DNA of 64,000 nucleotides from a virus. The notes under the pieces were generated by a model. The model saw only the letters and a list, made by a program, of their open reading frames with translations. It did not search any database and was not told where the DNA came from. Shown piece by piece: positions 1 through 64,000 of the stretch; within the stretch, counting starts at the first letter, position 1, and each line of letters begins with the position of its first letter. The position numbers and the translations under genes are program-made. The stretch lies in the IMG/VR virus record IMGVR_UViG_3300045988_159113; one strand, 5' to 3'.

Positions 1-93
1 GGAGCGCGTCGCCGGCGTGGCGGCTCACGCGTTAGCGTGAGTGGGCAGGCTCGGGACGGCGGCACGCGCGGAGTAAATCAAAAACATGATAAA

Positions 94-576
94 ATGAAAA
101 AGATAATAAATACAAAAATTGCCAATGATGTGTTAGAGTTTGAGAGCGGAGTAATCCGTAACTCAACAATAAACTCTAAATCAAGAATCCGTATTGCTGG
201 AACAGAAATAGATAATACACAGCTTGACGGAAAAGTAGTTCTTGAAAATAGTGTTGTAAAGGATTGCAAGATATCCGGACATACTTGTACTATTGATAAA
301 TCAACAATCACAAACTGCAACATTATCGGAGAATGCAGCTTCTTCGGTTGTGTAGTAAAGGACTCAACACTTTATAATGCTGAGATAAGAGTAGACCAAT
401 GCAGGATTTGGGCAGAGAAAAGCAATAAAGTTGTAATACCGACAAGTTTTGATGACGCATCCATTAAGATAACAAATGGATTTGTCGACATGACTTTCTT
501 CCATTATGCCAATAATGTTTGGAGTTTTAAAAAAGTAAAGTTGAGTGATTTTTTAAGAGATTACTATAAGTTGTGA
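94..576 (+). CDS. hypothetical beta-helix-type repeat protein (short PF1-like member)
   Basis: ORF track 37..576. I start it at the first ATG (94, MKKIINTK) because 37-93 lies in the GC-rich, non-gene-like leader. The body is a run of short strand repeats (NSVVKDCKISGHTCTIDKSTITNCNIIGECSFFGCVVKDSTLYNAEI). Confidence 0.55.
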   Translation: MKKIINTKIANDVLEFESGVIRNSTINSKSRIRIAGTEIDNTQLDGKVVLENSVVKDCKISGHTCTIDKSTITNCNIIGECSFFGCVVKDSTLYNAEIRVDQCRIWAEKSNKVVIPTSFDDASIKITNGFVDMTFFHYANNVWSFKKVKLSDFLRDYYKL

Positions 577-578
577 TA

Positions 579-596
579 AAATAGTATAATTGCAAC
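579..596 (+). promoter_or_regulatory. promoter-like 18-mer AAATAGTATAATTGCAAC (copy 1)
   Basis: Perfect TATAAT at 585-590 ends 9 nt before the mature 5' end of tRNA-Lys. TTACTA at 561-566 sits 18 nt upstream. Near-identical copies are at 1219-1236 and 29330-29347. Confidence 0.5.
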
Positions 597-599
597 AAT

Positions 600-673
600 G
601 AACCTGTAGCTTAGTTGGTTAAAGCATTACACTTTTAATGTAAGGAGCCTGGGTTCAAATCCCAGCAGGTTCA
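600..673 (+). tRNA. tRNA-Lys (anticodon TTT)
   Basis: Cloverleaf read by eye: acceptor GAACCTG/CAGGTTC, D arm GCTT-AGTTGGTTA-AAGC, anticodon stem TTACA/TGTAA with loop CTTTTAA, T arm CTGGG-TTCAAAT-CCCAG, discriminator A. No encoded CCA. Confidence 0.9.
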
Positions 674-689
674 CAAATTTCTTTGTTTT

Positions 690-718
690 CCCCTTAGCTC
701 TTAGGAGCGGGGGTTTTT
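690..718 (+). terminator. GC-rich hairpin plus T5 between two tRNAs (terminator-like or processing element)
   Basis: CCCC(690-693) TTA GCTC(697-700) TTAG GAGC(705-708) GGGGG(709-713), followed by TTTTT(714-718). tRNA-Leu starts 2 nt later. Confidence 0.4.
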
Positions 719-719
719 A

Positions 720-801
720 GTCGAGATGGCGTAATCGGTAGCCGCTGAAGTCTTAAACATTTCTGCTGTAAAGCGTGCGGGTTCGAGTCCCGCTCTCGAC
801 A
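720..801 (+). tRNA. tRNA-Leu (anticodon TAA), long-variable-arm type
   Basis: Acceptor GTCGAGA/TCTCGAC, 3-bp D stem GCG/CGC, anticodon stem GAAGT/ATTTC with loop CTTAAAC, variable arm GCT-GTAA-AGC, T arm GCGGG-TTCGAGT-CCCGC, discriminator A. Confidence 0.9.
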
Positions 802-1091
802 CAATTATTGCGGTTAACAACCGAACGTAACTTCCACACAAGCCTCTTGCATTAATAAAAGATGTAAAGCTAAACAGGTGTGCTGAATCCGAAAGAAATC
901 CGACGAAAAATTACGTAATAAGTAATCGGAGAGTAAATAGAGGAGTGAGTCTAATGTTGCGAAACTTAGATTTATCGTATAATGTCAGCATTTTTCGATA
1001 ACTTTATTGGAGAATCTTAAAAGTTATCATTTTTAGATAGGTAACAACGACTTTAAGGTAGATAGCCCTGTCTTGAAATCGTATAAAGGCT

Positions 1092-1163
1092 TGCCCTATG
1101 GTGTAATTGGCAACACGACAGATTTTGGTTCTGTAATTGGAGAATCGTACTCTTCTAGGGCAA
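1092..1163 (+). tRNA. tRNA-Gln (anticodon TTG) with non-canonical T loop
   Basis: Acceptor TGCCCTA/TAGGGCA (7 perfect bp), D arm GTGT-AATTGGCA-ACAC, anticodon stem ACAGA/TCTGT with loop TTTTGGT, 4-nt variable loop, T arm GGAGA-ATCGTAC-TCTTC. The T arm has A54/T58 instead of T54/A58 and A53-T61 instead of G53-C61, so a covariance model may score it low. Confidence 0.55.
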
Positions 1164-1218
1164 CACTATATATAATGTACACGCGTACATTATTATATAT
1201 ACTTGCAATTTATAAAAA

Positions 1219-1236
1219 AAATAGTATAATTGCAAG
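1219..1236 (+). promoter_or_regulatory. promoter-like 18-mer AAATAGTATAATTGCAAG (copy 2) inside a 9-bp inverted repeat
   Basis: 17/18 identical to 579-596. TATAAT is at 1225-1230 and TTGCAA at 1203-1208 (16-nt spacer). CTTGCAATT (1202-1210) and AATTGCAAG (1228-1236) are exact reverse complements. Confidence 0.45.
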
Positions 1237-1388
1237 AACGCGTGGAGAGTCTCTCCACTCTCCACTTCTCACCTCCTTTTTAAGTGTAATAGTCAGCTAT
1301 TACACCTACCTCGGCCCCAAAAATTCGGGGCGAAAATTCCGCAACTTTTTTCGTAAGCAAAAATGCATCTAGTCCTTGTATTTTGTGC

Positions 1389-1427
1389 TAGATATTCTTG
1401 TCATACTTTGTATGACAAGAATATCTA
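1389..1427. repeat. perfect 18-bp inverted repeat with 3-nt loop
   Basis: TAGATATTCTTGTCATAC-TTT-GTATGACAAGAATATCTA. It lies in the non-coding gap before the first PF2 gene. An A-run follows it on the + strand, so it is not a classical terminator. Confidence 0.8.
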
Positions 1428-1483
1428 AAAAAGGCTAATTGTATTATTATCTATACTGTTTGAAGATTTAAAAATTTTAAGAT

Positions 1484-2131
1484 ATGAAAGAAAGAAACAT
1501 AACTGTTTCCCTTTCTCAGGCTAGGGATTGGTTTAATAGTGGGAACGAGCAACTTCAAGAGCTTGCATTGCAAGTTTTTGATAGGAAAGAGTTGACAAGT
1601 GACTTTAGGCATATTGTGACTTTCAAAGATGCTTGTGAAGCTCTTGGTCTTAGGTATAGCTTTAGTCGCACGGATAGTATTATTAGAACTTTCAGTAGAT
1701 CTACTTCTGCTATGTACAAATTGAATATTATAAGGCAAGCTCTCAATTTAGGTTGTGATTTGAGTCTTACAAGAGACCCAAAGAGTTCGTACCTTTATTA
1801 TCCTTACAATCCATTTATGACTAGTAGTTCTACTTACTATGATAGTGAGCTCAACTCTGGTGAAATGGAAGTAATAGGTAAGATTAAGAGTGAAGGAGAG
1901 GAATATAATATTCTCGGAGGAAAGGCTATTAATGGTAGCGACGGTGGTTTGGGTGGTTTCTGTTCTGATGATGGTATTGGTTTTGCTTATACCAATTTTG
2001 GCTTCCTTGGCTGTGCGTCTAAAGAAATTGCCAAGCATTTCGGCAAGTACTTTGGAATGCTTATCACAACTGCGAAGTACGCTGATATTATTAAGGACTT
2101 CGAGGTTATAGAATCTAAATATATTATCTGA
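1484..2131 (+). CDS. hypothetical protein, paralog family PF2 (copy a)
   Basis: ATG ORF, 215 aa. Clearly paralogous to 2348..3004. Shared blocks: QAR.WF.SGNE.L.ELALQ.F, LNIIR.ALNLG, YLYYPYNP, GCA.KEIA.HFGKYFGMLIT.AKY. Confidence 0.8.
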   Translation: MKERNITVSLSQARDWFNSGNEQLQELALQVFDRKELTSDFRHIVTFKDACEALGLRYSFSRTDSIIRTFSRSTSAMYKLNIIRQALNLGCDLSLTRDPKSSYLYYPYNPFMTSSSTYYDSELNSGEMEVIGKIKSEGEEYNILGGKAINGSDGGLGGFCSDDGIGFAYTNFGFLGCASKEIAKHFGKYFGMLITTAKYADIIKDFEVIESKYII

Positions 2132-2132
2132 G

Positions 2133-2246
2133 ATGAGATTTTTAATATCAATTGTCGTAGGTGCTTTTGTTATAGCAGCTTCTGGCAGTCCATTTTGGGG
2201 GTTTGTAGCATTCTTTGTCTTTTGGGTGATATCCGATAATGACTAG
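2133..2246 (+). CDS. candidate mini-membrane peptide (37 aa)
   Basis: Below the ORF-track size cutoff. ATG lies 2 nt after the PF2a stop. MRFLISIVVGAFVIAASGSPFWGFVAFFVFWVISDND: one hydrophobic span plus an acidic tail. Stop is TAG. Confidence 0.35.
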   Translation: MRFLISIVVGAFVIAASGSPFWGFVAFFVFWVISDND

Positions 2247-2347
2247 ATTGTTATTTTTCCTTATAGCTTTTTATTTTAATGTCTACATATTTACTTTTTC
2301 CGTGATATGTTGGCTATTAGTTAAAATAGATTAAAAAAAACAAAGAT

Positions 2348-3004
2348 ATGAAAACAAAAATAACTATCACTTTGGATCAGGCTAGATCTTGGTTTAGGAG
2401 TGGGAATGAGGAGCTCAGGGAACTTGCTCTTCAGGCATTTGGTAAAGATGCATTAGTGGGTAATTTTAGAGACATTACGACTTTCGAAAAGGCTTGTGAA
2501 GTTCTCGGGCTTCATCATATTGCTCCTAATATTGATTTTATTGCCACTATGAGTGTAGCTTATGCTGCTATGTTAAAATTGAACATTATTAGACGTGCTT
2601 TGAATTTGGGCTACGACATGCATTTTGCAAAGAATCCAAGGAATTCCTTTCTTTACTATCCTTATAACCCTTTGGCAACAATACCTGAAGGTTGTAATTA
2701 CTATAAAGAACAGATCAACTCTGGTATTTTTCAAATAATAGGTAAGGTTAAGATTGAAGGCGTTAAATATAACGTACTTGGTGGCGGTATTACCTATGAT
2801 GTCAATAGCGGCTTAGGTGGTTTCAATTATCAGACTGGCATTTGCAGATGTAGGAGTGAAGTCAGCTTGTTTGGTTGTGCAACAAAAGAGATTGCCGAAC
2901 ATTTCGGAAAGTATTTCGGAATGCTTATCACCGAGGCAAAATATGGTGATTTGGACTTCGAGGTTATAGAATTATTTAATTTTAAATTTCACGAAAATGG
3001 GTGA
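2348..3004 (+). CDS. hypothetical protein, paralog family PF2 (copy b)
   Basis: ATG ORF, 218 aa, paralog of 1484..2131. Preceded by the conserved A-rich leader AAATAGATTAAAAAAAACAAAGAT. Confidence 0.8.
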   Translation: MKTKITITLDQARSWFRSGNEELRELALQAFGKDALVGNFRDITTFEKACEVLGLHHIAPNIDFIATMSVAYAAMLKLNIIRRALNLGYDMHFAKNPRNSFLYYPYNPLATIPEGCNYYKEQINSGIFQIIGKVKIEGVKYNVLGGGITYDVNSGLGGFNYQTGICRCRSEVSLFGCATKEIAEHFGKYFGMLITEAKYGDLDFEVIELFNFKFHENG

Positions 3005-3077
3005 TTGTGTTTGGTTTTTTCTTGTAGTAGGCACATTTATAGTTGCATTTATTTTAAGTGCATTTATGGATGATTAG
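2997..3077 (+). CDS. candidate mini-membrane peptide (26 aa)
   Basis: ATG overlaps the end of PF2b. MGDCVWFFLVVGTFIVAFILSAFMDD: hydrophobic span plus acidic tail. Same position relative to PF2b as 2133..2246 has to PF2a. Stop is TAG. Confidence 0.3.
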   Translation: MGDCVWFFLVVGTFIVAFILSAFMDD

Positions 3078-3309
3078 GAAGTTCTACATGTTTGGTTATT
3101 ACTGCATGGAAGATATCACTTTTAAGGTTGTGCGTAGTCCTCACGGTTTAACGTACAACCTTATGTGTTATTATTACGATGATTTTCGTTGGTTCCAGTG
3201 TGGTATATTACTAACCAATTCAGAAGGTGAGAGATATGAGTGTTATGATTACGAAGAGGCCATTGGTGAGGTCAGATATAACAATGATCCGCTAGGTGTC
3301 CATGGTTAA
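3070..3309 (+). CDS. hypothetical protein
   Basis: ORF track 3058..3309 (GTG). I prefer the first ATG at 3070. No recognisable motif. Confidence 0.45.
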   Translation: MIRKFYMFGYYCMEDITFKVVRSPHGLTYNLMCYYYDDFRWFQCGILLTNSEGERYECYDYEEAIGEVRYNNDPLGVHG

Positions 3310-3411
3310 AATGGGAGATGCGTCCTATTCATGGTATGTCTTATAACATGGAATATTTCTTTCCCAGTGTGAGAGATAAATTCAAGATATAAATAGATTA
3401 AAAAAACAAAG

Positions 3412-4191
3412 ATGAAGATTTTAGAAGATTGTGAGATGATTGTGGATGGTCATATTCTCCACAGGATTCAGGCTGACCGTGACATACCGTTTCATGGCGT
3501 CAAGGTTGGTAATATAGGTGGTTGGGTTGAAAAACCCAGCAATCTACAAGACGATGCATGGGTTACTGGCTACCTGTATGGTGATGCTGTAGCCGATGGC
3601 AATGCATTGATTGAGGGCAAGGTATTTGGTAATGCTTACGTTCAGAAGAACGCAAGGATTGGTCAGTATGCCAAAGTTTTCGACAATGCGAATATTGGTG
3701 GTGATGCGCAGATTAGTGGTCATGCTGTAGTGTGTGGTAATGCTAGAGTCAGTGATCACGCTGTCATTATGGATTATGCTGTAATATGCGGCAATGCTAA
3801 GGTATATAGTGGCGCCAAAGTGTACGATTTTGTCACTGTTAGCGGTGATGCTTGTATTTTCGGTGATTCAAGTCTTAGGGATAATGTAATCGTTGAAGGT
3901 AATGTTACAATAGGCAATCACGTCATCATCAAGGATAGAGTTATTGTTAAGGGTTATGGCTACATAACCAATTATACCCATATTGAAGGCAACTTGGTCA
4001 TAAATGGTGAAGATCCTGATTTTCGTCTGTCTTTCCCTTGTACTTTAAAAGGTAAGTGTGAGATTAAGAGCAACGATGACATTATCTTCATTACCAACGG
4101 TGAGATGAGTTACGTGTACATCAAGCCAATGAACAAGGGCTTTGGTAATCCTGCCGTATTACAAAAGGTAAGAGAACTATGTATAGGATAA
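3412..4191 (+). CDS. beta-helix (hexapeptide-like) repeat protein, family PF1
   Basis: 259 aa. N-terminal block HRIQA..F.GVKVGNIGGWVEKPSNLQDDAWV, then about 25 tandem repeats of the form [GD][ND]A.[VI] spaced 5-6 residues apart. Paralogs at 4179 and 7118. Confidence 0.8.
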   Translation: MKILEDCEMIVDGHILHRIQADRDIPFHGVKVGNIGGWVEKPSNLQDDAWVTGYLYGDAVADGNALIEGKVFGNAYVQKNARIGQYAKVFDNANIGGDAQISGHAVVCGNARVSDHAVIMDYAVICGNAKVYSGAKVYDFVTVSGDACIFGDSSLRDNVIVEGNVTIGNHVIIKDRVIVKGYGYITNYTHIEGNLVINGEDPDFRLSFPCTLKGKCEIKSNDDIIFITNGEMSYVYIKPMNKGFGNPAVLQKVRELCIG

Positions 4192-5060
4192 TAGAGAGCG
4201 CCGTGCATAACGGTCACCTACTCCACAGAATAGAAGCCATGAGTACCATGTGTTTTGGTAATTTTATTATCAAACCTGGTACCAAGGGTGGTTGGATTGA
4301 GAGTGAAAGCAACCTGGGCGAAACTGCCTGGGTTGCTGACAATGCCATGGTTTACGATGACGCTGTTGTTAGTGATCATGCTGTGATCTACGGCAATGCT
4401 GTTGTCAAAGACTGCGCAAAGGTGTATGGTTATGCGAAAATAGGCGATAAGGCCATCGTTCGTGATCACGCTAAGGTTTTCGGGAATGCGAGAGTTATAG
4501 GCGAAGCTATCGTTAGTGATGAAGCTGTTATCTCTGACTCTGCCACTATTATGGAATCTGCTATTGTTAGTGATAAGGCAAAAGTGTTGTGCCATGCTGT
4601 CATCACTGATGAAACCACCATTTGTGGTGAGGCTGTTATTGGTGGAAATACCAACATTAGCGATAGTGCTACTGTTTACGGTAAGGTTATGGGTTATGCC
4701 ATGGTATATGGTAATGCTCGTGTTAACAAGAATGCGAGGATTAGTAATCATGCTATAATCTATAACAACGCTTGTATAAATGGTAAAGTAGGCGGCAGTG
4801 CTGTTGTAGCTGGTGTTGTCTACGGATCCGTGAAAGGCAGCTGTACTCTTGGTCCCGATGTCATTATTGGCGAAAACGTGGATTTTGACTGTAGTGTCAG
4901 CATCTCTGAAAAACTAGCACTGGAAAGCAACGATGATTTCGTATATGTTCGTTGTGGTTCTGGCAAGTTCTTGTATGTTAAATCAAAAGACCGGTTTTTC
5001 GGGGAATTCCCAAATAGGGATGAATCTGAGAGAATTAAAAAGATAATAAAAACGATATGA
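4179..5060 (+). CDS. beta-helix (hexapeptide-like) repeat protein, family PF1
   Basis: 293 aa. HRIEA...FIIKPGTKGGWIESESNLGETAWV, then GNA.V/DHA.I repeats. Start overlaps the previous stop by 13 nt. Confidence 0.8.
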   Translation: MYRIIESAVHNGHLLHRIEAMSTMCFGNFIIKPGTKGGWIESESNLGETAWVADNAMVYDDAVVSDHAVIYGNAVVKDCAKVYGYAKIGDKAIVRDHAKVFGNARVIGEAIVSDEAVISDSATIMESAIVSDKAKVLCHAVITDETTICGEAVIGGNTNISDSATVYGKVMGYAMVYGNARVNKNARISNHAIIYNNACINGKVGGSAVVAGVVYGSVKGSCTLGPDVIIGENVDFDCSVSISEKLALESNDDFVYVRCGSGKFLYVKSKDRFFGEFPNRDESERIKKIIKTI

Positions 5061-5368
5061 AGGCTTTAAGAAATTCAGGTTATAGATACCTGAAGTATAG
5101 AGTCTATGGTAAACCGTTGGGTTATGGTATATTGGGCGCTCATGTATCCGATAATACCATAACCCTTTCGCTTATTATAAAGGATAACAACAGGGAAAAT
5201 ATAATCTGGAAGAGTGCAGAACGAGAGTTTCACGATTATCAATCTTGTGTTGATGCCATCAAGGATTGCGAAGCTGAGATTTTTGATAAGTCTCCTATCG
5301 CTTTTCAGATGAACAAAGACGTGAGATATGATTTCGAGGAAAATCCAGATGTTAATTGTGAAATATGA
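5057..5368 (+). CDS. hypothetical protein
   Basis: ATGA-coupled ORF, 103 aa. No recognisable motif. Confidence 0.65.
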   Translation: MKALRNSGYRYLKYRVYGKPLGYGILGAHVSDNTITLSLIIKDNNRENIIWKSAEREFHDYQSCVDAIKDCEAEIFDKSPIAFQMNKDVRYDFEENPDVNCEI

Positions 5369-5937
5369 AAAGATTCATTATAAAAAACGCAGACGGGACT
5401 CAGCAGTATGTGATGCCTGCTGTACATGATACAAGAAAAAAAGCTGAGGAAACTTTGATGGGTTACATCCATAGCCGCAACAAATTTACTGAGGAATATT
5501 TGTCTTTGTTTGACTTCATTATTGAAGTGGAAAAATGTGATGAACCAAGTAAAATCATTCCAGACTTTGAACAAGCAAAACAGGTCATAGGCTCTGCCGA
5601 ATTTGTTCTTGCAAAAGAGTCTTTTTGTTTTCGCGATGTTGAGATTAATTACAAACACCTGACGTCTTTGATTGCCATAAACCAATTATTTAACATTGCT
5701 GAAGCATGGAATAAGTTAGATGAGTTCGTGCCTAATCTCTCGAATAGTTCTCAAAAGAAATGGTTTCCATGGTTCAAATATAGCAAGAATACCGAAAGAT
5801 TTGTGTATGCTGGCGTAAGTTGTTCGCCAGTAAGTATTACTGCAGATTTTGGTGTTCATGTCTGTTTTAAATCACGTGAACGCGCACAACAATTTGGAAT
5901 GCAATTTGTTGATTTATTCGACAAAGCGTTCCAGTAA
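5365..5937 (+). CDS. hypothetical protein, paralog family PF3 (copy a)
   Basis: 190 aa. Shares MK+[FY]IIKN.DG..Q.VMPA.H.TRK.A, IPDFE.AKQ, LF.IAEAWN.LD.FVPN.SN...KWFP and CFK.RERA.QFG.QFVDL with 5950 and 6531. Confidence 0.8.
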   Translation: MKRFIIKNADGTQQYVMPAVHDTRKKAEETLMGYIHSRNKFTEEYLSLFDFIIEVEKCDEPSKIIPDFEQAKQVIGSAEFVLAKESFCFRDVEINYKHLTSLIAINQLFNIAEAWNKLDEFVPNLSNSSQKKWFPWFKYSKNTERFVYAGVSCSPVSITADFGVHVCFKSRERAQQFGMQFVDLFDKAFQ

Positions 5938-5949
5938 CAAGAATAAGTT

Positions 5950-6534
5950 ATGAAAAGATATATTATCAAGAACGAGGATGGTACTACACAAACAGTAATG
6001 CCTGCAATTCATAATACTCGCAAGGAAGCATTGCTGACTATCTTGCAATATGCAACTGAAGTTGTAAAACGTGATAAGGATGATAGTCGCATTGAAATTC
6101 CTGTGGACTATATGGTTGATGAAATTGATGAGGTGGATGCGAATGATTGTATACCAAATTTCAAAGCTGCAAAACAGCTTATAGGATCATCAAAATTTAT
6201 TCTCGCAGAAGATTCATATTGTTTTTCAGGTATTGAATTTAACATTGTACATACTAGAGCACTAGTTGCATTAAATAAGTTGTTTACTATTGCGCAAGCA
6301 TGGAATATGTTAGATAATTTTGTGCCGAATTTTTCAAATTACGAACAATGCAAGTGGTTTCCTTGTTTCGAGTATAATAAGGATACTAAAGAGTTTGTTT
6401 TTGATAAAGCGCGTTATGCACTTTCATATACTAATGCGCCTACTCAACTTCGCCTTTGCTTCAGAACAGAAAAACGTGCGGAGCAGTTCGGAAGACAATT
6501 TGTTGATCTTTACAACCAAGTATTTTTGTTATGA
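5950..6534 (+). CDS. hypothetical protein, paralog family PF3 (copy b)
   Basis: 194 aa, same blocks as 5365..5937. Confidence 0.8.
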   Translation: MKRYIIKNEDGTTQTVMPAIHNTRKEALLTILQYATEVVKRDKDDSRIEIPVDYMVDEIDEVDANDCIPNFKAAKQLIGSSKFILAEDSYCFSGIEFNIVHTRALVALNKLFTIAQAWNMLDNFVPNFSNYEQCKWFPCFEYNKDTKEFVFDKARYALSYTNAPTQLRLCFRTEKRAEQFGRQFVDLYNQVFLL

Positions 6535-7121
6535 AAAAATATATTATCAAAAATAAAGACGGTAGTGAGCAGACAGGAATGCCTGAATTTTATGACACTC
6601 GTAAGAAAGCATGGTTGGCTATCTTGGACTATGTGGAAGACGATAGTCATATTGAAGACTATATAGTCGAAGAGGTAGATATGAAAGATGTGAACGAGTA
6701 CATAACAGATTTTGAAAAAGCAAGACAAGTACTTGAACTTAAACCAAACATTAGTTTTAGTGTTATTAATGATTTAAGAAGAGATAGTGCTGTATTGCAT
6801 GAAAAGATTTCAAGATTTGCAAAAGAGATAAACCCAAAGTATCTTGATGCACTGATTGCTTTGAATAAGCTATTCACTATTGCTGAAGCGTGGAACAAAT
6901 TAGATGGCTTTGTGCCTGATTTCTCTAATTGGTCACAAAACAAATGGACTCCATTGTTTGGACAGACAACTTCAACTAAGAGATTAAAGCTCTCTACAAC
7001 TTGTATGTTTACTGAGGTGAATGAAAGTTTCGGTCCTCGACTTTGCTTCAAAACACGTGAACGTGCATGGCAGTTTGGAACTCAGTTCTTAGATTTATAT
7101 AATCAAGTATTTTTGTCATGA
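6531..7121 (+). CDS. hypothetical protein, paralog family PF3 (copy c)
   Basis: 196 aa, ATGA-coupled, same blocks as 5365..5937. Confidence 0.8.
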   Translation: MKKYIIKNKDGSEQTGMPEFYDTRKKAWLAILDYVEDDSHIEDYIVEEVDMKDVNEYITDFEKARQVLELKPNISFSVINDLRRDSAVLHEKISRFAKEINPKYLDALIALNKLFTIAEAWNKLDGFVPDFSNWSQNKWTPLFGQTTSTKRLKLSTTCMFTEVNESFGPRLCFKTRERAWQFGTQFLDLYNQVFLS

Positions 7122-7975
7122 GATACAAGATAACTGATGAGACCCTCAAGATGGGTGATCTCACATTGCATAGGATCGAAGCCACCGAACGCTTCAGTGT
7201 TGGCGATCATTTCGTCATACCTGGAGACAAAGGTGGCTGGATTGAGAAGGAATCAAACCTTCAAGAGAACGCATGGGTAGATGGTGATGGCCTGGTCTAT
7301 GGCGATGCTGTCGTTACTGGCAATGCTAGGATATTTGACAACGGCACTATTCGTGATAATGCTAAGGTCTATGGCAACGCTATTGTCAGGGGTTGTTCCA
7401 AGGTTATGGATAATGCCTGCATATGCCAAAATGCCCAGGTTTCTGGCTATACTATCATAAGAAATGACGCTATGATATCTGGCAATGCCAAGGTCATAAA
7501 CTGCGCTGAAGTTTCTAACAGTGCGCGTGTGTGTGGTCATGCTCTCGTCAGTTCAAACGCCAAAGTCAGTGATAGTGCCATTGTATGTGGTAATGCCATG
7601 GTTCGTGGTCATGCTAAGGTTAGAGGATATGCTGAAGTAAGTGGTGATGCTCTTGTTCACAGCTATGCAACAATCAGTGATCATGCTATCGTTACTGATT
7701 CTGCTAAGATCGGACAGAATTGCACCATTATGGACTATGCTTTTATTGGCGGCTCTGCCGAGTTGGAAGAAGTAACTGTCAAAGGATTTGTGAGGTTTGA
7801 CCTGCCTGTCACTATTAATAGGCATGTAACCTTGTTTGATTCTATAACCTTGTTTGATTCTAATGATTTCGTAAGTGTAATCTTACAAGGTAAGGCTTAC
7901 GTTTACATTAAATCAATTGACACCTGGTTCTCGACTCCGCCTTTGAATATTAAAGATTCAATCGAAAAATTATGA
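7118..7975 (+). CDS. beta-helix (hexapeptide-like) repeat protein, family PF1
   Basis: 285 aa. HRIEATERF.VGDHFVIPGDKGGWIEKESNLQENAWV, then GNA.V repeats. ATGA-coupled to PF3c. Confidence 0.8.
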   Translation: MRYKITDETLKMGDLTLHRIEATERFSVGDHFVIPGDKGGWIEKESNLQENAWVDGDGLVYGDAVVTGNARIFDNGTIRDNAKVYGNAIVRGCSKVMDNACICQNAQVSGYTIIRNDAMISGNAKVINCAEVSNSARVCGHALVSSNAKVSDSAIVCGNAMVRGHAKVRGYAEVSGDALVHSYATISDHAIVTDSAKIGQNCTIMDYAFIGGSAELEEVTVKGFVRFDLPVTINRHVTLFDSITLFDSNDFVSVILQGKAYVYIKSIDTWFSTPPLNIKDSIEKL

Positions 7976-8019
7976 AGTACAAGTATACGTCTTGATGATC
8001 GGTTTAGGAAATAGAAGAT

Positions 8020-8100
8020 ATGATCGTTTTATTTGTTATAGCAATTATTTTGCTGGAGTTCTACCTATTGATTAATATGGAGGACGAATTGAGGAAATGA
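8020..8100 (+). CDS. candidate mini-membrane peptide (26 aa) coupled to the sigma gene
   Basis: MIVLFVIAIILLEFYLLINMEDELRK. Its TGA (8098-8100) overlaps the sigma ATG (8097-8099). Preceded by AAATAGAAGAT. Below the ORF-track cutoff. Confidence 0.35.
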   Translation: MIVLFVIAIILLEFYLLINMEDELRK

Positions 8101-8774
8101 GAAAGTTAAAGATCGGGAACATGCGTTCCTTTGCTCGTGACGATTGGTGGCTTCATGAGTCTAACAAATACAAACCAGTTTCTGCGGAGGAAGAGGCAAG
8201 CCTCAGTAGGGATAAGTTGATAGAGCACAACCTCCGCTTCGCTATTAGCGTTGCCAAGCAGTATGCCTATACCAACATCCCTATCGAGGACCTCATCCAA
8301 TACGCGAATATTGGTCTTGTCAAGGCTGCTGATCTATGGGATCCCACGCGTGGATTCAAGTTCATCAGCTATGCTGTCTGGTGGATCAGGCAAACTATCA
8401 TGGCGAATGTCAAAAATTCTATCGTTAGTATGCCTATCAACCAGTGGCGAGCTCTTAACACAGAACATAGAGAGCTCGAAAAGAAAAGTCAGGAGGATGA
8501 ATTCCTTTATGACTCTTGTGTCCCAAGAAAGGTTGGCTTTGAGGATTGGATGGTTGGTTCTTATGAAGAAGAAAAAGGGACTATGTACACCTTCGAGCAG
8601 CTGATTTCCAAGCTCACGAAAAGAGAGCAGGATATCATCAGGAAAAGGTATGTAGATAACCGGACCCAATGCGACATTGCCGAGAGTATGGGATGCACAC
8701 GTGAGAATGTGCGAAGTATTGAGTCAAAAGCTTTAAGAAAGCTAAGGCGAATGTTAAAACATCGAGATTTATGA
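8097..8774 (+). CDS. sigma-70 family RNA polymerase sigma factor (copy 1)
   Basis: Region 2 reads LIEHNLRFAISVAKQY...DLIQYANIGLVKAADLWDPTRGFKFISYAVWWIRQTI. Region 4 HTH reads LTKREQDIIRKRYVDNRTQCDIAESMGCTRENVRSIESKALRKLR. Confidence 0.85.
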   Translation: MRKLKIGNMRSFARDDWWLHESNKYKPVSAEEEASLSRDKLIEHNLRFAISVAKQYAYTNIPIEDLIQYANIGLVKAADLWDPTRGFKFISYAVWWIRQTIMANVKNSIVSMPINQWRALNTEHRELEKKSQEDEFLYDSCVPRKVGFEDWMVGSYEEEKGTMYTFEQLISKLTKREQDIIRKRYVDNRTQCDIAESMGCTRENVRSIESKALRKLRRMLKHRDL

Positions 8775-9307
8775 AAGTCAAAGAATTAAGACCTATATTG
8801 GAGCATCTTGATGGCGATATCGAGGTTGAATTCGCAATCGCATACCAACAAGAAGCTCCCAAAAATCAAGAGACTCACAAAAACGAGTTCCGTGATAACT
8901 ACCGAACTTGTGGAAGCTACACTTTTGGTCATGCAAAATTCATAACAGATCCTCAAGGTTTGAGTGTTGAGTGTTGGCCAATCTATAATTCAAAAGGGCT
9001 CCTTGGTTACCTTCGCAAAACAAATATCATATCGATATGTGACCAGAACCAAGCGAGGATAAAAGGTTTTAAATATTGGAAACGAGTTTCTCGTCATGAG
9101 GATCAGCTCCTCCAAGCAATCGTTGATTTTGTTTGTGTAGAATATGACAGCTACAGGAAAGAGTTTCAGACTCTATTCACTTTAGAGGATGACTGGTACT
9201 TTGCTATAGATGACTATCCAGAATTCGATGATGAAGAAGAAGAGGAGGATTATTGGAATACTTATCACGACAAAGGTATTGTTCCCCTTGTTTATTTCGT
9301 AAAGTAA
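8771..9307 (+). CDS. hypothetical protein, paralog family PF4 (copy a)
   Basis: 178 aa. Shares MKV+.L+..L...D..LEV, CWPI.NS.GL.GYLRK, F+YWK.VS.HE..LL..I..F and PLVYF with 9388..9984. Confidence 0.75.
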   Translation: MKVKELRPILEHLDGDIEVEFAIAYQQEAPKNQETHKNEFRDNYRTCGSYTFGHAKFITDPQGLSVECWPIYNSKGLLGYLRKTNIISICDQNQARIKGFKYWKRVSRHEDQLLQAIVDFVCVEYDSYRKEFQTLFTLEDDWYFAIDDYPEFDDEEEEEDYWNTYHDKGIVPLVYFVK

Positions 9308-9311
9308 AAAT

Positions 9312-9328
9312 CGGCAAACTGCCGTTTT
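9312..9328 (+). terminator. rho-independent terminator-like hairpin
   Basis: CGGCA-AAC-TGCCG followed by TTTT, 4 nt after the PF4a stop. Confidence 0.5.
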
Positions 9329-9387
9329 CATATTTTCATTCATTTCATTTCATTCATTTATTCATTAATTTCAAAAACATTACTAAA

Positions 9388-9984
9388 ATGAAAGTAAGAG
9401 ATTTGAAGAGCCTGCTGGCAGGCGTAGACGAGAACCTTGAGGTTGGTATCAGCTACTGGGACTTTACCCTTTTCTTGAAGGGCGCCGGAGTCAAGAATGA
9501 CATGTTCCATCTTGAGTTTGGCGATACAAGACCAGAGGCAGGACCAACTCCTGGACATGAAATTTCGACCGCTACGACCAACATCAACAGCAACGAGACA
9601 GAGGACGATGCGCCCGTTCCAGAGGATGAAGAACAGCCTATTTCTGATTCTGCAGAGTACACTATCGGTGCTTTGACTACTGTATCAGACCCCAATGGCA
9701 ATGAGATCAAGTGCTGGCCAATCAGCAACTCCGCAGGCCTGGTTGGCTACCTTCGCAAGAAGGATCTGCTCCAGGAGCGCACATCTAGTGAGGCAGCATC
9801 TCGCAATACAGCATTCAGATACTGGAAGCTGGTGAGCAACCACGAGATTGCTTTGCTCAGAACTATCAGGAATTTCATCGCTGATGAGCTCAGTATGAGC
9901 GCCCGCCTGTGGACTACTGAAGGTACACTGTACGGTGAGGCCGGAACAAGCGTCGCACCTTTGGTTTATTTTCCTGAGGTATAA
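9388..9984 (+). CDS. hypothetical protein, paralog family PF4 (copy b)
   Basis: ORF track 9253..9984. I start it at ATG 9388 (MKVRDLKSLL), which aligns with the N-terminus of 8771..9307. The upstream 45 codons cross a terminator and a TTCAT repeat tract. Confidence 0.75.
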   Translation: MKVRDLKSLLAGVDENLEVGISYWDFTLFLKGAGVKNDMFHLEFGDTRPEAGPTPGHEISTATTNINSNETEDDAPVPEDEEQPISDSAEYTIGALTTVSDPNGNEIKCWPISNSAGLVGYLRKKDLLQERTSSEAASRNTAFRYWKLVSNHEIALLRTIRNFIADELSMSARLWTTEGTLYGEAGTSVAPLVYFPEV

Positions 9985-9992
9985 CTAAGGAT

Positions 9993-10018
9993 GCCCTCCT
10001 TCGGGAGGGCTCCTTTTT
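9993..10018 (+). terminator. rho-independent terminator
   Basis: GCCCTCC-TTCG-GGAGGGC followed by TCCTTTTT, 9 nt after the stop. Confidence 0.75.
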
Positions 10019-10032
10019 AAAAAAAAAGAAAG

Positions 10033-10290
10033 ATGATTCACACTGCAGAAATAAAACGTGGCGATGATGTTCTTGACACAATCCACGTATTAGATACTCC
10101 TATAGCGGATGTTATAATCTGCCAGGAAGCGAGCCATTTTTTCGCAGGATTTACAGCTCTACCTTGGGAGGAATACATCGAAAAAATCGATGGTATTATC
10201 GTGACAGTAGATGGTGAGTTCTTCGGAGACTCTGGGCCTTTCTTTGTTGCGAAAGAGCAATATGAAGATTTCAAAAAGAAAATAAGATGA
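10033..10290 (+). CDS. hypothetical protein
   Basis: ATG ORF, 85 aa, with an A-rich leader. Confidence 0.6.
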   Translation: MIHTAEIKRGDDVLDTIHVLDTPIADVIICQEASHFFAGFTALPWEEYIEKIDGIIVTVDGEFFGDSGPFFVAKEQYEDFKKKIR

Positions 10291-10499
10291 TCACAGTTTT
10301 AAGTTTCCGAAAAAGTGATGGTCGCACTGAAACCATCAGTATTCAGTCTAACGGGATCAACCTGGCAACTATGATTCAGGATGCCGTGACAAGACTGGTA
10401 GACTTCAAGATGCTAAACAAGAAGTCAGAAGTGAAAGCAGGAGACCATGGGCACTTGACCTATGAGTCTGAGGAGTTTATCGTAAATGCCACGTACTGA
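10287..10499 (+). CDS. hypothetical protein
   Basis: ATGA-coupled ORF, 70 aa. Confidence 0.6.
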   Translation: MITVLSFRKSDGRTETISIQSNGINLATMIQDAVTRLVDFKMLNKKSEVKAGDHGHLTYESEEFIVNATY

Positions 10500-10642
10500 T
10501 GTATTACATACTAGCAACGGGTAATGACAATAAAGTCTACGAGGATCCCCACGCAGTCAATGCTATGTATAATAGAGCAGAATCTGCTACATTGTACAAA
10601 GTAAGCGATCAGGGAGATATGGAAGTTGTAAAAAGTAAATAA
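10499..10642 (+). CDS. hypothetical small protein (47 aa)
   Basis: ATG shares one base with the preceding TGA (TGATG). MYYILATGNDNKVYEDPHAVNAMYNRAESATLYKVSDQGDMEVVKSK. Below the ORF-track cutoff. Confidence 0.4.
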   Translation: MYYILATGNDNKVYEDPHAVNAMYNRAESATLYKVSDQGDMEVVKSK

Positions 10643-10661
10643 CCACAAAAATTAAAAAACG

Positions 10662-11021
10662 ATGTTAAAAGGTTTAGAACGTATGAAGTTGAGGTGCAAC
10701 GGGTTGCGCTTCACCGTAAAGGAAGAGGCCAAGATCGTGGTTTGCTCTGGTGATTTTGTATGCCGGCAGACTGGCAAGAACTACCACGTCCACGCAGTGG
10801 CAAAAACAGATGATGTTGATGCTTTTGACGAGACAGTAGGTAAGCGCCTGGCTCGTGCTCGTTGTGAGCACAAGGCATATATGCGGTTCAGAAATGATAT
10901 CCGCAACATGCAGAGAGAAGCCAAGCGGCATTTGGAGATTATCACAAACACGTTGGACATGGTATGCCTACATCGGCTGCCAGTTCAAAGGGGATATATC
11001 AAGTCTTTGACCAGACGATGA
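10662..11021 (+). CDS. hypothetical protein with AK.D..D.FDE.VGK+.A motif
   Basis: 119 aa. HVHAVAKTDDVDAFDETVGKRLARARCEHKAY resembles VVAGFAVCHEQDEFSPEVGKKIAYNKA in 39180..39659. Confidence 0.65.
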   Translation: MLKGLERMKLRCNGLRFTVKEEAKIVVCSGDFVCRQTGKNYHVHAVAKTDDVDAFDETVGKRLARARCEHKAYMRFRNDIRNMQREAKRHLEIITNTLDMVCLHRLPVQRGYIKSLTRR

Positions 11022-11088
11022 TCTATTTTTTCGGCTTAGCGCTATTATTCTTAATGATGGCGATGGATTCAAATGATGACGACTGGGT

Positions 11089-11544
11089 ATGAATAAAGGC
11101 GAGATTTATCAGAATGGCTTCTACCTGATGGTGGGGGCCATTCTCGGTATTATTGGGACCTGTACTTTCAACTCTGTGGCTACACAGCAAGAGGTCCTGA
11201 TAAAAACCGAGGTGAAAAGGGACACGATCGTTGCCATGAGGCCAGAGCTTAATGAGCAGAACCTGAAAGAGAAGCTCGCAAGATTGCCGCACCATGACGT
11301 GGTGTTTAAACAGGCAAAGCTTGAGTCGAGACTTGGCAAGTCAAAAGTATATAAGAGAACAAACAACCTATTTGGCTTGAGAAAAAACGGAGCCTATCGA
11401 TCTTATGATCACTGGACGGAGTGCGTGGATGATTACGAACGCCTTATCTCGTCCAGATATAAAGGCGGGTGTTATTACACCTTTCTCGAGAGAATAGGCT
11501 ATGCAGAAGATCCAAATTACATTTCTAAATTAAAAATGATATGA
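11089..11544 (+). CDS. membrane-anchored glucosaminidase/FlgJ-like peptidoglycan hydrolase
   Basis: N-terminal hydrophobic span FYLMVGAILGIIGTCTF. The core QAKLESRLGKSKVYKRTNNLFGLRK...YRSYDHWTECVDDYERLI matches the Glucosaminidase-domain signature (Q..lES..G.S.....NNlFG...y.sw..s..dy..ll). Confidence 0.65.
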   Translation: MNKGEIYQNGFYLMVGAILGIIGTCTFNSVATQQEVLIKTEVKRDTIVAMRPELNEQNLKEKLARLPHHDVVFKQAKLESRLGKSKVYKRTNNLFGLRKNGAYRSYDHWTECVDDYERLISSRYKGGCYYTFLERIGYAEDPNYISKLKMI

Positions 11545-11648
11545 GTAAGTATAAGAAATGTTTAGCAAAACGCTGGTGGGACAAATTGCCCGAATCAGAA
11601 AAGGCTGCTCTCACTCGTCTGGGATCAGTCAAGCAGCGGACAATATGA
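11541..11648 (+). CDS. hypothetical small protein (35 aa)
   Basis: ATGA overlap at both ends (11541-44 and 11645-48). MSKYKKCLAKRWWDKLPESEKAALTRLGSVKQRTI. Below the ORF-track cutoff. Confidence 0.4.
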   Translation: MSKYKKCLAKRWWDKLPESEKAALTRLGSVKQRTI

Positions 11649-12373
11649 TAACGTACCTGTTATTATCTAAGGATAGCAAGAGTTGCTACGCTTTAGATAT
11701 AACATGGGAAAATGGGAAGACTTGTTGCCGGATGAATGTCGACACCATCGCAACAGATATGACAATAAATGAGGTAAGAGCTATCAACTCAATGATACGA
11801 GAGTGCGTTGAGGGTATGCTTTGTCCTGTTTCTGTTATAGAAACCACAATATATTTTGGAGGTCATGCTTATTTCATTCAGGACGGCATCATCTATCAGG
11901 ATGATAAACAGTTTGTAGGTCCTTGGTTCAAGTTAGGTGATATGCTGAATGATTGGATGGAAAAGCGACCGTTCACTATTACTCCAAACGGCAACATGTT
12001 TCAACTTGTAGTTGGTGACACTTCGGAAGTCAAGGCGGCGAATAAGGTATGCATAAACGGATCGTTTTATAAAACCATCAACTTTGACCTTGCCAAGTCT
12101 CTCCCATGTTATACTAAGTTTATGACATTCCAGATTCCGGAAAATGACGGTCGGTTTATTCCATATTGCCACAATAAGGTTGAACTCTTGCGTGTATTGC
12201 ACAACATCAATAACTACGAAGACGTAGATATGCGAGATTACAAATTCGAGAATGGCAAATGGGAGATAACAGAACGCGTGCTTTCGCGACTGTATGAAAG
12301 AGTCATCGGTTCTTCGGAAGTGTCAAATGTTGAAGACATCAAAAAAGTCATAAGATTTTTAGATAATGTTTAA
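11645..12373 (+). CDS. PF6 family protein (divergent member A)
   Basis: ORF track 11558..12373. ATG 11645 (MITYLLLSKD) aligns with the N-terminus of member B and is ATGA-coupled to the small ORF. C-terminus: FENGKWEITE...IGSSEVSNVEDIKKVIRFL. Confidence 0.7.
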   Translation: MITYLLLSKDSKSCYALDITWENGKTCCRMNVDTIATDMTINEVRAINSMIRECVEGMLCPVSVIETTIYFGGHAYFIQDGIIYQDDKQFVGPWFKLGDMLNDWMEKRPFTITPNGNMFQLVVGDTSEVKAANKVCINGSFYKTINFDLAKSLPCYTKFMTFQIPENDGRFIPYCHNKVELLRVLHNINNYEDVDMRDYKFENGKWEITERVLSRLYERVIGSSEVSNVEDIKKVIRFLDNV

Positions 12374-13193
12374 GCTGTATCTATTATCTCAGGATAATAC
12401 CGAGATGTACAATGCATACGTAACCTTCAACAATGACAGAACTGACGTTAGAATTTATAGGTGTCAGAATGTGTTAAGCTTCGCCGAAGTTTTACAACAC
12501 AATATAGAAGTCAAATGTCTTGAAAGGATACTGTGCCCTATTTACTTCTATGCCAATCATTGGATTTTTGGGGGCTATAATTATGAAATTTTACATGGTA
12601 ATACTTATAAAGATAGAATCACTGGACCTCCCTGTTGGATGGCTGCACAGAACATAGCGACAGAAGCTTCTAAGTTTCTCGCCTCTCTCCCGATTCGCAT
12701 AACAGCACAGAAGGTAGACTGGCCAGATGAACGCACTTTCTACTGCTTGAATATGATAGGGGCAGACGGGCGTGCAATAACTAGGACGTCATTTCCTGTT
12801 AAGTTAGCGAATGGTTATCTCACTCTGGATTTTAAAATCCCAGGAGGATACGATGACCTTATCGAACTCTTCGATCTTAAACCTATGGATGACGGGATTA
12901 TTCCAGCGTGCAAAGGAAAGGATAAGCTCCACGCTCTGCTCAAAATATTAAACTCAAGAACTGAGCAAGATATTAAATGTTACCGTAAAGTGCTGACTAA
13001 ACAGTTGAAGAATGGCAAGTGGATCATTACCTCGCCAAATCCGCGTGATCTGATCGCTAGCGATATCTATAAACTGTATAGTGAGATTGTCGGCTATCCT
13101 GTGAAGAGGGGAATATCTCCTGAAGTAAACACCAAAGAAGATTTAGATAAAATTATCACATATTTAAAAGATGCCAAAATATTATCCCGGTAA
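12366..13193 (+). CDS. PF6 family protein (member B)
   Basis: 275 aa. C-terminal module LKNGKWIITS...VGYPVKRGISPEVNTKEDLDKIITYL. Confidence 0.75.
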   Translation: MFKLYLLSQDNTEMYNAYVTFNNDRTDVRIYRCQNVLSFAEVLQHNIEVKCLERILCPIYFYANHWIFGGYNYEILHGNTYKDRITGPPCWMAAQNIATEASKFLASLPIRITAQKVDWPDERTFYCLNMIGADGRAITRTSFPVKLANGYLTLDFKIPGGYDDLIELFDLKPMDDGIIPACKGKDKLHALLKILNSRTEQDIKCYRKVLTKQLKNGKWIITSPNPRDLIASDIYKLYSEIVGYPVKRGISPEVNTKEDLDKIITYLKDAKILSR

Positions 13194-13560
13194 GTATTCG
13201 ACCGACTTATCTAACCATATCATAGACTACCTAGGGTATCAGGCGGATAAGGAACTCGAATACGCCAAACCTGAACAGTTGGAGGTTGTCAAAAAGGCAG
13301 CCGACATACTTAAAGAGATCGCACTCCAGTGTCGAGACATCAATCCTATCGTCTTCGCTATAGCGAGGATGAAAAGGAAGGATAAAATCCTAAGGATTGA
13401 CAAGGAGACAGGAGAGAAAAAATACATCAAAGTTTGGAAGAAGGAGATTTTCCCACCCGGAAACTCCGGACGCCTTACTCTTCTTGATAAGGGCAGGATT
13501 GCCTGGACCAAAGATGAAATCATCCAGGAGAACAATCATGAGTATTTTTATAAGCCATAA
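13171..13560 (+). CDS. hypothetical protein, paralog family PF5 (copy a)
   Basis: 129 aa. Near full-length identity blocks with 13573..13962 (CYPGKYS, AKPEQ, DP.IFAIARMKRK.KILRI.K.TGE..YIK, EIFPPG.SGR.TL.DKG.IAWTKDEIIQENNHEY.YKP). Confidence 0.8.
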   Translation: MPKYYPGKYSTDLSNHIIDYLGYQADKELEYAKPEQLEVVKKAADILKEIALQCRDINPIVFAIARMKRKDKILRIDKETGEKKYIKVWKKEIFPPGNSGRLTLLDKGRIAWTKDEIIQENNHEYFYKP

Positions 13561-13572
13561 AGTCAGATAATT

Positions 13573-13962
13573 ATGTCGAAATGTTATCCAGGTAAATATT
13601 CAAGAATTTTGGCTGACCGTATCATGGGTTATCTAAGGTTTCAGTCAGACCAAGAACTTGAATGTGCCAAACCAGAGCAAATCGAACTTATCAAATGCGT
13701 CATGAGTACTCTCAGGCAAATTGCTGATCAGTGTCGATATATTGATCCTGTTATCTTTGCTATTGCGAGGATGAAAAGGAAAGGAAAAATTCTCAGGATT
13801 AACAAAGCTACTGGAGAAAGAAGGTATATCAAAATTTTGGAAAAAGAAATCTTCCCTCCTGGTGATTCTGGGAGAATCACTCTTTCTGATAAAGGTAAAA
13901 TTGCCTGGACAAAAGATGAGATTATCCAAGAAAATAATCATGAATACCTTTACAAGCCGTGA
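13573..13962 (+). CDS. hypothetical protein, paralog family PF5 (copy b)
   Basis: 129 aa. Tandem duplicate of 13171..13560. Confidence 0.8.
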   Translation: MSKCYPGKYSRILADRIMGYLRFQSDQELECAKPEQIELIKCVMSTLRQIADQCRYIDPVIFAIARMKRKGKILRINKATGERRYIKILEKEIFPPGDSGRITLSDKGKIAWTKDEIIQENNHEYLYKP

Positions 13963-14174
13963 AGTATTACGCAGGAGATAGAGTCTCGCAAACTTGGTTT
14001 GAGTGGTGTGTCCGCAGTTTGAGATTTGGGTCTTGTAAACCTGAGTCTTGCCCAAACTGCAAGACATACCATGCAGCCAATGAGAAAGTCAAAAAATTGT
14101 TAAAAAGTTATATCAAAAGACAGTATGCAGGAAATGATTGTTTTGAACGGGAAGATGTTGAAAGAGGAAGCTGA
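13959..14174 (+). CDS. hypothetical Cys-rich small protein
   Basis: GTG start overlapping the preceding TGA (GTGA). 71 aa with C..........C....C..C spacing. Confidence 0.4.
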   Translation: MKYYAGDRVSQTWFEWCVRSLRFGSCKPESCPNCKTYHAANEKVKKLLKSYIKRQYAGNDCFEREDVERGS

Positions 14175-14305
14175 AGAGCTTAACAGATACACTTCTCGTT
14201 TTGGCGCGTTCTGAGCGCGTTAAATTCTTCTGGTGAACAATTACACCAGAAAGACGAGATCTTCGCTCTACGAGCCAGCAAATGGCAAAAATCAGGTATT
14301 GAGAG

Positions 14306-14545
14306 ATGAAAAACGTATACGAGATTAAAGGTAAGGGGTTCATCGTTGGTGATTACCCTGCCTGTAACAGTGACAAATGGCTGATGATTGACGCCACAGC
14401 TTTCAATGATACCAACATTAGGAAAACGTTGGTATACGGAGAGGTTGCCGTGTATCTTGGCAGTGTTAAAGAGGTAATCGGAAGACACAAACGGCAGATG
14501 CACGAGATAAGGCGATACACAAAGGCCATATTGAGAAGATCATAG
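14306..14545 (+). CDS. hypothetical protein
   Basis: ATG ORF, 79 aa. Terminates at TAG, with a TAA 7 codons further on. Confidence 0.45.
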   Translation: MKNVYEIKGKGFIVGDYPACNSDKWLMIDATAFNDTNIRKTLVYGEVAVYLGSVKEVIGRHKRQMHEIRRYTKAILRRS

Positions 14546-14586
14546 ACTAACGAGATCATATTTTGTTAATATGAAATTCTTAGGAT

Positions 14587-14880
14587 ATGACGGACAATTA
14601 CCCTATGGGTACTGCAGACGATCCCAAGGCTCCATGGAACCAGAAAGAGGAACCTTTTAAAAGTGTAGATGTGGCAGTGGTTGCTGTAATGACTAAATAC
14701 TGCACACTATGGAACAGAGGCGAGAGTCTGGAAGAAAGCTATTCAAATTCCGAGTATTCGATACAGGATATGTTGGATATGCTCAAGGTCTACGTTGAAA
14801 AAGACGTGGATAATAAAAACAGAAGTGCTATCCTTTCATCTATCGATGGATGGTACACGGAAACAATAACGATAGAATAA
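14587..14880 (+). CDS. hypothetical protein
   Basis: ATG ORF, 97 aa. Confidence 0.6.
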   Translation: MTDNYPMGTADDPKAPWNQKEEPFKSVDVAVVAVMTKYCTLWNRGESLEESYSNSEYSIQDMLDMLKVYVEKDVDNKNRSAILSSIDGWYTETITIE

Positions 14881-14892
14881 AAAAAACAAGAA

Positions 14893-15207
14893 ATGGAAAG
14901 ATTCAATGGAAAGCTTGTGAGACTTTATGAAGTCCACGGAGAATTCGCAGAGCTTCTGTGTTATATGCGCGTAAAGCGTGCGTTTAATAAAGAAGACAAG
15001 TCCGATGATGTCGTCCTCGATGGAATCATTGTCTCATTCGAGCTTAACAAAAACACCGGGCGATTGGTTCTCGATACAAAGAAAGCGTCGACATGTAAAA
15101 CCTTCGCTGAGTACGAAGAGCTGCAAGTGATCAGTGAGTCAGAACTTGCTGGTATAGCTCAGGCTTGCTTTGATGTTGCACTGTATAAAGCTGGTGTCAT
15201 ATCATGA
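14893..15207 (+). CDS. hypothetical protein
   Basis: ATG ORF, 104 aa, with an A-rich leader. Confidence 0.6.
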   Translation: MERFNGKLVRLYEVHGEFAELLCYMRVKRAFNKEDKSDDVVLDGIIVSFELNKNTGRLVLDTKKASTCKTFAEYEELQVISESELAGIAQACFDVALYKAGVIS

Positions 15208-15584
15208 GCAGCTATTTTACGATCTCTCTCAGGCCAAAAAGGTCTGAGGGGGACCTGTCGCTTGTTTCTTATTCAAGAGTGTCGGAAGTCTATGATGAAC
15301 TTTACGAGGGAACCACAGACAGTCAGGGCGAATTGACTAAGGAAAAGATCGATGGGATTGTGGGCAATCTGGAGGCCAAAATATCCAGAGATAAAGACCA
15401 ACTGCATAAGTATCACGAACTGGCAAAAATCAACACAGAATATGTCGAGGATTATATTTCTTTTGGCGAGTATGTCGATAATGAAATCGAGACACTCAAC
15501 AAAATCAAGACAATCCAGGACATAGTGCATGATACCTATGACGGTTATAATAGTTTCGAATCTGTTAATTGGAAAATAGAATGA
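15204..15584 (+). CDS. hypothetical protein
   Basis: ATGA-coupled ORF, 126 aa. Confidence 0.6.
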   Translation: MSSYFTISLRPKRSEGDLSLVSYSRVSEVYDELYEGTTDSQGELTKEKIDGIVGNLEAKISRDKDQLHKYHELAKINTEYVEDYISFGEYVDNEIETLNKIKTIQDIVHDTYDGYNSFESVNWKIE

Positions 15585-15940
15585 AAGCAAAATATAAATA
15601 TGGAGACATTGTTTCCTTTGAACTTAATGGTGAAAAGATGCAGGGCATCGTGTACATAGTGGACCACAATGGCACGTTTGAACAAAGCACCTATCCATCT
15701 TATGACATTATGGTGAACCACATGCTGTACAAGCACATCACGGAACCGTGTGTGTCTCTTGTTCTTGCTTCACCATTTCATAATGCCAGGTATGTGTTTG
15801 ATGAGGATTTCGCTAATCGTCTCCTCTGTCTGGCTGAGAATGCTAAGGATAACTCAGTCTCAGGATTTGCTGACGAGATGATAGAAAAGGCAAAAGTCTT
15901 GATCGAGTACCAAAAACTCGCAAAGTATGGTGACCTGTAA
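15581..15940 (+). CDS. hypothetical protein
   Basis: ORF track 15569..15940. ATG 15581 forms an ATGA overlap with the previous stop. Confidence 0.6.
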   Translation: MKAKYKYGDIVSFELNGEKMQGIVYIVDHNGTFEQSTYPSYDIMVNHMLYKHITEPCVSLVLASPFHNARYVFDEDFANRLLCLAENAKDNSVSGFADEMIEKAKVLIEYQKLAKYGDL

Positions 15941-16787
15941 TTTTTATATCCCACTATCTGATACAAATAAATACCTCAGAATTGACTATCTCAATGCTCG
16001 TTATAGCGTAGTAGCCGGCACTATTAATTTTGATCTTTTTAGTGCTATAAACAGGATAAATTTTACAAGTTATCAACATGACTATGGCATAGCTCCTATT
16101 ATCTCCATAAACAAAAACGGAGACGTTAAGATAGGCAACGAGATATTCAACAGTATCTGGCACAATGTGCCTGGCTCTGCCCGTCAGCTTTTTGGTTGGG
16201 AGTGGACAGATGAAAGGTTCGGTGAGTATATAGTGGAGAGAATACGTCAGCTAATTTTTATACCGGCTGGTTCTCGTGATGATTTCAGACTTTGGATTGG
16301 TGATAACAGTGGACGCGTGCGCATTACTCATTTCATGGATAAGGTGACATTGATATCTATGGATGATGTTTATCTTTCTTGCATATGGAATCATTATCAT
16401 ATAGCACGGAAGGAGATATCGCGGATTATTGGCCATACATTTTCAGGCTATGTGTTTCCATTTTGTCCTTATGAAGAGACAGTCTACAAAATCATCAACT
16501 ACATAAACGAGAACTATAAGTCAGGGACTACAATCTCTGCCTCTATTGATACAGTCACGATTGGCTGCAAACAGTACGAGATAAAGCAGACAAAGAAAGG
16601 TATGTATTACCTGGCGGATTTCCCTGCTGCCGAGCATCGCGTTCTTCTCAAGTCCTATATCATCGCCCTTTTTCCTGGAAAAAGATTCGTGGGAGTATTC
16701 CCAGAATTTGAGACAAAAACAGAATTGTTAAAATTTATTAGCAGAATAAAAGATGATAGAAGATTTTCTGAAAAAAAAGATAGGTGA
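15927..16787 (+). CDS. PF6 family protein (member D)
   Basis: 286 aa. TVYKIINYIN, IKQTKKGMYYL, and C-terminus GVFPEFETKTELLKFISRIKDD. Confidence 0.8.
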   Translation: MVTCNFYIPLSDTNKYLRIDYLNARYSVVAGTINFDLFSAINRINFTSYQHDYGIAPIISINKNGDVKIGNEIFNSIWHNVPGSARQLFGWEWTDERFGEYIVERIRQLIFIPAGSRDDFRLWIGDNSGRVRITHFMDKVTLISMDDVYLSCIWNHYHIARKEISRIIGHTFSGYVFPFCPYEETVYKIINYINENYKSGTTISASIDTVTIGCKQYEIKQTKKGMYYLADFPAAEHRVLLKSYIIALFPGKRFVGVFPEFETKTELLKFISRIKDDRRFSEKKDR

Positions 16788-17640
16788 CATAACCGGCTTC
16801 GAGATATTCTTCAGATTTGGAGCCAGACTTTGGTTTCGATTTAATCTTATAACTGGGGAACATGAACTAGTCAATCGCGCTGATCATTGGGAAGATGCAA
16901 ATGATTTTGCTATGCGATATTACAAATATCGGTTCCTAGTAGATCCACCTATCCGCATCATTGGTGACAACAAGATACTGATGCCAAATTTCGAATACGA
17001 CACAGAAAGGAAAAAGTACAAGATAACACTGTACGATTGTGAAGAGCGAAGTTTTACAATCTATGGATTACTTGAACATCTACGTCGTCGTGTAAAGCGT
17101 CTTGTCTTTGTTCCTGTTCAATATTGCCAGTTTATCATGAACTTTGGAAATCTTCATGTGATGGCTGAGATCACGGAAACTCCACGATGGTTTCAAATAG
17201 TGTGTGATAACGACATGATACCTAAGATGTTGGAATATTACAGGATAAGAGAAACACCGCCTAATGTTCAAATCGTGGATGGATCAATGATCATAGGCGA
17301 GACTCTAGAGGATATCCTGGAATTTATTAATCAGGTAAACGCTAAGTGTTATAACATCGTAGATGTTGACATTCCAAATAAGGGCTTAACTTTCTCAATT
17401 GAAGACGATAACATTATCATCAACGGAGAGAAGTTTGAGATCAGAAAAAGCAGGATGTCAAAGTTCTATGTGCGTGGATTTGATGAAAACACCAGTCATA
17501 AGATTGCGGAGTTTTTCAAGCAACAATATCCAGACAAACGCACAACGGGAGTATTCCCGGAGTTTAAAACAAAAGAGGATTTAATAGATTTTATTTTGAA
17601 ATTAAAAGATGACTCAAATATATTTGAAAACATATCGTAG
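16753..17640 (+). CDS. PF6 family protein (member E)
   Basis: 295 aa. C-terminus TGVFPEFKTKEDLIDFILKLKDD. Stop is TAG, with a TGA 4 codons further on. Confidence 0.8.
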   Translation: MIEDFLKKKIGDITGFEIFFRFGARLWFRFNLITGEHELVNRADHWEDANDFAMRYYKYRFLVDPPIRIIGDNKILMPNFEYDTERKKYKITLYDCEERSFTIYGLLEHLRRRVKRLVFVPVQYCQFIMNFGNLHVMAEITETPRWFQIVCDNDMIPKMLEYYRIRETPPNVQIVDGSMIIGETLEDILEFINQVNAKCYNIVDVDIPNKGLTFSIEDDNIIINGEKFEIRKSRMSKFYVRGFDENTSHKIAEFFKQQYPDKRTTGVFPEFKTKEDLIDFILKLKDDSNIFENIS

Positions 17641-18394
17641 ATTACATGTCTATGATATAGAAACTGAAAAAGTCGAAATCTTCACTGGAAGGTTATCAGA
17701 CGAGGTAACAATCCGAGAGGACGAAAACAGACTTGCACCAATCAGTCCCTATATTGAGAATGTTATATCTATCTTTGGTGTAAAGTGCGCCCTTGCTGTG
17801 AGTTATAGAACAAAGGACGGAATGCGGATCAATGTACCTAGATCAAGTGCTCCGATCCGGTATCTATTCAATAAAACAGACGGCGATCCGTACATTAACA
17901 CTATCGACTTTATCCGTAAGCTTCAGAGTATTTTAAAGTATTCGTCGAAGTATTACAAATTCATTGGCTCAACTTCCATGGTAGGAAATGGCCAGCAATT
18001 CTTCAATTTGGCTAACAAAGAAGATATCAGATCAGCCAACATTAGGTACAACTATGACCAAATAAAAAATCCGTTCTGCAATTATATGCGGAAGAATTTG
18101 GTGAATGTATGGCTCGAGAGTATATCGGGTGCAATAGACAATCTTCATTTTAGGAATTTCATGACATGGTATATTCTGGAAGGAAATGTTCCTGAAGATC
18201 TGGAAATTGTCAAAACATGCCTCGGTATGTATTACATAAAATCACAGCGAGGAGTTGACCCATTCCAAGGCATACAAAACAAGTATGATTTTGTATCTGC
18301 AATTGTAGGATACAAAGTAAGAAAAGGCATCTCTCCAGAAGTGAGAACTGAAGAAGATGCCAAAGCAGTCATCGAACGTTTAAATTGTAGATAA
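17609..18394 (+). CDS. PF6 family protein (member F)
   Basis: 261 aa. C-terminus IVGYKVRKGISPEVRTEEDAKAVIERL, the same subtype as member B. Confidence 0.75.
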   Translation: MTQIYLKTYRRLHVYDIETEKVEIFTGRLSDEVTIREDENRLAPISPYIENVISIFGVKCALAVSYRTKDGMRINVPRSSAPIRYLFNKTDGDPYINTIDFIRKLQSILKYSSKYYKFIGSTSMVGNGQQFFNLANKEDIRSANIRYNYDQIKNPFCNYMRKNLVNVWLESISGAIDNLHFRNFMTWYILEGNVPEDLEIVKTCLGMYYIKSQRGVDPFQGIQNKYDFVSAIVGYKVRKGISPEVRTEEDAKAVIERLNCR

Positions 18395-19326
18395 TGGGAT
18401 TTTTTATAGCTTATAATAAAATTTACCTCGCAGAGAGTAACGGAAGGATTACCTCCCTCTTGAATATCGACGAGATAGATTTTCCGTGTACGTTCATAAA
18501 TAACGAAGTGAATTCCTATGATGAACTCAAACAGGTATTGATAGATGAGAACACAAGCCGGTTCTTTCAATATCAGCGAACGATGGGACATAAGCCAGTT
18601 TTGGAAATTGCGACCACCAAAAAGCGTAGTAGGTTTACGATTTCGTTTTATGATCAAGTGATCTATGAGGAGTTTGAAGATGGAACTATTGCGGTTGCAA
18701 ATAATCTAAGCAAGGCCGTTAGGGAAGTTTTGAATTCTTCAGATTCTATTTTCACAAAGTATCAAATACTCCTTGAGTTGTTGCCTATCAAAACGATAGG
18801 GAAATATATGTTCAGGATTGGGCGAAATGAAAATCTTAATCGTTCTATGAATGGTATGATTTACAGATACGGTGAAGCATTCTATCTTGTAGGCAGCAGG
18901 CTGACAGATTTTTTTGATGAGGCCGTTATCGCTCAGCTGCTTCTCAGAAATCAGCTCAACTATATTGACGACGGTATCTTTAAGTCCAAAATAGCCAGCG
19001 TCTACACCACAATATCTTTTATGGATTTTATCCGGGAACTCAATTCATCTATCTATCTTACCAATAGAGAAAAGATTGAATTGAACGGAGATCAAATCAT
19101 ATATGGAGACAATAAGCTTTCAATTAAGCAATCCCCGACAAACAACAAGTGGTTCATCGCTGGTCCTTTTGATCTTATCCTTAACATGTTCGGAGCAGAA
19201 ACTCGAGCTGAACTCGATGAATATATCTCAAAACAGATAGGAAAGAAAAGAAGGAATGGTGTATTTCCAAATTGTGACTCAAGGGATGAAATAATAAAAC
19301 TTGTAGAGTCATTACAAAATGAGTAA
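18394..19326 (+). CDS. PF6 family protein (member G)
   Basis: 310 aa, TAATG-coupled. NNKWFIAGPFDLILNMFG...IGKKRRNGVFPNCDSRDEIIKLV. Confidence 0.8.
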   Translation: MGFFIAYNKIYLAESNGRITSLLNIDEIDFPCTFINNEVNSYDELKQVLIDENTSRFFQYQRTMGHKPVLEIATTKKRSRFTISFYDQVIYEEFEDGTIAVANNLSKAVREVLNSSDSIFTKYQILLELLPIKTIGKYMFRIGRNENLNRSMNGMIYRYGEAFYLVGSRLTDFFDEAVIAQLLLRNQLNYIDDGIFKSKIASVYTTISFMDFIRELNSSIYLTNREKIELNGDQIIYGDNKLSIKQSPTNNKWFIAGPFDLILNMFGAETRAELDEYISKQIGKKRRNGVFPNCDSRDEIIKLVESLQNE

Positions 19327-20332
19327 ATACAAATATTACATTTACGAAAATCTTTCAAGTAGACTTGTATGTCTTGATCTTATCATAGGAGCTTTCGTGT
19401 CTGATTTCGTTAATGTGTATAGCATGCAAACTTGTCAGTACGAATTCAAAGATAAGAAATTTGAGACAGCTTATGAATTCCTATCTTATTTAAGACTTTT
19501 GAATTCTTCGACTGCTATGAATTATGAGAATGATTTTGGAATCAGACCTCCGTATAAAGTAGATCAAAAAATCATCGGACCAAGACTTTATACATATTTT
19601 GAATTCAAAAGTTCGGCTGTAAGTTTTACACCATCTATAGTTCCAAATTTGCATCTAAATAAACCGATTGACAAATTCTTTGCAAATACAAAAGGCCAGC
19701 GTTTTGACATAGAGTATATGATAAAGTTGCATAACTTTCTCATTAACTCGATGGTTATAAGTCCATTGCTCAAAAGTGGCACCAACCAAGTTGGCACCTA
19801 TCAATTTCTGATTAGGTATGCTGATGGAAAAACTACGACTGCTATAATTAATCGCGGCGCATGCGAAAATCGTTGTTATCTTTACGCACATTGTATGGCT
19901 AATGAAGAGATTTTCAACTCTTACAATATTCCAAAAAGAGAGATCTTAAAGATCTTAGAAGATGCCGGGTTTGAATGGCACGGAAGATGGCCTGAAACGA
20001 ATATGCAAACCGTCTATAAGATCATCGACTACATCAATCAGCACTACTATGCTTTTTGTTCATCTGTAGACGACGATTTTGTAGTTTCTGATTCTGGCAT
20101 TTCATATTGCGGAATTATCTTCAAAATCAAGCAACATAGAAATGGTAAGTGGTATATCGACGGAGATATCACGAAAATCATTTCTATGTTTAAGATGCCA
20201 GACATAACAGAATTTAGGAATTTTATTAACAAAGTTCTTGGAAGAAAATTCAGAAAAGGAGTTTTTCCTGAATGCGACTCAAAGGAAGAAATTATAAAAC
20301 TTTTAAATGAAATAACAAAATGTCCAACTTAA
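19319..20332 (+). CDS. PF6 family protein (member H)
   Basis: 337 aa. FGIRPPYKV, WPETNMQTVYKIIDYIN, NGKWYIDGDI, GVFPECDSKEEIIKLL. Confidence 0.85.
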   Translation: MSKYKYYIYENLSSRLVCLDLIIGAFVSDFVNVYSMQTCQYEFKDKKFETAYEFLSYLRLLNSSTAMNYENDFGIRPPYKVDQKIIGPRLYTYFEFKSSAVSFTPSIVPNLHLNKPIDKFFANTKGQRFDIEYMIKLHNFLINSMVISPLLKSGTNQVGTYQFLIRYADGKTTTAIINRGACENRCYLYAHCMANEEIFNSYNIPKREILKILEDAGFEWHGRWPETNMQTVYKIIDYINQHYYAFCSSVDDDFVVSDSGISYCGIIFKIKQHRNGKWYIDGDITKIISMFKMPDITEFRNFINKVLGRKFRKGVFPECDSKEEIIKLLNEITKCPT

Positions 20333-21333
20333 TACCCGACTTAAAATACTGGTATTATTCCAAGAAATCTAAGCATCTCATCAAACTTGGGTTCTCGTCT
20401 ACCGATGATTGGGCTATTACTCTTGTAAGTTTTCCGTTTACTTATTCAACACCTTGTGAGTTTTATAAGTTCGAAAATGAACGAGACCTTGTCTTCTTCT
20501 GCAACGGACACAACCGCGAAGTGGAGAAAAAGTACAATGAAATCTACAAGATCAAACCGCCATATAATCTTCGGACATTCCTGGATTATACGGGAGAGAA
20601 TGTGGCATGCTTGTTCATTTATAAAGGGCGCGCGCTCGCGTTCAAGGATATGCAGTCTATACCAGATTTGAATAGGGCGTTTTGGAATCCAAAAGATGAT
20701 GCACTTGTTTATGACTTCTTTAAAGAATGCGACGGCGAATTGTTTGATGTCGCTTTTCTCTTGAAGCTCCACAAATTCGCTTTGGAAAATATGATCTTTA
20801 CACCCGAGATAACACTCAATGGCAAAGTAGATTTCAATGTCAAGGTTAAAAACCAAGTGTACCACGCAAGAGTTCAAGGTGGTTATTATCCAGGAAAGTC
20901 ATATTTTCTTCACTTTTATAAGATAAGTAATGATGTAGTCTTTAAGTATTATAAAATACCAGAAAAGACTATTTCAGACTTATTTTCTGTTAGAGAAGGA
21001 TTATGGCCATACTCCGACGAGAAGACGCTTTACGCTATTATTGATTTCGTAAATGAATCAAGATACGCGAACTTTTTATCTCAGAAAATAAGCATCAAGG
21101 ATAACGTCATCACTTGCCAGTTTGGAATGTTTACCATAGAACAGAACAAAAAGGGGAAGTGGTATCTCAAAGGAGACATCGATGGTATACTCCACATGTT
21201 CAATCTCGGCACTGCTGCTGAGTTAAAAGTATATGTGAACAATATTCTTGGTGTAAAAAGAAGAGCTGGCGTCTTCCCTGAGTGTGAGACGAAGGAGGAA
21301 GTTATAAAGCTTTTAAACAAGGTAACAGAATGA
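20320..21333 (+). CDS. PF6 family protein (member I)
   Basis: 337 aa. YKIKPPYNL, LWPYSDEKTLYAIIDFVN, KGKWYLKGDI, GVFPECETKEEVIKLL. Confidence 0.85.
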   Translation: MSNLIPDLKYWYYSKKSKHLIKLGFSSTDDWAITLVSFPFTYSTPCEFYKFENERDLVFFCNGHNREVEKKYNEIYKIKPPYNLRTFLDYTGENVACLFIYKGRALAFKDMQSIPDLNRAFWNPKDDALVYDFFKECDGELFDVAFLLKLHKFALENMIFTPEITLNGKVDFNVKVKNQVYHARVQGGYYPGKSYFLHFYKISNDVVFKYYKIPEKTISDLFSVREGLWPYSDEKTLYAIIDFVNESRYANFLSQKISIKDNVITCQFGMFTIEQNKKGKWYLKGDIDGILHMFNLGTAAELKVYVNNILGVKRRAGVFPECETKEEVIKLLNKVTE

Positions 21334-22340
21334 ATACATTAAAATACTGGTATTATTCCAAGAAGCAAAAGACATTTGCTTTTCTTGGATTCCCGTCTAT
21401 TGATGATTCACATATCTCACGTGTACAATTTCCAATTACTATTTCTGATTCTTCTGGGCCTCACAGGTTCACTAACGAGAATGCACTTGTTTCTTATTGT
21501 GCTGAGCACAACCGACAAGTAGAGAAAGAGTACGAGGAAACATTCAAAATAGAACCTCCATATCTCTTACAGCCATATATTGATTACGATGGCAGTATGA
21601 CGTATTATGTTTATTACAGAGATCGTGAGCTTGTATTTGAAGATATGCATGTCATTCCTAAGCTTAACAAAGACATTTGGAATACTGTGGAAGATGCTCC
21701 TATTTACGAATTTCTTAGAAGGCATCGCGGTCAACTGTTTGATTCTGCGATGATGACACAGTTTCACAAGTTCGCGCTGGCGAATGAAGTGTTCTCTCCA
21801 TGTCATGCGACCTTTGGACGTGTTAGGTTTGCAGTGAAGCTAGGGGATCGCATAAGTATTGCAGAAGTTTGTGGACGTCTTAGCAGAGAAGACCCTTGCT
21901 TCTTGAACTTTGACAGCAAAGCAGAGTCAAACAAAGAGGTTTTCGAGTATTACAACATATCACGAGAATATCTTTCCAATCTCTTCCACATCGATACAAC
22001 AGGAGATTGGCCGTACTCTGCAAAACAAACAGTGTATGACATCATCAATTACATAAACAGTACAAAATACGCGAACTGTTCGATACCTCAGGGAATAATT
22101 ATTCAAGGCAATGTTGTCAAGTATCAATCTGCAACATTTACCATAGAGCAAACTAAAAACTCAAAGTGGTATTTGTGCGGTGATATTAATAGCATCCTTG
22201 AAATGTTCGGGCTCGATAGCAAAGATAAGCTAAGAACATATGTGAATAGTATTCTCGGAGAGAAGAAAAGATCCGGAATCTTTCCTGAATGTGAAACAAG
22301 AGAGGAAATCAAGAAACTCATAACATCAATAACAACATGA
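21330..22340 (+). CDS. PF6 family protein (member J)
   Basis: 336 aa, ATGA-coupled. FKIEPPYLL, DWPYSAKQTVYDIINYIN, NSKWYLCGDI, GIFPECETREEIKKLI. Confidence 0.85.
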   Translation: MNTLKYWYYSKKQKTFAFLGFPSIDDSHISRVQFPITISDSSGPHRFTNENALVSYCAEHNRQVEKEYEETFKIEPPYLLQPYIDYDGSMTYYVYYRDRELVFEDMHVIPKLNKDIWNTVEDAPIYEFLRRHRGQLFDSAMMTQFHKFALANEVFSPCHATFGRVRFAVKLGDRISIAEVCGRLSREDPCFLNFDSKAESNKEVFEYYNISREYLSNLFHIDTTGDWPYSAKQTVYDIINYINSTKYANCSIPQGIIIQGNVVKYQSATFTIEQTKNSKWYLCGDINSILEMFGLDSKDKLRTYVNSILGEKKRSGIFPECETREEIKKLITSITT

Positions 22341-23347
22341 ACAATTTTGCATATTATGTATATAACGACATCAATAATTGTGTTTATAGTCTTGATCTTT
22401 TAAGTGAGACAGTAACCAAGTCGCTTGATTTTTGGATTAATACTCATACTGGATATCATTTTTTCCATGAAATATTTAATTCAAAACCCGAGCTTTTGAG
22501 ATGTCTGAATGATATGAATCAGGCAACGGCTAATTCATACACTAGGACATTTTTGATAGATCCGCCGTATTACGTAAAGCAGTCATGGCAGCCAGTAACG
22601 AACATATTGTCAACTCGTATAACAGCCTATAATATGACCTGTACATTCATTGCAGAAGGAGGAGGTCCTACTGGTTGTGAAAATGGCACGGAGTTCGAGA
22701 AGTTTCTTTTTATGAATAGAGAAAAGCGTTTCGATATTTATTATCTTGCACGCATTCATAAGTTTCTTATCAAATCTAAAATTGTTAGACCAGTTGTGAA
22801 TGATGGGAGAGCCTTGCCTAGGTTAATTGACGATATACTGTTCAATGTTGCCCTTGGTACTGGTGATACAACAACAGCAAAGATTGATAAATTCAGTGGG
22901 TTTTTCCTCAACCTCAAAGGTTGTACTAATGACCAGATCTTCAAGACTTACGGAATAGAAAAAGCAAGTCTTCAAAGATTCCTGACTAAGCCAATGGTCG
23001 CTACTCAGTATTGGCCAGAGGACACGCTGGATTCATTGGCTAAGATTATCAACTATATCAACAACAACTTCTACGCTTTTTGCGGTCCGAAAACAACATT
23101 GTCAATTTCTGGTAATGAAATTATGTTTTTCGGAACTTCTCTTTTCGTTTCACAATTGAAGAATGGGAAGTGGTACATCAAAGGTGATATGGAAAAGATA
23201 TGTCAGCTGTTTGGTGTATCCACTTGTGTAGAGCTTAGGCGTTTTGTTGATAGAACACTTGGGGAGAAAATACGCCATGGTATATTTCCCGAGTGTGATT
23301 CGAGAGATGAGATTTTTAAATTACTAGATAAAGTGAAAAATGTCTGA
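22337..23347 (+). CDS. PF6 family protein (member K)
   Basis: 336 aa, ATGA-coupled. FLIDPPYYV, YWPEDTLDSLAKIINYIN, NGKWYIKGDM, GIFPECDSRDEIFKLL. Confidence 0.85.
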   Translation: MNNFAYYVYNDINNCVYSLDLLSETVTKSLDFWINTHTGYHFFHEIFNSKPELLRCLNDMNQATANSYTRTFLIDPPYYVKQSWQPVTNILSTRITAYNMTCTFIAEGGGPTGCENGTEFEKFLFMNREKRFDIYYLARIHKFLIKSKIVRPVVNDGRALPRLIDDILFNVALGTGDTTTAKIDKFSGFFLNLKGCTNDQIFKTYGIEKASLQRFLTKPMVATQYWPEDTLDSLAKIINYINNNFYAFCGPKTTLSISGNEIMFFGTSLFVSQLKNGKWYIKGDMEKICQLFGVSTCVELRRFVDRTLGEKIRHGIFPECDSRDEIFKLLDKVKNV

Positions 23348-24323
23348 TTTAAAATATCTATATTATTCAATTAAACAAGGGAAGCTTCTAGCTCTTTATC
23401 TTGAAGATGGAAAGTTTGACCTTTACCCTGTAAGATTTCCGTTTGAATTTGAATCGAAAACTTTTTCTGGTCCAACTGGACTTGTTCTTTTTTGTGAAAG
23501 TTATAACAAAACAACAGCGAAGAAGTACAGGAAGCTTTACGGAATCAAACCACCATATGTTCTTCATACTTATATTGGTATCGGAGGAGAAGTTGTGTGT
23601 TTATTTACTTTTCACGGGAACAAATTGTCTGTTACTGATGGATTGGACTTTCCAAAATTAAACACTACAATTTGGAATCAGGAAATTGATGCGCCACTTG
23701 ATAACTTCTGCAAACAACACCAAGACAAAATGTTCAACTTGTCGGCAGTGATTGCATTTCACAGGTTCTTCATTGATAGCATGGTTATCGCACCGATAGG
23801 TCCCGGCTATTTTAATGCAAAACTTGACGGGATTATTTATCATACTGAGATAAGAGCAGATTCAGATTTTTGGTATCTGTATTTTTCAAATTCTCTATCA
23901 AACGATCATATCTTTGAGTATTATAATATACCAAAAGATGAAGTTTTGGAAGTGATAAACCAAAAGCATTGGGCTGGGGCTTGGCCAGAGTCAAGTAAAG
24001 AAAACCTGTTCAAACTTATTGATTATATCAACAGAAGGTACTATGCAAATTTTGTATACGAGAGTTTTAAGATCACGGAAAATTCTATCGTGTCCAATTT
24101 TGGATGTTTGGATTTCAAGCAGAACAAGAAGAGTGGCGGCTGGTTCCTATCCGGGAATATGAATGTCATTCTCGCTTTGTTCAAACTTGAATCTATAGGA
24201 GATTTGAAAGCTCGTGCGAATGAAATTCTCGGAAAACAAAAACGAAGTGGTATTTTCCCAGAATGTGATTCGAAAACAGAACTCATTGCACTCATAAAAA
24301 CAATTAAAGATGAACGCAGATAA
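23340..24323 (+). CDS. PF6 family protein (member L)
   Basis: 327 aa. YGIKPPYVL, AWPESSKENLFKLIDYIN, SGGWFLSGNM, GIFPECDSKTELIALI. Confidence 0.85.
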   Translation: MSDLKYLYYSIKQGKLLALYLEDGKFDLYPVRFPFEFESKTFSGPTGLVLFCESYNKTTAKKYRKLYGIKPPYVLHTYIGIGGEVVCLFTFHGNKLSVTDGLDFPKLNTTIWNQEIDAPLDNFCKQHQDKMFNLSAVIAFHRFFIDSMVIAPIGPGYFNAKLDGIIYHTEIRADSDFWYLYFSNSLSNDHIFEYYNIPKDEVLEVINQKHWAGAWPESSKENLFKLIDYINRRYYANFVYESFKITENSIVSNFGCLDFKQNKKSGGWFLSGNMNVILALFKLESIGDLKARANEILGKQKRSGIFPECDSKTELIALIKTIKDERR

Positions 24324-25287
24324 TGTATATTATCTTTTCTATGATCAGGTAAATCAAGAATTGATAAAGCTGGATCTGTTGGAACTTTCTGACTTACCAA
24401 ACAAAACATGTTTCGTAACTTTCCCGTTTGTGCTCAATGGTAAATATGCGCACAATGGTCATGACTTGGTTAACTTAATTAACGAGTATAACGGAAGAGT
24501 CTATAACAGGTATCAGGATGAGTACAAGATCAAACCGCCGTATTTCATAAAATGTGCATATAATCAAATCGGACGTGTTGATGTTTCCATATTCTACAAG
24601 AAAAAACATTTCTTGTTTTATGATAATAAGATAAGCAATCCTGACGATTATCCTATTATTGATTCTTTCGTTTCCAAGCATAAGTCTCTACCATTCTGCG
24701 GTGTCTATATGAAGAAACTTCATGAGTTCATTATGGATAACCAAATCGTGCGCCCAAATCCAAAACCAGGAGGCATTTATTTCAATGTTGTGATAAAGGG
24801 CAAGATTTACAAGGCTTATATTTGTAAAGAAAGTACCGATCATTGTTTTCTCTCTTTCCCATTAACAGGAAACAGATATGCCTTTGATTGTTATAATATA
24901 AGCGAGGAAGAAGTGTTGAATGTTCTTGGTATCAATGAGTGGCAAGGTGATTGGCCTGAAACACCAGAAAGAAAAGTGTATGTTCTGCTTGATTATATCA
25001 ACGAGAACCGTATGGCTGGACCTGTTATCGACAGGTTAAAGATAGACGGCAATAAGATCATCACATCTTTTGCTGAGTTCGAGATAAAGCAAACGAAGAC
25101 TGGCAAGTGGTATATTCGGGGAAATATTGAGCAGATATGCTTGTTGTTTAAAGTTCCTAATATTACGGAACTCAAACATCTTGTCAACAAGATAATTGGC
25201 AACAAGATACGGCACGGTGTCTTTCCGGAATGTGATTCGAGAGAAGAGGTCACGAAACTTTTAAAATCAATTAGAGATGACAGATAA
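24310..25287 (+). CDS. PF6 family protein (member M)
   Basis: 325 aa. YKIKPPYFI, DWPETPERKVYVLLDYIN, TGKWYIRGNI, GVFPECDSREEVTKLL. Confidence 0.85.
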   Translation: MNADNVYYLFYDQVNQELIKLDLLELSDLPNKTCFVTFPFVLNGKYAHNGHDLVNLINEYNGRVYNRYQDEYKIKPPYFIKCAYNQIGRVDVSIFYKKKHFLFYDNKISNPDDYPIIDSFVSKHKSLPFCGVYMKKLHEFIMDNQIVRPNPKPGGIYFNVVIKGKIYKAYICKESTDHCFLSFPLTGNRYAFDCYNISEEEVLNVLGINEWQGDWPETPERKVYVLLDYINENRMAGPVIDRLKIDGNKIITSFAEFEIKQTKTGKWYIRGNIEQICLLFKVPNITELKHLVNKIIGNKIRHGVFPECDSREEVTKLLKSIRDDR

Positions 25288-26236
25288 GTTTTATTATCTT
25301 TTTTATGACCGTATAAACGGAAAGATAATCAGATTAGATTTGTTTAACGCTAACCTATCAATAGGCGAAGCCGTTTCTGTGATGTTTCCATGGGCAATTG
25401 ATGGGAGGCTTACACATAATGATGGCGAAGTAGTGATGGCGATCAACAAACACAACCAAAGAACATATAAACGATATATTGAGAAGTTTAAAATCAGACC
25501 TCCGTACTATATCGAAAATGTGCTCGGCGTTCGTGGTATGATCAATGCTATTGTTACTTACAAAAGTAGGTCACTTTTGCTTAAAGAGTACATGCTTGTC
25601 GACAAGTATAATGATGTCGCTCCATTCTTTGCTAAATATGACTATGCGAAGTTTAACATCTGTTATATGATAGGGCTTCACAAGTATATCTTGGACAATC
25701 AGATCATACGTCCTAGCAAACATAATAGCGGAATGTTTAGCGTCATGATACTTGGTAAAAGCTATATCGCGAATGTTGTAGTTTCACTAGATCATTGCTT
25801 CCTTAACATAGAAGGTATATCAAACGGAGCAGTCTTCAATCATTATAAAATAGGTAAATCAAAAGTCCTTGAAGTACTCAGGATAGACAAATGGTACGGA
25901 GACTGGCCAGAGACTACCGAAGACAAGGTGTACGAGTTAATCAACTATATCAACGAGTGCAGAAGCTCAAGCACTAATCCTGATAAAGTTGAGATAAGCG
26001 GAAATGAAATCATCACAGATTTTGCTAGACTTGAAATAAAGCAAAGCAAAAATGGTAAATGGTATATCAGTGGCTCGCTCGAGAATATATTGAAATTGTT
26101 TCATATTGACGACCAAGTCGAGTTGAAGCAAATGGTCAATAACCTTTTCGGATCTAAGCGACGCGCTGGTGTATTCCCTGAACTTGATTCTCGTGATGAT
26201 GTTATTAAACTAATCAAAGTAACGCAACATGAATAG
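25277..26236 (+). CDS. PF6 family protein (member N)
   Basis: 319 aa. FKIRPPYYI, DWPETTEDKVYELINYIN, NGKWYISGSL, GVFPELDSRDDVIKLI. Stop is TAG, with a TGA 2 codons further on. Confidence 0.85.
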   Translation: MTDKFYYLFYDRINGKIIRLDLFNANLSIGEAVSVMFPWAIDGRLTHNDGEVVMAINKHNQRTYKRYIEKFKIRPPYYIENVLGVRGMINAIVTYKSRSLLLKEYMLVDKYNDVAPFFAKYDYAKFNICYMIGLHKYILDNQIIRPSKHNSGMFSVMILGKSYIANVVVSLDHCFLNIEGISNGAVFNHYKIGKSKVLEVLRIDKWYGDWPETTEDKVYELINYINECRSSSTNPDKVEISGNEIITDFARLEIKQSKNGKWYISGSLENILKLFHIDDQVELKQMVNNLFGSKRRAGVFPELDSRDDVIKLIKVTQHE

Positions 26237-27281
26237 AGAAACTGATTTCTTTTATCTATTTTACAATAGAACCAACAAATACTTGGTACAGTTGGATCTG
26301 TTGAGTAATTACTCGGAGAATATATCTTGTCGAACAGTAGATGGCGATAAGTACAAGCTGTATGGCAAGTATTTCAAAGCAGAGGATGAGTTTATCCAAG
26401 CTGTTAATGATTTCAATGTGTCGATGGCTCAAAAGTATTTTAGCAAGTTCAAGATTCTTGCACCGTATAGATTAGAGTGTCAGCTCTTATTCTATATAGA
26501 CGGAGGGGCAGACTACAACATATACATCTCAACACATGACAGATGCTATCGTTTCATTTATGGCAAGGAAACGCCTGCAAACTTTATAGAATTTGCACGT
26601 ATCCGCAATATAGAGCCGGGGACTTTCAATCTTCGCTATATGCTGAACCTACATACTGCACTTTTGAACTCTGCAGTGTTCAGGGCTGGATATGACAGGG
26701 GCAAGTTCTGTTATACTGTAAACTGTGGAGAAAATTCTTTCTGTGCTCATATCGCGAAGTCAAGAGTAAGAGCTGGCTGTTATTTCCTAGCCTTTAGTCC
26801 TAATATTCCGAATGACTACGTCTTCGCGTATTACAACGTCAATAGGCAAAACATCAAGGATCTCTTGACTGTAGACTCCTGGACCGGAAAGTGGCCCGAG
26901 GATGTCGAGTCGACAATCTACGCGATCATGCAGTATATGAACAGAACATATATCGCAAATGCCAATTTTAGTTTTGTAATAGATGATGATGCTGTCATGT
27001 TCAACGGTACCAGATACCCATTCAAACAAGCAAAGAAGGGAGGCTGGTTCTTGTCTGGCAATATTGAGAAGATACTTCAGATGTTCGGTCTTGATAGTGT
27101 CGACTCATTACGTAAGACAGCGAACCTATATCTTGGAGCAAAGAACAGACCGGGAGTTTTCCCAGAATGCGACACAAAAGAAGAGTTGATAAACTTGATT
27201 AAAATGTTCAAAGATGGAGAGCGAAAAATCAAAATTTCCGGTTCTTCTGTACTTCGATCCATGCAGCCGGATGATCTATAA
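26229..27281 (+). CDS. PF6 family protein (member O)
   Basis: 350 aa. FKILAPYRL, KWPEDVESTIYAIMQYMN, KGGWFLSGNI, GVFPECDTKEELINLI. An unusually long tail overlaps the next member by 68 nt. Confidence 0.8.
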   Translation: MNRETDFFYLFYNRTNKYLVQLDLLSNYSENISCRTVDGDKYKLYGKYFKAEDEFIQAVNDFNVSMAQKYFSKFKILAPYRLECQLLFYIDGGADYNIYISTHDRCYRFIYGKETPANFIEFARIRNIEPGTFNLRYMLNLHTALLNSAVFRAGYDRGKFCYTVNCGENSFCAHIAKSRVRAGCYFLAFSPNIPNDYVFAYYNVNRQNIKDLLTVDSWTGKWPEDVESTIYAIMQYMNRTYIANANFSFVIDDDAVMFNGTRYPFKQAKKGGWFLSGNIEKILQMFGLDSVDSLRKTANLYLGAKNRPGVFPECDTKEELINLIKMFKDGERKIKISGSSVLRSMQPDDL

Positions 27282-28233
27282 GTTCCCGCTTATCTGGACA
27301 ACGGACATAGAACACTTGAAGTTCGAGATACTTATTGAAGAACTCGGATCAAGTACTGTATGGTTTCGTGGTATGAAATATGAGAACACGGAGGAACTCC
27401 TGCGTTTTATATCCAAAGAGAACGAGAAGACGCGTAAAAAGTATAAAGAGAAATATGGCATTTTTCCGCCATATGTTATTACTCAATGTACTTTTAACAC
27501 GACTTATTCAATTTGTATTAGAACGCACAATTGCGAAAACTATGCTGTGTTTTTATTTGAAGATGGGGAAAAGCTTCCTGAGTGTATTGCAAATGGAGAA
27601 GTTCCTGTTTTTCGCAATGCAGAAATTAAAGCTAGCGATAGGTTTAATATTAAAACACTCATCAAGTTGCATAACTCCATCGTCTCAAATTATGTAGTAC
27701 GTCCTGCGATTTATTTGGATTGTTGTGATAGGTATGTTGCAAAAATAAACGGCACGCTTTATGATGCTAGGATTGTTAGAGTTGCTGATAATACTTTCTA
27801 TTTACAGTTTTTCACGATTCCCAGCATAAAACTTTTTAAGTATTATGACATAAAGTTTACAGAATACGAGCCTATCATATCTCATGACTTCCGTTTGATG
27901 GATGGCTATATCCCTGTGGATAATAAAGAGCACATCCTAAAAATTCTTGACTTCATCAATAGTAAGCGCTGTGCTATGGAGTATGCATCGTTTACTATCA
28001 AAAGCGATACTATCCTAAGTAATGGATGTATGTTCAAGATAGTCCAAACGCCAACTGGCAAGTGGTACATAAAGGGTAAGAGTGACGACTTCCCTAAGGT
28101 GTTCAAGTGCTCAAGTATGGAGGAGATCAGAGAGTTTGCGATCAAGCTATTCGGGCGAAGGATTACTGGAGTATTCCCAGAGTGCAACACCAGGGAAGAG
28201 TTGTTAACTTTAATCGAGAAGATGAAGAAATGA
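27214..28233 (+). CDS. PF6 family protein (member P)
   Basis: 339 aa. YGIFPPYVI, ILKILDFIN, TGKWYIKGKS, GVFPECNTREELLTLI. Confidence 0.8.
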   Translation: MESEKSKFPVLLYFDPCSRMIYKFPLIWTTDIEHLKFEILIEELGSSTVWFRGMKYENTEELLRFISKENEKTRKKYKEKYGIFPPYVITQCTFNTTYSICIRTHNCENYAVFLFEDGEKLPECIANGEVPVFRNAEIKASDRFNIKTLIKLHNSIVSNYVVRPAIYLDCCDRYVAKINGTLYDARIVRVADNTFYLQFFTIPSIKLFKYYDIKFTEYEPIISHDFRLMDGYIPVDNKEHILKILDFINSKRCAMEYASFTIKSDTILSNGCMFKIVQTPTGKWYIKGKSDDFPKVFKCSSMEEIREFAIKLFGRRITGVFPECNTREELLTLIEKMKK

Positions 28234-29255
28234 TAATCCAACTTTTAGAAGAACCGACTTATCTATACTTTGACCAGATGGTGATGAAAGTCTACCAGCT
28301 GCCAATAATGCATACGATACAGTTGTCGGCTGTTGAAGTTTACAACGTACGACATCCTCAAGGCATCATGTCAATGCGCGAACGAGAAGTTGACCTATGG
28401 TTTCGAGATGCGCATTACAACACGATCGGTGATCTCTTGAAGTATATAAACAAGAGAAACGAGAGAATGTTCAAATATTACGTTGAGAAATTCGGAATTT
28501 CTCCTGCTTACTTTTTGGACCAAGAAGCTGATGCGGATAATGTAGTCATTACCACTATTGTAACACATCTCGATTCTTACCGTTTTGAATGTGATGGTCG
28601 GATAGATTATGAAATAATAGAGAAGACTATTCCCGTTTTCAGTTATGCAGACATCAAAGAAGATGACCGTTTTGGCGCAGAAGTTCTGGTGAAGATGCAC
28701 AACTCCATCATCAAAAACCAGGTGATAAAACCCACCATATACAAGAACGTTTACACCGTAAGAATGGGCGATTTGTTTGCAAAAGCAAAAATCGATACGA
28801 TGGATATAGGTAGGGTGCCTGGCTATCATTTGCATTTTCTATCTTATCATGATAGGATTGTTTTTGATTATTACCACATACGATATTCTGACTTTGCTTA
28901 TGTGATCCCTGATACCGAATTGAGTAACGGGATACCTGTTGGCCCAGAAGAAGATATCAGAAAGCTCATCAACTATATCAATATGACATATTGCGTTTGT
29001 GAGGGCTCAAAGTTTAGTGTGAATGATAATATTATCATCTGCAATAAGCACAAGCTTGAAATTACACAAACGCGAAACGGCAAATGGTATATCAAGGGTG
29101 ATGTTTTACTCGCTTTTGGGTTGGATAGTATGGAGGCAATCAGAAAGGCTGCGTCTGATCTCTTCGGTAAAAAGAGGATGAACGGAGTATTCCCGGAATG
29201 CGATTCCAAGGAAGACCTCCTGCGACTCGTTGAAGTTCTTAGAAAATACAGGTGA
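28230..29255 (+). CDS. PF6 family protein (member Q)
   Basis: ORF track 28107..29255. ATG 28230 (MIIQLLEEPTYLYFDQ) is ATGA-coupled and aligns with family N-termini. FGISPAYFL, IRKLINYIN, NGKWYIKGDV, GVFPECDSKEDLLRLV. Confidence 0.8.
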   Translation: MIIQLLEEPTYLYFDQMVMKVYQLPIMHTIQLSAVEVYNVRHPQGIMSMREREVDLWFRDAHYNTIGDLLKYINKRNERMFKYYVEKFGISPAYFLDQEADADNVVITTIVTHLDSYRFECDGRIDYEIIEKTIPVFSYADIKEDDRFGAEVLVKMHNSIIKNQVIKPTIYKNVYTVRMGDLFAKAKIDTMDIGRVPGYHLHFLSYHDRIVFDYYHIRYSDFAYVIPDTELSNGIPVGPEEDIRKLINYINMTYCVCEGSKFSVNDNIIICNKHKLEITQTRNGKWYIKGDVLLAFGLDSMEAIRKAASDLFGKKRMNGVFPECDSKEDLLRLVEVLRKYR

Positions 29256-29259
29256 GATT

Positions 29260-29290
29260 TCGGGTTTTAACAAACCGATTTATTGATTTA
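29260..29290 (+). terminator. terminator-like hairpin closing the PF6 array
   Basis: TCGG(G)TTT-TAAC-AAACCGA (7 bp, one bulged G) starts 5 nt after the stop and is followed by TTTATTGATTTA. Confidence 0.5.
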
Positions 29291-29329
29291 TGTCAAGAAA
29301 TTTTCAAGCGATTTGCTTTTTAGGATTTT

Positions 29330-29347
29330 AAATAGTATTATTGAAAC
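29330..29347 (+). promoter_or_regulatory. promoter-like 18-mer AAATAGTATTATTGAAAC (copy 3)
   Basis: 16/18 identical to 579-596. TATTAT is at 29336-41 and TTGCTT at 29313-18 (17-nt spacer). It lies between the array terminator and the next gene block. Confidence 0.45.
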
Positions 29348-29427
29348 GCTAACAAAAAAGTAATGCTATGAGAAAAATTAAAAATGCTATCAAATGGGTT
29401 TCTAGGCGTATGTCTACGAATTCCTAC

Positions 29428-29462
29428 TGGCTTCCAACGGGAACCTTCCCGTGCTGAAGCCA
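29428..29462 (+). other. nested GC-rich hairpin in a 5' leader
   Basis: Outer stem TGGCTTC(29428-34)/GAAGCCA(29456-62). Inner stem CGGGAA(29438-43)/TTCCCG(29446-51). It sits about 90 nt downstream of promoter-like copy 3 and 20 nt upstream of ATG 29483. Confidence 0.5.
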
Positions 29463-29482
29463 GCAGCAAAGATTAATTTTTA

Positions 29483-30160
29483 ATGGTACGAGACATTTTT
29501 ATCAAAACATGTGAGGATGGTATCGATGATTTGATATCAATCCCCGATACAGCGGAAATATATGAACAGTTCCAATATGCCGATGGATCCTTTGAGTATA
29601 TAATCGTTGACGATTACAACAGCGAGAATATATCCCAAATGATGAAATACCGCAACGATTATGATGTTATATCTTACAATAACACATACGTCATGATCAT
29701 TGTTAACGCCATCGATATCACAGGGTGCGATATAAAGAAGGAACAGTTCAAATTTCCAACTGCCTATGTTCGGTTTTATAAAGAGAATCCGCACATATGG
29801 GAACTAGCAAAAGGGCGGTTTGGTGTTGACCTGTCAGGGATGGATGAGTACACGGACGATCAGCTGGAGTTTCTAAAAGACAACGTTACATTTAATATTG
29901 CCTTTATGAAAATCAGGAAATCTTCCGATGTGCATTTCCTCGTTGATAAGGTACACATAAAAACAAAAAGCGGATCTCCAAAGTTCGCTGTAGAGTATAA
30001 GAAGATTGGGTTTTGTTCCGCTTTCGATACTCAGTACGATCTGACCGGGGTTTCAAATAAGGCTGACACTGTCTATTCTGAATTTTGCACAAAAGAAGAA
30101 TATGATGATGCGCTATGCCGAGTGTTAACAGTCTTGGGAGTTAAGAAGTTTGAGGTATGA
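29483..30160 (+). CDS. hypothetical protein (C-terminus resembles the PF6 module)
   Basis: 225 aa. C-terminus YSEFCTKEEYDDALCRVLTVLG resembles PF6 FPEFKTKEDLIDFI. Confidence 0.7.
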   Translation: MVRDIFIKTCEDGIDDLISIPDTAEIYEQFQYADGSFEYIIVDDYNSENISQMMKYRNDYDVISYNNTYVMIIVNAIDITGCDIKKEQFKFPTAYVRFYKENPHIWELAKGRFGVDLSGMDEYTDDQLEFLKDNVTFNIAFMKIRKSSDVHFLVDKVHIKTKSGSPKFAVEYKKIGFCSAFDTQYDLTGVSNKADTVYSEFCTKEEYDDALCRVLTVLGVKKFEV

Positions 30161-30525
30161 TGAAATTGATATGCCATGGTTATTCACGTAACGCGTTGGT
30201 TATCTCTTTCTACCTAGACGGAAAACGAATTATGGACGGAATCTATATCTTCGAAATGGAAGCTTTCAAGGTTCTCCGGATGTCAGACGTATGCGTTGAG
30301 GTGTATAAAGAGATCATGGATGCTTTAGTGAAAGATGGCTTTTTCGAAAATAGGTTCCGGATATTGTGCAAAGATAGAACTTTAAAACAAAAAATCAGGG
30401 AGTATGAGCGAGAAAAATCTGATAGAGCAAAGGCAAGAGGCAAACTTGCGCTTGCTGGAGATTATTCAGGATTATTTGGAGAAGTACCCAAGCTTACGCT
30501 TCGGCCAGGCATTGATCAACCTTAA
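30157..30525 (+). CDS. hypothetical protein
   Basis: ATGA-coupled ORF, 122 aa. The last 122 nt overlap the next ORF, so the true 3' end is uncertain. Confidence 0.55.
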   Translation: MMKLICHGYSRNALVISFYLDGKRIMDGIYIFEMEAFKVLRMSDVCVEVYKEIMDALVKDGFFENRFRILCKDRTLKQKIREYEREKSDRAKARGKLALAGDYSGLFGEVPKLTLRPGIDQP

Positions 30526-30616
30526 CATACTTGAACCAACAGACAACACGGCCGTTGTAAAAGATCCATATTACGACGAACCGATGGCAATGTTGGATAG
30601 AATAAAACAAGAATGA
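30404..30616 (+). CDS. hypothetical protein
   Basis: 70 aa. MSEKNLIEQRQEANLRLLEIIQDYLEKYPSLRFGQALINL reads as a compact helical protein. Confidence 0.55.
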   Translation: MSEKNLIEQRQEANLRLLEIIQDYLEKYPSLRFGQALINLNILEPTDNTAVVKDPYYDEPMAMLDRIKQE

Positions 30617-31227
30617 AAGTATATCGAATACAACAGAAGAATTTTAATTCCATAACGCAGTCAACACTTAGTGTAGAAGATGGGACGAAGTTTCAATTTA
30701 TACCAACAGGAAAAGAGGACATGTACAATGTCGCCTATATCACTGATGGCAGTAAAGAGAACGTCATAAGGTGTAAAAGATTAGTGAACTCTTTTCAGTT
30801 TCTACTTCCTTATGATAAGCTCCTTATCATTCTCAAGGACTTCATGGGCAAGCCGTTCGAGGAATCGACGGAGATAAAGATCAATGATTTCTATCTCTCT
30901 TGTTTCCCAAAGGGGCATCCAGAAAGACCGCTTGAGTTCTATCATGTGCTTGACTTTACAGGAACCGCGTTCAAGGTAATACGTGTAAGGATAACGGATC
31001 CATTAAACAAGATATATAATCCTCGGATTGAGTACACAACAATCGCACCGCTTACTTTGTTCAGAAGCCAGACGGGAATAGCTAGAGGTCCAGAGACTGC
31101 GCTGTTTACTGACTTCATGAAAAAAGAAGATTTCGAGCGTTATATGGATATCATAACTCTTACACTGAAAGGAGACACCAATCGTTTAATGACAAATGAA
31201 ATACTTTACAATTCAGGAGCTGACTAA
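30613..31227 (+). CDS. hypothetical protein
   Basis: ATGA-coupled ORF, 204 aa. C-terminal FTDFMKKEDFERYMDIITL weakly resembles the PF6 module. Confidence 0.7.
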   Translation: MKVYRIQQKNFNSITQSTLSVEDGTKFQFIPTGKEDMYNVAYITDGSKENVIRCKRLVNSFQFLLPYDKLLIILKDFMGKPFEESTEIKINDFYLSCFPKGHPERPLEFYHVLDFTGTAFKVIRVRITDPLNKIYNPRIEYTTIAPLTLFRSQTGIARGPETALFTDFMKKEDFERYMDIITLTLKGDTNRLMTNEILYNSGAD

Positions 31228-31651
31228 TTCATAGACAGCTAAAGCAAAGGGTCTTGATAATACTCCGGACCCACAACAGGAGCACAATCTCCGCAGGCTT
31301 ATCGAGGAGCTGCTCGATCCATTACGTGAAGCTTGGGGTAAACCGATAAAGGTAACCTCCGGGTTCCGTGGTTTCGCACTTAATAAATGCGTTAAAGGAT
31401 CAAAAAGTTCGGCTCATTGTATAGGAGCAGCTGCGGATCTTGTACCTGTAGATGGGAAGATGCCACAATTCAAAAGATTCGTGAGAGACTGGTTGACTGA
31501 AAACAATATCAAGTTTGACCAGTATATAGATGAGAGAAGTGGAAACAGTGAGTGGGTACATCTGGGACTTATCAACCAGTCAGGAAGACAGAGGAGACAA
31601 TTTCTGATGTATCGCAACAAGACGTATGTATCATTGAAGGATATATGTTAA
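31196..31651 (+). CDS. Peptidase_M15_3-type (VanY-like zinc D,D-/L,D-peptidase) endolysin with an in-frame TAG at codon 13
   Basis: The ORF track only reports 31460..31651. Reading from ATG 31196 in the same frame gives MKYFTIQELTNS[TAG 31232-34]TAKAKGLDNTP...LLDPLREAWGKPIKVTSGFRGFALN...SSAHCIGAAADL...EWVHLG. This is the full-length family signature (F...E...S.TA...g.DN.P, SG[FY]R, H..G.A.D, W.H) running across the TAG. Confidence 0.75.
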
Positions 31652-32214
31652 AAATCGGAACGCATGATTCAGCGACAGGCGAGAAAGCCATGTCGTGGTG
31701 GATGAAGCTCTTGACTCCTTTTTGGAAGACACAGAGCAAGACAATCAAAGAGCAGTATGAGGCAGGCTGCCGTATGTTTGACATTAGAGTCAAGAAGGTA
31801 GGCCGCGAGTATTACTGCGCTCATGGTTTGTTTGTAACAGAGAAGACAGCGCACGAGATCTTCACAGAGCTTGACAATCTCGGGGGATGCTATGTTGCTG
31901 TCACTTGGGAAGGAAAAATGACAACGGACGAGGAGAAGGCTTGTTTCAAAAGTTGGTATCAGAGAGTAAGGAAGAAATACAAAAACACATTCTGGGGGCC
32001 TCTCGCTACTAAGTACGGGAAGAAAGGGCTAAAGGTTAGCTGGATCAATCTCTACGTAGGCGATAAGTTCGAAGAGAATGTGCAAGGATTCTATCCTCTT
32101 GATGGTCGTAATATTTGGACATATATTTTCCCCGTTCCTTATGTAATTAATAAAATATACAAGAGCCCGTTCAAGTTCAACGAAGACTATTTCGTACTTG
32201 TCGATTTCTTGTAA
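31645..32214 (+). CDS. PI-PLC X-domain-like phosphodiesterase
   Basis: ORF track 31552..32214. ATG 31645 overlaps the lysin stop. MLKIGTHDSATGE...TQSKTIKEQYEAGCRMFDIRV...CAHG parallels the bacterial PI-PLC catalytic blocks (GTHDS ... G.R.FDIR ... HG). Confidence 0.6.
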   Translation: MLKIGTHDSATGEKAMSWWMKLLTPFWKTQSKTIKEQYEAGCRMFDIRVKKVGREYYCAHGLFVTEKTAHEIFTELDNLGGCYVAVTWEGKMTTDEEKACFKSWYQRVRKKYKNTFWGPLATKYGKKGLKVSWINLYVGDKFEENVQGFYPLDGRNIWTYIFPVPYVINKIYKSPFKFNEDYFVLVDFL

Positions 32215-32241
32215 TTGTATAAACTAAAAATTTAAAAACTT

Positions 32242-32403
32242 ATGAAAAAGTTATTTCTTGCTTTCGCAGTGATGGCTGTTCTCGCCGCATGCGGTGGCCA
32301 TAAGGCCAAAAGCGCAAGTAGTGTTAACGATTCGACAGCTGACAGCGTGACAGTTGTTGACTCTCTGGTAATTGACACAACCCTTATTGACAGCGTAAAC
32401 TAA
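32242..32403 (+). CDS. small lipoprotein (53 aa)
   Basis: MKKLFLAFAVMAVLAAC|GGHK: signal peptide with lipobox LAAC. Below the ORF-track cutoff. Followed directly by a terminator. Confidence 0.65.
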   Translation: MKKLFLAFAVMAVLAACGGHKAKSASSVNDSTADSVTVVDSLVIDTTLIDSVN

Positions 32404-32410
32404 AAAGTAA

Positions 32411-32438
32411 AGCCCGGGTATAACTCGGGCTATTTTTG
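32411..32438 (+). terminator. rho-independent terminator
   Basis: AGCCCGG-GTATAAC-TCGGGCT (with a G-T pair), followed by ATTTTTGT. Confidence 0.7.
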
Positions 32439-32533
32439 TATTATGGCAAAAACAGAAAAAGAACCCGTCAAAGAGTACGGAAAGAAAGAGCAACAGTCAG
32501 CAGTGGCTCAGTACAACAATCAGGATTGGCTAT

Positions 32534-32743
32534 TTGATGAGTAGAAAGAGAAGAAACAATTTCACAAGTCTCGAACTTGATAAACGCAAGTATGTCGTAG
32601 TGGATGAAGAAGACGGGAGCATATCCATCTATAACATCACACCGCGATATCATATCTGCATTGTCAATTATAAGTCGAAAGACCAGGAGTACGCGCGAAA
32701 TTGTATCATGGAAACTTTAGACTATTTGAAAAGAGACATATGA
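32534..32743 (+). CDS. hypothetical protein
   Basis: ATG ORF, 69 aa. Confidence 0.55.
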   Translation: MMSRKRRNNFTSLELDKRKYVVVDEEDGSISIYNITPRYHICIVNYKSKDQEYARNCIMETLDYLKRDI

Positions 32744-33516
32744 GAAGAGTGAGACATTTAACCGTTAGAAGCCGCAATGTATCATGTCGGCCTCTACGAG
32801 AGTTAGAGGTTCCCGTTCGTACTCTGTACAGAATGGGAAGTGCCACACCGATTGAACGAATCTTTCGTTCTCCTTTACGTTATCTTGAGATAAACACAGC
32901 CCATGGCTGTCTTATCTCTGGTGATAAGATAAAGATGAAAAGAGCTTTCAATGAGTGTGGCGTACATACTGCGGAGTGGTTCATCGCTCATAACAGAGTC
33001 GATGCCAGAGGTAAAATTCAGCGTTGGCTTCCAACCTGGGGTGTCATCATTGCAAAGAGGTTGAACTCATCGGGTGGCCGTGGTATCTATCTTATACGAA
33101 ATGTTGGAGACTTGGACCAGATCCACGACGACATCACGAAGTATATTTTCGAGAGATATTACAACTACACGAAAGAGTACCGCGTACATGTCAGCAAATT
33201 CGGATGTTTCTATACATCAAGAAAGATGTTGAGAAATACCGCAACTGTGAGATGGCACAGACATTCTGAAAACTCCGTTTTCATAAATGAAGAAAACCCG
33301 ATGTTTGACAAGCCGACTAACTGGGACGAGATAGTCGCCGATTGTATCAAAGCCCTCAAGCATATGCAGCTTGACATCGCAGCGTTCGATGTCAAGTGTA
33401 CAAGAGACGGGCGCTTTATACTCTTGGAGAGTAATTCCGCACCAGCACTTGGTGAGCAAGGCATCGAGAAATACAAAAACGAATTAAAGAAAATCATAAA
33501 CGATAAATTAAGATGA
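32740..33516 (+). CDS. ATP-grasp ligase (RimK-like)
   Basis: ORF track 32701..33516. ATG 32740 is ATGA-coupled. GVIIAKRLNSSGGRGIYLI, KEYRVHV, and DIAAFDVKCTRDGRFILLESNSAPAL are typical ATP-grasp blocks. Confidence 0.7.
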   Translation: MRRVRHLTVRSRNVSCRPLRELEVPVRTLYRMGSATPIERIFRSPLRYLEINTAHGCLISGDKIKMKRAFNECGVHTAEWFIAHNRVDARGKIQRWLPTWGVIIAKRLNSSGGRGIYLIRNVGDLDQIHDDITKYIFERYYNYTKEYRVHVSKFGCFYTSRKMLRNTATVRWHRHSENSVFINEENPMFDKPTNWDEIVADCIKALKHMQLDIAAFDVKCTRDGRFILLESNSAPALGEQGIEKYKNELKKIINDKLR

Positions 33517-34361
33517 GTGAGTTCGGTTATACAAACTATCACACAATTTACAAGAGTGTTGGAGATGTTGATCATGCGATGGGTGAGGATTCTTGTTTTC
33601 ATACCATCACCAAGGATTCCGGTTTGAAGATGATGAACAATGTGATCACTGTGCGGTTCTATGCTACCATTGACTACATACGGGATAATCAGAACAATAA
33701 CTATTGCCCGTTTAGCGAGGACGAGATCCGCCAGTATCTGCACATTATCCAGACTTACAGACCCTTTGAGTTCAAGCTTGACACATGTTTCGGAACCGCA
33801 AACGATATAGAAGATAGCGACGACGACTACGACGATGATGTTGAGTACAAGTACTATGAGCTTGAGTTGAAGATCAACGACTCGGTACTCTGGAACAAGT
33901 TCATCTTGAAAATGGTTCGCCCGTTATATGAATATCCGTTCAACTTCGCACTTCGCGATACCTTCAAAATGATGACTATCCCGAAGTTCAGAGAGTATGG
34001 GTTGTTCAATATCTATATGATGGTCGGCTATATCTTCAAGACTACTAGCTACATCTCAGTTTGTGATGATCAGTTTGTTTGTTCTTGTTATCGGAACATT
34101 CCGCAGTTCATGAAGAAGGCAGACCTCATCAAGCGTATTGAGAGTATGAGCCAGGCACATTTGGCAGGAGAGACAAGAACTCCTGAATTCAATAATGTTG
34201 TCTCATATTCTGAGAGTGATTGCGGTGACTTCGGCGACTGGCTCGACAATCGATACTTCAACACAACAAACGTGAGAGAGGTGGAGTACTGGTTCGACGA
34301 GGAGATGTTCGAGGAGAGAGTAGAAATTTATTCTGAACTTATAGAAAGATTTGTGAAGTAA
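33513..34361 (+). CDS. hypothetical protein with an acidic insert
   Basis: ATGA-coupled ORF, 282 aa. Contains DIEDSDDDYDDDVEY. No recognisable domain. Confidence 0.7.
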   Translation: MSEFGYTNYHTIYKSVGDVDHAMGEDSCFHTITKDSGLKMMNNVITVRFYATIDYIRDNQNNNYCPFSEDEIRQYLHIIQTYRPFEFKLDTCFGTANDIEDSDDDYDDDVEYKYYELELKINDSVLWNKFILKMVRPLYEYPFNFALRDTFKMMTIPKFREYGLFNIYMMVGYIFKTTSYISVCDDQFVCSCYRNIPQFMKKADLIKRIESMSQAHLAGETRTPEFNNVVSYSESDCGDFGDWLDNRYFNTTNVREVEYWFDEEMFEERVEIYSELIERFVK

Positions 34362-35008
34362 TGAGAAAATTGTATTGTGTAGGATGGGGTAGAAGCTATG
34401 CCAACTGGTTCCGTGATGTTGAATTGACCGGAGATTTTGAGACTCCCAAGTTTCAGATCGAAGATGCGGATATTGTCCTCTTTACTGGTGGTGAGGATGT
34501 GAGCCCTTATCTTTATGGTAAGGCTCCACACCCTACGAGTTATTGGACAACATCAAGAGACGAGATGGAAGTTGAAGCCTTCAAGCGTATACGTCCCGAT
34601 GCTCTGGCATACGGTACATGTCGTGGCCTGCAACTGCTTAACGTTATGAACGGCGGCATTCTCTGTCAGGATGCTACTGATCACTGGTGTTCAGGTACGC
34701 ATGAGATACACAACGACACTGAGTCGTACCGTATCACATCGCTGCATCATCAGATGGTGTATCCTTTCGATCTCAATCCTGACTATTATGACATTCTGTT
34801 TTGGAGTACTCCACGCAGTAAGCATTACGAAGGGGATGGGATCGATCCGACACTCTACCACAAGTTTGGCGAGCCTGAGATTGTGCTTTATCACAAGCCA
34901 GGATTACCCAAGTGTCTTGGAGTGCAAGGACACCCTGAGATGATGTCTCCCAATAGCCCGGTTGTGAACATGTTGAATAACTTAATAGATGACATTCTTA
35001 AAAAATAA
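34361..35008 (+). CDS. class I glutamine amidotransferase-like / peptidase C26 (gamma-glutamyl hydrolase-like)
   Basis: TAATG-coupled. Nucleophile elbow GTCRGLQLLNV and catalytic GVQGHPE. Confidence 0.7.
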   Translation: MRKLYCVGWGRSYANWFRDVELTGDFETPKFQIEDADIVLFTGGEDVSPYLYGKAPHPTSYWTTSRDEMEVEAFKRIRPDALAYGTCRGLQLLNVMNGGILCQDATDHWCSGTHEIHNDTESYRITSLHHQMVYPFDLNPDYYDILFWSTPRSKHYEGDGIDPTLYHKFGEPEIVLYHKPGLPKCLGVQGHPEMMSPNSPVVNMLNNLIDDILKK

Positions 35009-35012
35009 AAAG

Positions 35013-35924
35013 ATGGATTTAAACTTTTCTGAAAAACTTTATGAGCTTCTCGGCTCTGGTGTTAGTTCACGTTACAATTTTAACAACTTCCTTGATGACG
35101 ATGAACCCGATGATAATTTCGGTGAATTCCTGGAGAAGGTGAAGATCGGATCCGATCCTGAGCTGTTTATCATAAACACAAAGACAGGATCTGTTGTGTC
35201 TTCTATCGGATTGATACCTGGAGTGAAGGGTGCGCCTTGGGTGGACAAGTCGTGGGTCAAAGGTTATGGCTTGGAGACTGACAACATCCTTGCGGAGTTT
35301 AATATTCCACCCGCTACATCTTGTGAAGCTTTTGTCGACAGTATGGAGTTCATGAAGGATTACATAGACAAGTTTGTCAAGTCTAAGAATCCAGACCTTG
35401 GCATCGCGCACAAGGCAAGTGCAATGGTGCCAGACGATCAACTTCAGAGCGAAGAGGCGAAGCTTTTCGGGTGCAGTGTCGACTACAACGCATACACAGA
35501 AAACGCAAACCCAAAACCTTGCGGAGAAGCTACGAACCTAAGATCGATAGGTTGTCACATTCATGTTTCATATCCACGCAAATCTCAAGTAAAGAGTATA
35601 AGCTTGGTTAAGTATATGGACGTATTCGTAGGTATACCTTCTGTGATTCTTGATGCAGGAGAGGATGCAGTAAAACGTCGTGAACTGTACGGAAAGGCTG
35701 GATGTTTCAGGCTTACCAGGTATGGGATGGAATACCGACCTTTATCTGGCCGGTTCCTGGCAAACACAGATCTTGAAGAGTTCATGTACAAGGCAACACT
35801 TCACGCCCTCGGCGCTTGGTTCTATGATTATAGACTCCCAAGTGCTGATGATGTTCAGCGTTGCATCAATACAGGAGACATTAATCTCGCAATCCAACTC
35901 ATCAATGATTACAAACTTGTTTAA
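35013..35924 (+). CDS. phage-type COOH-NH2 ligase (amidoligase)
   Basis: ORF track 34989..35924; ATG 35013 lies just after the upstream stop. IGSDPELFI, YGLETDNILAEFNIPPA, LRSIGCHIHVS, and CFRLTRYGMEYRPLS resemble the phiEco32-like COOH-NH2 ligase family. Confidence 0.6.
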   Translation: MDLNFSEKLYELLGSGVSSRYNFNNFLDDDEPDDNFGEFLEKVKIGSDPELFIINTKTGSVVSSIGLIPGVKGAPWVDKSWVKGYGLETDNILAEFNIPPATSCEAFVDSMEFMKDYIDKFVKSKNPDLGIAHKASAMVPDDQLQSEEAKLFGCSVDYNAYTENANPKPCGEATNLRSIGCHIHVSYPRKSQVKSISLVKYMDVFVGIPSVILDAGEDAVKRRELYGKAGCFRLTRYGMEYRPLSGRFLANTDLEEFMYKATLHALGAWFYDYRLPSADDVQRCINTGDINLAIQLINDYKLV

Positions 35925-35951
35925 CTTTTAGAAAAGAAAGAGAGGTCTATT

Positions 35952-37316
35952 ATTTGTGGCATTTTTGGATACATAAAGTCTAAACCAGAACCGTTTGACT
36001 TTATGGAGTTCTGCACTTTAGGAGTGCATAACGATACAAGAGGAAAAGATTCTGTCGGTATTTATATCGATGGACAAACTGAGTATTATTGTAAGGGCAA
36101 GAACAATAGCCTGTTCTCGGAGTTTATCTCCAAGAGCAGGCTATTGCAGTCTGTAGAGGTTGCACAAGTTGCATATGGTCATGACCGTGCAGCTTCCATT
36201 GGCACCGTATCTATTGAGACTGCACAGCCCGTAGTGTTAAAAGAAGATGACAAGATCACATATGTGCTTATGCACAATGGCACCATCTATAATTATGAGG
36301 ATCTAGCCAAAAAGTATATTCCAGATGTGGATATCAAGGGGATGACTGATTCCCAGGTTATGGCGCGCATATTCTACAAAGCAGGATATGATGCACTCAA
36401 TGAATATATCGGTGGTGCCGTGTTTGCCATTATCGATTACCGCGGAGAAAAACCAAAGTATCTATTCTGGCAAGGGCACAGTAAGAACACGCAGTATTCA
36501 CAAACCAGCCAGCAGGAAGAACGCCCGCTGTTCTTCTTGAAGAGTAAAGGCGAGATGATGTTTTCATCTCTTGATACATATCTTGACGCATTCAGGAGAC
36601 AATCAACAAAGTTGGTGCCGACTCCAAACTTGCTGATAGAGTATGATCCAGAGACTGAGGAGTTTATCTCACTTGAAGAGTATGACAGGAAGAATTGCTT
36701 TCAGACTAAGCCATACGTCGCAACCACTACCACATATTACGGAAACAACAACTATGGAAGTAGTACGTGTAATTATAGCCATAGCACTAATCGCGGCACT
36801 TCTTGCTATTCAAGCGGTTATGTAAACACAGACACGCACACCGGACAATGTCGCAGAGGCGCAAGTCTTTTGCATGGCAGCTATAGCATCAGCACCTATG
36901 GCAACATATCGGAAAGCGCCAACCAGAACGGATCGAATTATATGACCATGTGGTTCTTCAATGGTATACTCATGAAGAACGAGCAAGCATTCATATATCT
37001 CACAAAGTTCTGTAAGGAGTGCGGCATTAGTATTGATGAGTGTTTCAAATGGTATGATGACTTGGTTTATTATCTCTCGCCTTACCCTTATCGCGAGAAG
37101 AAGATCGGAGGAATTCCCTTCATGTTCAAAACCAATGATCCCGCAGGCGGTGAAGAGTACACAGGAGATGTACTTTATCCGTTTTCTACATACTCCAAGC
37201 GATATGTTAATGGTTCCTATGTATCAACAAGGACATCAACATTTATCGAATCGCTTGAAGCGTATAACAAAACAAAAGACGATAAGTTAGATATAGACGT
37301 TTTAATGAAAGTATAA
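35952..37316 (+). CDS. class II (Ntn) glutamine amidotransferase with C-terminal extension; non-ATG (ATT) start
   Basis: The ORF track starts at internal ATG 36003. The frame is open from 35925 and reads I-CGIFGYIKSK...RGKDSVGIY...HNGTIYNY, the canonical MCGIxG N-terminus. The only initiator-like codons before Cys are ATT 35949/35952. AAAGAGAGG lies at 35937-45. Confidence 0.7.
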   Translation: MCGIFGYIKSKPEPFDFMEFCTLGVHNDTRGKDSVGIYIDGQTEYYCKGKNNSLFSEFISKSRLLQSVEVAQVAYGHDRAASIGTVSIETAQPVVLKEDDKITYVLMHNGTIYNYEDLAKKYIPDVDIKGMTDSQVMARIFYKAGYDALNEYIGGAVFAIIDYRGEKPKYLFWQGHSKNTQYSQTSQQEERPLFFLKSKGEMMFSSLDTYLDAFRRQSTKLVPTPNLLIEYDPETEEFISLEEYDRKNCFQTKPYVATTTTYYGNNNYGSSTCNYSHSTNRGTSCYSSGYVNTDTHTGQCRRGASLLHGSYSISTYGNISESANQNGSNYMTMWFFNGILMKNEQAFIYLTKFCKECGISIDECFKWYDDLVYYLSPYPYREKKIGGIPFMFKTNDPAGGEEYTGDVLYPFSTYSKRYVNGSYVSTRTSTFIESLEAYNKTKDDKLDIDVLMKV

Positions 37317-38534
37317 ATGGCAGAAATTATTTCAGATTTTAAGAATGGCGCTCCTGTTATTGCAAGGGGAACAGAGTTTGTAGACAACAAAGTTGCACTT
37401 TTACACGACAAGAAGAGGTCAACAAAAATGTTGGTAGAGGTCTCAGAAAAGACTCTCCCGTATATAGCATTTGCTAATACGATGGGTGCATATGTGATCA
37501 AGTCGCAGTATACCGAGGATGAGCTTTTCTATCTTATGAACACTATGGGAACCGGCAGTTTCCCGTATACATTCGAGAGGCGATACGAAGCAATGGACAG
37601 CTTCAACCTCTTCAATGGTCATGAGGTGATAGAGAAGGATATCGAATTTGAACTGGCTAAGTTCATGCCTTACACTTTTGGTATTGAGTACGAAACGTCT
37701 ATGGGATATATTCCTCAGGATGTTTGTTTCAGAAATGGTCTCATCCCTTTGAGGGATGGGTCCATCTCTGGCTTGGAGTATTCAACAACCGTGATGCAGG
37801 GAAACGATGGACTCAATCTTGTCTATCAGCAGCTTGAGGCTCTGCGTAAGTTTACCTATTTCAACAAGGAGTGTTCCCTTCATGTTCATATGGGAGGCTA
37901 TCCTATTGATCCTATGGCGATCTATGCCTTATATAGAGTTTGCTATTTCTTGCAGGAAGAGATGGCAGAGTTCTTGCCCGACTGGACTTTCGAGACTTCC
38001 AAGTATAAGAAGAGCGGGAAGGACTATTGCCATAAGCTCGCAAACTACAAGACATTTGGCGAGCTCTATGAGAATATCGCACAGCAGAAGTTCATGGGAA
38101 GCCTGGAGCAGCCGCATCCAAGAGATGAGGAGAGAAGCCATAAGTGGGATTGCACAAGCAGATACACATGCGTCAACTTGTTGAACCTCATGTGTTATGA
38201 CAAGTGCAAGACTGCGGAGTTCCGATTCCTGCGTCCTACCTATAACTTCAAGAAGATCTATTACTGGCTCGCAATCTTCAATGCCATACTCAAGTATAGC
38301 GAAGACCTCTTCGCTAAGAGTGACAAGACAGAGAAGGGTATCGAGCAGTTGATCTATGACGACAACACCTCCATCTATCTAATTGCCAGCTCGGTTTATC
38401 CCAAACCTCTGGCAGATAAGATCGAGGATTTCGTCAACAAGCTGTATGTAGCAGTAGGTAATCAGAGAACAAACGGTGATCTCTATGGCAAAGATACGGC
38501 TATTGAGGATGCCATTATCGGGACCAGGTTATGA
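37317..38534 (+). CDS. amidoligase (Amidoligase_2-like, GCS2/glutamine-synthetase fold)
   Basis: 405 aa. FGIEYETS, IPLRDGSISGLEYST, CSLHVHMGGY, and TAEFRFLRPT blocks. Confidence 0.6.
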   Translation: MAEIISDFKNGAPVIARGTEFVDNKVALLHDKKRSTKMLVEVSEKTLPYIAFANTMGAYVIKSQYTEDELFYLMNTMGTGSFPYTFERRYEAMDSFNLFNGHEVIEKDIEFELAKFMPYTFGIEYETSMGYIPQDVCFRNGLIPLRDGSISGLEYSTTVMQGNDGLNLVYQQLEALRKFTYFNKECSLHVHMGGYPIDPMAIYALYRVCYFLQEEMAEFLPDWTFETSKYKKSGKDYCHKLANYKTFGELYENIAQQKFMGSLEQPHPRDEERSHKWDCTSRYTCVNLLNLMCYDKCKTAEFRFLRPTYNFKKIYYWLAIFNAILKYSEDLFAKSDKTEKGIEQLIYDDNTSIYLIASSVYPKPLADKIEDFVNKLYVAVGNQRTNGDLYGKDTAIEDAIIGTRL

Positions 38535-38800
38535 ACGAGTCAGATTTTATTGAGAGAGAATTAAACCTTTTAATGGACGAAATGTCCAACTTACATATTA
38601 ACGAATTTAATTTTGACGATTATGCCGAGGAAGAAGAAGAATCAGCAACCAGTGAGTCAGCCAGTACAGATGGCGAATGTGTATGTGGAGAGAGTGGAGA
38701 GTTATGTCTCGAGGGATCCGAGTGTTTGGACGAAGACCTTGAAGGAGAAGAAGATTTTGAAGACACAGAGGAGGATCCACAAGCATTCCTTGAAGAGTAA
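38531..38800 (+). CDS. highly acidic small protein (89 aa)
   Basis: ATGA-coupled to the amidoligase. AEEEEESATSESASTDGECVCGESGELCLEGSECLDEDLEGEEDFEDTEEDPQAFLEE. Ends in -EE. Confidence 0.6.
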   Translation: MNESDFIERELNLLMDEMSNLHINEFNFDDYAEEEEESATSESASTDGECVCGESGELCLEGSECLDEDLEGEEDFEDTEEDPQAFLEE

Positions 38801-39017
38801 GACCTCAGCTCCATGGAGAGAGATTCCAGTATACGGAAAGGTTATTCTGTACTTGAAGCCTGGACCTCTTGACAAGGAGAATTTCAAATCTACCGTTTCA
38901 TTCAAGTGTGGACAGGCTGACATTCCGGAGATCGTGAACAAGAGAAAAAATCAACTCATCAAGTACTTCTGGAATGGCCGCACTTACTTTCCGGGCGAGT
39001 TTCCATTTTGGCATTGA
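38622..39017 (+). CDS. hypothetical protein; 5' part overlaps the acidic ORF in another frame
   Basis: ORF track 38613..39017 (TTG); the first ATG is at 38622. Only 38801-39017 is unique (WREIPVYGKVILYLKPGPLDKENF...FWNGRTYFPGEFPFWH). The start or mode of expression is unresolved. Confidence 0.4.
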   Translation: MPRKKKNQQPVSQPVQMANVYVERVESYVSRDPSVWTKTLKEKKILKTQRRIHKHSLKSKTSAPWREIPVYGKVILYLKPGPLDKENFKSTVSFKCGQADIPEIVNKRKNQLIKYFWNGRTYFPGEFPFWH

Positions 39018-39019
39018 TT

Positions 39020-39187
39020 ATGTACAAATACAAGATCACTATAAGTATGGAAAACTACGGGTCAATCTATACCATGAGTGAAATCATCGTCAGATCAAAC
39101 ATCAAATACGAAGATGAACTCGAGGAAATAGAAGATGACCAGAGTATCGTGAAGTATATAAAAACAAGAGAAAGAATTTATGAATAA
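39020..39187 (+). CDS. hypothetical small protein (55 aa)
   Basis: ATG 3 nt after the previous stop; its end overlaps ATG 39180. Below the ORF-track cutoff. Confidence 0.4.
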   Translation: MYKYKITISMENYGSIYTMSEIIVRSNIKYEDELEEIEDDQSIVKYIKTRERIYE

Positions 39188-39659
39188 AGAAATCGTTCAG
39201 TATTATACTGATAAGTTCAAGGATTTCAAGGGGAATGAGCGATCGTTTTGTATCGCTCTTGTATCAAGACCTGTGAAGTTAGCGAAAGAGTTTCGTGATG
39301 TTGTCGCTGGTTTTGCTGTTTGCCATGAACAGGATGAGTTCTCGCCTGAGGTTGGGAAGAAAATCGCATACAACAAAGCTACCAGCGGTGACCAGAAACT
39401 CACCATGGTTTGCCATGGGTCAATGATGACATGCGAGATAGGCGAGTTGATACTCAAAACACTTGCCAAGTATTTCATCAGCAACCCAGAGTTTCAAATC
39501 AGCGGATACCTCGATATGCAAAAAGCATATGAGAAAGCCAAAGAGACCGAGAGTCAGGAAAAGGAACTCACCAGTGTAGAACTTGATACTCTTCATTACC
39601 TTAGATCATTGGACGAAGATAAGCTGAAGCTAATGATCAAGTTGGTAAATGAAAAATAA
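39180..39659 (+). CDS. hypothetical protein with A.C...DEF...VGK+IA motif
   Basis: 159 aa. Motif shared with 10662..11021. Confidence 0.7.
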   Translation: MNKEIVQYYTDKFKDFKGNERSFCIALVSRPVKLAKEFRDVVAGFAVCHEQDEFSPEVGKKIAYNKATSGDQKLTMVCHGSMMTCEIGELILKTLAKYFISNPEFQISGYLDMQKAYEKAKETESQEKELTSVELDTLHYLRSLDEDKLKLMIKLVNEK

Positions 39660-39960
39660 ATCGCTCAAAATCGCCGTGGTGGTGTTGGTTCTTATCAACA
39701 TCGCCATGGCGTTCACCTTGCATCTTGCATATACCAAGCGGAAGGTTGAACCAAGAACAGATACATTGTATATCACACGTGATATACTGATAGAAAAGAT
39801 CGACACGATTCGGGATTCAATAATTAGGATAGATGAAAAATTTCGGGCTGATTATGATGTTATTATTAGCCAGCCTGTCGATTCCGACTACCTGTTTTTC
39901 ACAAGATATTTGCAAGGACAGTTTGGTGGTGATAACGGCGAAGCAACTAAAGCAAACTAA
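39649..39960 (+). CDS. type II membrane protein (N-terminal TM)
   Basis: MKNKSLKIAVVVLVLINIAMAFTLHLAY, then a soluble region. The last 128 nt overlap the next ORF. Confidence 0.55.
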   Translation: MKNKSLKIAVVVLVLINIAMAFTLHLAYTKRKVEPRTDTLYITRDILIEKIDTIRDSIIRIDEKFRADYDVIISQPVDSDYLFFTRYLQGQFGGDNGEATKAN

Positions 39961-40237
39961 CATTATATTCCTCGAACACAGAAGGCTCAAAGAACGAGAC
40001 TCTGCCATGATCAAACAAATTGACGAGATGGATAGATTGCTTGCTGTTTACAACAACATCGATTCCATAAACAAGCAGCAGTTGTCAAGTTTCAAAAAGC
40101 AAATAGAAGATCAGAACAAGACCATAGATGATATGAGTTCTAAACTGATCAAGAGCAAGAAGAAAAACAGACGAAAGAATTTCGTTCTTGGAGTTCTGAG
40201 CGTTGCTCTTGTTTCTATTTTTGCGTTCGTTCGATGA
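39833..40237 (+). CDS. signal/lipobox-like N-terminus + coiled coil + C-terminal TM protein (u-spanin-like topology)
   Basis: MKNFGLIMMLLLASLSIPTTC|FSQD, a heptad-rich middle, and C-terminal NFVLGVLSVALVSIFAFV. Confidence 0.6.
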   Translation: MKNFGLIMMLLLASLSIPTTCFSQDICKDSLVVITAKQLKQTNIIFLEHRRLKERDSAMIKQIDEMDRLLAVYNNIDSINKQQLSSFKKQIEDQNKTIDDMSSKLIKSKKKNRRKNFVLGVLSVALVSIFAFVR

Positions 40238-40545
40238 TATGTTATGCGCAGTTAGTGGCTAAAGAGACAGACTATGCGGATTATACCACATATGTCTTTC
40301 GAGTTTTAGATGAAGTTATAATAAATGAGATTAAATCTCTTTATGTTATGTGTGTCCAATGGCCGAACTGGCAACAGGACAAGATAGAACTTGGCGACAA
40401 GGGATATCTAAAATATAAAGAGGTGAGAGCAGGAGTAGATGAGTGGTATGATGGGACTGCGCACAATTTCTATAAATACAGCAACGTGGTCTTTGAAAAA
40501 TTTGTGAAGTGCGAAGCCCTGAATACCAAAGAGGTTTTATTATAA
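40234..40545 (+). CDS. hypothetical protein
   Basis: ATGA-coupled ORF, 103 aa. Confidence 0.65.
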   Translation: MICYAQLVAKETDYADYTTYVFRVLDEVIINEIKSLYVMCVQWPNWQQDKIELGDKGYLKYKEVRAGVDEWYDGTAHNFYKYSNVVFEKFVKCEALNTKEVLL

Positions 40546-41471
40546 TGAACAAAACAGTTATGACAATTATGGAAAACAAGCTGAACAGCGCGAAAGAGTC
40601 TCGTAATGATGTAGTGAATACAGAAGCACAGGATATTACAAAATTCGTGTGGAAGGGACAGAAGGAAGATATCGAAGGTGTACGATATCAGGGAGAGATT
40701 AGAATGGTTGACGCGTCTGATGAACAGCTATCCATATTTTACAAGCATTGCCAGTCGATGCTGTACAATACAGATTCTAACAATCCGGGAAGGACAGTTC
40801 TGATTAAGATGATCCAGGAGGATCGCGAGAAGTGTAACGCTGAGCTGTATATGCGTTACCTTGATGGGACCTATCTTCCAGATGAGAAGAGAGCAAGATA
40901 TCCTCGGTTTATGTATCTTTCTGATCTCAATAAATACCTCAGCCGCAACACCGACAAGTACGCGCCTGGTAGTTATGACAAGATTGAGATTTCAGAATTT
41001 ACCGAAGGGATACCTGTCGAATTCTCTAACTTAAAAATATCAATGGTTAAGGATGCCTGTGAAGGTGTGCTTGGTAAGATCCACAAAAAGCCTATCACTC
41101 TGACGTTCTTGACGCGAATGGGAATTTGGCTTTCTCCTGATGAGATGCGAGATCTCACAGAGAAAGACCCGAAGACTGGAAAGGTTCGTGATCGCATGGA
41201 AGTCATCCGTGAGAGGTTGGGATTGAAGCAGACAATCCGTCTGCATGTAAATGAGACAGGACTCACATATAAGGAGTTTATGTCTATGGTGACGTTAAAG
41301 GAACAGACATTCAACAACCTCACAACTAACCAGCTTATCATTCTAAGGGAGAAGATCCTTTTCCGTGTGGAGAATATGATCAGCTATCAGATTGATTTCT
41401 GGATGAATAAGATGAGAGAGTTGGAGCTTGTCGCAAATTCTCATGGTTGGAGCTTTGAAAAGGAAGATTAA
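40545..41471 (+). CDS. hypothetical protein
   Basis: ORF track 40509..41471. ATG 40545 shares one base with the preceding TAA. Confidence 0.7.
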   Translation: MNKTVMTIMENKLNSAKESRNDVVNTEAQDITKFVWKGQKEDIEGVRYQGEIRMVDASDEQLSIFYKHCQSMLYNTDSNNPGRTVLIKMIQEDREKCNAELYMRYLDGTYLPDEKRARYPRFMYLSDLNKYLSRNTDKYAPGSYDKIEISEFTEGIPVEFSNLKISMVKDACEGVLGKIHKKPITLTFLTRMGIWLSPDEMRDLTEKDPKTGKVRDRMEVIRERLGLKQTIRLHVNETGLTYKEFMSMVTLKEQTFNNLTTNQLIILREKILFRVENMISYQIDFWMNKMRELELVANSHGWSFEKED

Positions 41472-41560
41472 TGACAAGAAGTGAGAGACAGGAGTTGTGC
41501 GTTGACAATTGGATACGCGCAGGAGGACGGGCCGCCATCGTGGGCAGCACTGGGTTCGGT
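41471..41560 (+). CDS. SF2 (DEAD/DEAH, ResIII/UvsW-like) helicase, exon 1
   Basis: ATG shares one base with the preceding TAA. MTRSERQELCVDNWIRAGGRAAIVGSTGFG ends in the first half of a Walker A loop. In frame, a TAA follows 6 codons later. Confidence 0.75.
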
Positions 41561-41765
41561 GACTTGTTGCCGTTCCGATAAAGAAATTTTCGGAATTATC
41601 ATTGGGTGAAATCGGCGAATCACAGGAACGCCGAGATTTAAATATTGTACAGCGTAAAGATTGAAATAACATCTTCAAGAGCATCCAACACCGTATAGGT
41701 GAAAACGTACGCGGAAGAACCCCAGAAGTGGGTGATTGGATAAAAAGCCAATCTGAAAATCTTTG
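41561..41765 (+). ncRNA. candidate ORF-less group I intron (205 nt) inside the helicase P-loop
   Basis: Removing 41561-41765 joins ...STGFG to KTRVAILAIK... and gives a perfect TGFGKT. The 5' exon ends in T, which can pair as U-G with G41569 (CGGT/GCCG). The insert ends in G. Its length is not a multiple of 3. Strong hairpins at 41574-95, 41613-33, 41657-75 and 41734-53. Confidence 0.6.
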
Positions 41766-42923
41766 AAAACCCGAGTCGCTATCCTGGCAATTAAGCGCGT
41801 CCTTACAAAATATCCTGACTTCAAAACTCTTGTGGTTGTCCCTTCTACAAACCTAAAAGACCAATGGGAAGAAAACCTGAGACAATGGAATCTCGAAAAG
41901 TCATGTGTCGTTCGTGTGATTAATACGGTCATCATGCATAGGTGGAAATGTGATATTCTTATCATAGATGAGTTACATCTTATACCTAGCGAGAACCGCA
42001 TCAGTGTATTCAACAAGGTCGAGTATAAACTCGTGCTCGGCCTTACCGCAACCTATGAAAGGCTAGATGGCAGGGAGTCATTACTGGATAGATACTGTCC
42101 AGTATGTGATGAAATAACAATGTCTGATGTTATAGCTAACCACTGGGTGGCAGACTATGTTGAATATGAGGTTCTCATAGATGTGGATAATCTCAGCGAG
42201 TACGAGGAGATACAAAGAAAATGGACTCAACACTTCGAGTTCTTCTCGTTTGATTTCCAGCTTATGATGAAAATGAATGGGCCAGAAGGTTTTAAGTGCA
42301 GGCAAGAGTTCGCAAAAGCTCTATGTACTAAACCCGCACAGTATAAAGAGATGCTGAAAACTGTAACGCTCCATGCTATAGGAGCAATGCAAGCAATGCA
42401 ACAGAAAAAAGCATTTCTGAATAACCATTCAAAAAAGATCGAGCTCACACGGAAGATAATCGAAGCACGACCTAATGCGAAGATCATAACCTTCTCAAAC
42501 AATATAAAGATGGCGGAAGCTATCGGTATTGGTGGAGTGGTTAGTGGTAAAGAATCGAAGAAGAAGAACCGGACAACACTTGAAAAATTCGCCAAAGCAG
42601 ATAGTGGAGTTGTGAATAGCAGCAAACTGTTGGTAGCTGGTGCGGATATTCCAGGTGTTAATTGTCTTATCATCCTCGGGCACGATTCAAGCACTACAAG
42701 AGCAACGCAAGCAAGAGGTCGAGGCATACGTGTTGAAGGTGATAAGTTCACGGAAATTTTTAATCTTGTTATCAATGATACGCAAGAAACGAAATGGTGT
42801 GAATCAGCCCACAAGAATTCTGAAATGGTCAGGATTGATGAGGCTAATCTTGAAAAGGTTTTGAAGCATGAGCCTTTCGAAACCTATAAGAGACCACTCG
42901 AAAAGTTTAACTATAGATTTTGA
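41766..42923 (+). CDS. SF2 (DEAD/DEAH, ResIII/UvsW-like) helicase, exon 2
   Basis: The ORF track 41763 start is a TTG artefact. KTRVAILAIK (rest of Walker A), LVVVPSTNLKDQW, ILIIDELH (DExH), GLTAT, and QARGRGIR (motif VI). Confidence 0.8.
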   Translation, partial: KTRVAILAIKRVLTKYPDFKTLVVVPSTNLKDQWEENLRQWNLEKSCVVRVINTVIMHRWKCDILIIDELHLIPSENRISVFNKVEYKLVLGLTATYERLDGRESLLDRYCPVCDEITMSDVIANHWVADYVEYEVLIDVDNLSEYEEIQRKWTQHFEFFSFDFQLMMKMNGPEGFKCRQEFAKALCTKPAQYKEMLKTVTLHAIGAMQAMQQKKAFLNNHSKKIELTRKIIEARPNAKIITFSNNIKMAEAIGIGGVVSGKESKKKNRTTLEKFAKADSGVVNSSKLLVAGADIPGVNCLIILGHDSSTTRATQARGRGIRVEGDKFTEIFNLVINDTQETKWCESAHKNSEMVRIDEANLEKVLKHEPFETYKRPLEKFNYRF

Positions 42924-42927
42924 CAAG

Positions 42928-43068
42928 ATGATAACAGAAAGAATGCTTGAGCTTTTGATATTACAGAGCATACTTCAAAAAGGAGTAGGCCGTGAATATA
43001 AAGAGAGCAGAATGTGGGATAGGTACCACAAATTAAAAGCAGAATTCCTAAAACCATACCGCATTTAA
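42928..43068 (+). CDS. hypothetical small protein (46 aa)
   Basis: ORF track 42868..43068. ATG 42928 lies just after the helicase stop. Confidence 0.4.
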   Translation: MITERMLELLILQSILQKGVGREYKESRMWDRYHKLKAEFLKPYRI

Positions 43069-43128
43069 ACCATAGACTCCAAAATGCGGGGACTAGATCA
43101 GCACATCAAACTTTAAACAAACTAACCA

Positions 43129-43746
43129 GTGCTGACTTATACTTTAACATTCGAAAATGAGCTCGCAGCGATGCGACGCTATGGAATAACACCAGACGAG
43201 TTATATATTGCGCGTTTGATCCTGATGTGTAAAGATTCAAGTATAGGTGTCAACTATATGAATCAATACCTCGAGACGTCAGAAGACGCAAGAAAAATAG
43301 TTCGTCCAGTGTTGAAGAACTTACAAGAAAAGGGAATCATTCTCAAATCTTTCGATCCAGAACAGGAGAAGATTGTTCCAGCAGATATACCGTTCAATAA
43401 AAACGCGACTAAGTTTTTCTATCGTGCAGCGTTTGATATGGGAAAAGAACTTTTCGATGTCTATCCCAAGTATGCAATGATAGATGGAAACTGCGTTTCT
43501 ATTTCCGGTGTCAGCAAACGGTTCAACTCTCAAGAAGACGCATTCAATTTCTACGGTCGAGAGATTAGATGGAACCCAGAAACTCACAACCATATTGTAG
43601 AGATTACAAAATGGGCAGCTGAGAATACAAGAATGATAAATTGCGTGTTTAGTAGTTATATCATCGACCATAGATGGGAATTCATCGAGTCGATGAGAAA
43701 CGGCGAACAGGGCAACGTTAATTTTGACACAATTCGTATGCTCTGA
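43129..43746 (+). CDS. hypothetical protein (position suggests a replication initiator or helicase loader)
   Basis: GTG start; the in-frame TAA 2 codons upstream leaves no ATG option. 205 aa. Lies immediately upstream of, and coupled to, the DnaB-like helicase. The function is a guess from position only. Confidence 0.55.
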   Translation: MLTYTLTFENELAAMRRYGITPDELYIARLILMCKDSSIGVNYMNQYLETSEDARKIVRPVLKNLQEKGIILKSFDPEQEKIVPADIPFNKNATKFFYRAAFDMGKELFDVYPKYAMIDGNCVSISGVSKRFNSQEDAFNFYGREIRWNPETHNHIVEITKWAAENTRMINCVFSSYIIDHRWEFIESMRNGEQGNVNFDTIRML

Positions 43747-44834
43747 TGGTCGTTGATTCACTACTTGCACAAATAGAAAATGGACGAGCTGGTCATAGTC
43801 AAGGGATAAGTATGGGCCTGCCTAAATTGGAGGGCATCATTGACGGAGTAACCAGACAAACATATAGCATTGTTTTCGGCCAAAGTTCGACAGGTAAGAC
43901 GAGTTTGGCTATTTATGCTTATGTTTATCGTCCATGCATGGAACATTTAGAAGACGAAGATTTCCACGTGATCTATTACTCGTTAGAGATCAGCGCCGAA
44001 TTACTAATGGCGAAATTATTATCCATTTATATCTTCGAGAAGTATCACGTGGAACTCTCAACAAAAGATATCCTATCACGCACAAAAGGCGGACTTTTGT
44101 CTGATGAATATTTTCATATCGTCGAAGAATGTATCCCATGGCTGCGAAGAATAGAAAGTATGATTACGATTTTCGATGGCTCTTTGAATGCTCAGACTTT
44201 ATATTCAACGCTCGTAAATGAGCTAGCAAAAGCCGGGCAGTTCGTGGAGGAAGAGGGAAGGAAAAAATACATCCCTAATAATCCCAAACAAATTGTCGTC
44301 GTGGTTATTGATCATATGAATCTATTGACACATACAATGGGGCGAACAATCAAACAAGAGATTGACCTAGCAAGTCAACAGCTTGTTGGCCTCAGGAATA
44401 TGTGCGGAATCTCCCCTGTTGCTATCATGCAGGCAAACAGGGACTCTATGTCTATGTCTCGCCGTGATATGTTAGGCTCTGGCGACTGTCGGATTTCAGA
44501 TATCCGAGACAGTGCTGGCCCCTCACAAGACGCGGAAATAGTTATCGGTATATATAACCCGTTTAGGGATAAGATCGCTAATTATAGAGGCTATGACATC
44601 AAACAATTGCAGGATGTATTCAGAAGTATCACCGTATTGAAAAATCGATATGGTGAATCAGAAGTTGCTGATTGCATTTGTTTCTACGGTAAGATCGGGA
44701 TGTTTGTTGAACCGCCAACACCCGACAAGATTTATGATTACAGTAAGTTCCAAAGTCCGCTATGGACATTGGAACCAAAACAAGATGAAGAAAATGAAGA
44801 TGATAAACCTAAAACTTTAAACTTTACGTTATGA
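43746..44834 (+). CDS. DnaB-family replicative helicase (RecA-fold C-terminal domain type)
   Basis: Walker A FGQSSTGKTSLA, Walker B VVVVIDHMNLL, QANRD, IRDSAGPSQDAEIVIGIYNP, LKNRYGES. Confidence 0.8.
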   Translation: MVVDSLLAQIENGRAGHSQGISMGLPKLEGIIDGVTRQTYSIVFGQSSTGKTSLAIYAYVYRPCMEHLEDEDFHVIYYSLEISAELLMAKLLSIYIFEKYHVELSTKDILSRTKGGLLSDEYFHIVEECIPWLRRIESMITIFDGSLNAQTLYSTLVNELAKAGQFVEEEGRKKYIPNNPKQIVVVVIDHMNLLTHTMGRTIKQEIDLASQQLVGLRNMCGISPVAIMQANRDSMSMSRRDMLGSGDCRISDIRDSAGPSQDAEIVIGIYNPFRDKIANYRGYDIKQLQDVFRSITVLKNRYGESEVADCICFYGKIGMFVEPPTPDKIYDYSKFQSPLWTLEPKQDEENEDDKPKTLNFTL

Positions 44835-45580
44835 GCGTAGTATTGCCAACAAAGAAAGTAACAGCTGAAACACAGGATCCAAAGAACCTTATCATTTACG
44901 GAGCGCCTAAGGTCGGGAAAACGACTCTGTTAGCAGAACTACCCGAGTCTCTATTAATAGATACAGAGGGCGGTTCTTCTTATGTATCAGCAGTAAAAGT
45001 AAAAGCAACAACGATTCCGGAATTAACGGAAGTATGCAAGGCTATCTTGGATGCTGGCAAACCATATAAATTTCTTATTCTCGATACCATCACAGCACTC
45101 GAAGAGATGTGTAAGCCATTGGCCGCTAAGTTGTATATGTCAACACCAATGGGTAAGAATTACACAGGAGGAGCTGAGGGAATTCTTAATCTGCCGCAAG
45201 GCGCGGGTTGGGGGTATCTCAGGCAGGCTATCGAGAAAGTTATTGATATGGTTTCAAAGTGTTCCGAGAACTTGGTGATCGTAGGACATGTAAAGGATAA
45301 GGCTATCGTAGATGCCGAAGGAAAGGAAGCTGGCAGCATTAAAGATTTCGACCTAAGTGGTAAAACTGGTCGAATACTTGCAGCCAAGTCAGACGGGATC
45401 GGATTTTGCCATAGAGACAAAGATTCTAACCTTTGCATTAACTTTGAAAACGGCGGTCTGGTTACTGCTGGTGCTCGTCCTAAGCACTTAGCCAATAAGG
45501 ATATCATAGTTGCAGAAAACAATGGTGATGGAACGTTCACCTCTCATTGGGAAAGAATATTCCCTTCTTTGAAAGCATGA
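44831..45580 (+). CDS. AAA_24 / Sak4-like RecA-fold ATPase
   Basis: Walker A IYGAPKVGKTTL, Walker B FLILDTIT, later VGHVKDK. ATGA-coupled. Confidence 0.7.
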   Translation: MSVVLPTKKVTAETQDPKNLIIYGAPKVGKTTLLAELPESLLIDTEGGSSYVSAVKVKATTIPELTEVCKAILDAGKPYKFLILDTITALEEMCKPLAAKLYMSTPMGKNYTGGAEGILNLPQGAGWGYLRQAIEKVIDMVSKCSENLVIVGHVKDKAIVDAEGKEAGSIKDFDLSGKTGRILAAKSDGIGFCHRDKDSNLCINFENGGLVTAGARPKHLANKDIIVAENNGDGTFTSHWERIFPSLKA

Positions 45581-46110
45581 TTTTGAATTACATTTTCTCT
45601 ATCGATACTGACACGATGGAGTTTACAATTAGAGATGCTGAAGCTCCAAAGAATGCAGTAAGCGTAAAGCTTTCTGTTTCTGAAGAGCCGAAGCTTGTGT
45701 TGAGCGATAACAAGTTCACATTGAACGATGAGGCTATACGTTTCTTACGTGTCAGTGTGGGCGATAAGATCGCTATAGTGTTTGATTCAATCGGTAGACC
45801 CATGATCGGGTCTGCCGATTCCTTGCACATAGACGGAGGGAACAAGTTGACTAAGTCAAAGACTGTATCTTTCCGTGGAAAGATGAATGGGCAGCTTGCC
45901 AAGTTTGGTAATGAGTTCATTATTAAGGAAGATGGCGAAGGTATAGGAGTCCTTACTTCCAACGGTGAGCCTATCGAAGTTGTCGAGGAAGCGGTACCTG
46001 ATGAAGAGCCGCCAGAGAAAACCGACAACTCTATAGCTACCGATCTTTTTGATCTTGTAGGAAGTGATGACGATTTCACTATGAGTTCGTTTGATTTTTC
46101 TTTTAAATGA
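45577..46110 (+). CDS. hypothetical protein with acidic C-terminus
   Basis: ORF track 45547..46110. ATG 45577 is ATGA-coupled. Confidence 0.65.
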   Translation: MILNYIFSIDTDTMEFTIRDAEAPKNAVSVKLSVSEEPKLVLSDNKFTLNDEAIRFLRVSVGDKIAIVFDSIGRPMIGSADSLHIDGGNKLTKSKTVSFRGKMNGQLAKFGNEFIIKEDGEGIGVLTSNGEPIEVVEEAVPDEEPPEKTDNSIATDLFDLVGSDDDFTMSSFDFSFK

Positions 46111-46172
46111 CTAAACCTTTTATGTTTAGGTTAGTCTTATCATTGAGTATAAACAAAAAAACAGTTTAAATT

Positions 46173-46883
46173 ATGTTGGATTTTTCAATTAACAGTAGTG
46201 TTTCAGCAGTATCAAACAGTATTAAGCAGCTCGCACCTTTTGCAATCTATGACGTAAAATATGAGAAAAGTGAAATCGTAGAGTTTGACGGAAAGAAAGA
46301 CCCAAGCCAGCACTATAAGACGCTTCGTGTTCGGTTTAGTAATGCTGACGGATATTACGAGGAAACAATTTTCTTTCCTACTCCTGCTGATGCTGAGAGA
46401 AGGAAGTTTGAAAACTCCGATGGAACAACTCGCGAGATGCCAAGCAACTGGGAGAGAACCAAGTTCTTCATGGCTCAGGTTATGGAAGTTTTGAATCCCG
46501 ATGGATATAAGAAGTTCTGTGAGGCAAGTTCCAAGTTTAAGGATTTCGAGATGATGGCCAACGCATTCATCAAGGTCCTCGAGCCCGCAGTTGGTAAGGA
46601 GACAAAACTGAAGCTCATGGGTCGTACTGATGCCAACGGCAACGTACATGCTGTACTTCCAAATTTCTTGAACATCAGCAAGGAAGGCCAGCTTTATGTA
46701 TCTACAAACTTCATTGGTGACCGTGTGTTCTTCTCTACTTATGAGGAGGGCCAGGTTCAAAAGTTCAAGAACGCCAAGCCTACAACTATGCCTGACCTTG
46801 CAGCTGATCCGCTCGCAATCACACCGAAGGCTGAGGAAACTAAGAAGGACGACGTGATCGATCTTGACAGTTTGCTTTCATAA
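46173..46883 (+). CDS. hypothetical protein, possible ssDNA-binding protein
   Basis: 236 aa. Lies between the recombination ATPase and the primase and ends in an acidic tip DDVIDLDSLLS, as SSB C-termini do. The function is inferred only from position and tail. Confidence 0.6.
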   Translation: MLDFSINSSVSAVSNSIKQLAPFAIYDVKYEKSEIVEFDGKKDPSQHYKTLRVRFSNADGYYEETIFFPTPADAERRKFENSDGTTREMPSNWERTKFFMAQVMEVLNPDGYKKFCEASSKFKDFEMMANAFIKVLEPAVGKETKLKLMGRTDANGNVHAVLPNFLNISKEGQLYVSTNFIGDRVFFSTYEEGQVQKFKNAKPTTMPDLAADPLAITPKAEETKKDDVIDLDSLLS

Positions 46884-46901
46884 TATTATGGTTTTATTTT
46901 A

Positions 46902-46926
46902 GGGAGGGGTTCGCCCCTCCCTTTTT
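46902..46926 (+). terminator. rho-independent terminator
   Basis: GGGAGGGG-TTCG-CCCCTCCC followed by TTTTT. Confidence 0.8.
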
Positions 46927-46955
46927 AATATTATCATTGTCAAAACTATGATATT

Positions 46956-47969
46956 ATGCCACTTGACTTTGAAATAGAACCAATCCTGAACAAGGACTTC
47001 TTGCTTGGACATTATACCGAGGAAACGTATATGTCCCACTATACGGGCCTACCTATAAAGAAGGGCCTGTTCCTTTCTCCGCTTCGTGAGGATAGGAAAC
47101 CGTCAGTCGCTTTTTACAGAACGAGTAATGGGCAACTTATCTATAAGGATTTCGGAGACAATACACACGTTAGCTTTATTGGGCTTGTGATGAAGATGTA
47201 TTCGCTGAGTTATTACCAGGCGATACGAAAGATTGCCGAAGACTTCGGACTTGTAAAAAGAAAGAGTCAGGAAGCAATAGCAACAAAACCGATTAAGGTA
47301 ATCAATACAAGATTTGAAGAATCGAAGCCTTCAATTATAAATGTTGAAGTGCAGGATTTCACAGATCGGGATATCGCGTGGTGGAGACAATACAACATAA
47401 GTGTTGAACTGCTGCAAAAGTTCCATGTCTATTCTTGCAAGTATGTCTTCCTAAACTCTAGAATCTTCGCTGAATGTACGGATAAAAACCCGATCTATGG
47501 GTATTATTTCGGAAAGAAAAACGGAGAGGAGAAATGGAAGATATACATGCCAAAGAGAACGGAATGGAAATGGATTTGCAACACAGGAAACGAAACGATA
47601 CAAGGATATCGTGAGCTTCCACCTCGCGGAAATGTTTGTGTCATTACGAAATCTTTAAAAGATGTATTGTGTCTTAGGTCGTTCGGCATCTATGCAGTCG
47701 CCCCTAACAGTGAACACTTATTCGTATCTGATGAGATACTGGAGAATCTAAAGCGTAGATTCAAGACTATCGTAGTCTTATATGATAATGACCACACCGG
47801 CATGAGGCGAACCGTAGAGATACGGCAACAACATCCCGAGCTGTTTTACGCGCTGATTCCTAAATGTTCAGGCTGTAAAGATCTATCTGATTATGTGAAA
47901 ACAAACGGAGTAGAAAAAGCTAAAAGTTTAATCAATGAGTACGTCAAATACATCAGGAGTTCCAAATAG
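46956..47969 (+). CDS. DnaG-like TOPRIM DNA primase
   Basis: SPLREDRKPSVAFY (zinc-ribbon-region remnant), then TOPRIM VCVITKSLKDVLCL...APNSE...VVLYDNDHTGMR. Stop is TAG, with a TGA 13 codons further on. Confidence 0.75.
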   Translation: MPLDFEIEPILNKDFLLGHYTEETYMSHYTGLPIKKGLFLSPLREDRKPSVAFYRTSNGQLIYKDFGDNTHVSFIGLVMKMYSLSYYQAIRKIAEDFGLVKRKSQEAIATKPIKVINTRFEESKPSIINVEVQDFTDRDIAWWRQYNISVELLQKFHVYSCKYVFLNSRIFAECTDKNPIYGYYFGKKNGEEKWKIYMPKRTEWKWICNTGNETIQGYRELPPRGNVCVITKSLKDVLCLRSFGIYAVAPNSEHLFVSDEILENLKRRFKTIVVLYDNDHTGMRRTVEIRQQHPELFYALIPKCSGCKDLSDYVKTNGVEKAKSLINEYVKYIRSSK

Positions 47970-48225
47970 TTTCTTTGGTCATACAATCAGAGCGACGCAA
48001 AAACAGCTTGAGCTATTGCTTGGATTTGATCATAATGCAAGCAAAGACGGGAAAAGTCGGTGCATCTGGCATAAGACAATCGACGATATGCCTTTTTGTG
48101 TGTATGATTGGAAGATGGAAGCAGAGCCAGACGAAACTATAGACTGGCACATTGGAGCGAGAAACGAAGAAGAAAGTAAAAAGATACAACGAATTTTGAA
48201 TAATGTAAAAACTAATGAATTATGA
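47935..48225 (+). CDS. hypothetical protein
   Basis: ATG ORF, 96 aa, overlapping the primase end by 35 nt. Confidence 0.5.
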   Translation: MSTSNTSGVPNSFFGHTIRATQKQLELLLGFDHNASKDGKSRCIWHKTIDDMPFCVYDWKMEAEPDETIDWHIGARNEEESKKIQRILNNVKTNEL

Positions 48226-48812
48226 GACCACCTTTTTTTAAACCATCATGTAAAGACACATCGTGCAAGGTAACATTCCCCGATGGCCACACATAGGAAT
48301 TTGAGACAATCGAACAGGCAGCAGAAGCAACTGGTGTATCACTCGCAGCATTGAAGAAGCGCTGCAAGTATCCAGGGAAGGAAACGAAAGACGGGATACT
48401 CTGCGAGTATCTCAACCCTGCTATGCTCCGCAAGGTTCGTAATAAAGCGAACAGAAGCAAAGGCTGCTCTTTCGAGCGCGATATTATCAATAGGCTCAAA
48501 GAGGAAGGATTTGAGGAATGTGTATCCTCTCGTCAGTACTCTCGAGCTATGGATAAGGCAAAGATTGATGTATGCGATCCAAGCGGTAAACTTCCGGTAT
48601 ATATTCAAGCGAAGTATACGACAAGCACGCCACAGTATACAAAGATCAAGAATGCCTGCCCGTTTGATGATAAGCCTTTCGTGACTATCTGGAAGCAGGC
48701 AACTAGAGATGGGAGTAACAGTCCCGGAACGATTGTGATGTTAGACTACGAGTTTTTTATTCAACTTTTAAAAAGTTTTGTCAAGGATGATTGCAATAAT
48801 AGCAGTATATGA
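48222..48812 (+). CDS. HTH + Hjc/RecU-like PD-(D/E)XK Holliday-junction resolvase with an in-frame TAG at codon 25
   Basis: The ORF track gives 48351..48812 with a TTG start. The same frame opens at ATG 48222 (ATGA overlap with the upstream stop): MRPPFFKPSCKDTSCKVTFPDGHT[TAG 48294-96]EFETIEQAAEATGVSLAALKKRC..., then KGCSFERDIINRLKEEGFE...KIDVCD...VYIQAKY (E...D...QxK nuclease core). Confidence 0.65.
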
Positions 48813-49026
48813 TAACACTAACGGTCACATATACGTACAAAAGTTAGGACAGTTTGACCACGTAGACAATGAGAAAGCACAGGAAGCCGTGCGAGATTTC
48901 CTTGTTGATAACTACTGGGCACGAGAGTTTGCACAAAAGGCAAAAATGCATAGCTACGACTATGATGAACTAATTGAAGACGCAGCATGCGATGGAGTTA
49001 TAATTGGTGGAATACAATACCTTTAA
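48787..49026 (+). CDS. hypothetical protein
   Basis: ORF track 48778 (TTG). I prefer the first ATG at 48787. Confidence 0.55.
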   Translation: MIAIIAVYDNTNGHIYVQKLGQFDHVDNEKAQEAVRDFLVDNYWAREFAQKAKMHSYDYDELIEDAACDGVIIGGIQYL

Positions 49027-49027
49027 T

Positions 49028-49417
49028 ATGAGAATAACGGCTATGATACTTGTCATTTTTACTGTTATTGGTGTGTTGATTTTTGCTTTGTTAAATTTCA
49101 GAACTTCCGAGTTTGAAACATTCGTCCCGTACGAATACAGGCTTTGTGCTGATGAGGCATATAACATAGACAAGATCGATGTCGCTAATGATTACATGCA
49201 ATCAACGGTCAAGATTTTCAAAGATAATATAACTATTACGGATTACTACAGCAATAAATCCGAGTATGGTGCCATTATCAGAAACGGGAAAATCAAAGAA
49301 GACCGAGCAGTATTTGAAGATTGCGATTTCCCCGATCTTCTTATGATTAAAAATGGCAACGGGGACATTGAGTGTTTAGTAAATGATAAACCATTCATGT
49401 ACTTTTATTGTAAATGA
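49028..49417 (+). CDS. membrane protein (one N-terminal TM)
   Basis: ORF track 49004..49417. ATG 49028 lies just after the previous stop. MRITAMILVIFTVIGVLIFALLNF. Confidence 0.6.
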   Translation: MRITAMILVIFTVIGVLIFALLNFRTSEFETFVPYEYRLCADEAYNIDKIDVANDYMQSTVKIFKDNITITDYYSNKSEYGAIIRNGKIKEDRAVFEDCDFPDLLMIKNGNGDIECLVNDKPFMYFYCK

Positions 49418-49902
49418 TAAAGATAGGGCTAGATTTAGATGATACCATAAACTATTGGTACGACGTGTATGTCAAGAGGTTTGGCATACCAAAATCTGAT
49501 AGTGAGATTACGCATAATGTCTGGAATGTGCTAAGGCATGACCAGGAATTTTGGGAGACCCTGCCAGTCAAGAACAGGCCGGTAGGGTTTGTTCCGGAAT
49601 TGTATTGTACATCTCGAGTAAACAACAAGAGATGGACGAGAAACTGGTTGAAGAAAAACGATTTTCCGAATAAGCCGATATATCAGCGTTTTGGTTTTGG
49701 GTTATCCAAAGCGCCATTGATAAAGGGAAGGGTTGACGTCTTTATTGACGACAGCCCTTTTAATGTTTTTGACCTAAACAAAAAAGGAATCCCTTGTTTG
49801 ATGTTGACAACCCCAGCGAATGCTCACATACGTTTTGATTATAGAATAGAAAGTTTAAACTATGAAGAAATCAAAATCCAATATGAAAAAATTATTCAAT
49901 AA
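49414..49902 (+). CDS. HAD-superfamily 5'(3')-deoxyribonucleotidase (NT5C-like)
   Basis: N-terminal DxDxT motif IGLDLDDTINYW; later FIDDSP. ATGA-coupled. Confidence 0.6.
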   Translation: MIKIGLDLDDTINYWYDVYVKRFGIPKSDSEITHNVWNVLRHDQEFWETLPVKNRPVGFVPELYCTSRVNNKRWTRNWLKKNDFPNKPIYQRFGFGLSKAPLIKGRVDVFIDDSPFNVFDLNKKGIPCLMLTTPANAHIRFDYRIESLNYEEIKIQYEKIIQ

Positions 49903-50038
49903 ATTGAAAAAGGGTTTCTCTTTCAATTTGTTTTTTCTCATTACTTGGACCATACTGATTTGTGTAGTTGTGCCGCTCTGTGGTAGATGTGAGAACACAC
50001 AAGAAGACTATGGCGAAGATTTAACGATTGACTTTTAA
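49883..50038 (+). CDS. candidate small membrane protein (51 aa)
   Basis: MKKLFNKLKKGFSFNLFFLITWTILICVVVPLCGRCENTQEDYGEDLTIDF: a TM span plus an acidic tail. Below the ORF-track cutoff. Confidence 0.35.
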   Translation: MKKLFNKLKKGFSFNLFFLITWTILICVVVPLCGRCENTQEDYGEDLTIDF

Positions 50039-50118
50039 ACTTTTCATTCTTTCTTTAGTCTAATTTTAAGATAACAAATTAAAAAGATAATCATTATGAA
50101 ACAAAAAGTATATATGAA

Positions 50119-52551
50119 ATGCCTAGGCAGGAAGGAAAAACAGACATTTTTGTCAACGACTTATTGCGTAAGTCAGGGATCAGTCTCTCATCACAAGATG
50201 CAGATATAAATATTGACCTAAGGGATGCGTTGCAAACTGCATCCAAGAATGGGACAGGCAATATAGGCTATCCTGATTATTGTGGAATTGTCAACGGGTA
50301 TGTCTTCGTTATAGAAGATAAGGCGAGCGTTTACGATCACGCCAAGTATCTTGACGATAAAGAGACAGAACTTGATATGTCCCAGCAAGCCATCAAGAAG
50401 TACGCACTCAATGGTGCTGTTCATTATGCCATTAAGATAATGGCAAGTGCACCGTATGAGCAACTGTTCGGTTTTGGAGTTTCCGGAAATGAAGATGGGT
50501 ATCGTATCACTCCGTTCTTTCTAAGATCGAGAGAAACGAAACCTATGATTCTTGAACCAGTCAATGATTTCAACTCATTCTCTCATAGCAATATCGGAAC
50601 GTATTATTGTATGAATGTTTTGAAAGAGGAGATTGATGTGAATAAAACAGAAGAAGAAATACAGAGAGATGCAGCAGAACTTCATGAGTTCTTGCGAAGT
50701 TATGGATCTCTTACAACAGAACAGAAGCCAATAATTGTTTCTGGAATTTTGATTGCTTTATCTGAAATTGATTACAAGAATTTTGACATTAATACTTTGA
50801 TTTGTGATAAAACATCAAGTGATGGAGAAAAGATTTTTGTAGCAATTAAAAAGGCACTCAAAAGAATTTCTGTTGAAAATAGTTTAATACTTCGACAGTT
50901 CTCGCTCATCGCTTCTAACATTCAAATCAACACAACAAATTCAAAACTTGGCAAGACTCCGCTAAGATTTTTCACTGAGTTTTTATACAATCGTATTTTC
51001 AAAAACATAAAATACGTTGCATCTCCTACAGATTTCATTGGTAGATTTTATAATGAATTCATATCATATTCTGGTGGAGACGGTCAGACTTTGGGTATCA
51101 TTTTGACGCCTACACATATCACACAACTCTTTTGTGATCTTGTTAACCTTACAGATAAGGATAAAGTATTCGATCCATGTTGCGGAACTGGTGGGTTCTT
51201 GATTGCTGCTTTACATAACATGATAGAGAAAAGCGGAAAGACAGACGAGGAAGTACGAAGGATTAAAAACAACCAGCTGTTCGGCATTGAAATGCAAGAC
51301 TATATGTACACAGTTGGTTTTACTAATCTATTGTTGCGTAGTTGTAACACAAACAATTTGATTTGTGATAGTTTTTTCAACATCAATACTAATCATTTAT
51401 CAGGAAATGGATTCACTGTTGGAATGATTAATCCTCCTTATTCTCAAGGCTCATCTAAAGATAAAACGCTATATGAAATTAATTTCATATTTCGTATGCT
51501 TGGATGTTTAGCACCAGGAGCTAGGGGAATTGCAATTGTTCCACAATCTACAATGGTTGGAAATTCAAAAGCTGAACTTGAAATCAAAAGAGAAATTCTT
51601 GAACGCCATACTTTAGAGGGAGTGATTACTTTAAATCCTCAGACATTCTTCGGTGTGGGAGTTAATCCTTGTATCTGTATATTTACAGCAGGAACTCCAC
51701 ACAGAAAGGACAAGTTTGTCAAGTTTATTGATTTTACTGACGATGGATATGTTGCAGAACCAAAACGTGGATTGGTTAAAACTGAAAGTGCAGATGCTAA
51801 AAAAGCACATATGTTACAAGTGTGGAATGACGAAATTGTTGATGATGATATATGTGTGAAACATAAAATAAATTTTAATGATGATTGGATTTACAATGCT
51901 CAAAAAAACAATGAACTAAATTTAATAAATGAATTATTTGTTCCATATAAAGAAAAAGAAGAATTAACAAAAATAATATCAAAGTTAGACACCTTAATTT
52001 TATCAAAGCCAAATATTCCGAGGCCAACAATAGTAGGAAAAGCTACTGCCGATTTTCATATTGATCAAATATTTGATGTGAAAATGTCGAAGTCTATAAA
52101 TAATAACAAATTAAACAGTACACCTGGAAATATTCCATATATTACAAGGACAGGATTAAATAACGGCATCCTGAAATTTGTATGTGAACAGGGAATCGAA
52201 AAACTTAATCCTGGCAATGTCATAACAATTGGGGTAGATACACAAACTGTATTCTATCAAAAACAAGCTTTCTATTGTGGAAACAATGTTCTTTCTTTAT
52301 CATCCGAAAACGTTGATCAATACATCGGCGTTTTCATAGTTGGGATATTAGACCAGATTGTAAAAAAGAAATACAACTATGGATATGGCGCAACATTAAC
52401 AAGGATTAAAAATCTCGAAATCCCTCTTCCCATCACTTCCGACGGAAAGCCAGACTGGGAATTTATGTCTGACTATATAAAAACACAATTTCAAATTGTA
52501 TTTGAGGAAGAACTGAAACGACTAAAATCTAAACTCGATGAGTGGTATTGA
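50119..52551 (+). CDS. fused nuclease-methyltransferase-specificity enzyme (type IIG-like R-M-S)
   Basis: The N-terminus GYPDYCGIVNGYVFVIEDK is a PD...(E/D)xK, HSDR_N-like. Gamma-class N6-adenine MTase motifs FDPCCGTGGFLI (I) and MINPPYSQG (IV). The C-terminal 220 aa resemble one HsdS target-recognition domain. Confidence 0.75.
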   Translation: MPRQEGKTDIFVNDLLRKSGISLSSQDADINIDLRDALQTASKNGTGNIGYPDYCGIVNGYVFVIEDKASVYDHAKYLDDKETELDMSQQAIKKYALNGAVHYAIKIMASAPYEQLFGFGVSGNEDGYRITPFFLRSRETKPMILEPVNDFNSFSHSNIGTYYCMNVLKEEIDVNKTEEEIQRDAAELHEFLRSYGSLTTEQKPIIVSGILIALSEIDYKNFDINTLICDKTSSDGEKIFVAIKKALKRISVENSLILRQFSLIASNIQINTTNSKLGKTPLRFFTEFLYNRIFKNIKYVASPTDFIGRFYNEFISYSGGDGQTLGIILTPTHITQLFCDLVNLTDKDKVFDPCCGTGGFLIAALHNMIEKSGKTDEEVRRIKNNQLFGIEMQDYMYTVGFTNLLLRSCNTNNLICDSFFNINTNHLSGNGFTVGMINPPYSQGSSKDKTLYEINFIFRMLGCLAPGARGIAIVPQSTMVGNSKAELEIKREILERHTLEGVITLNPQTFFGVGVNPCICIFTAGTPHRKDKFVKFIDFTDDGYVAEPKRGLVKTESADAKKAHMLQVWNDEIVDDDICVKHKINFNDDWIYNAQKNNELNLINELFVPYKEKEELTKIISKLDTLILSKPNIPRPTIVGKATADFHIDQIFDVKMSKSINNNKLNSTPGNIPYITRTGLNNGILKFVCEQGIEKLNPGNVITIGVDTQTVFYQKQAFYCGNNVLSLSSENVDQYIGVFIVGILDQIVKKKYNYGYGATLTRIKNLEIPLPITSDGKPDWEFMSDYIKTQFQIVFEEELKRLKSKLDEWY

Positions 52552-53563
52552 TTTTTCTAAGATTAGAGTGAGTCCTATAATGGACTCACTCGTGATTGAT
52601 AAGATAACGGATGAGGTATACTTCAGCGAGAAATACGCTGATTATATCAGCAATAGCAGGCTCAAGCTTATCAATCCAGATCAGGGTGGAAGTCCTGAAC
52701 AATATTTTGAAGGATTCTCCGGAATCTATTCAGACGCTTTGATTCAAGGTTCGGCTGTCCACGAGTTAGTACTCCAGCCAGAATATTTTGAACTGGTCGA
52801 AACAATAAACCGGCCAACAGGAAAACTCGGGTTCATTTCAGATATTGTTTACAAGAAAACCGTTCTGCCAACAGACGAAGAGCTTATAGCAGCTGCCAAA
52901 GAGGTTGATTACTATGGCGGAAATCTTAACACTATACAGATGAAAGAGTTGAAAGCCAAAGTATTGCCATACTGTGAACAGAGAATGAACTATGAAGCAA
53001 GATACACAGGAGATAAAGAGCTTATCTTTCTCGGTGAAGCGATGAGAGAAAAGGTCAAGGCTTGTGTCTCTAACCTCTTAGGAAATGCCGAGATCTATTC
53101 ACTCCTTCATCCTACCGGGTTATTGACAAATCCCATATCAGAGAATGAGCAAGCTATCCTTGTTGATCTAGATGTTGATGTAGAAGGCCATGAGCCGATA
53201 GTGTTAAAGCTGAAGGCAAAGCTGGATAACTTCACGATAGATAAAGAGAATAACAAACTTATTATCAACGATATCAAAACACACGGTCGAAAAATCGGAG
53301 AGTTTGGTGATGCTGTCAATAACTGGCGGTATATGAGAGAGATGGCAGTGTATGCCACGCTGCTAAATCTTGTGGCTCAAAAGTTCTATGGTATGGATAG
53401 AACAGACATAGAGGCTAACTTCTTAGTTGTCTCTACTATTCCGCCGTATTACACAAAAGTCCACAGGTTGCGCAGGGAAGATTTCCTGATTGGTGTTGAA
53501 GAATTTCAAAGATTATTAAAAATGGTTGCATATTATACATGCTATGGACCAGATGATGAATAA
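52538..53563 (+). CDS. PD-(D/E)XK (RecB/Cas4/YqaJ-like) exonuclease
   Basis: GSAVHELV, VDLDVDVEG, and LIINDIKTHG (D...D.K core), then RYMREMAVYATLL. Confidence 0.55.
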   Translation: MSGIDFSKIRVSPIMDSLVIDKITDEVYFSEKYADYISNSRLKLINPDQGGSPEQYFEGFSGIYSDALIQGSAVHELVLQPEYFELVETINRPTGKLGFISDIVYKKTVLPTDEELIAAAKEVDYYGGNLNTIQMKELKAKVLPYCEQRMNYEARYTGDKELIFLGEAMREKVKACVSNLLGNAEIYSLLHPTGLLTNPISENEQAILVDLDVDVEGHEPIVLKLKAKLDNFTIDKENNKLIINDIKTHGRKIGEFGDAVNNWRYMREMAVYATLLNLVAQKFYGMDRTDIEANFLVVSTIPPYYTKVHRLRREDFLIGVEEFQRLLKMVAYYTCYGPDDE

Positions 53564-54038
53564 ATTAAAAGTTTTTATATTGTTATTTTTCTTGTGCAAT
53601 TTTTGCTATGCACAAAAAATATATGTTCAAAAATACATTGAACACAGAGACACGACATGTAGATTTTTCTATAATAACGGAAATTATTCTGTACGTGAGC
53701 ATCATTCAATAGTAAATGACAGATGTAAAGAGTGCAATTCAAGAAAACTAAGAAGACCAAATCAACTAAATCAAGATGAAAACTTCCTGATTAAGTCTGG
53801 AAAATATCAGCGAAAATCAGCTGTGTTTGCTTCCTGCGCTTTAGGCTCTGCCTTAATTGGCGGCGGTCTTGTTGCGATTGAATTAAAAGAAAATCCAAAT
53901 CAGCCAGTTATCGCCGCAAGCCTTGGAGGAATTTTTGGTTCAGCGTGTCTTGCTTTTACTTGCGTAGCTATTCATTACCAATATAAAGCGGGGCGGGAAT
54001 TAGAAATAAATGGTACAAGTTTAAAATATAGATTCTGA
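53553..54038 (+). CDS. secreted/membrane protein
   Basis: ORF track 53526. MMNKLKVFILLFFLCNFCYAQ is a signal peptide starting at 53553. Two C-terminal hydrophobic spans. Confidence 0.6.
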   Translation: MMNKLKVFILLFFLCNFCYAQKIYVQKYIEHRDTTCRFFYNNGNYSVREHHSIVNDRCKECNSRKLRRPNQLNQDENFLIKSGKYQRKSAVFASCALGSALIGGGLVAIELKENPNQPVIAASLGGIFGSACLAFTCVAIHYQYKAGRELEINGTSLKYRF

Positions 54039-54040
54039 CA

Positions 54041-54367
54041 ATGGAATATGAAGATAAAAAACTTGAGTATATCGAACGTTTCGGTTTAGGATATATTGGT
54101 CCTGATATAGAGAAACGTTTTGTATTAATAGGTCTTGTGTGTTATCTCACACATAAAGCAAGGGAGAAGAACCCATCGACTACGTGTTTGGAAATCGTCC
54201 AGGCTTTAAACAAAAAGTTCTGGATTGAGAAAAGTTTACAGGAGAGGATCGCAATTATCTCAGAAGACTTTATGTACGGATGCACGAAATTTTCCACATT
54301 CGGTGTTAAACCTTCCGAGATAATTAACACTCTAAAAGATATAATCGATGAGATGTTGCCATTTTAA
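54041..54367 (+). CDS. hypothetical protein
   Basis: ATG ORF, 108 aa. Confidence 0.65.
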   Translation: MEYEDKKLEYIERFGLGYIGPDIEKRFVLIGLVCYLTHKAREKNPSTTCLEIVQALNKKFWIEKSLQERIAIISEDFMYGCTKFSTFGVKPSEIINTLKDIIDEMLPF

Positions 54368-54398
54368 GATCAAAAAGTAAAATGAAAATACGCGATGA

Positions 54399-54992
54399 AT
54401 GTTGTACACAGTCGGAGAGTTCACTAGAAAAACGGTGAGCGGATACAATGAAGGCGAGGCATTCTCGAAGCTGCCGTTTATGGTAGTCGGGAGTGCCACG
54501 CAAGCATTCAACAAATGGAAAGAGAACTATAAGCACCCTATGAATGAGATGGCCGAAAACCAGTTTATGCTTGACTATCTGGCTAAGATGTCAAAGAATG
54601 CGCCAGGTATCGGCTACTCAATCCTTATAGACAAACCACACCAAGACACGCGAGTCAGACCCTGGAAGTTTACAAGTATCCCAGGGTATAAGAGACTAAC
54701 ACGTAGAAAGTTAGAGGATGTGATCCAAGTCATAGGATACGATAATGAAGGGCACACCTTCCTTTTGGGAGAGCTTAAAGGACACTATAAAGACGCCATG
54801 AAGGTAGCACGTCAAGCATTCGCTGACGGCTTTAAAGGACATATCGAAGGGCGCCATATCTACCGAGTACCTCAGGATTGCGTCGAGCTTTGCTTTGCTG
54901 CTGATTATGCACCTAGCAAGTTTGCCAATGAGGGAATCTGGATTTGTTTTGGCATTGTTAATAAACCAATAGTGGAGAAAGAAGAAGAATGA
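54399..54992 (+). CDS. hypothetical protein
   Basis: ATG ORF, 197 aa. Confidence 0.65.
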   Translation: MLYTVGEFTRKTVSGYNEGEAFSKLPFMVVGSATQAFNKWKENYKHPMNEMAENQFMLDYLAKMSKNAPGIGYSILIDKPHQDTRVRPWKFTSIPGYKRLTRRKLEDVIQVIGYDNEGHTFLLGELKGHYKDAMKVARQAFADGFKGHIEGRHIYRVPQDCVELCFAADYAPSKFANEGIWICFGIVNKPIVEKEEE

Positions 54993-55342
54993 ATAGACCG
55001 GAGGTTTACGTTGTGCTTGTTGGAGACGGAGAAGACAAGCACGTGCATTGTGTGGCAAAAGGCCCGCAGATAGCCAAGAGAATCCAAGCAGAGCTACAAG
55101 AATCCCAAAACTTCGATGGATTGCCATATAGTAAATGGTACGCTCTACAGTATAGATTAAACTCTTTCTATTCGGAGAATAATTTGACAGATGAAGATTT
55201 GGACAGTACAGAGGGTGAGCTTATCCATAAGTATATCGACAAGACAATTGACATAGACCTTTGGAATAAAGCCACCGAATACTACCAAGACACAGACCCA
55301 GATGTTGTTGAAATTGTAAAAACTGAAATGTATAATCGCTGA
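54989..55342 (+). CDS. hypothetical protein
   Basis: ATGA-coupled ORF, 117 aa. Confidence 0.65.
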   Translation: MNRPEVYVVLVGDGEDKHVHCVAKGPQIAKRIQAELQESQNFDGLPYSKWYALQYRLNSFYSENNLTDEDLDSTEGELIHKYIDKTIDIDLWNKATEYYQDTDPDVVEIVKTEMYNR

Positions 55343-56100
55343 TGGAAATCGAAATGAAGGACCTGCTCGAAGGGCAGTCAACAATTATTAGGGGAAAAGA
55401 GTTTAACGAGACAAAGGCATATGTTCAGCCTTTTATTGATAGATTCAAAAGTGAGACAGATGATTTCCGAATACGTGTCATTTCACCTTCGCAACTTTCA
55501 GTATCTGCTGATGGGACAGTAAATCAGGTATATAACCGTGTACTCATTGAGGCGATTATTCCTACTGCTTTTGATATTGCTGATGTTGTAGGTATGACCT
55601 ATGCGCTGGATGTTAGGTATCCTGTCGTCAAGTTCTTCAAGGGAGTCAAGGATAACCTGGAAGGTGGGCAGTTGTACATAGACAACACAAACAATATAGT
55701 CTATGGAGACATTACACCAGATACTCCTATTGATTACTCTATCCTTGATAGGCTCATTGCAAAAGAGGTGAAGACTAACGAGTGGATGGAGAGTTTGAAG
55801 ACTAAGGACTTCGATGCATCCAATGATAATGTCAACTATACACTCGGGCAATGGGTGCGCTTTGCATTGAATATAGAGAGAAGCACAGACTACGGAACAA
55901 TAAAAATAGGATATGCTGATATCGTTTCCGGATACAAATATCTTTTCGAGACACGAGACAGCAATTACTACAAAGGGCTTGGAGTTCATACCGATTATCT
56001 CAACATCTTCTCAGCTATGAGTGATGTTATCTATAACGGCAAAGATATTGTAAATATTCCAGAAAAAACCGTATTATTGAAACAGATATTGTCTATTTGA
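55342..56100 (+). CDS. hypothetical protein
   Basis: ATG shares one base with the preceding TGA. 252 aa. Confidence 0.7.
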   Translation: MEIEMKDLLEGQSTIIRGKEFNETKAYVQPFIDRFKSETDDFRIRVISPSQLSVSADGTVNQVYNRVLIEAIIPTAFDIADVVGMTYALDVRYPVVKFFKGVKDNLEGGQLYIDNTNNIVYGDITPDTPIDYSILDRLIAKEVKTNEWMESLKTKDFDASNDNVNYTLGQWVRFALNIERSTDYGTIKIGYADIVSGYKYLFETRDSNYYKGLGVHTDYLNIFSAMSDVIYNGKDIVNIPEKTVLLKQILSI

Positions 56101-56103
56101 ACT

Positions 56104-56126
56104 AGCGGGGACTTCCCCGCTTTTTT
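56104..56126 (+). terminator. rho-independent terminator
   Basis: AGCGGGG-ACTT-CCCCGCT followed by TTTTT. Confidence 0.8.
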
Positions 56127-56161
56127 GGTCTATATATGTTTAATTTTAAATAATACGAGTT

Positions 56162-58267
56162 ATGAAAGTAAAAAAGAGGAATGGAGAATTGCAGGATTTT
56201 GACTTCAACAAAATTCGGTGTGCCGTTATGAAAGCCTTTGAGGAGTGCGGTGTTCAGCTGTCGAAATATGAAGAAAAAGACCTATTCGAGTCTATAGAAG
56301 ACAAGATCCCTAACTTAGAGAAAAACGGAGTAGTTGATCTTGAGGATATACAAAACTTGAATGAAAGCCAGCTGATGTTTTGGGGATACTATGACGTAGC
56401 TAAGGCGTATATCATATACAGGTATAATAGGGCGCTATTGAGAAAAGAAAACAGTACTGACCAATCAGTCGCTCAACTGATCGATGGAACCAATGAATAC
56501 TGGAATAAGGAAAACGCAAACAAGAGAGCAGAGCGTACAAGTACACAGCGCGACTATGTGGCAGGCATTACATCAACAGATGTAGCACGTCGTTTGATAT
56601 TGCCAGAGGATGTAATAAAGGCGCACGATGAGGGCATTATCCATTTTCATGATATTGATTATCTTATCCATAAAGGGGAGACAAATTGCAGTCTTATCAA
56701 TTTGCAGGACATGCTTGATAATGGCACAGTTATCAATGACATCAAGATCGAAAGCCCGCATCGTTTCCTTACAGCATGCACTATAGCAACCCAGATAATC
56801 ATGGGAGTAGCATCCAATCAATACGGAGGTTGTACTATAAGCATTGCACACCTTGCACCTTATCTTAGGAAGTCAAAAAAGTACTATCAGAAAAAGTATC
56901 CAGAACAAGCGAATCTGTTATACAAAAAAGAGCTTGAAGATGGAGTCCAGACTTTCAACTATCAGGTAAACAGCATGTCAGCATCAACTGGCCAGTCGCC
57001 GTTCTTAACTGTACATATCGATCTTGAGGAAATCCCGGAATACACGCAAGAGATCTATGAGATTGCAATGGAATTTTTAAGTCAGAGAATTTTGGGATTT
57101 AAAAATAAACTCGGTGTTTATATAACACCGACATTTCCAAAAATCATCGTTGTCCTCAGAGATAAGTATTTCGAAAAAGACATTGACGAGAAGACTAAGG
57201 CTTTTATTCATAAGTGCGCAGAATGTACGGCGTTACGTATGGTTCCTGATTATATGTCCGAGAAGCTTATGATGAAGTACAAGGGCGCAGTTGTTCCAGC
57301 GATGGGTTGTCGCTCGCTACTGAAGCCTATGTGGATAGATGGGAAACTCAAACTTTGGGGCAGGTTTAACCTTGGAGTTTGTACTCTTAACCTTCCACAT
57401 GTTGCCTATTCGTCAGGTGGAGATTTTGATAAGTTCTGGGAATTGATGGATGAGCGCACAGAGCTCATACGTAAGGCTCAGCTTGTACGTGTCAATAGAA
57501 TTGCAAACTCTACAACTGATGTTGCACCTCTTCTTTGGCAGCATGGAGCATTTGCTAGATTACCTGAACATACAAAGCTTAGCCAAATAATCTATGGCGG
57601 TTATGCATCCATTAGTCTTGGATATGCTGGACTTTATGAATGTGTAAAGATCATGACAGGAGAAAGCCAGAGTGGGAACGAAGGCTATAAGTTCGCCGAG
57701 CAAGTCATGGCTTATCTTGATAATAAGACCAAGAAGTGGACAGAACTTGATAATCTCGGCTGGAGCGTTTACGGAACTCCTATCGAGTCGACTACCTGGA
57801 AGTTTGCAAAGTCTTTGAAGAAGTTCGGATATGATCGTGAATACATCACGAATAGTATCCATATTCCAGTCTTTGAAAACATTGATCCATTTAAGAAATT
57901 AGAGATTGAAGGAAAGCTTCAGGTATACAGTACAGGCGGTAATGTGAATTACATAGAGAGCGCCAACATGCGAAAGAATCCTGACGCTATTATCGATGTT
58001 ATGAAGGCTATAAATGACCACTGCCTCTATGCTGAGATAAACGGAAAAAATGATTTCTGTGAAGCTTGTGGATCTACAGAAGAGCAGCAGCTCGACGATG
58101 ACGGAAATTGGTTCTGTCCTGTGTGTGGATGTACCGACTCATCCAAGCTATACCATCCTCGCCGAATTTGTGGATATATCCAAGTCGGCGATGTAAATAA
58201 AGGCAGAGCTGGAGATATCAAAAACCGTTTTGTACATTTAGACAATAGAACATATGAACAGGTATAA
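56162..58267 (+). CDS. nrdD: anaerobic ribonucleoside-triphosphate reductase (class III)
   Basis: N-terminal ATP-cone (KVKKRNGELQDFDFNKI), C-terminal Zn ribbon CEACG...CPVCG, and glycyl-radical loop RRICGYI. 701 aa, uninterrupted. Confidence 0.85.
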   Translation: MKVKKRNGELQDFDFNKIRCAVMKAFEECGVQLSKYEEKDLFESIEDKIPNLEKNGVVDLEDIQNLNESQLMFWGYYDVAKAYIIYRYNRALLRKENSTDQSVAQLIDGTNEYWNKENANKRAERTSTQRDYVAGITSTDVARRLILPEDVIKAHDEGIIHFHDIDYLIHKGETNCSLINLQDMLDNGTVINDIKIESPHRFLTACTIATQIIMGVASNQYGGCTISIAHLAPYLRKSKKYYQKKYPEQANLLYKKELEDGVQTFNYQVNSMSASTGQSPFLTVHIDLEEIPEYTQEIYEIAMEFLSQRILGFKNKLGVYITPTFPKIIVVLRDKYFEKDIDEKTKAFIHKCAECTALRMVPDYMSEKLMMKYKGAVVPAMGCRSLLKPMWIDGKLKLWGRFNLGVCTLNLPHVAYSSGGDFDKFWELMDERTELIRKAQLVRVNRIANSTTDVAPLLWQHGAFARLPEHTKLSQIIYGGYASISLGYAGLYECVKIMTGESQSGNEGYKFAEQVMAYLDNKTKKWTELDNLGWSVYGTPIESTTWKFAKSLKKFGYDREYITNSIHIPVFENIDPFKKLEIEGKLQVYSTGGNVNYIESANMRKNPDAIIDVMKAINDHCLYAEINGKNDFCEACGSTEEQQLDDDGNWFCPVCGCTDSSKLYHPRRICGYIQVGDVNKGRAGDIKNRFVHLDNRTYEQV

Positions 58268-58760
58268 CCAAATCAGAGATCTTGACATTTCAAACGGTCC
58301 AGGTTGTCGTGTTTCCATCTTTCTCCAAGGTTGTCCTATTCATTGCTCCGGGTGTTTCAACTCTGAGCTTTGGGATTTTAACGGAGGCCGGGAAGTGAAC
58401 GATGAAACACTTGACACTATCCGCTCTTTGGTAAACAGGCCGTATATCAAAGGCTTGTCTATTCTTGGAGGGGAGCCGTTGTGTGAAGAGAACCTGCAAA
58501 CTGTCGCTGCACTATGTGATATAGTCAAGGCGATCCCGGACAAGACAGTCTGGGTTTATACAGGCTATAGCTACGAAGGCTTTAACGAAGGCCAGAAACA
58601 AGCGATAGATAAAGCAGACGTAGTAGTAGATGGAAAATTTGAAAAAGGTTTGTATAATCATGACCTTATTTTTAAAGGTAGTAAGAACCAGCGAATCATC
58701 GACTGGCAGAAAACGAAAAATGAAAATCGAATCATTCTCGTGAGTGATTACGCGGAGTGA
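58254..58760 (+). CDS. nrdG: class III RNR activating protein (radical SAM)
   Basis: Cys cluster FLQGCPIHCSGCFN. Size and position directly after nrdD fit. Confidence 0.8.
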   Translation: MNRYNQIRDLDISNGPGCRVSIFLQGCPIHCSGCFNSELWDFNGGREVNDETLDTIRSLVNRPYIKGLSILGGEPLCEENLQTVAALCDIVKAIPDKTVWVYTGYSYEGFNEGQKQAIDKADVVVDGKFEKGLYNHDLIFKGSKNQRIIDWQKTKNENRIILVSDYAE

Positions 58761-58772
58761 TAACTAACAGCG

Positions 58773-58804
58773 GGCGCCTATAATAGGTGCCCGTTTCTAT
58801 TTTA
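58773..58804 (+). terminator. rho-independent terminator
   Basis: GGGCGCC-TATAATA-GGTGCCC followed by GTTTCTATTTT. Confidence 0.65.
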
Positions 58805-58859
58805 AAGATTAACCATTTAAAAGATCAGAAGATTATGAGAACATACAGAAACAAACAAT

Positions 58860-59567
58860 ATGACATTCCAGGAGTATATAGAAAACCGTTTAGAAAGTCG
58901 CGCGTTAATGAACTATGAAGATCTGGTGTTAGGATTAGATAATGCACGCGTTAAAAGATTAGCATCTAGCAGATATGAGCGTGATAGTTTACTTTTAAAC
59001 AGCAAGACAAAGGAAGAATATATAGCCGAAGTTTTGACTCGTATATCACAAAAGGACGCCTTCACTTGTACGTCATATGTCAAACGTCCACTTCAGCAGA
59101 ACGAGGCAGAGCTTGCTCAGTTTGATTTTATCCGTGAAAACCTGGATGATTTTGATATGGAATTCACAAGGCTAAATACTACCGGCTACTCGGTAGATGA
59201 TGATGGCGGTATTGTGAGTGGATCACATCCGAGTACACACACAATAGACTTCCAGTTTTCCGGATCCTATCTGTATTATGTATATGCAAAATATACCAGC
59301 TGCTATAATGAGGCGCAGATGGACGATTTGCTACATTTTGCAGAACGAGCAAAGCATAACAGAGAGAGAAACGTAAAGTTTATATTCCTCCTTGACGGTT
59401 CTTTTTATAGCAAGAAAACAAAAACACATAGCAGATATTACGGAGAAACAAGACTCGAGTATTTCAAGCATCAATACAGAAGTCGTAAATTCATAATAGG
59501 GACATCTGATGATGTAGTTAAAAAGATCGCGAGATTAGAAACTAGAAAATGTAATTTTCAATTTTAA
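58860..59567 (+). CDS. hypothetical protein
   Basis: ATG ORF, 235 aa. Confidence 0.7.
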   Translation: MTFQEYIENRLESRALMNYEDLVLGLDNARVKRLASSRYERDSLLLNSKTKEEYIAEVLTRISQKDAFTCTSYVKRPLQQNEAELAQFDFIRENLDDFDMEFTRLNTTGYSVDDDGGIVSGSHPSTHTIDFQFSGSYLYYVYAKYTSCYNEAQMDDLLHFAERAKHNRERNVKFIFLLDGSFYSKKTKTHSRYYGETRLEYFKHQYRSRKFIIGTSDDVVKKIARLETRKCNFQF

Positions 59568-59631
59568 ACCTTTAATGATTTAAACAGTCAAAACAAAAGA
59601 TGACATAATTATAAACTAGAAATTCTTTTTC

Positions 59632-60978
59632 ATGGAAAAAGTAAAACTAGGAGAACAGCAATCGCAAGCATTGGAAGAAATCCGCGAGTTTCTACTCGGT
59701 GATGATTTTGCTTTTTGTTTGTATGGCAGCGCAGGAACTGGCAAATCCTTTATGGTCAAGCAGATTATAAAACTTGTGAGAAGTATGAAGAAGCAGTATT
59801 GCCTGGTTGCCCCTACACACAAAGCTGCGCTCGTGATGCGAGCATACACCGGAGAACGTGCTGATACTCTACACTACTTGTTGGCTTTATCTCCAAACCT
59901 TGAGATTTTGAAGCTCGATCTTAACCAGTTAGAGTTTCAGAGTAAAAGCTCAGAATTCATACCGATCAATGGTGTTGTTATCTGTGATGAAGCATCTATG
60001 ATAAATGACGACCTGTACGATATCCTTATTGAGAAATGCTCGGAACTTAACACAAAGGTAATATTCTGCGGAGATATCAAACAGTTGCAGCCTGTAGAAG
60101 GTCGTAACTATTCAAAAGTCTTTCAACTGAAAAACAGATTCGAGCTTACTAAAATCTACAGACAAAAAGACGGGTCGGCCATAGCACCTCTGCTTCTTGA
60201 ATTGAGAAATGACGTGATAGGCGACATTGAGACGAAGGAATCAGAGCATGGCAGCTTGTATGTATACGACGATATCAAAGAATACGCCGACCAGATGGTG
60301 CGGTGTTTTAAGGAAGGAATAGAACGACAAGATGTGTTGTATGCAAAAGCGTTGGCTTATACCAACAACAGAGTTGCAGAGTATAATCGCGTGATGCATC
60401 AGCTCGTCTTTGGAAAAGCTCCATATTACAAAGGTGAAATATTGACAGCTTACAGCAATTTCAGCGGAAAGAGAACTAAGTTTTTCAACAGCATGGATTA
60501 TATCATCGCTGAGGAACCTATAACAACTGAGGCATATGTTAAGGATCTTAGAGAAACATTCCTCGTTCACATGTTGACATTAAAGGATCCACTATCCGGA
60601 TTTTCTGATGTTGTGTACATGATGGATAAAAACAACGACGAGGAAAAGTTCGATATGTTAGCAGCAGAAGTTGAAGGAATCCGTGTGAAAGCTTTAAACT
60701 CTACGGGAAAAAGGAAGTCTATGTTTTGGAGTATGTATTTTAGACTTACTGAAACATTTGTTTTGCCACTCGATCTTTATTACGAAGGTCGTATGGTTAT
60801 GAAAAAAGGGCTCGATTATGGCTATGCTATAACAGTCCACAAATCGCAGGGGTCGTCTATCTCCAAAACCTTTGTAGATCTGAGAGATATAAGAAAGCAG
60901 AAGATAAGAGACGAGTTGAGACAGCTGGAGTATGTGGCATTGTCTCGTGCGTCTGGTGATGTTTTTATTTATGAATAA
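59632..60978 (+). CDS. SF1 helicase (RecD/Dda-like)
   Basis: Walker A YGSAGTGKSF, Walker B VICDEASMI, FCGDIKQLQPV, AITVHKSQGSS, YVALSRA. Confidence 0.8.
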   Translation: MEKVKLGEQQSQALEEIREFLLGDDFAFCLYGSAGTGKSFMVKQIIKLVRSMKKQYCLVAPTHKAALVMRAYTGERADTLHYLLALSPNLEILKLDLNQLEFQSKSSEFIPINGVVICDEASMINDDLYDILIEKCSELNTKVIFCGDIKQLQPVEGRNYSKVFQLKNRFELTKIYRQKDGSAIAPLLLELRNDVIGDIETKESEHGSLYVYDDIKEYADQMVRCFKEGIERQDVLYAKALAYTNNRVAEYNRVMHQLVFGKAPYYKGEILTAYSNFSGKRTKFFNSMDYIIAEEPITTEAYVKDLRETFLVHMLTLKDPLSGFSDVVYMMDKNNDEEKFDMLAAEVEGIRVKALNSTGKRKSMFWSMYFRLTETFVLPLDLYYEGRMVMKKGLDYGYAITVHKSQGSSISKTFVDLRDIRKQKIRDELRQLEYVALSRASGDVFIYE

Positions 60979-60981
60979 CCT

Positions 60982-61773
60982 ATGGTAAAAATCGATGTCG
61001 TGTTTGCTGATCCGAAAGAGATCACTGATGACGAGATGTCTCGTCTTGTTGATGATGAAGTCGTACACTATGAAATAATAGACGGCGGAAGTCTTCGAGG
61101 TATTCCCAAGATGGCAAAGTTGAAGAGCCTGACAGCTGCGAAGAAAACACCATTTGCAGTTGTATACAATCCAGATAAAAGCATCAAGAGGGTCTACTAT
61201 AAGGAAGAACACCAGAAGCCCATATCTAAGATGCTTAGAAATATCGAGTTCGAGAAATACAGAAGGACGGGATTTTATGAAGGAATACCCAGAAATTACA
61301 ATGATGAATTTTTTAAACAGCGGATCATGGAGTTAGAGGTAAACATCAAGAAGTTAGACGAACGTGCAGTATTGCCAAAGTATGAAACAGAAGGAGCTGC
61401 ATGTATGGACTTGGTACCTGTGAGTGTAGAATATAAAGAAGACATCGACTGCTGGGTTTATCATTCCGGTTTAAGCTTCGAGATTCCGGTGGGTTTTTTC
61501 ATGTCGATACAACCACGAAGTAGTAGCAGGAAGAGCGACGCATATATGCCAAACACACCCGGCATAGTGGATGCAGATTTTAGGGGGGAGGTTGTCGCCT
61601 GTTATAAAAACAGAGACCCAAATAACAAAAAGCCACCTTTTGAACTTAATGGTAAGGGTGTGGCTCAAATCATGATCTTACCATATCCTCGTATTATATG
61701 GCGTGAGGTTGATAAACTCACAGATACAGAACGAGGCGTTGGAGGTTTCGGATCAACGGACAATAAATCATGA
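60982..61773 (+). CDS. dut: dUTPase with a ~120-aa N-terminal extension
   Basis: The C-terminal half carries dUTPase motifs: AACMDL, IQPRSSS, GIVDADFRGEV, GFGSTD. I do not recognise the N-terminal 120 aa. Confidence 0.75.
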   Translation: MVKIDVVFADPKEITDDEMSRLVDDEVVHYEIIDGGSLRGIPKMAKLKSLTAAKKTPFAVVYNPDKSIKRVYYKEEHQKPISKMLRNIEFEKYRRTGFYEGIPRNYNDEFFKQRIMELEVNIKKLDERAVLPKYETEGAACMDLVPVSVEYKEDIDCWVYHSGLSFEIPVGFFMSIQPRSSSRKSDAYMPNTPGIVDADFRGEVVACYKNRDPNNKKPPFELNGKGVAQIMILPYPRIIWREVDKLTDTERGVGGFGSTDNKS

Positions 61774-61919
61774 ATATCATAGATCGTTTAGCAGCCGCTA
61801 CTCTCTGCTCTAAGACTAGGGCAGAGAGTGCTTTGAAATCAAGCACAAGCTACGAGGATGCAGTCAAACTTGTCAGATTATTACAAAAACAAGATGCGAT
61901 GAATTTAGACTGTGAATGA
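61770..61919 (+). CDS. hypothetical small protein (49 aa), UBA/TS-N-like helix pattern
   Basis: ATGA-coupled. MNIIDRLAAATLCSKTRAESALKSSTSYEDAVKLVRLL. Below the ORF-track cutoff. Confidence 0.35.
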   Translation: MNIIDRLAAATLCSKTRAESALKSSTSYEDAVKLVRLLQKQDAMNLDCE

Positions 61920-61926
61920 ATAATAT

Positions 61927-62766
61927 GTGAGAAAAATTGTAATTAAGCAGCTGTACACAAATGTTGATGATCAGCTGAGAAGGTATTTTCTGGATATACG
62001 CAGGATACCAGTAATGACTCCGGAAGAGGAGAATGAGCTAATCGCTCGATTGCCTGATCCAGAAGCAAGAGAGAGGTTGATAAATGCGAATCTGAGATTT
62101 GTTGTTAGTATAGCCAAGATTTATCAAGGAAACGGTTTGGAACTCATGGACCTTATCTCCCTAGGAAATCTTGGTCTTTGTAAATCCGTAGAGTATTACA
62201 ACAAAGACTACAACGTTAAATTTCTAAGCTACGCGGGATGGTGGATCAAGCAGGCTATCATTAACGGTTTAAGTGAAGACGTTAAGCCTGTTATAGCTCC
62301 GAATGTTGTAAGGCATGCGTTCAGCAAAATCAAGCGTGTCGTGAACGAGTACTTCGCACAACACGGCACAGAACCGGACCAGGAGTACGTAATGGAACAC
62401 GCAAAGATTACACCCTCTGAATACAACCGGGCTATGATGTGTTTTGTGTCTTTCGCTTCTCTGAGTGATACAGCAGGAAGTGATGAGCATGATAAAAGAG
62501 AGATAGGCGAGACACTGGTTGCGGATGATGCGACTTTTGAAGACGATATGGATAACCAGGGAACAAGTGAAGCAATACGCGACATGATGGCTGATTTACC
62601 TTGGCGTGAAAGGATGATCATCAAATATTCGTTCGGCTTTGATTGTCAGGCATTATCTGTTTCTAAAATCGCTAAGCTCATAAGTATAACACCTGAGAGA
62701 GTGAGACAAATAAAAGCAAAAGTATTGGCAGAATTCAAAGAAAAAATAAGACGCGATGGATTATGA
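61927..62766 (+). CDS. sigma-70 family RNA polymerase sigma factor (copy 2)
   Basis: GTG start. Region 2 reads LINANLRFVVSIAKIY...DLISLGNLGLCKSVEYYN...FLSYAGWWIKQAI. Region 4 reads LPWRERMIIKYSFG...SVSKIAKLISITPERVRQIKAKVL. Confidence 0.8.
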   Translation: MRKIVIKQLYTNVDDQLRRYFLDIRRIPVMTPEEENELIARLPDPEARERLINANLRFVVSIAKIYQGNGLELMDLISLGNLGLCKSVEYYNKDYNVKFLSYAGWWIKQAIINGLSEDVKPVIAPNVVRHAFSKIKRVVNEYFAQHGTEPDQEYVMEHAKITPSEYNRAMMCFVSFASLSDTAGSDEHDKREIGETLVADDATFEDDMDNQGTSEAIRDMMADLPWRERMIIKYSFGFDCQALSVSKIAKLISITPERVRQIKAKVLAEFKEKIRRDGL

Positions 62767-64000
62767 CGTTGGAAATTTATGACCTTCAAGCTTATCCAAA
62801 CTACATTGTTTTTACTGGATATAGGCCAAAGACTGACGAGTGGTTTATCTATAGGATAGGCGAAGGGATTAACGAATACGAGGCTCTCATGGAGCATTTG
62901 GAGAGCGGGCTTTTGATGGTTGGGTTTGATAACATTTACCACGATTGGCAGATTCTACAAAATATGCTCGACTGTCGGAAGATGTTTCAAGGAAGCAATG
63001 GAACCAGTATCTGCGGGCAGATGATGCTAAGGATCGCAGGAATGAAAGACGGGACTATTGAGACAATCCCAGAGTTCAGGTTTACAGTTAGACAGATCGA
63101 CCTATTCCGTATGTGGCACTTGTACAACAAGAACAGGCGTGCAACACTGAATGATATAAAGTTCAGCTGCAGAATGTCGAAGATCTACACGCTGCCGTAT
63201 AGCTACGACTCTTTTATAGCGGATAAGGAACCAGTGGATGCATACAGCAAAAATAACGTCGAAGCTATCCATCGGTTCTTTCTTACTACTATCGGACGAG
63301 ATGATTATCCTATATACAAGGGAATCAACAAAATCGCGTTCCGTGAAGAGTTGAGAAAAGAGTATGGTGTGCAGTGCCTGAATACTGCCGATGCTGTACT
63401 TGGGAAAAAGATGATCCTTGTTTTGTATTCAAAAGCGGTAGGTTTACCTATTTCTGAGATACGAGAAATGAAAACAGCAAGGGATACAATAAACCTTGGG
63501 TCCTGTATTCCTTGGTTCTGTAATGTAAAAACACCAGAGTTTACCAATGTATTGGATACGTGGAAAAAGACAGTGATAAAATCAGACACAGAGAACGATA
63601 TAAAGATTCCCGCAGTTTTTCATGATACTCAGTTTGTTTTTACACTAGGAGGTTTGCACTCAGTAGCCAAACCTGGAATCTATGAATCAGATAATGATTT
63701 CGTGATTATGGACTATGACGTGCAATCCCTGTATCCTTCGCTTGGCAGACTTCTTGAACTCTACCCAGAACATCTTGGCCCAGTCTTTACTAAACTCTAC
63801 TCTAAGTTTCTAGATCTGAAACTTGAAGAAGCAAAGAAAGAGAACCCGGACAAAGCAAAGATCGGACTTCTCAAACTCGTTTTGAATGCTATATATGGAA
63901 ACAGTAATGAGCCAAAATCATTTCTGTATGATCCATTGTACACATACAAAACAACAATATCGGGGCAAATATTCACTGCTATGTGGTGTGAGATGCTGGT
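62763..64000 (+). CDS. family B DNA polymerase (5' part; continues beyond the window)
   Basis: Not in the ORF track because there is no stop in the window. ATG 62763 is ATGA-coupled to the sigma gene, and the frame is open to 64000. Motif A DYDVQSLYPS, motif B KLVLNAIYGNSN. Exo motifs have phi29-like spacing (see findings). Confidence 0.8.
   Translation, partial: MTLEIYDLQAYPNYIVFTGYRPKTDEWFIYRIGEGINEYEALMEHLESGLLMVGFDNIYHDWQILQNMLDCRKMFQGSNGTSICGQMMLRIAGMKDGTIETIPEFRFTVRQIDLFRMWHLYNKNRRATLNDIKFSCRMSKIYTLPYSYDSFIADKEPVDAYSKNNVEAIHRFFLTTIGRDDYPIYKGINKIAFREELRKEYGVQCLNTADAVLGKKMILVLYSKAVGLPISEIREMKTARDTINLGSCIPWFCNVKTPEFTNVLDTWKKTVIKSDTENDIKIPAVFHDTQFVFTLGGLHSVAKPGIYESDNDFVIMDYDVQSLYPSLGRLLELYPEHLGPVFTKLYSKFLDLKLEEAKKENPDKAKIGLLKLVLNAIYGNSNEPKSFLYDPLYTYKTTISGQIFTAMWCEML

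Follow-up and report, generated by a model that had tools for sequence, protein, structure and literature searches.

The 64-kb window, by which we mean the whole stretch of DNA that was analyzed, encodes a multigene family of phage proteins that are non-structural: its 16 paralogous open reading frames lie intact on the + strand and expanded in place by tandem duplication. The carriers are a clade of uncultured human-gut phages with genomes of ~180-200 kb, whose host is probably a member of the Bacteroidota. We put at roughly 45% the probability that these proteins form a cytoplasmic repertoire of binders or adaptors through which the phage interacts with its host.

Membership and arrangement of the family

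The family occupies positions 11645-13193 and 15927-29255 of the window, and its genes sum to 15.1 kb. The original prediction of sixteen intact and strongly diverged members was confirmed, as the reading frames were found at the predicted coordinates and were connected by profile and iterated searches. Its figure of roughly a quarter holds for the 64-kb stretch to which it referred, not for the genome: 15.1 kb is 23% of the window and ~7.6% of a genome of ~196 kb, the genome size (~195-196 kb) being judged from related contigs of 193-197 kb.

Ten members form a head-to-tail core (19319-29255) in which stop and start codons overlap as predicted, by 4-14 nt between successive genes and once, at 26229/27214, by 68 nt. 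The core consists of 19319..20332 (337 aa), 20320..21333 (337 aa), 21330..22340 (336 aa), 22337..23347 (336 aa), 23340..24323 (327 aa), 24310..25287 (325 aa), 25277..26236 (319 aa, with GVFPEL), 26229..27281 (350 aa, its C-terminal tail of ~20 aa accounting for the 68-nt overlap), 27214..28233 (339 aa) and 28230..29255 (341 aa), which closes the array. These copies align end to end, with 25-33% identity to the first copy and 21 invariant columns. Overlapping of stops and starts extends through all 14 genes from 15927 to 29255, with no intergenic gap.

A profile of the ten core copies detected 18394..19326 (310 aa; 1e-28), 15927..16787 (286 aa, GVFPEF; 3e-22), 16753..17640 (295 aa, GVFPEF; 5e-15), 12366..13193 (275 aa, a short form with GISPEV; 1.7e-5, over the C-terminal 60 aa) and 17609..18394 (261 aa, GISPEV; 2e-3), the last two joining the whole family by iteration. 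The most divergent member, 11645..12373 (242 aa), was missed by this profile (E 5.4); iterated search identified it as a clear paralog of 12366, and it matches a broader module profile, A4, which includes the C-termini of the window itself (E 1.9e-7). Besides these 16, no open reading frame of the window matches the family profile. Upstream starts are available at ATG 11558 for the 11645 frame and at GTG 28107 for the 28230 frame; we favor 11645 and 28230, which agree with the N-terminal motif of the family and with the way the genes are called in relatives.

Assembly of the array from fewer true copies was also considered and is excluded. In nucleotide sequence the copies share only short motifs at 60-78% identity and no exact stretch longer than 26 nt, and the same array recurs in independent assemblies.

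Protein architecture and database searches

A core protein comprises a variable alpha/beta N-terminal region of ~145 aa followed by two tandem modules of ~85 aa. The internal second module was recognized with hhalign (probability 96.9%, E 1.8e-10), and in single copies at 1.3e-4 (22337) and 1.2e-7 (23340). The 24310 copy was modeled with AlphaFold2 (pLDDT 85, pTM 0.71), and a second AlphaFold2 model has a pLDDT of 83. The module has four short strands and two helices, after which come the G-x-[FW]-P-E loop and a last helix. The C-terminal module was rightly predicted to be shared, but its motif is looser than described: G[VI][FS]PE is present in 14 of the 16 members, the exceptions being 18394 (GVFPNC) and 11645 (no loop), and the strict form NGKW[YF]I.G in just four. 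No membrane segment is predicted, the maxima of Kyte-Doolittle 19-residue averages being 0.61-1.79; the highest, in 19319, falls in a region aligned to predicted strands.

Searching 1.84 billion representatives gave 80 matches to the module, in stand-alone form and in multi-module proteins. In other phages one to six modules are found per protein (six in P0150), and some module-bearing proteins have N-terminal SH3-like repeats, which match SH3_15 weakly and do not reach the Pfam cut-off.

No significant match for the family was obtained in Pfam, PHROGs, NCBIfam, PADLOC or PDB sequences, and Foldseek comparison of the two confident AlphaFold models with PDB and BFVD was equally negative. Neither a family nor a fold in these libraries matches the module. 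This agrees with the original view that no family assignment is possible, and no profile search placed the proteins in a well-characterized housekeeping group. The Pfam models for Bro-N, KilA-N and ankyrin gave nothing significant, and neither an ADP-ribosyltransferase nor another known takeover domain was found in the family searches. A core-family motif scan, confirmed by tblastn, together with one strict DNA pattern for the module, revealed no cellular relatives among 185,579 bacterial and archaeal species, each covered by representative genomes.

Selection and copy number in related phages

For every copy dN/dS is below 1 (0.11-0.50, versus 0-0.18 in most neighboring genes), with 0.27-0.42 in 19319 and 0.42-0.50 in 23340. 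Every copy is therefore under purifying selection, and the proteins change several-fold faster than most of their neighbors. Such elevated values could stem from a relaxation of constraint instead of adaptive change.

The proteins are constant and most constrained in their C-terminal module and most variable in the N-terminal and central parts. Identity between paralogs is 0.40 in the module and 0.22-0.29 elsewhere, and ortholog entropy is lowest in the module in three of the four groups tested. Sliding dN/dS within the module is mostly 0.04-0.35, with a maximum of 0.71 in 23340. Values of 1 or more, which rest on few substitutions and non-independent pairs, form patches in the N-terminal and central parts; these include residues ~61-120 of 23340 (above 1) and ~161-240 of 27214 (1.1-1.6, a rough estimate).

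The array is syntenic in related gut-metagenome contigs of 120-197 kb, with one-to-one orthologs at 67-98% identity. The copies, each with such orthologs, are old paralogs and not recent or rapidly diversifying duplicates. Of the predicted maintained, diversifying repertoire, maintenance was supported by dN/dS below 1 in every copy, and recent or rapid diversification was not supported. Flanking members are present in all relatives examined. The 15927 copy occurs in every related contig, orthologs of 11645 and 16753 have 89-94% and 88-93% identity, and those of 28230 have 80-97% in about 40 protein clusters. The short member 12366 is frameshifted in L005, L006, L007 and L038.

Central copies are missing or frameshifted in some related contigs. 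The 19319 copy, whose orthologs are the fastest evolving (64-93%), and 23340 are both absent from L039-L041, and 22337 is absent from L039. The 20320 copy, a recent duplicate of 21330 (46% identity), is frameshifted in L006, L007 and L038; 21330 itself is absent from L001, L002 and L005 and frameshifted in L040. The 24310 copy, duplicate partner of 25277 (43%), is absent from L006, L007 and L038. More distant lineages have nine and five copies, with duplications of their own, and positional orthologs can still be traced at 31-41% in a distant lineage. In L015, orthologs were found for 17609 (41%), 18394 (37%) and 26229 (41% to three copies). In the L013 lineage the flanking genes retain 52-80% identity and family members just 24-35%. 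Duplications confined to a lineage, paralogs diverged to 25-46% identity, and central copies that are lost or frameshifted amount to birth-and-death evolution.

Genome context and boundaries

Within the window the array is surrounded by genes for sigma factors, metabolism and replication. Upstream of the array are a sigma factor and a glucosaminidase (11089-11544), and downstream an amidoligase cluster and the replication module. Six small non-family genes on the + strand (13171..15940; 129, 129, 97, 104, 126 and 123 aa) separate the two blocks of family members. None matches the family profiles or a PHROG, and a Pfam scan of the first five, those ahead of 15569-15940, gave no match. Of these same five, for which dN/dS was measured, four are highly conserved, with values of 0-0.18; in 13573 it reaches 0.50, with dS saturated against L005/L006. 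The 13171 and 13573 genes are paralogs at 67%, and in L013 relatives of 15204 and 15569 lie in between family members. The window also contains no fewer than five further small sets of tandem paralogs, and because of these, duplication may be general to this genome region and not specific to the family.

Neither boundary element of the original prediction was upheld. The putative terminator at 29260-90 folds at -6.7 kcal/mol, no better than shuffled sequence (z 0.01), and is absent from a terminator scan, while sigma-70-type and Bacteroides-type promoter patterns occur at chance level. A strong GC-rich hairpin on the + strand (29427..29463) lies in the 227-nt gap after the array; the fold of 29395-29482 has -33.4 kcal/mol and z -4.1, and none of 200 shuffles was as good. 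This hairpin is a possible candidate for the true 3' boundary or a regulatory element.

Possible functions of the family

The absence of gaps and the overlapping stops and starts suggest that the genes from 15927 to 29255 form one co-transcribed, translationally coupled unit. If the proteins are binders or adaptors, the constant C-terminal module would serve as a common scaffold or dock a common partner, and each variable region would recognize its own strain-variable host component, in the service of host takeover or counter-defense. The whole set would then widen or stabilize the range of host strains that can be exploited. We infer this mechanism from the evolutionary pattern and by analogy with other viral multigene families. 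The effector repertoire of the original prediction would be consistent with evolution faster than that of the neighbors, gain and loss of copies, the constant C-terminus and the non-structural context. It counts against such a repertoire that known anti-defense proteins are usually small unrelated singletons and not paralogs of ~330 aa.

The proteins could instead bind nucleic acids, as regulators acting on transcription, RNA or DNA, each with its own sequence or structure, and so tune phage or host expression. A mildly basic pI (8.1-9.1) is shared by 11 of the 16, the module is repeated in tandem within single proteins, as is often the case for nucleic-acid-binding domains, and the array has a phage sigma-factor gene on either side and is located upstream of the replication module. 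A strand-turn-helix at G-x-F-P-E weakly resembles RNP1 of the RRM (PDB sequence profile, E 0.14-0.3). However, this likeness is not significant, and the modeled order of four strands and then three helices is not the beta-alpha-beta-beta-alpha-beta of the RRM. Five members are acidic or near neutral (pI 5.2-6.1), and no helix-turn-helix, zinc-finger, KH, S1 or other nucleic-acid-binding family was detected in Pfam, PDB or BFVD. We consider this role unlikely.

Invariant polar residues raise the question of catalysis. N62, Y69, Y79, H138 and E318, together with C319 in nine of the ten core copies, could mark an enzyme or ligand site, and Q272 is likewise invariant in the core. The proteins would then modify proteins or nucleotides, or be substrates or adaptors of a peptide-modification cluster of amidoligase, ATP-grasp and GATase type, with a target for each paralog; genes for ATP-grasp, Peptidase_C26, COOH-NH2 ligase, GATase and amidoligase are located 3-5 kb downstream of the array, a position kept in both the window and L013. 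Yet the wider module family retains only G-x-[FW]-P, with Glu and Cys freely replaced (FPYC, FPTV, FPSC, SPEV), fold or profile similarity to enzymes was not found, and large phage genomes are broadly syntenic, so that conserved proximity says little about a link in function. Such an enzymatic or accessory function seems to us quite improbable.

Virion-associated proteins (alternative receptor-binding, decoration or ejected internal proteins) were also considered; the set would be comparable to the multi-depolymerase arrays of some large phages, in which related genes for host recognition are known to occur in tandem. Copy presence differs between close genomes, as expected of host-range determinants, and cell-wall hydrolase genes flank the region (the glucosaminidase and, downstream in relatives, Peptidase_M15_3). 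Nevertheless, no gene for capsid, tail or packaging turned up in the searches made across the window, and the models have no significant similarity to tail or fiber proteins of BFVD or PDB. Conservation is at the C-terminus, whereas receptor-binding arrays usually share an N-terminal anchor, and the models are small alpha/beta domains rather than beta-helix or fiber folds. A place in the virion is very unlikely.

That the copies are for the most part dispensable side products of a genome region prone to duplication, individually without specific function, is hardly credible: the other paralog sets, the loss or frameshift of central copies, dN/dS above most neighbors and the lower GC of the array (0.36-0.38 versus 0.40-0.43 in the flanks) would fit, but dN/dS is well below 1 in every copy, the copies are intact despite divergence to 25-33% identity, positional orthologs persist in a distant lineage and flanking members are found in every relative examined.

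Comparison with known systems

Like the SH3b-like, CW_binding_1 and RRM binding domains of phage and bacterial proteins, the module varies in copy number per protein. Its hairpin G-K-W-Y-[IL] resembles the G-x-W-Y-Y of the choline-binding CW_binding_1 repeats, and its strand-turn-helix the RNP1 of the RRM. It differs from all three in its modeled four strands and three helices, and neither a profile match at a meaningful score nor a Foldseek fold match connects it to them.

Large phages possess host-takeover or early-gene clusters, examples being the host-takeover module of Bacillus phage SPO1 and the Alt/ModA/ModB paralogs of T4. The array resembles these in being a compact run of same-strand genes whose stops and starts overlap. 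It is likewise located in a non-structural part of the genome, near phage transcription factors and before the replication genes, and the searches made matched its products to nothing outside phages. Those clusters consist mostly of small unrelated proteins or at most two or three paralogs, while the array has 16, of ~240-350 aa.

Baculovirus BRO, African swine fever virus MGF360/505 and poxvirus ankyrin/F-box genes are multigene families shaped by tandem duplication and loss. The present family is unrelated to them in sequence and fold, its host is bacterial and its function is putative. It resembles them in that diverged paralogs adjoin one another, copy number varies through lineage-specific duplication and loss, the genes are non-structural, and a conserved domain is joined to more variable parts.

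A tandem family of sixteen genes

Listing and translation of the open reading frames revealed sixteen intact genes on the + strand, at 11645-13193 and 15927-29255, each beginning where the original prediction had placed it; genes are named here by their start coordinates. They form two blocks of tandem diverged paralogs, an arrangement typical of the birth-and-death class, and the fourteen contiguous members have overlapping stops and starts. Full-length alignment of the ten core genes (19319-29255) shows 25-33% identity to the first copy and 21 invariant columns. Core gene starts overlap the preceding stops by 4-14 nt, the sole exception being 26229/27214 (68 nt).

A profile of the ten core copies was searched against all 658 six-frame ORFs of the window. 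It matched 18394 (E 1e-28), 15927 (3e-22), 16753 (5e-15), 12366 (2e-5) and 17609 (2e-3), and did not find 11645 (E 5.4). Iterated searches identified 11645 as an unmistakable paralog of 12366 and recovered the whole family from 12366 and, separately, from 17609. An ORF at 39833-40234, a lysine-rich coiled-coil with hydrophobic ends, was also drawn in by the iterated search from 12366 and was rejected as profile drift. A broader profile of the C-terminal module, which includes the window's own C-termini, matched all sixteen genes (11645 at 1.9e-7) and no other window ORF. The C-terminal motif proposed for the family proved looser than written: G[VI][FS]PE is present in 14 of 16 members, the strict NGKW[YF]I.G in only four.

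The family genes sum to 15.1 kb, roughly 7.6% of a ~196-kb genome. The same array is present in independent assemblies. At the nucleotide level the copies have in common only motif-sized stretches of 60-78% identity, and the longest exact common run is 26 nt. A collapsed or expanded assembly, and thus an artefact of assembly as the explanation of the array, is therefore excluded.

At least five smaller tandem paralog sets are present in the window beside this family. They include 1484/2348 (53% identical), the hexapeptide beta-solenoid proteins 3412/4179/7118 (32-37%), 5365/5950/6531 (41-46%), 8771/9253 (40% over 91 aa) and two adjacent 129-aa genes at 13171-13962 (67% amino acid identity; 75% nucleotide identity over 237 nt). 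The second of the last pair, 13573, is 97-98% identical in the related metagenome loci L003 and L001 and only 67% identical in L005 and L006, with saturated dS, which looks like allelic replacement. This region is duplication-prone, also upstream of the array (1484-9984), and the sixteen-gene family is its extreme case.

Copy gain and loss in related phages

All 120 best database matches were orthologs of particular window copies, with 64-95% identity, and twelve related loci contain the array in the same order as 1:1 orthologs at 67-98%. A survey of copy number, which the original prediction had suggested, gave 13-16 copies in complete loci of close relatives, frameshifted ones counted, and nine and five in distant lineages. 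Genes 19319 and 23340 are missing in L039-L041, 22337 in L039, 24310 in L006, L007 and L038, and 21330 in L001, L002 and L005; frameshifts affect 21330 in L040, 12366 in L005, L006, L007 and L038, and 20320 in L006, L007 and L038. Flanking family members were present in every related locus.

The nine copies belong to L015, a more distant lineage with the same upstream synteny as the window, and the five, of ~280 aa each, to L013, a distant 178-kb phage with the same downstream synteny. All-against-all comparison of the window with L015 identified order-conserved orthologs at 31-41% identity. It also revealed lineage-specific duplicate pairs, 20320/21330 (46%) and 24310/25277 (43%) in the window and two at 42-46% in L015. 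Lineage-specific duplications, losses and pseudogenes are thus all found among related genomes, and the family evolves in a birth-and-death pattern. Comparison of L013 with the window gave 52-80% identity for flanking genes and only 24-35% for family members.

Two further differences in gene content were observed. The small window genes at 15204-15584 and 15569-15940 have relatives in L013 that sit between family members (8798-13817); a functional tie between them and the family is possible. In L001 (1186-2163) and L002 (1075-2331) an extra gene with a DUF723 domain (325-418 aa) separates the glucosaminidase gene from the first member of the family; it is absent from the equivalent place in the window (~11545-11644) and is probably a mobile insertion.

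Protein architecture

Structure prediction for 24310-25287 with AlphaFold2 gave a confident model (pLDDT 85, pTM 0.71, 64-sequence alignment). In an exhaustive HMMER search, 1.84 billion representative proteins yielded just 80 matches, about 26 of which are full-length relatives. In the remaining ones the C-terminal ~85 residues behave as an independent module, which occurs alone in proteins of 95-130 aa and two to six times in proteins of 320-630 aa (six copies in the protein P0150). The stand-alone module was also modelled confidently (pLDDT 83), as four short strands, two helices, a G-x-[FW]-P-E loop and a final helix. No Pfam domain was found in 57 distant module-bearing relatives except in one spurious match, P0179, a repeat-rich surface protein of 1109 aa with a SpaA domain and eight identical weak stretches. 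The contigs of the module proteins P0178 and P0172 were too short for informative context.

Residues ~160-235 of the core proteins constitute a second, degenerate module (hhalign probability 96.9%, E 1.8e-10, 72 columns). The predicted secondary structure elements follow in identical order in the two modules, and 'G.WPE....Y.II.YIN' of the internal one corresponds to 'GVFPEC.S.EE..KLL..I' of the C-terminal one. Core proteins thus consist of an N-terminal alpha/beta region of ~145 aa and, after it, two modules. In profile-profile comparison neither of the N-terminal regions, R1 or R2, was detectably related to the module, nor were the two related to each other.

No relative was found in bacteria or archaea when representative genomes of 185,579 species were searched by a tblastn-confirmed core-motif scan and one strict module DNA pattern. 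A degenerate DNA pattern for L-G-Y-x3-G-x-F-P-E-C identified one true module protein in IMG/VR (L012); its 21 matches in GTDB genomes are chance ones, none encoding the module. A protein search with the short module alignment A4 gave a single match, probably because of the word pre-filter, and a search with the 57 distant relatives (alignment A6) led largely back to this clade; none of the 120 matches listed had a Pfam domain or a name.

Comparison with known families and folds

It had been predicted that no family assignment would be possible, and profile searches, structure prediction and a fold search, as the original prediction had advised, gave no assignment. Nothing significant was found in Pfam (ten members searched, none above cut-off), in PHROGs v4, NCBIfam 20 or PADLOC 2.0, or in PDB and BFVD. 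The best Pfam matches were Glyco_hydro_85 on 18394 (E 0.0014; 18.6 bits, cut-off 22.2) and I-HmuI_NUMOD-like on 22337 (E 0.049). A structure match was taken to mean Foldseek E < 0.001 and TM > 0.5, or a match of sequence profiles. The best Foldseek matches of the full-length model were at E 0.053 and TM 0.15 in PDB and E 0.011 and TM 0.10 in BFVD; for the module model against PDB the best E value was 0.58. Profile A3 had no matches among PDB sequences and A4 matched best a designed protein (E 0.044). Tandem SH2 proteins, the top Foldseek matches, were discarded as noise (probability at most 0.15, TM at most 0.16).

Two other candidates were rejected. Choline-binding repeats (CW_binding_1) are tandem ~20-aa units with a G-W/x-x-x-x-G-x-W-Y-Y hairpin, whereas here there is a single G-K-W-Y-[IL] hairpin per module; PF01473 was not matched at E <= 1 in ten members, nor at E <= 0.001 in the 57 relatives. 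Homing endonucleases or other selfish mobile genes (HNH, GIY-YIG, LAGLIDADG) were dismissed on the lack of any nuclease domain in Pfam or PHROGs, and on fixed syntenic positions and 1:1 orthology.

Literature searches returned nothing specific on this phage clade or on a described paralog array of this kind. Both family and module appear undescribed, while viral multigene families as a phenomenon are already known. The compact module, whose confident models could not be assigned to a known fold and which recurs in unrelated phages, may represent a new domain, and about 15 kb is devoted to a single family that none of the annotation libraries tried could detect.

Selection and conserved regions

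dN/dS was estimated pairwise against four relatives. Values were 0.11-0.50 for family genes and several-fold lower, 0-0.18, for most neighbours; the exceptions, 13573 and 30157, reached 0.5-0.7, from very small numbers of substitutions. Conservation in the family proteins is strongest in the C-terminal module. Paralog identity is 0.40 in it and 0.22-0.29 elsewhere; of the four ortholog groups tested, three have their lowest entropy there; and in sliding windows its dN/dS is mostly 0.04-0.35 (maximum 0.71, in 23340). Patches with dN/dS >= 1 were seen within residues ~60-240 of four genes, a rough estimate based on few substitutions and non-independent pairs. The family proteins thus consist of a constant C-terminal module and more variable N-terminal and central parts.

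Genome context, array boundaries and probable host

All window genes are on one strand, and GC is about 0.40. The array itself has lower GC (0.36-0.38 at 18000-28000) than its flanks (0.40-0.43). A terminator at 29260-90 and a promoter-like element had been proposed as its boundaries; the former is no more stably folded than its shuffled versions (z 0.01), patterns of sigma-70 and Bacteroides-type promoters occur at chance level, and both were rejected. A far stronger GC-rich hairpin is located at 29427-29463 (z -4.1; -33.4 kcal/mol for the region 29395-29482), just 5′ of gene 29483 and with no immediate T-run; by eye, a putative 29-aa ORF (about 29369-29458) overlaps it.

The window also encodes three tRNAs (Lys-TTT, Leu-TAA and Gln-TTG, 600-1164), a glucosaminidase (11089-11544) and a replication and nucleotide-metabolism module with DnaB-like helicase, Sak4, primase, exonuclease, DNA methyltransferase, NrdD, Dda-like helicase and dUTPase. 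Two sigma-70-family factors (8097-8774 and 61927-62766) bracket the early and replication region. The helicase ORF at 41763-42923 aligns only with a central part of its PHROG profile (positions 303-626 of 986) and is preceded by 462 nt of coding-looking sequence without a long ORF; in this region (40509-42923) the gene may be split, frameshifted or interrupted.

GenBank phages gave no match with 4-kb and 25-kb megablast queries or, for one family member, by tblastn. The nearest relatives of the Dda-like helicase are from uncultured human-faecal phages (38-40%), followed by crAss-like and Bacteroides phages (about 30%). Related contigs are 120-197 kb long, one of them labelled human gut metagenome. 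Sequences before start codons are A-rich, with no obvious Shine-Dalgarno motif by our reading. A Bacteroidota host can therefore reasonably be inferred.

Possible function

The data define a family of non-structural phage proteins that is old, under selection and expanded in tandem; no membrane segment is predicted in its members. The original prediction, which had suggested an effector repertoire, is confirmed as to the observation and partly supported as to its interpretation. For a part in host interaction or immune evasion the evidence is indirect: dN/dS several-fold above that of most neighbours, and variable regions outside the C-terminal module. We favour, with a probability of about 0.45, a repertoire of binders or adaptors. 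The variable parts of the proteins would recognise different host components that vary from strain to strain, in support of takeover or counter-defence, and the constant module would provide a common scaffold or docking function. The fourteen contiguous genes (15927-29255) would be expressed as one co-transcribed, translationally coupled unit.

The proteins might instead be regulators that bind nucleic acids, which we consider unlikely. Their pI is mostly 8-9, and a weak local RNP1-like match to the RRMs of chloroplast cS22 was seen (E 0.14-0.31). No Pfam RRM match was obtained; an RRM is beta-alpha-beta-beta-alpha-beta with RNP1 and RNP2, whereas the family models have four strands and then three helices. 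It is improbable that they are enzymes or are linked to the ATP-grasp / Peptidase_C26 / phiEco32-like COOH-NH2 ligase / GATase / amidoligase cluster at 32701-38534. That cluster, by its Pfam names a predicted peptide or metabolite modification system, is kept in the distant L013 phage at 52-80% identity.

A role as virion-associated host-recognition proteins seems quite improbable. Receptor-binding or depolymerase arrays commonly lie among tail genes and have an N-terminal virion anchor and a variable C-terminal beta-helix or fibre. The family differs on all these points: its conserved part is C-terminal, the models are small alpha/beta domains and the neighbours are non-structural. Searches across the window found no capsid, tail or packaging genes. 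Some genomes can dispense with individual central copies; that the whole selected family represents dispensable by-products of duplication is hardly credible.

A bolder form of the binder or adaptor repertoire is put forward only tentatively, and we think it rather doubtful. The G-x-[FW]-P-E module would be a previously undescribed phage protein-interaction domain and the array a combinatorial counter-defence or host-takeover repertoire, in which the variable N-terminal and central regions of each paralog neutralise a different strain-variable host factor and the constant C-terminal module links every paralog to the same partner. Large eukaryotic DNA viruses have immune-evasion multigene families, of which such a repertoire would be a bacterial-virus counterpart; it would also open host range at the strain level to experiment in an abundant gut phage clade.

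The clade is found in many human-gut metagenome assemblies, with some ortholog clusters of 50-250 sequences and many contigs of 100-200 kb. Single-copy losses that distinguish related genomes offer a natural experiment, and a correlation with host strain could be sought. Should the repertoire reading hold, the array would rank among the largest families of host-interaction genes known from bacteriophages and would offer a way to study how gut phages deal with diversity among host strains; should it fail, structural work and domain curation would still have a well-delimited family to address. By sequence or fold the array is a member neither of the multigene families of large eukaryotic DNA viruses nor of the early host-takeover clusters of large phages; it evolves like the former and, more loosely, resembles the latter.

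What the first reader, a model, noticed from the sequence alone, without database searches (positions are those of the whole stretch)
31196..31651. In-frame TAG inside an otherwise intact M15 endolysin: candidate amber recoding or readthrough
Seen in the sequence:
- From ATG 31196 the frame reads MKYFTIQELTNS-TAG-TAKAKGLDNTPDPQQEHNLRRLIEELLDPLREAWGKPIKVTSGFR...SSAHCIGAAADL...EWVHLG.
- The Peptidase_M15_3 N-terminal signature (F..eEl..S.TA...giDN.P) spans both sides of TAG 31232-34 without a frame change.
- There is no ATG, GTG or TTG between the TAG and Met 31460. Met 31460 lies downstream of the SG[FY]R block and of the H..D zinc ligands.

Interpretation:
- If TAG terminates, no functional lysin can be made.
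- A single clean stop with perfect conservation on both sides is the pattern reported for gut phages that reassign TAG (usually to Gln) in late and lysis genes.
- Alternatives are a sequencing error or a very recent nonsense mutation.
Basis: partly seen in the sequence, partly recalled or inferred. Interest (0 to 1): 0.85.

Follow-up and report, generated by a model that had tools for sequence, protein, structure and literature searches.

The report
Amber-gated endolysin in recoded gut phage
The stop codon inside this phage cell-wall-digesting enzyme is real and conserved, and it is almost certainly read as glutamine by a phage suppressor tRNA; this is a known trick of large crAss-like gut phages, seen here as a single "gate" codon on two late-acting genes that sit among ordinary early genes.

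Summary
ATG 31196 to TAA 31651 encodes an intact Peptidase_M15_3 endolysin with one in-frame TAG at codon 13. It is neither an error nor a fresh nonsense mutation.

- **Conservation:** nine further sequences carry the same TAG. They are five IMG/VR contigs, three ENA/Logan contigs and a 77%-identical homologue whose synonymous sites are saturated. The ORF is under strong purifying selection (pN/pS about 0-0.08).
- **Meaning of TAG:** one relative has a second TAG at codon 109. The window has CAG there, and 120 of 120 homologues have Gln.
- **Window context:** the window is the standard-code replication module of a roughly 175-197 kb crAss-like (probably Zeta-group) phage. It has 86 plus-strand genes, 20,120 codons and only two in-frame TAGs. 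The second TAG (48294, codon 25) lies in a RusA-like resolvase and is also conserved.
- **Late genes:** in close relatives the opposite-strand late module has 70 TAGs in 4,214 codons.
- **Decoder:** a tRNA(CUA) is present in a relative that carries the same TAG-lysin, and in six other contigs, with a compensatory stem change. None lies inside the window.

Verdict: genuine TAG-to-Gln recoding (code 15), probably acting as a translational gate. It is a new member of a known kind.

The parts
31196..31651 (+). Endolysin gene (151 codons, Peptidase_M15_3 / LAS zinc peptidase) that can be translated in full only if TAG at codon 13 is read as sense
   Evidence: Pfam PF08291 at 58.4 bits, residues 2-99. 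A profile of homologues hits PDB 1LBU across the H74...D81 zinc-ligand block. R58, H74, D81, D108, Q109, W120 and H122 are invariant in 22 homologues. pN/pS is about 0-0.08 against 7 close relatives.
31232..31234 (+). In-frame TAG (codon 13) of the endolysin, the proposed 'amber gate'
   Evidence: Present in the window and in L001, L002, L003 and L004-L008. The local context TCA TAG ACA GCT is identical in all nine, including the 77%-identical L003.
48222..48812 (+). Second recoded gene: RusA-like Holliday-junction resolvase with an N-terminal HTH-like segment (196 codons), immediately after the primase
   Evidence: phrog_244 RusA-like, E 2.4e-5. Homologues of about 180 aa carry the N-terminal 22-26 residues and align across the TAG position. 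The 24 codons upstream of the TAG show 4 synonymous and 0 non-synonymous changes in 6 relatives.
48294..48296 (+). In-frame TAG (codon 25) of the resolvase gene
   Evidence: Conserved in L050-L055. After it the next in-frame start is TTG 48351, which would cut the conserved N-terminal motif. The homologous gene of the distant relative MT835492.1 has a TAG at a different 5' position, codon 6.
30613..31227 (+). Upstream ORF (204 aa, no family hit) that overlaps the lysin start by 32 nt, implying co-transcription
   Evidence: ORF list. No Pfam hit.
31645..32214 (+). Downstream gene (189 aa, unknown function, 'GTHDS' motif). Its ATG overlaps the lysin stop (ATGTTAA), so it may be translationally coupled.
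   Evidence: Sequence. No Pfam hit. Weak phrog_384 hit, E 5.5e-4.
32242..32403 (+). Small lipoprotein-like gene (MKKLFLAFAVMAVLAACGG...), possibly a lysis accessory or spanin-like protein
   Evidence: ORF translation. It is the only signal-peptide-like hydrophobic segment near the lysin. crAss-like phage records annotate 'endolysin | putative lipoprotein' side by side.
32411..32431 (+). Terminator-like GC-rich hairpin followed by a T run, closing the lysin-containing transcription unit
   Evidence: Terminator scan: 9-bp stem with 6 GC pairs, then ATTTTTGTAT. This is a consensus match only.
600..1164 (+). tRNA block: Lys(UUU) 600-674, Leu(UAA) 720-802, Gln(UUG) 1092-1164. None reads TAG, so the decoder lies outside the window.
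   Evidence: ARAGORN. Rfam at gathering threshold and a permissive scan of 1-1600.

Best explanation
The window is the standard-code replication and nucleotide-metabolism module of a large (about 175-197 kb) crAss-like gut phage. It probably belongs to the Zeta group and probably infects Bacteroidota.

**What the phage does.** It reads TAG as glutamine (genetic code 15) in its late genes.

**Where the gates are.** Two late-acting enzymes sit inside the otherwise standard-code module and appear to be co-transcribed with it. They are the M15 endolysin (31196-31651) and a RusA-like resolvase (48222-48812). Each carries a single TAG close to its 5' end (codons 13 and 25).

**Proposed mechanism.**
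- Early in infection, host RF1 terminates at these TAGs, so only 12- and 24-residue peptides are made.
- Later, a phage tRNA with anticodon CUA accumulates. It is encoded outside the window, on the opposite strand, among TAG-rich virion genes.
- That tRNA inserts Gln at TAG, and full-length lysin and resolvase are then made.

**Shown here.**
- The TAGs are in frame and conserved.
- Both ORFs are under purifying selection on both sides of the TAG.
- TAG interchanges with CAG at an invariant Gln.
- Late genes of near-identical relatives are full of TAGs.
- A structurally sound tRNA(CUA) exists in the lineage.

**Inferred.**
- The window's own genome carries that tRNA.
- The tRNA is charged with Gln by the host GlnRS.
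- The TAGs serve as a timing gate.
For: **1. Conservation.** TAG at codon 13 is present in L001-L003 and L004-L008. There are 7 distinct haplotypes among the 8 close sequences.

**2. Selection.** Of 33 variable codons, 26 are synonymous only. pS is 0.05-0.135 against pN 0-0.008. Against L003, pS is 0.875 and pN 0.146, yet the TAG is retained.

**3. Meaning of TAG.** L001 has TAG at codon 109, where the window has CAG and 120 of 120 homologues have Q.

**4. Second gated gene.** The resolvase TAG at 48294 is conserved in 6 relatives, with 4 synonymous and 0 non-synonymous changes upstream. Homologues align across it. MT835492.1 has a TAG at codon 6 of the same gene.

**5. Module contrast.**
- The window has 2 TAGs in 20,120 codons, against 561 CAA/CAG.
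- Three late ORFs in L047 have 70 TAGs in 4,214 codons, against 100 CAA and 28 CAG. L047 lies on contig 155535, where the lysin is 99% and PolB 98% identical to the window.
- These ORFs are homologous to TAG-laden late proteins of MT835492.1.

**6. Decoder.**
- tRNA(CUA) lies on contig 155098, the same contig as the TAG-lysin locus L007. ARAGORN finds it, and the Rfam tRNA model scores 47 bits, E 1e-7.
- The same tRNA occurs in 6 more contigs from 6 samples, with a compensatory G-C to A-U change in the T stem.

**7. Literature.** TAG-to-Gln recoding of late and lysis genes in crAss-like phages is documented in bioRxiv 10.1101/2021.08.26.457843, PMC7886860, PMC9523058 and PMC12386605.
Against: - **No decoder in the window.** No tRNA(CUA), release factor or GlnRS lies in the window.
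- **Evidence from relatives only.** The suppressor and the TAG-rich late module were seen only in relatives. The region around the suppressor comes from contig 155098. That contig is more divergent from the window upstream of the tRNA block (ORF1 is 58% identical).
- **Codon 13 does not identify the residue.** It is a variable position in the family (D 71, A 13, E 10, Q 5). Homologues mostly have Lys at the resolvase TAG position.
- **Weaker rationale for a lysis timer.** No holin was found next to the lysin, and the lysin has no signal peptide. Early cytoplasmic lysin might therefore be harmless.
- **TAG also ends genes.** TAG also ends four plus-strand genes. One is a paralogue whose C-terminus aligns with its siblings. 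TAG is therefore not purely a sense codon.
- **Timing untested.** Expression timing was not measured.
Confidence: 0.85

Rival explanations
1. Recent nonsense mutation or pseudogene. The lysin is dead in this genome, and another hydrolase does the work, for example the virion-associated M15/SLT protein seen in relatives.
For: A single stop at codon 13 would abolish the enzyme under code 11. Relatives encode a second peptidoglycan hydrolase with SGFR...H...D and SLT motifs.
Against: The TAG is shared by nine other sequences, including a 77%-identical homologue with saturated synonymous sites. pN/pS is about 0-0.08 downstream of the TAG, and all catalytic residues are intact.
Confidence: 0.02
2. 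Sequencing or assembly error at 31232-31234.
For: None beyond the prior that single-base errors occur. Raw reads are not available.
Against: The same codon is found in nine other contigs (IMG/VR, ENA, Logan), within 7 different haplotypes.
Confidence: 0.01
3. Leaky, context-dependent readthrough by host near-cognate tRNAs, without a dedicated phage suppressor in this particular genome. The TAG would then throttle the amount of lysin rather than switch it on.
For: No suppressor tRNA lies in the window. The literature detects suppressor tRNAs in only about 40% of TAG-recoded phage genomes. MT835492.1 has hundreds of in-frame TAGs but no detectable tRNA(CUA) in its 121 kb.
Against: A conserved tRNA(CUA) exists in a relative carrying the same TAG-lysin and in six other contigs. 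Late ORFs with 18-30 TAGs each could not be made by low-efficiency readthrough.
Confidence: 0.07
4. TAG is decoded by the tRNA(CUA) but as an amino acid other than Gln, for example Lys or Tyr.
For: At lysin codon 13 the homologues have mostly D, A or E. At resolvase codon 25 they have mostly K. The aminoacylation identity of the tRNA was not tested.
Against: TAG replaces CAG at a position where 120 of 120 homologues have Gln. CAG is selectively depleted in TAG-rich late genes: 28 CAG against 100 CAA, compared with 299 against 262 in the window. The tRNA has U35, G2-C71, G3-C70, G10 and a weak 1-72 pair. These are GlnRS identity elements in E. coli (established knowledge, not tested here). Metaproteomics showed TAG = Gln in crAss-like phages (PMC9523058).
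Confidence: 0.05

Closest known systems
TAG-to-Gln (genetic code 15) recoding of late and lysis genes in crAss-like and other gut phages (Ivanova 2014; Yutin 2021, PMC7886860; Borges 2021/2022, bioRxiv 10.1101/2021.08.26.457843; Peters 2022, PMC9523058)
   Same: - The host presumably uses the standard code.
- The replication module is in standard code.
- The late module on the opposite strand is dense with in-frame TAGs.
- A phage tRNA(CUA) is present.
- A lysis gene is recoded.
- TAG aligns with Gln.
   Different: Borges et al. describe the structural and lysis genes of crAss-like phages as one contiguous recoded unit. Here the endolysin lies about 40 kb away from the late module. It sits inside the standard-code replication block and carries a single 5'-proximal TAG. 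A resolvase is gated the same way.
Zeta-group crAss-like phages (proposed family 'Echekviridae'; PMC7886860, PMC12386605)
   Same: - Relatives have contigs of 175-197 kb.
- The replication apparatus is complex, with DnaG-type primase, DnaB-like and SNF2-like helicases, PolB, NrdD/NrdG and dUTPase.
- There is a tRNA block at the start of the replication module.
- One relative has an intron in a tRNA gene.
- Late ORFs are giant.
- The stop codon is reassigned mostly in late genes.
   Different: No TerL, MCP or portal phylogeny was done for this lineage, so the group assignment is an inference. The published Zeta descriptions that I read do not mention an amber-gated endolysin in the replication block.
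Peptidase_M15_3 / LAS-family zinc peptidase endolysins of Bacteroides phages (e.g. B124-14, vB_BfrS_UZM3) and the S. albus zinc D-Ala-D-Ala carboxypeptidase 1LBU
   Same: The domain and its size are the same, as are the H-x6-D ... H zinc-ligand pattern and the SGFR block. Identity to Bacteroides and crAss-like phage endolysins is 43-51%.
   Different: I did not check the DNA of those homologues for in-frame stops. Among the sequences examined, only this lineage (window, L001-L008) has TAG at codon 13.
Recoded homing-endonuclease ORF inside an early-gene intron in Agate phages (Borges et al.)
   Same: A potentially harmful enzyme is embedded in an early, standard-code region. It is kept silent by in-frame recoded stops until the code change occurs.
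   Different: That case uses a different stop codon (TGA to Trp), a different enzyme and a different phage clade.

Membership tests
Peptidase_M15_3 (LAS zinc peptidase) endolysin | Match to the Pfam PF08291 profile above the gathering threshold | tested here: met
   58.4 bits against a cut-off of 23.2, E 9e-16. Residues 2-99 align to profile positions 1-91 of 108.
Peptidase_M15_3 (LAS zinc peptidase) endolysin | Zinc-ligand pattern H-x6-D plus a C-terminal His, and the SxxR block | tested here: met
   R58, H74, D81 and H122 are invariant in 22 homologues. The H74...D81 block aligns with 'SRHMYGHAADL' of 1LBU.
Peptidase_M15_3 (LAS zinc peptidase) endolysin | Peptidoglycan-cleaving activity and a role in lysis | not testable with these tools
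   Only homology to annotated endolysins of Bacteroides and crAss-like phages is available.
Code-15 (TAG to Gln) recoded phage | In-frame TAGs inside conserved genes, kept under purifying selection | tested here: met
   Lysin codon 13 in the window plus nine other sequences, with pN/pS about 0-0.08. Resolvase codon 25 in the window plus six relatives.
Code-15 (TAG to Gln) recoded phage | TAG aligns with Gln in homologues | tested here: met
   Codon 109 is TAG in L001 and CAG in the window, and Q in 120 of 120 homologues. Codon 13 itself is a variable position and gives no information.
Code-15 (TAG to Gln) recoded phage | Many in-frame TAGs in late or structural genes of the same genome | tested here: inconclusive
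   Met in relatives whose lysin and PolB are 98-99% identical to the window: 30, 18 and 22 TAGs in three giant late ORFs of contig 155535. The window's own late module lies outside the 64 kb and could not be read.
Code-15 (TAG to Gln) recoded phage | Phage-encoded suppressor tRNA with anticodon CUA | tested here: inconclusive
   Absent from the window. Present on contig 155098, which also carries the TAG-lysin, and on six other contigs, with a compensatory stem change.
Code-15 (TAG to Gln) recoded phage | Protein-level evidence of Gln at TAG | not testable with these tools
   Metaproteomic proof exists only for other crAss-like phages (PMC9523058).
crAss-like phages, Zeta group | Replication block with DnaG-family primase, DnaB and SNF2 helicases, and PolA or PolB | tested here: met
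   PHROG hits: primase 7.8e-47, DnaB-like helicase, DNA helicase (SNF2-type inferred) and Dda-like helicase. PolB with DYDVQSLYPS runs off the window end. The primase is 35% identical to crAss-like primases, with the resolvase adjacent as in cr113_1.
crAss-like phages, Zeta group | Genome of 145-192 kb | tested here: inconclusive
   Relatives' contigs are 174,850, 175,157 and 197,477 bp. Their coordinates are consistent with circular permutation. The window's own genome length is unknown.
crAss-like phages, Zeta group | Placement within the Zeta clade in a TerL, MCP or portal phylogeny | not tested
   I could not reach the head-gene region of this lineage. The MCP-based scan returned 80 other clade members and none of the target contigs.
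Programmed single-site readthrough without code change (MuLV gag-pol or Q-beta A1 type) | An isolated leaky stop with no dedicated suppressor tRNA, and no genome-wide use of that stop as sense | tested here: not met
   A dedicated tRNA(CUA) and 70 TAGs in 4,214 late codons are present in the lineage.

The most novel reading that the evidence does not exclude
Single 5'-proximal amber codons are a selected design. They would act as translational 'gates' that let a phage keep late-acting, potentially harmful enzymes (endolysin, Holliday-junction resolvase) inside early or middle transcription units while delaying their synthesis until the suppressor tRNA accumulates. The resolvase has gained such a TAG at different codons (25 and 6) in lineages that are only 44% identical. 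This suggests the gate evolved convergently. The downstream overlapping genes (31645-32214 and the lipoprotein) might be gated indirectly through translational coupling.
Probability: 0.45. Interest if true: 0.6.

Novelty: new member of a known kind. Interest (0 to 1): 0.45.

Why it matters
Stop-codon recoding in gut phages is proposed to time late-gene and lysis-gene expression, but direct tests are scarce because most recoded genes carry many TAGs. Here each of two enzymes carries exactly one TAG near its 5' end, in an otherwise standard-code module. A single TAG-to-CAG swap, or supplying the cognate tRNA(CUA), would therefore test the timer hypothesis cleanly.

There is also a practical consequence. 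Code-11 annotation would miss the endolysin entirely and would truncate the resolvase. This matters for mining lysins from Bacteroidota phages.

Tried and rejected
- **Megablast against GenBank phages.** 5 kb around the lysin gave no match.
- **phmmer against PDB.** The lysin gave no hit. A profile was needed.
- **Exact-pattern scan of IMG/VR with the window's tRNA-Lys.** 0 hits, one scan wasted.
- **First walk upstream of the window start (L036, L037).** Only the same three tRNAs appeared.
- **Walks downstream (L038-L043, L047-L049).** Late genes were found, but no tRNA.
- **Jump to the head-gene region with an alignment of 14 MCPs.** It returned 80 loci of other clade members and none of the six target contigs. 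None of the 80 had a tRNA within MCP plus or minus 10 kb.
- **ARAGORN with lowered thresholds and introns.** It gave about 130 spurious calls per 64 kb and was discarded. The one exception is a plausible 696-nt intron in tRNA-Leu of L036.
- **Permissive Rfam scan of window 1-1600.** No extra tRNA-like element.
- **Handing in the TAG-to-Q resolvase to the representative search.** The post-TAG part was used instead.
- **Phage tRNA-Gln(UUG) as the TAG decoder.** Considered and rejected. It would need two wobble pairs and would read TAA better than TAG, and TAA is a common genuine stop here.
- **Backup stops after TAG-terminated genes.** They lie 2-13 codons downstream, but with n = 4 this cannot be distinguished from TAA- or TGA-terminated genes.
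- **Holin search near the lysin.** Nothing was found except the lipoprotein.
- **Shared promoter motif ATAGTATAATTGCAA.** Two exact copies only, not enriched.
Full report
**1. Observation**

ATG 31196 opens a frame that reads MKYFTIQELTNS, then TAG at 31232-31234, then TAKAKGLDN...SGFR...SSAHCIGAAADL...EWVHLG..., and ends at TAA 31649-31651. Under code 11 the only ORF in this frame starts at Met 31460, so no ATG, GTG or TTG follows the TAG before that point.

With the TAG read as a residue, the 151-aa product matches Pfam Peptidase_M15_3 at 58.4 bits (cut-off 23.2). The alignment covers residues 2-99 and therefore runs across codon 13. tblastn hits to endolysins of Bacteroides and crAss-like phages begin at residue 1. 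A profile of 22 homologues hits the zinc D-Ala-D-Ala carboxypeptidase 1LBU across the H74...D81 block. R58, H74, D81 and H122 are invariant. The enzyme is otherwise intact.

**2. Not an error and not a fresh nonsense mutation**

The closest database proteins (98%, 97% and 77% identical) had been called with Q at position 13. Their DNA has TAG there in all three cases. They come from different samples: ERZ27280745, ERZ28575150 (a 175,157-bp contig) and SRR22974106. Five IMG/VR contigs of 117-197 kb also have TAG at codon 13.

- Among the eight close sequences there are 7 nucleotide haplotypes.
- Of 33 variable codons, 26 are synonymous only.
- pS is 0.05-0.135 and pN is 0-0.008.
- Against the 77% homologue, synonymous sites are saturated (pS 0.875, pN 0.146), yet the TAG and its context (TCA TAG ACA GCT) are unchanged.

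The region downstream of the TAG is therefore translated, and the TAG itself has been maintained for a long time.

**3. What TAG means**

The 175-kb relative L001 has a second in-frame TAG at codon 109. The window has CAG there, and all 120 best homologues have Gln in the motif FDQYIDE. Codon 13 itself is a variable position (D 71, A 13, E 10, Q 5), so it does not identify the residue.

In late genes of a close relative CAG is selectively depleted while TAG is abundant: TAG 70, CAA 100, CAG 28. In the window the counts are CAA 262 and CAG 299. This fits replacement of CAG by TAG. TAG = Gln is the best-supported reading. It agrees with metaproteomic proof in other crAss-like phages (PMC9523058).

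**4. Context inside the window**

All genes are on the plus strand, and about 60.6 of 64 kb is coding under code 11. The window contains:

- a tRNA block: Lys-UUU, Leu-UAA, Gln-UUG;
- about 11 tandem paralogues;
- an amidoligase / GATase / ATP-grasp cluster;
- helicases, a DnaG-type primase and a RusA-like resolvase;
- a DNA methyltransferase, NrdD/NrdG, a Dda-like helicase and a dUTPase;
- a sigma-70-like factor and the start of a PolB.

This is a replication and nucleotide-metabolism module, not a late region. Among 86 genes and 20,120 codons there are only two in-frame TAGs. Stop usage is TGA 44, TAA 37, TAG 4. One TAG-terminated paralogue ends exactly where its siblings end, so TAG also works as a gene end in this module.

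**5. A second gated gene**

The other in-frame TAG is at 48294-48296, codon 25 of a gene starting at ATG 48222 and ending at 48812, directly after the primase. Under code 11 it would start at TTG 48351, in the middle of a conserved N-terminal motif.

- Homologues of about 180 aa found in the 1.8-billion-protein representative library carry 20-26 residues N-terminal to the position of the first post-TAG residue. They align across the TAG (...TSCKATFKNGQTKEFSSIEEASK...).
- The TAG is conserved in six relatives. The 24 upstream codons show four synonymous and no non-synonymous changes.
- In the distant relative MT835492.1 (primase 42% identical, resolvase 44% identical), the same gene has an in-frame TAG at codon 6. 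No start codon follows it.

**6. Local organisation of the lysin**

The upstream ORF 30613-31227 overlaps the lysin start by 32 nt. The downstream gene begins at ATG 31645, overlapping the lysin stop (ATGTTAA). A small lipoprotein-like gene (32242-32403) follows, and then a strong terminator-like hairpin at 32411-32431.

The lysin therefore appears to be co-transcribed with standard-code neighbours. No holin-like membrane protein lies nearby.

**7. The rest of the genome, seen through relatives**

No GenBank phage is close at the DNA level. The primase is 35% identical to crAss-like phage primases and 42% identical to MT835492.1. MT835492.1 shows the architecture in extreme form: a plus-strand replication module almost free of TAG, and a minus-strand late module (63.7-119.7 kb) whose genes carry dozens of TAGs each.

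In contigs whose lysin and PolB are 98-99% identical to the window:

- the opposite-strand late module starts about 8.4 kb after the PolB start;
- its first three ORFs (at least 1,451, then 1,179 and 1,584 codons) have 30, 18 and 22 in-frame TAGs;
- they are homologous to the TAG-laden giant proteins of MT835492.1.

Relatives' contig lengths (174,850, 175,157 and 197,477 bp) and their coordinates are consistent with a circularly permuted genome of about 175-197 kb. Together with PolB, NrdD, dUTPase, giant late ORFs and a tRNA-gene intron in one relative, this fits the Zeta group of crAss-like phages (PMC7886860, PMC12386605). I could not do the TerL/MCP phylogeny.

**8. The decoder**

No tRNA(CUA) lies in the window, in the 10 kb upstream of the window-start equivalent (L037), or in about 30 kb downstream.

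The last available scan reached contig 155098 at 161,887-182,279 and found a tRNA with anticodon CUA. This contig also carries the TAG-lysin, which differs from the window's gene by only 6 nt.

- Its anticodon loop is CUCUAAC.
- ARAGORN detects it, and the Rfam tRNA model gives 47 bits, E 1e-7.
- It lies about 17 kb upstream of the window-start equivalent, on the opposite strand.
- It sits among TAG-rich genes for an LRR tail-type protein and a virion M15/SLT hydrolase.

The same tRNA lies 10 nt downstream of a conserved 123-aa gene in six further contigs from six samples. Two of these carry a compensatory G-C to A-U change in the T stem. Its A1-U72, G2-C71, G3-C70, G10 and U35 are GlnRS identity elements in E. 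coli. That is established knowledge and was not tested here.

**9. Mechanism**

- **Shown:** conserved in-frame TAGs in two functional genes; TAG equals Gln at an invariant site; a TAG-rich late module and a sound tRNA(CUA) in the lineage.
- **Inferred:** early in infection RF1 terminates at codons 13 and 25; once the suppressor tRNA accumulates, charged by host GlnRS, full-length lysin and resolvase are made. The single 5' TAGs would thus act as translational gates on late-acting enzymes that are transcribed with earlier genes.
- **Weak points:** the window's own suppressor was not seen; there is no holin next to the lysin; timing was not measured.

**10. Comparison and novelty**

This is the phenomenon described for crAss-like and other gut phages: late and lysis genes recoded TAG to Gln, with suppressor tRNAs detected in only about 40% of such genomes.

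The difference is in placement. Borges et al. describe the crAss-like structural and lysis genes as one contiguous recoded unit. Here the endolysin and a resolvase sit in the standard-code replication block, each with one 5'-proximal TAG. A comparable case is the recoded homing endonuclease inside an early-gene intron in Agate phages.

I rate this a new member of a known kind, with moderate interest. It offers an unusually clean single-codon test of the recoding-as-timer hypothesis.

Noticed in passing
window 17609-29255 (+): Tandem array of about 11-12 paralogous ORFs of 260-380 aa, 20-46% identical to each other. They share a conserved C-terminal motif G.K.R.GVFPECDS.EE.IKL. No Pfam family matches. 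One member (25277-26236) ends in TAG, followed two codons later by TGA.
   Followed up: partly
window 600-1164; L036 1026-1804; L037 10515-10793: The tRNA block Lys(UUU)-Leu(UAA)-Gln(UUG) is variable between relatives. In L036 ARAGORN predicts a 696-nt intron in the anticodon loop of tRNA-Leu(UAA). The window has a 290-nt spacer between Leu and Gln. In L037 the two tRNAs are 4 nt apart.
   Followed up: partly
window 1-70; L036 1-403: A very GC-rich 70-nt element (GGAGCGCGTCGCCGGCGTGGCGGCTCACGCGTTAGCGTGAG...) sits in a 40%-GC genome and is conserved in L036. In L036 it is preceded by several short direct repeats (GTAACATTTTTGGTA x2, GTGTGCAAAAATAGAAAC x2, GATGCTCGTTTCG x2). It may be an origin or terminus region, or a structured RNA.
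   Followed up: no
window 61927-62766 (+): A phage-encoded sigma-70-family factor (Pfam regions 2, 3 and 4). Its stop overlaps the start of the PolB gene (ATGA at 62763-62766). It may be a regulator of middle or late transcription.
   Followed up: partly
window 32701-38534 (+): A cluster of ATP-grasp, Peptidase_C26 / GATase, COOH-NH2 ligase, GATase_6/7 and Amidoligase_2 genes directly downstream of the lysin operon. It resembles phage peptide-ligase or amidoligase modification systems.
   Followed up: partly
window 31645-32214 (+): A 189-aa protein whose start overlaps the lysin stop. It begins MLKIGTHDSATGEK, and the GTHDS motif is reminiscent of PLC-like phosphodiesterases. No Pfam hit. It might be a lysis accessory.
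   Followed up: partly
window 14543, 17638, 26234, 47967 (TAG stops): Four plus-strand genes, including the primase, end in TAG. The next TAA or TGA follows 2-13 codons later. Under suppression these proteins would gain short C-terminal extensions late in infection.
   Followed up: yes
L037 8854-9654 (-): In the 197-kb relative, a minus-strand gene for a protein with two winged-helix-like repeats has one in-frame TAG (YLAII-TAG-QYMN, parallel to YLTMRQYEN in the first repeat). It lies just upstream of the window-start equivalent.
   Followed up: partly
L137 12642-13907 (-); L136 2-601 (+): A virion-type peptidoglycan hydrolase with an M15-like SGFR...H...D block and a C-terminal SLT lytic-transglycosylase motif. 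It carries 11 in-frame TAGs and lies close to the suppressor tRNA. The lineage therefore has a second, heavily recoded hydrolase.
   Followed up: no
L044-L046 (MT835492.1, 121,623 bp): An unannotated GenBank 'Bacteriophage sp.' record. Its minus-strand half (63.7-119.7 kb) can be read only with TAG as sense, giving ORFs of up to 3,401 codons with more than 100 TAGs. ARAGORN finds five tRNAs and no CUA suppressor. The record is probably incomplete, because its MCP cluster reaches a 150,814-bp contig.
   Followed up: partly
window 581-595 and 1221-1235 (+): Two exact copies of ATAGTATAATTGCAA flank the tRNA block, with a 2-mismatch copy at 29332. The motif is not enriched over shuffles. It could be a promoter-like element.
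   Followed up: partly

What the first reader, a model, noticed from the sequence alone, without database searches (positions are those of the whole stretch)
32740..38800. Six-gene peptide-ligase/amidotransferase cluster with a possible built-in substrate
The cluster is a set of consecutive, coupled genes:
- RimK-like ATP-grasp ligase (32740).
- Unknown protein with an acidic insert (33513).
- GATase1/peptidase C26-like gamma-glutamyl hydrolase (34361; GTCRG and GHPE motifs).
- Phage-type COOH-NH2 ligase (35013).
- Ntn class II amidotransferase (35952).
- Second amidoligase (37317).
- An 89-aa extremely acidic protein ending in -EE (38531).

Context:
- Comparative genomics by the Aravind group has predicted that combinations of COOH-NH2 ligases, GAT-II and ATP-grasp enzymes in phages make peptide-like metabolites or add peptide tags to proteins. 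As far as I know, no function has been demonstrated.
- This version holds three ligases, an amide donor, a hydrolase (a possible eraser) and a C-terminal-Glu-rich protein. RimK extends the C-terminal Glu residues of ribosomal protein S6.
- That combination looks like a writer, eraser and substrate set for poly-glutamylation-type modification. The mechanistic reading is inference.
Basis: partly seen in the sequence, partly recalled or inferred. Interest (0 to 1): 0.7.

Follow-up and report, generated by a model that had tools for sequence, protein, structure and literature searches.

The report
Phage amide-ligase operon, crAss-like version
This is the crAss-like-phage version of a widespread, phage-only operon of ATP-dependent amide-bond ligases and glutamine amidotransferases. 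Its product is still unknown, and the small acidic protein proposed as its built-in substrate is a lineage-specific add-on, not a conserved part.

Summary
Seven back-to-back + strand genes (32740-38800) encode an ATP-grasp ligase, an unknown 282-aa protein, a peptidase-C26/class-I GATase, a phage COOH-NH2 ligase, an Ntn class-II glutamine amidotransferase, an Amidoligase_2 enzyme and an 89-aa acidic protein. All catalytic residues are intact.

The window is from a large crAss-like phage. The cluster is this group's form of the operon predicted by Iyer/Aravind (2009) and Hardies (2013) in LUZ24-, phiEco32- and RIO-1-like podoviruses. I found no functional experiment.

Across 41 de-duplicated lineages:
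- COOH-NH2 ligase, GAT-II and Amidoligase_2 always co-occur (41/41).
- C26 is in 37, the unknown family in 33, ATP-grasp in 28 and GGCT in 8.
- The acidic ORF is in only 2.

The last 60 codons of the acidic ORF overlap a conserved basic ORF out of frame, and the overlap evolves mainly under that ORF's constraint. Its C-terminus is not conserved (-EE or -EN).

So the ligase/amidotransferase reading is right. "RimK-like" is too specific, and "writer, eraser and built-in substrate" is weakly supported. Most likely the operon is a glutamine- and ATP-driven pathway for a gamma-glutamyl-amide or peptide-like product, with the target unknown.

The parts
32411..32431 (+). Terminator-like hairpin (9-bp stem, 6 G-C pairs, then a T-run) that closes the upstream unit. 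It marks the likely 5' boundary of the transcription unit.
32534..32743 (+). 69-aa ORF of unknown function. Its stop overlaps the ATP-grasp start by 4 nt. It is 100% identical in the close relatives, and a 66-aa ORF sits at the same place in L011.
32740..33516 (+). ATP-grasp carboxylate-amine ligase (258 aa) of the peptide-bond-forming assemblage. K63, K106, E146-x-R148, D217 and E230-x-N232 are conserved. It is an optional module of the cassette.
   Evidence: motif meaning from PMC4431377
33513..34361 (+). 282-aa protein of unknown function with an acidic loop (about residues 97-112). It belongs to a family seen here only inside this cassette in crAss-like phages, in 1-2 copies. C28, R136 and E140 are nearly invariant. 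No known fold matches.
34361..35008 (+). Peptidase C26 / class-I glutamine-amidotransferase-fold enzyme (215 aa) with an intact Cys-His-Glu triad (GTCRG ... GHPE).
35013..35924 (+). Phage phiEco32-type COOH-NH2 ligase (glutamine-synthetase/GCS2-like fold, 303 aa). Invariant D48/E50, E95, H182/H184, R222/R233 and E240/R242.
35952..37316 (+). Ntn (class II) glutamine amidotransferase (454 aa), translated from an ATT start so that Cys is residue 1 after Met removal. C2, R79, N109-G110 and D133 are intact. A disordered linker (258-287) is followed by a C-terminal domain (290-454) of unknown fold.
37317..38534 (+). Amidoligase_2 (glutamine-synthetase-like fold, 405 aa). Invariant E124/E126, E154, H189/H191, R282 and E301/R303. 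It is always adjacent to the GAT-II gene.
38531..38800 (+). 89-aa acidic protein. The N-terminal helix-like segment is conserved in ~50% relatives. The poly-acidic, Cys-containing tail varies in length. The ORF is lineage-specific.
38622..39017 (+). 131-aa basic ORF (MPRKKKNQQ...) that overlaps the acidic ORF out of frame over 38622-38800. It is under clear purifying selection and is probably not part of the cassette.

Best explanation
**What it is.** The cluster is the crAss-like-phage form of a phage-restricted operon that makes or remodels gamma-glutamyl-amide or unusual peptide bonds early in infection. It sits next to the replication genes.

**Shown here.** Every enzyme keeps its catalytic residues. 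The trio COOH-NH2 ligase + Ntn glutaminase + Amidoligase_2 is the invariant heart. The GAT-II and Amidoligase_2 genes are always adjacent, even where the gene order is shuffled.

**Inferred mechanism.**
1. Each glutamine-synthetase-fold ligase phosphorylates a carboxylate with ATP and couples it to an amine.
2. The Ntn domain hydrolyses glutamine at Cys1 and hands ammonia to Amidoligase_2. It might instead process a gamma-glutamyl amide. The result is a carboxamide.
3. The optional ATP-grasp ligase adds a further amino acid.
4. The C26 enzyme, and GGCT in other lineages, cleaves a gamma-glutamyl amide bond as a trimming, release or reversal step.

**Product and target.** The product is most likely a small amidated gamma-glutamyl or peptide-like compound, or such a group placed on a host molecule. 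The target is not determined.

**The acidic protein.** The 89-aa acidic protein is a recent, lineage-specific neighbour. It is not a defining component.
For: - Domain and catalytic-residue evidence.
- Fold of the Ntn domain: AF2 pLDDT 88.6, and the best Foldseek match is the GlmS glutaminase domain 1xff with TM 0.70.
- Synteny in cr108_1, tf, Privateer and LAh_9.
- Synteny in 80 IMG/VR loci. De-duplicated into 41 lineages: GAT-II and Amidoligase_2 in 41/41, C26 in 37, the unknown family in 33, ATP-grasp in 28 and GGCT in 8.
- GAT-II and Amidoligase_2 stay adjacent in either order. They occur as a bare pair in OM43 phages (PMC10580990).
- The COOH-NH2 ligase is essentially absent from cellular genomes: 21 hits in 185,579 species, mostly phage-like MAG contigs.
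- Two independent gamma-glutamyl-bond-cleaving families (C26, GGCT) are recruited to the same cassette.
- The literature describes the operon in the same terms (PMC4819975; PMC5498523; PMC6256558).
- Location beside helicases, primase and NrdD, with a terminator-like hairpin just upstream.
Against: - No experiment on any member was found, so substrates and product are inference.
- The C-terminal domain of the GAT-II protein has no recognised synthase fold. Ammonia transfer to Amidoligase_2 therefore rests on adjacency only.
- The COOH-NH2 ligase and Amidoligase_2 profiles find no solved structure.
- The conserved unknown family has no assigned role and could change the picture.
- Presence of the COOH-NH2 ligase in all loci is by construction, because the loci were seeded on it.
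- Absence of ATP-grasp is judged only within 9 kb flanks.
Confidence: 0.5

Rival explanations
1. First reader's model. The ATP-grasp (and other) ligases polyglutamylate the C-terminus of the co-encoded 89-aa acidic protein, as RimK does with S6. The C26 enzyme acts as eraser.
For: - The acidic ORF is translationally coupled to Amidoligase_2 and ends in -EE.
- A shorter acidic ORF with a conserved N-terminal segment holds the same position in relatives at ~50% identity.
- The ATP-grasp has the ExR/ExN signature of peptide-bond-forming ligases.
Against: - The acidic ORF is in 2/41 lineages, and in 2/28 of those with ATP-grasp.
- The terminus is -SEEN in L013/L014.
- The tail overlaps a conserved basic ORF and follows that ORF's constraint.
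- The ATP-grasp scores 24 bits against 143 for rimK_fam.
- The ATP-grasp gene is five genes away from the acidic ORF.
- The model gives no role to two GS-fold ligases and two amidotransferases.
Confidence: 0.08
2. Literature hypothesis. The cassette modifies the peptide stems of host peptidoglycan or its precursors (gamma-linked Glu, amidation, D-Ala-D-Ala-type bond), for example to block superinfection.
For: - Proposed by Iyer 2009 and Hardies 2013, as reported in PMC5498523, PMC6256558 and PMC10580990.
- The three ligase types plus amidotransferases fit the bond types of stem peptides.
- The ATP-grasp has weak hits to D-Ala-D-Ala ligase models.
Against: - No experiment was found.
- No Mur-ligase, transpeptidase, flippase or secretion signal is in the cluster.
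- The same core occurs in phages of hosts with very different walls: Proteobacteria, a cyanobacterium and crAss-like phages in the tblastn hits, and actinobacteria by literature (mycobacteriophage Marvin; Arthrobacter phages).
- The genes sit in the replication module, not the lysis module.
Confidence: 0.17
3. Amine or polyamine gamma-glutamylation, like PuuA/PuuD, PauA/PauD or IpuC/IpuF. A GS-fold ligase tags an amine with glutamate and the C26 hydrolase later removes it. This would alter host polyamine pools during infection.
For: - A GS-fold ligase with a peptidase-C26 enzyme is the defining pair of those pathways (established knowledge).
- The C26 gene usually lies next to the COOH-NH2 ligase gene.
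- GGCT, which acts on gamma-glutamyl amines and amino acids, is recruited in other lineages.
- Many carriers are Pseudomonas phages.
Against: - The ligases are not members of the PuuA/GlnA families (no NCBIfam hit).
- The model does not explain the Ntn amidotransferase or the ATP-grasp.
- It is inference only.
Confidence: 0.12
4. Modification of phage or host nucleic acid (base hypermodification with an amino-acid-like group), given the position inside the replication and nucleotide-metabolism module.
For: - Neighbours are helicases, primase, a DNA methyltransferase and NrdD in the window.
- Neighbours are primase/UDG in cr108_1, MazG/primase in tf and PRPP synthetase/NAMPT in LAh_9.
Against: - No nucleotide kinase, glycosylase-fold transferase, hydroxymethylase or other known base-modification enzyme is in the cluster.
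- The ligase families are known for amino-acid or peptide carboxylates.
Confidence: 0.08
5. Auxiliary metabolic genes that boost host nitrogen assimilation or glutathione-type metabolism, as claimed for Phage-ZRK32.
For: PMC10945688 reports growth stimulation by a phage carrying a homologous set. That phage is hit H5.
Against: - That study tested no gene.
- The COOH-NH2 ligase family is phage-restricted rather than host-derived.
- The genes do not reach any equivalog model for GS, GshA/B or AsnB.
Confidence: 0.05

Closest known systems
Podovirus 'gamma-glutamyl amide / unusual peptide bond' operon (LUZ24, PaP3, tf, phiEco32, 7-11, RIO-1, PA11; Iyer et al. 2009, Hardies et al. 2013). Also called the peptidoglycan modification cassette.
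   Same: - COOH-NH2_lig type 2, Amidoligase_2, Ntn GAT-II and ATP-grasp lie in one co-directional block beside replication genes.
- GGCT is present in some lineages.
- The function is untested.

   Different: - Gene order differs.
- The window has a recognisable peptidase-C26 gene and the 282-aa unknown family. The podovirus form has instead the tf17/tf18-like paralog pair, the tf20-like protein and DUF7195.
- No homology links these accessory sets (hhalign).
- The window has no GGCT.
crAss-like phage cr108_1 (NC_055878, Steigviridae, Pipoluvirus) gp028-gp034
   Same: Same order: ATP-grasp, unknown family, C26, COOH-NH2 ligase, GAT-II, Amidoligase_2. Identity is 37-53%.
   Different: - cr108_1 has two copies of the unknown family.
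- It has an ATG start for GAT-II.
- UDG follows directly, with no acidic or basic ORF pair.
RimK / RimABK polyglutamylation of ribosomal protein S6
   Same: An ATP-grasp ligase is present, and in this lineage there is a protein with an acidic C-terminus ending in Glu-Glu.
   Different: - The ATP-grasp is far below the RimK family cut-off.
- The known eraser RimB is a retropepsin-like protease (PMC11957791), not a C26 enzyme.
- The acidic ORF is not co-conserved.
Gamma-glutamylation pathways for amines (PuuA/PuuD, PauA/PauD, IpuC/IpuF, AtdA1/AtdA2). From established knowledge.
   Same: A glutamine-synthetase-fold ligase is paired with a peptidase-C26/class-I-GATase-fold hydrolase.
   Different: - The ligases here belong to different, phage-specific families.
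- There are extra Ntn amidotransferase, second ligase and ATP-grasp genes.
- No oxidase or dehydrogenase steps are present.
NAGGN synthesis (Ngg ATP-grasp dipeptide ligase + AsnO glutamine amidotransferase). From established knowledge.
   Same: An ATP-grasp ligase plus a class-II amidotransferase make an amidated glutamine-based peptide. There is a weak hit of the Ntn domain to TIGR03104.
   Different: - The hit is 33 bits against a cut-off of 570.
- There is no GNAT domain.
- There is no AsnB-type synthetase domain.
LysW/LysX amino-group carrier protein systems. From established knowledge.
   Same: A small, very acidic, Cys-containing protein is encoded with an ATP-grasp ligase of the peptide-ligase assemblage.
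   Different: - No sequence match was found.
- The Cys pattern and terminal residue are not conserved.
- The gene is not adjacent to the ATP-grasp gene.

Membership tests
Phage COOH-NH2 ligase / amidoligase / GAT-II operon (Iyer 2009; Hardies 2013) | phiEco32-type COOH-NH2 ligase (PF14395) | tested here: met
   41.3 bits against a cut-off of 25. phrog_3815 at 1e-56.
Phage COOH-NH2 ligase / amidoligase / GAT-II operon (Iyer 2009; Hardies 2013) | Amidoligase_2 (PF12224) adjacent to a class-II glutamine amidotransferase | tested here: met
   32.3 bits against 22, and 55.2 bits against 27. The genes abut at 37316/37317.
Phage COOH-NH2 ligase / amidoligase / GAT-II operon (Iyer 2009; Hardies 2013) | ATP-grasp ligase in the same block | tested here: met
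   phrog_2599 at 6.7e-24, with catalytic K/E/ExR/D/ExN residues.
Phage COOH-NH2 ligase / amidoligase / GAT-II operon (Iyer 2009; Hardies 2013) | Gamma-glutamyl cyclotransferase and the DUF7195 small protein, as in LUZ24/tf-type cassettes | tested here: not met
   Neither is in the window. GGCT occurs in 8/41 lineages, and DUF7195 only in the proteobacterial phages.
Phage COOH-NH2 ligase / amidoligase / GAT-II operon (Iyer 2009; Hardies 2013) | Block conserved across phages and placed among replication genes | tested here: met
RimK family alpha-L-glutamate ligase | Score above the curated family threshold | tested here: not met
   TIGR00768 scores 24.3 bits against 143.4. PF08443 scores 20.7 against 21.
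RimK family alpha-L-glutamate ligase | Adds Glu to a protein C-terminal Glu | not testable with these tools
   Needs biochemistry or intact-mass MS.
Class II (Ntn) glutamine amidotransferase | N-terminal nucleophile Cys directly after the initiator | tested here: met
   ATT-TGT with an upstream purine-rich stretch, conserved in W, L002-6, L011 and L013. L013 has no canonical start between an in-frame stop and the Cys. Other lineages have ATG-TGT.
Class II (Ntn) glutamine amidotransferase | Glutamine-binding Arg, Asn-Gly oxyanion hole and Asp; Ntn fold | tested here: met
   R79, N109-G110 and D133 align to the GHxR, HNG and DSE motifs of PPAT. Foldseek gives TM 0.70 to 1xff.
Class II (Ntn) glutamine amidotransferase | Fused acceptor (synthase) domain of a known type | tested here: not met
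   Residues 290-454 match no Pfam, NCBIfam or PDB sequence.
Peptidase C26 / class I GATase | Family score and Cys-His-Glu triad | tested here: met
   PF07722 scores 56.7 bits against 20.5. CRG and HPE align to 3fij.
LysW-type amino-group carrier protein | Sequence or Zn-finger similarity, conserved C-terminal Glu, and a gene adjacent to a LysX-type ligase | tested here: not met
   No family hit. The terminus is -EN in L013/L014, and the Cys number and spacing vary. The gene is five genes away from the ATP-grasp gene.

The most novel reading that the evidence does not exclude
In this clade the phage encodes its own acceptor. The small acidic protein has a conserved N-terminal helix and a poly-acidic, Cys-bearing tail. 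It would be extended by the ATP-grasp ligase, or used as a LysW-like carrier, with the GS-fold ligases and amidotransferases elaborating the tethered group and the C26 enzyme releasing it. That would be a protein-templated or protein-tagging pathway carried by a virus.
Probability: 0.08. Interest if true: 0.8.

Novelty: new variant of a known kind. Interest (0 to 1): 0.4.

Why it matters
**Scale of the open question.** The cassette is one of the more widespread enzyme blocks in tailed phages that still has no known product.
- The COOH-NH2 ligase alone hits 317 of 50,697 phage records.
- It also hits 278 stretches in IMG/VR.

**What this work adds.**
- Abundant gut crAss-like phages carry their own version.
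- The obligatory core is now separated from the optional parts.
- A conserved accessory family with no known fold is flagged.
- The glutaminase gene is shown to be mis-called by gene finders, which lose the catalytic Cys.
- The 'built-in substrate' idea is shown not to be general.

**If solved.** Knowing the product would reveal a new way in which phages rewire host chemistry early in infection.

Tried and rejected
- Megablast of the whole cluster against phage records gave no match.
- tblastn of the unknown protein and of the acidic ORF against phage records gave no match.
- Foldseek of the unknown-protein model against PDB gave nothing below E = 0.3. BFVD returned only crAss-like proteins.
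- Profile searches of the COOH-NH2 ligase and Amidoligase_2 against PDB sequences gave nothing.
- Foldseek of the GAT-II model returned only Ntn domains, so the C-terminal domain stays unassigned.
- My iterative HMM labelling wrongly merged the unknown family with the C26 family. hhalign shows no relation (0.2% probability), and I treated the merge as drift.
- I tested whether the tf17/tf18-like or tf20-like proteins of podovirus cassettes are homologs of the unknown family or of C26. They are not detectably so.
- Rfam found no intron model in the split COOH-NH2 ligase genes.
- PADLOC gave no defence-system match.
- Pfam found nothing in the small ORFs.
- Iyer 2009 and Hardies 2013 are not held in the library. 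Their content is cited second-hand.
- The sigma-70 promoter scan was ignored as uninformative for this phage group.

Full report
**Observation**

The region holds an unbroken run of + strand ORFs with overlapping or abutting stops and starts.
- ATP-grasp: phrog_2599 at 6.7e-24. Only sub-threshold hits to six Pfam ATP-grasp families.
- Peptidase_C26: 56.7 bits against a cut-off of 20.5.
- COOH-NH2_lig: 41.3 against 25, and phrog_3815 at 1e-56.
- GATase_6: 55.2 against 27.
- Amidoligase_2: 32.3 against 22.

The 282-aa protein and the 89-aa acidic protein hit nothing. The acidic ORF has 35 Asp/Glu and 1 Lys/Arg, pI 4.05, and ends in -EE.

A strong terminator-like hairpin at 32411-32431 precedes the block. 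Only weak matches lie inside it. A conserved 69-aa ORF (32534-32743) is coupled to the ATP-grasp gene.

**Catalytic competence**

*GAT-II.* The GAT-II reading frame has no ATG, GTG or TTG before its Cys. The sequence is aaagagagg-N5-ATT-ATT-TGT.
- This arrangement is conserved in the close relatives and in L011 and L013.
- L013 has an in-frame stop six codons upstream.
- All other lineages have ATG-TGT.
- So an ATT start is the only way to keep the Ntn nucleophile. Public gene calls start at the internal ATG and lose it.

C2, R79, N109-G110 and D133 align to the catalytic and glutamine-binding residues of amidophosphoribosyltransferase. The AF2 model (pLDDT 88.6) matches the GlmS glutaminase domain (TM 0.70). 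Behind a disordered linker it has a 165-residue C-terminal domain with no match.

*Other enzymes.*
- The C26 enzyme keeps its Cys and His-Glu.
- Both glutamine-synthetase-fold ligases show the invariant ExE ... E ... HxH ... R ... ExR pattern.
- The ATP-grasp family keeps K63, K106, E146-x-R148, D217 and E230-x-N232. ExR marks the peptide-bond-forming assemblage (PMC4431377).
- It is not a RimK-family member by curated thresholds: 24 bits against 143.

**What the window is**

The best annotated relative is crAss-like phage cr108_1, with 53% identity for the COOH-NH2 ligase. Its gp028-gp034 have the same order. IMG/VR contigs of 117-197 kb carry the whole block at 91-100% identity. Downstream lie helicases, DnaB, primase, a DNA methyltransferase and NrdD.

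**Conservation**

Proteobacterial phages tf, Privateer and LAh_9 have this order:
- two paralogous ~300-aa unknowns
- COOH-NH2 ligase
- a ~195-aa unknown
- Amidoligase_2
- GAT-II
- DUF7195
- ATP-grasp
- GGCT, in some

I fetched 80 further loci seeded on the COOH-NH2 ligase and labelled their ORFs with iterated HMMs. After de-duplication at 70% GAT-II identity there are 41 lineages:

| Component | Lineages (of 41) |
|---|---|
| GAT-II | 41 |
| Amidoligase_2 | 41 |
| C26 | 37 |
| 282-aa unknown family | 33 |
| ATP-grasp | 28 |
| GGCT | 8 |
| Acidic ORF | 2 |

GAT-II and Amidoligase_2 are adjacent in every arrangement, in either order. OM43 phages carry just this pair. The COOH-NH2 ligase is nearly absent from 185,579 cellular species genomes: 21 hits, mostly phage-like MAG contigs.

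**The unknown 282-aa protein**

A profile of close homologs finds 245 representative clusters. C28, R136 and E140 are nearly invariant. The AF2 model (pLDDT 75, pTM 0.80) matches no PDB fold. In BFVD it matches only proteins of two crAss-like viruses: the two cr108_1 proteins gp029/gp030 that occupy the same position in that cassette, and two proteins of ctelJ1 whose genomic position I did not examine. It is unrelated to C26 and to the tf17/tf18-like proteins. It is a conserved, unexplained component of the crAss-type cassette.

**The acidic protein**

- Relatives at about 50% identity (L011-L014) have a 45-51-aa acidic ORF at the same position.
- Its N-terminal segment is conserved (SEI[IL]EAELNLMLRELSNL), but it ends in -RVEE or -SEEN.
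- Every other lineage has an unrelated gene after Amidoligase_2, such as UDG or an endonuclease.
- In the window the ORF has grown to 89 aa by reading 60 codons into the next gene. That gene is a basic 131-aa ORF (38622-39017), which is itself conserved in those relatives.
- Among close relatives, 22 of 25 substitutions in the non-overlapping part of the basic ORF fall on its third codon positions. So do 7 of 11 in the overlap, where they change the acidic protein.
- The N-terminal part is therefore a real gene. The long acidic tail and its -EE end carry little independent constraint.

**Interpretation**

The enzymology fits the operon predicted by Iyer et al. (2009). [quoted passage not shown] Others call it a peptidoglycan modification cassette (PMC5498523; PMC6256558).

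I found no experiment that tests any gene. The only physiological claim is indirect (PMC10945688).

My best reading:
- A core glutamine-dependent amidoligase (GAT-II plus Amidoligase_2), together with a second GS-fold ligase.
- Optional extension by an ATP-grasp ligase.
- Cleavage of a gamma-glutamyl bond by C26 or GGCT.
- The product is a small amidated peptide-like compound, or such a group placed on a host molecule.

The pairing and the step order are inference from adjacency and family chemistry.

The target is open. Candidates are a metabolite, peptidoglycan, polyamines, nucleic acid or protein. The writer/eraser/substrate model is not excluded for this clade, but it cannot explain the cassette in general.

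**Verdict**

This is a correct and careful observation of a known but unsolved phage operon, in a distinct crAss-like variant. The most eye-catching part of the interpretation, a built-in substrate, rests on a lineage-specific, partly overprinted ORF.

Noticed in passing
window 35949-35957 (and L002-L006, L011, L013): The Ntn amidotransferase gene appears to start at ATT. ATT-ATT-TGT lies behind a purine-rich aaagagagg, is conserved across ~60%-identity relatives, and L013 has an in-frame stop just upstream. Automated gene calls start 17 codons later and delete the catalytic Cys.
   Followed up: yes
window 38531-39017: Two conserved ORFs overlap out of frame for 179 nt: an acidic 89-aa ORF and a basic 131-aa ORF. 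The poly-Glu and poly-Lys stretches are the same purine-rich DNA read in two frames. Relatives overlap by only ~56 nt.
   Followed up: yes
L004 8540-9654, L006 same, L005 8540-8793, L092, L093: In several relatives the COOH-NH2 ligase gene is split at its conserved GxHxH active-site motif. The insert is 1.1 kb with a 295-aa LAGLIDADG endonuclease ORF, or ~250 bp without an ORF. This looks like a self-splicing intron, but no Rfam model matched.
   Followed up: partly
window 15927-29255: A tandem array of about 11-14 diverged paralogous ORFs (260-380 aa, 24-46% pairwise identity) of unknown function fills 13 kb upstream of the cluster.
   Followed up: partly
window 32242-32431: A 53-aa ORF has a lipoprotein-type signal (MKKLFLAFAVMAVLAAC...). 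The strongest terminator-like hairpin of the region follows directly.
   Followed up: no
L008 11160-11369, L009 12785-13006, L010 13294-13515: In proteobacterial phages a conserved ~70-aa non-acidic protein (Pfam DUF7195) always follows the GAT-II gene. The crAss-type cassette has no counterpart.
   Followed up: partly
L008 5196-7009 (tf_17/tf_18) and equivalents in L009, L010: The two ~300-aa unknown proteins upstream of the COOH-NH2 ligase in podovirus cassettes are paralogs of each other (hhalign 76%, E 2e-5). This mirrors the 1-2 copies of the unrelated 282-aa family in crAss-like phages.
   Followed up: partly
window 50119-52551: An 810-aa protein matches a phage DNA methyltransferase family (phrog_13671, 1e-101). 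It lies in the same replication module.
   Followed up: no
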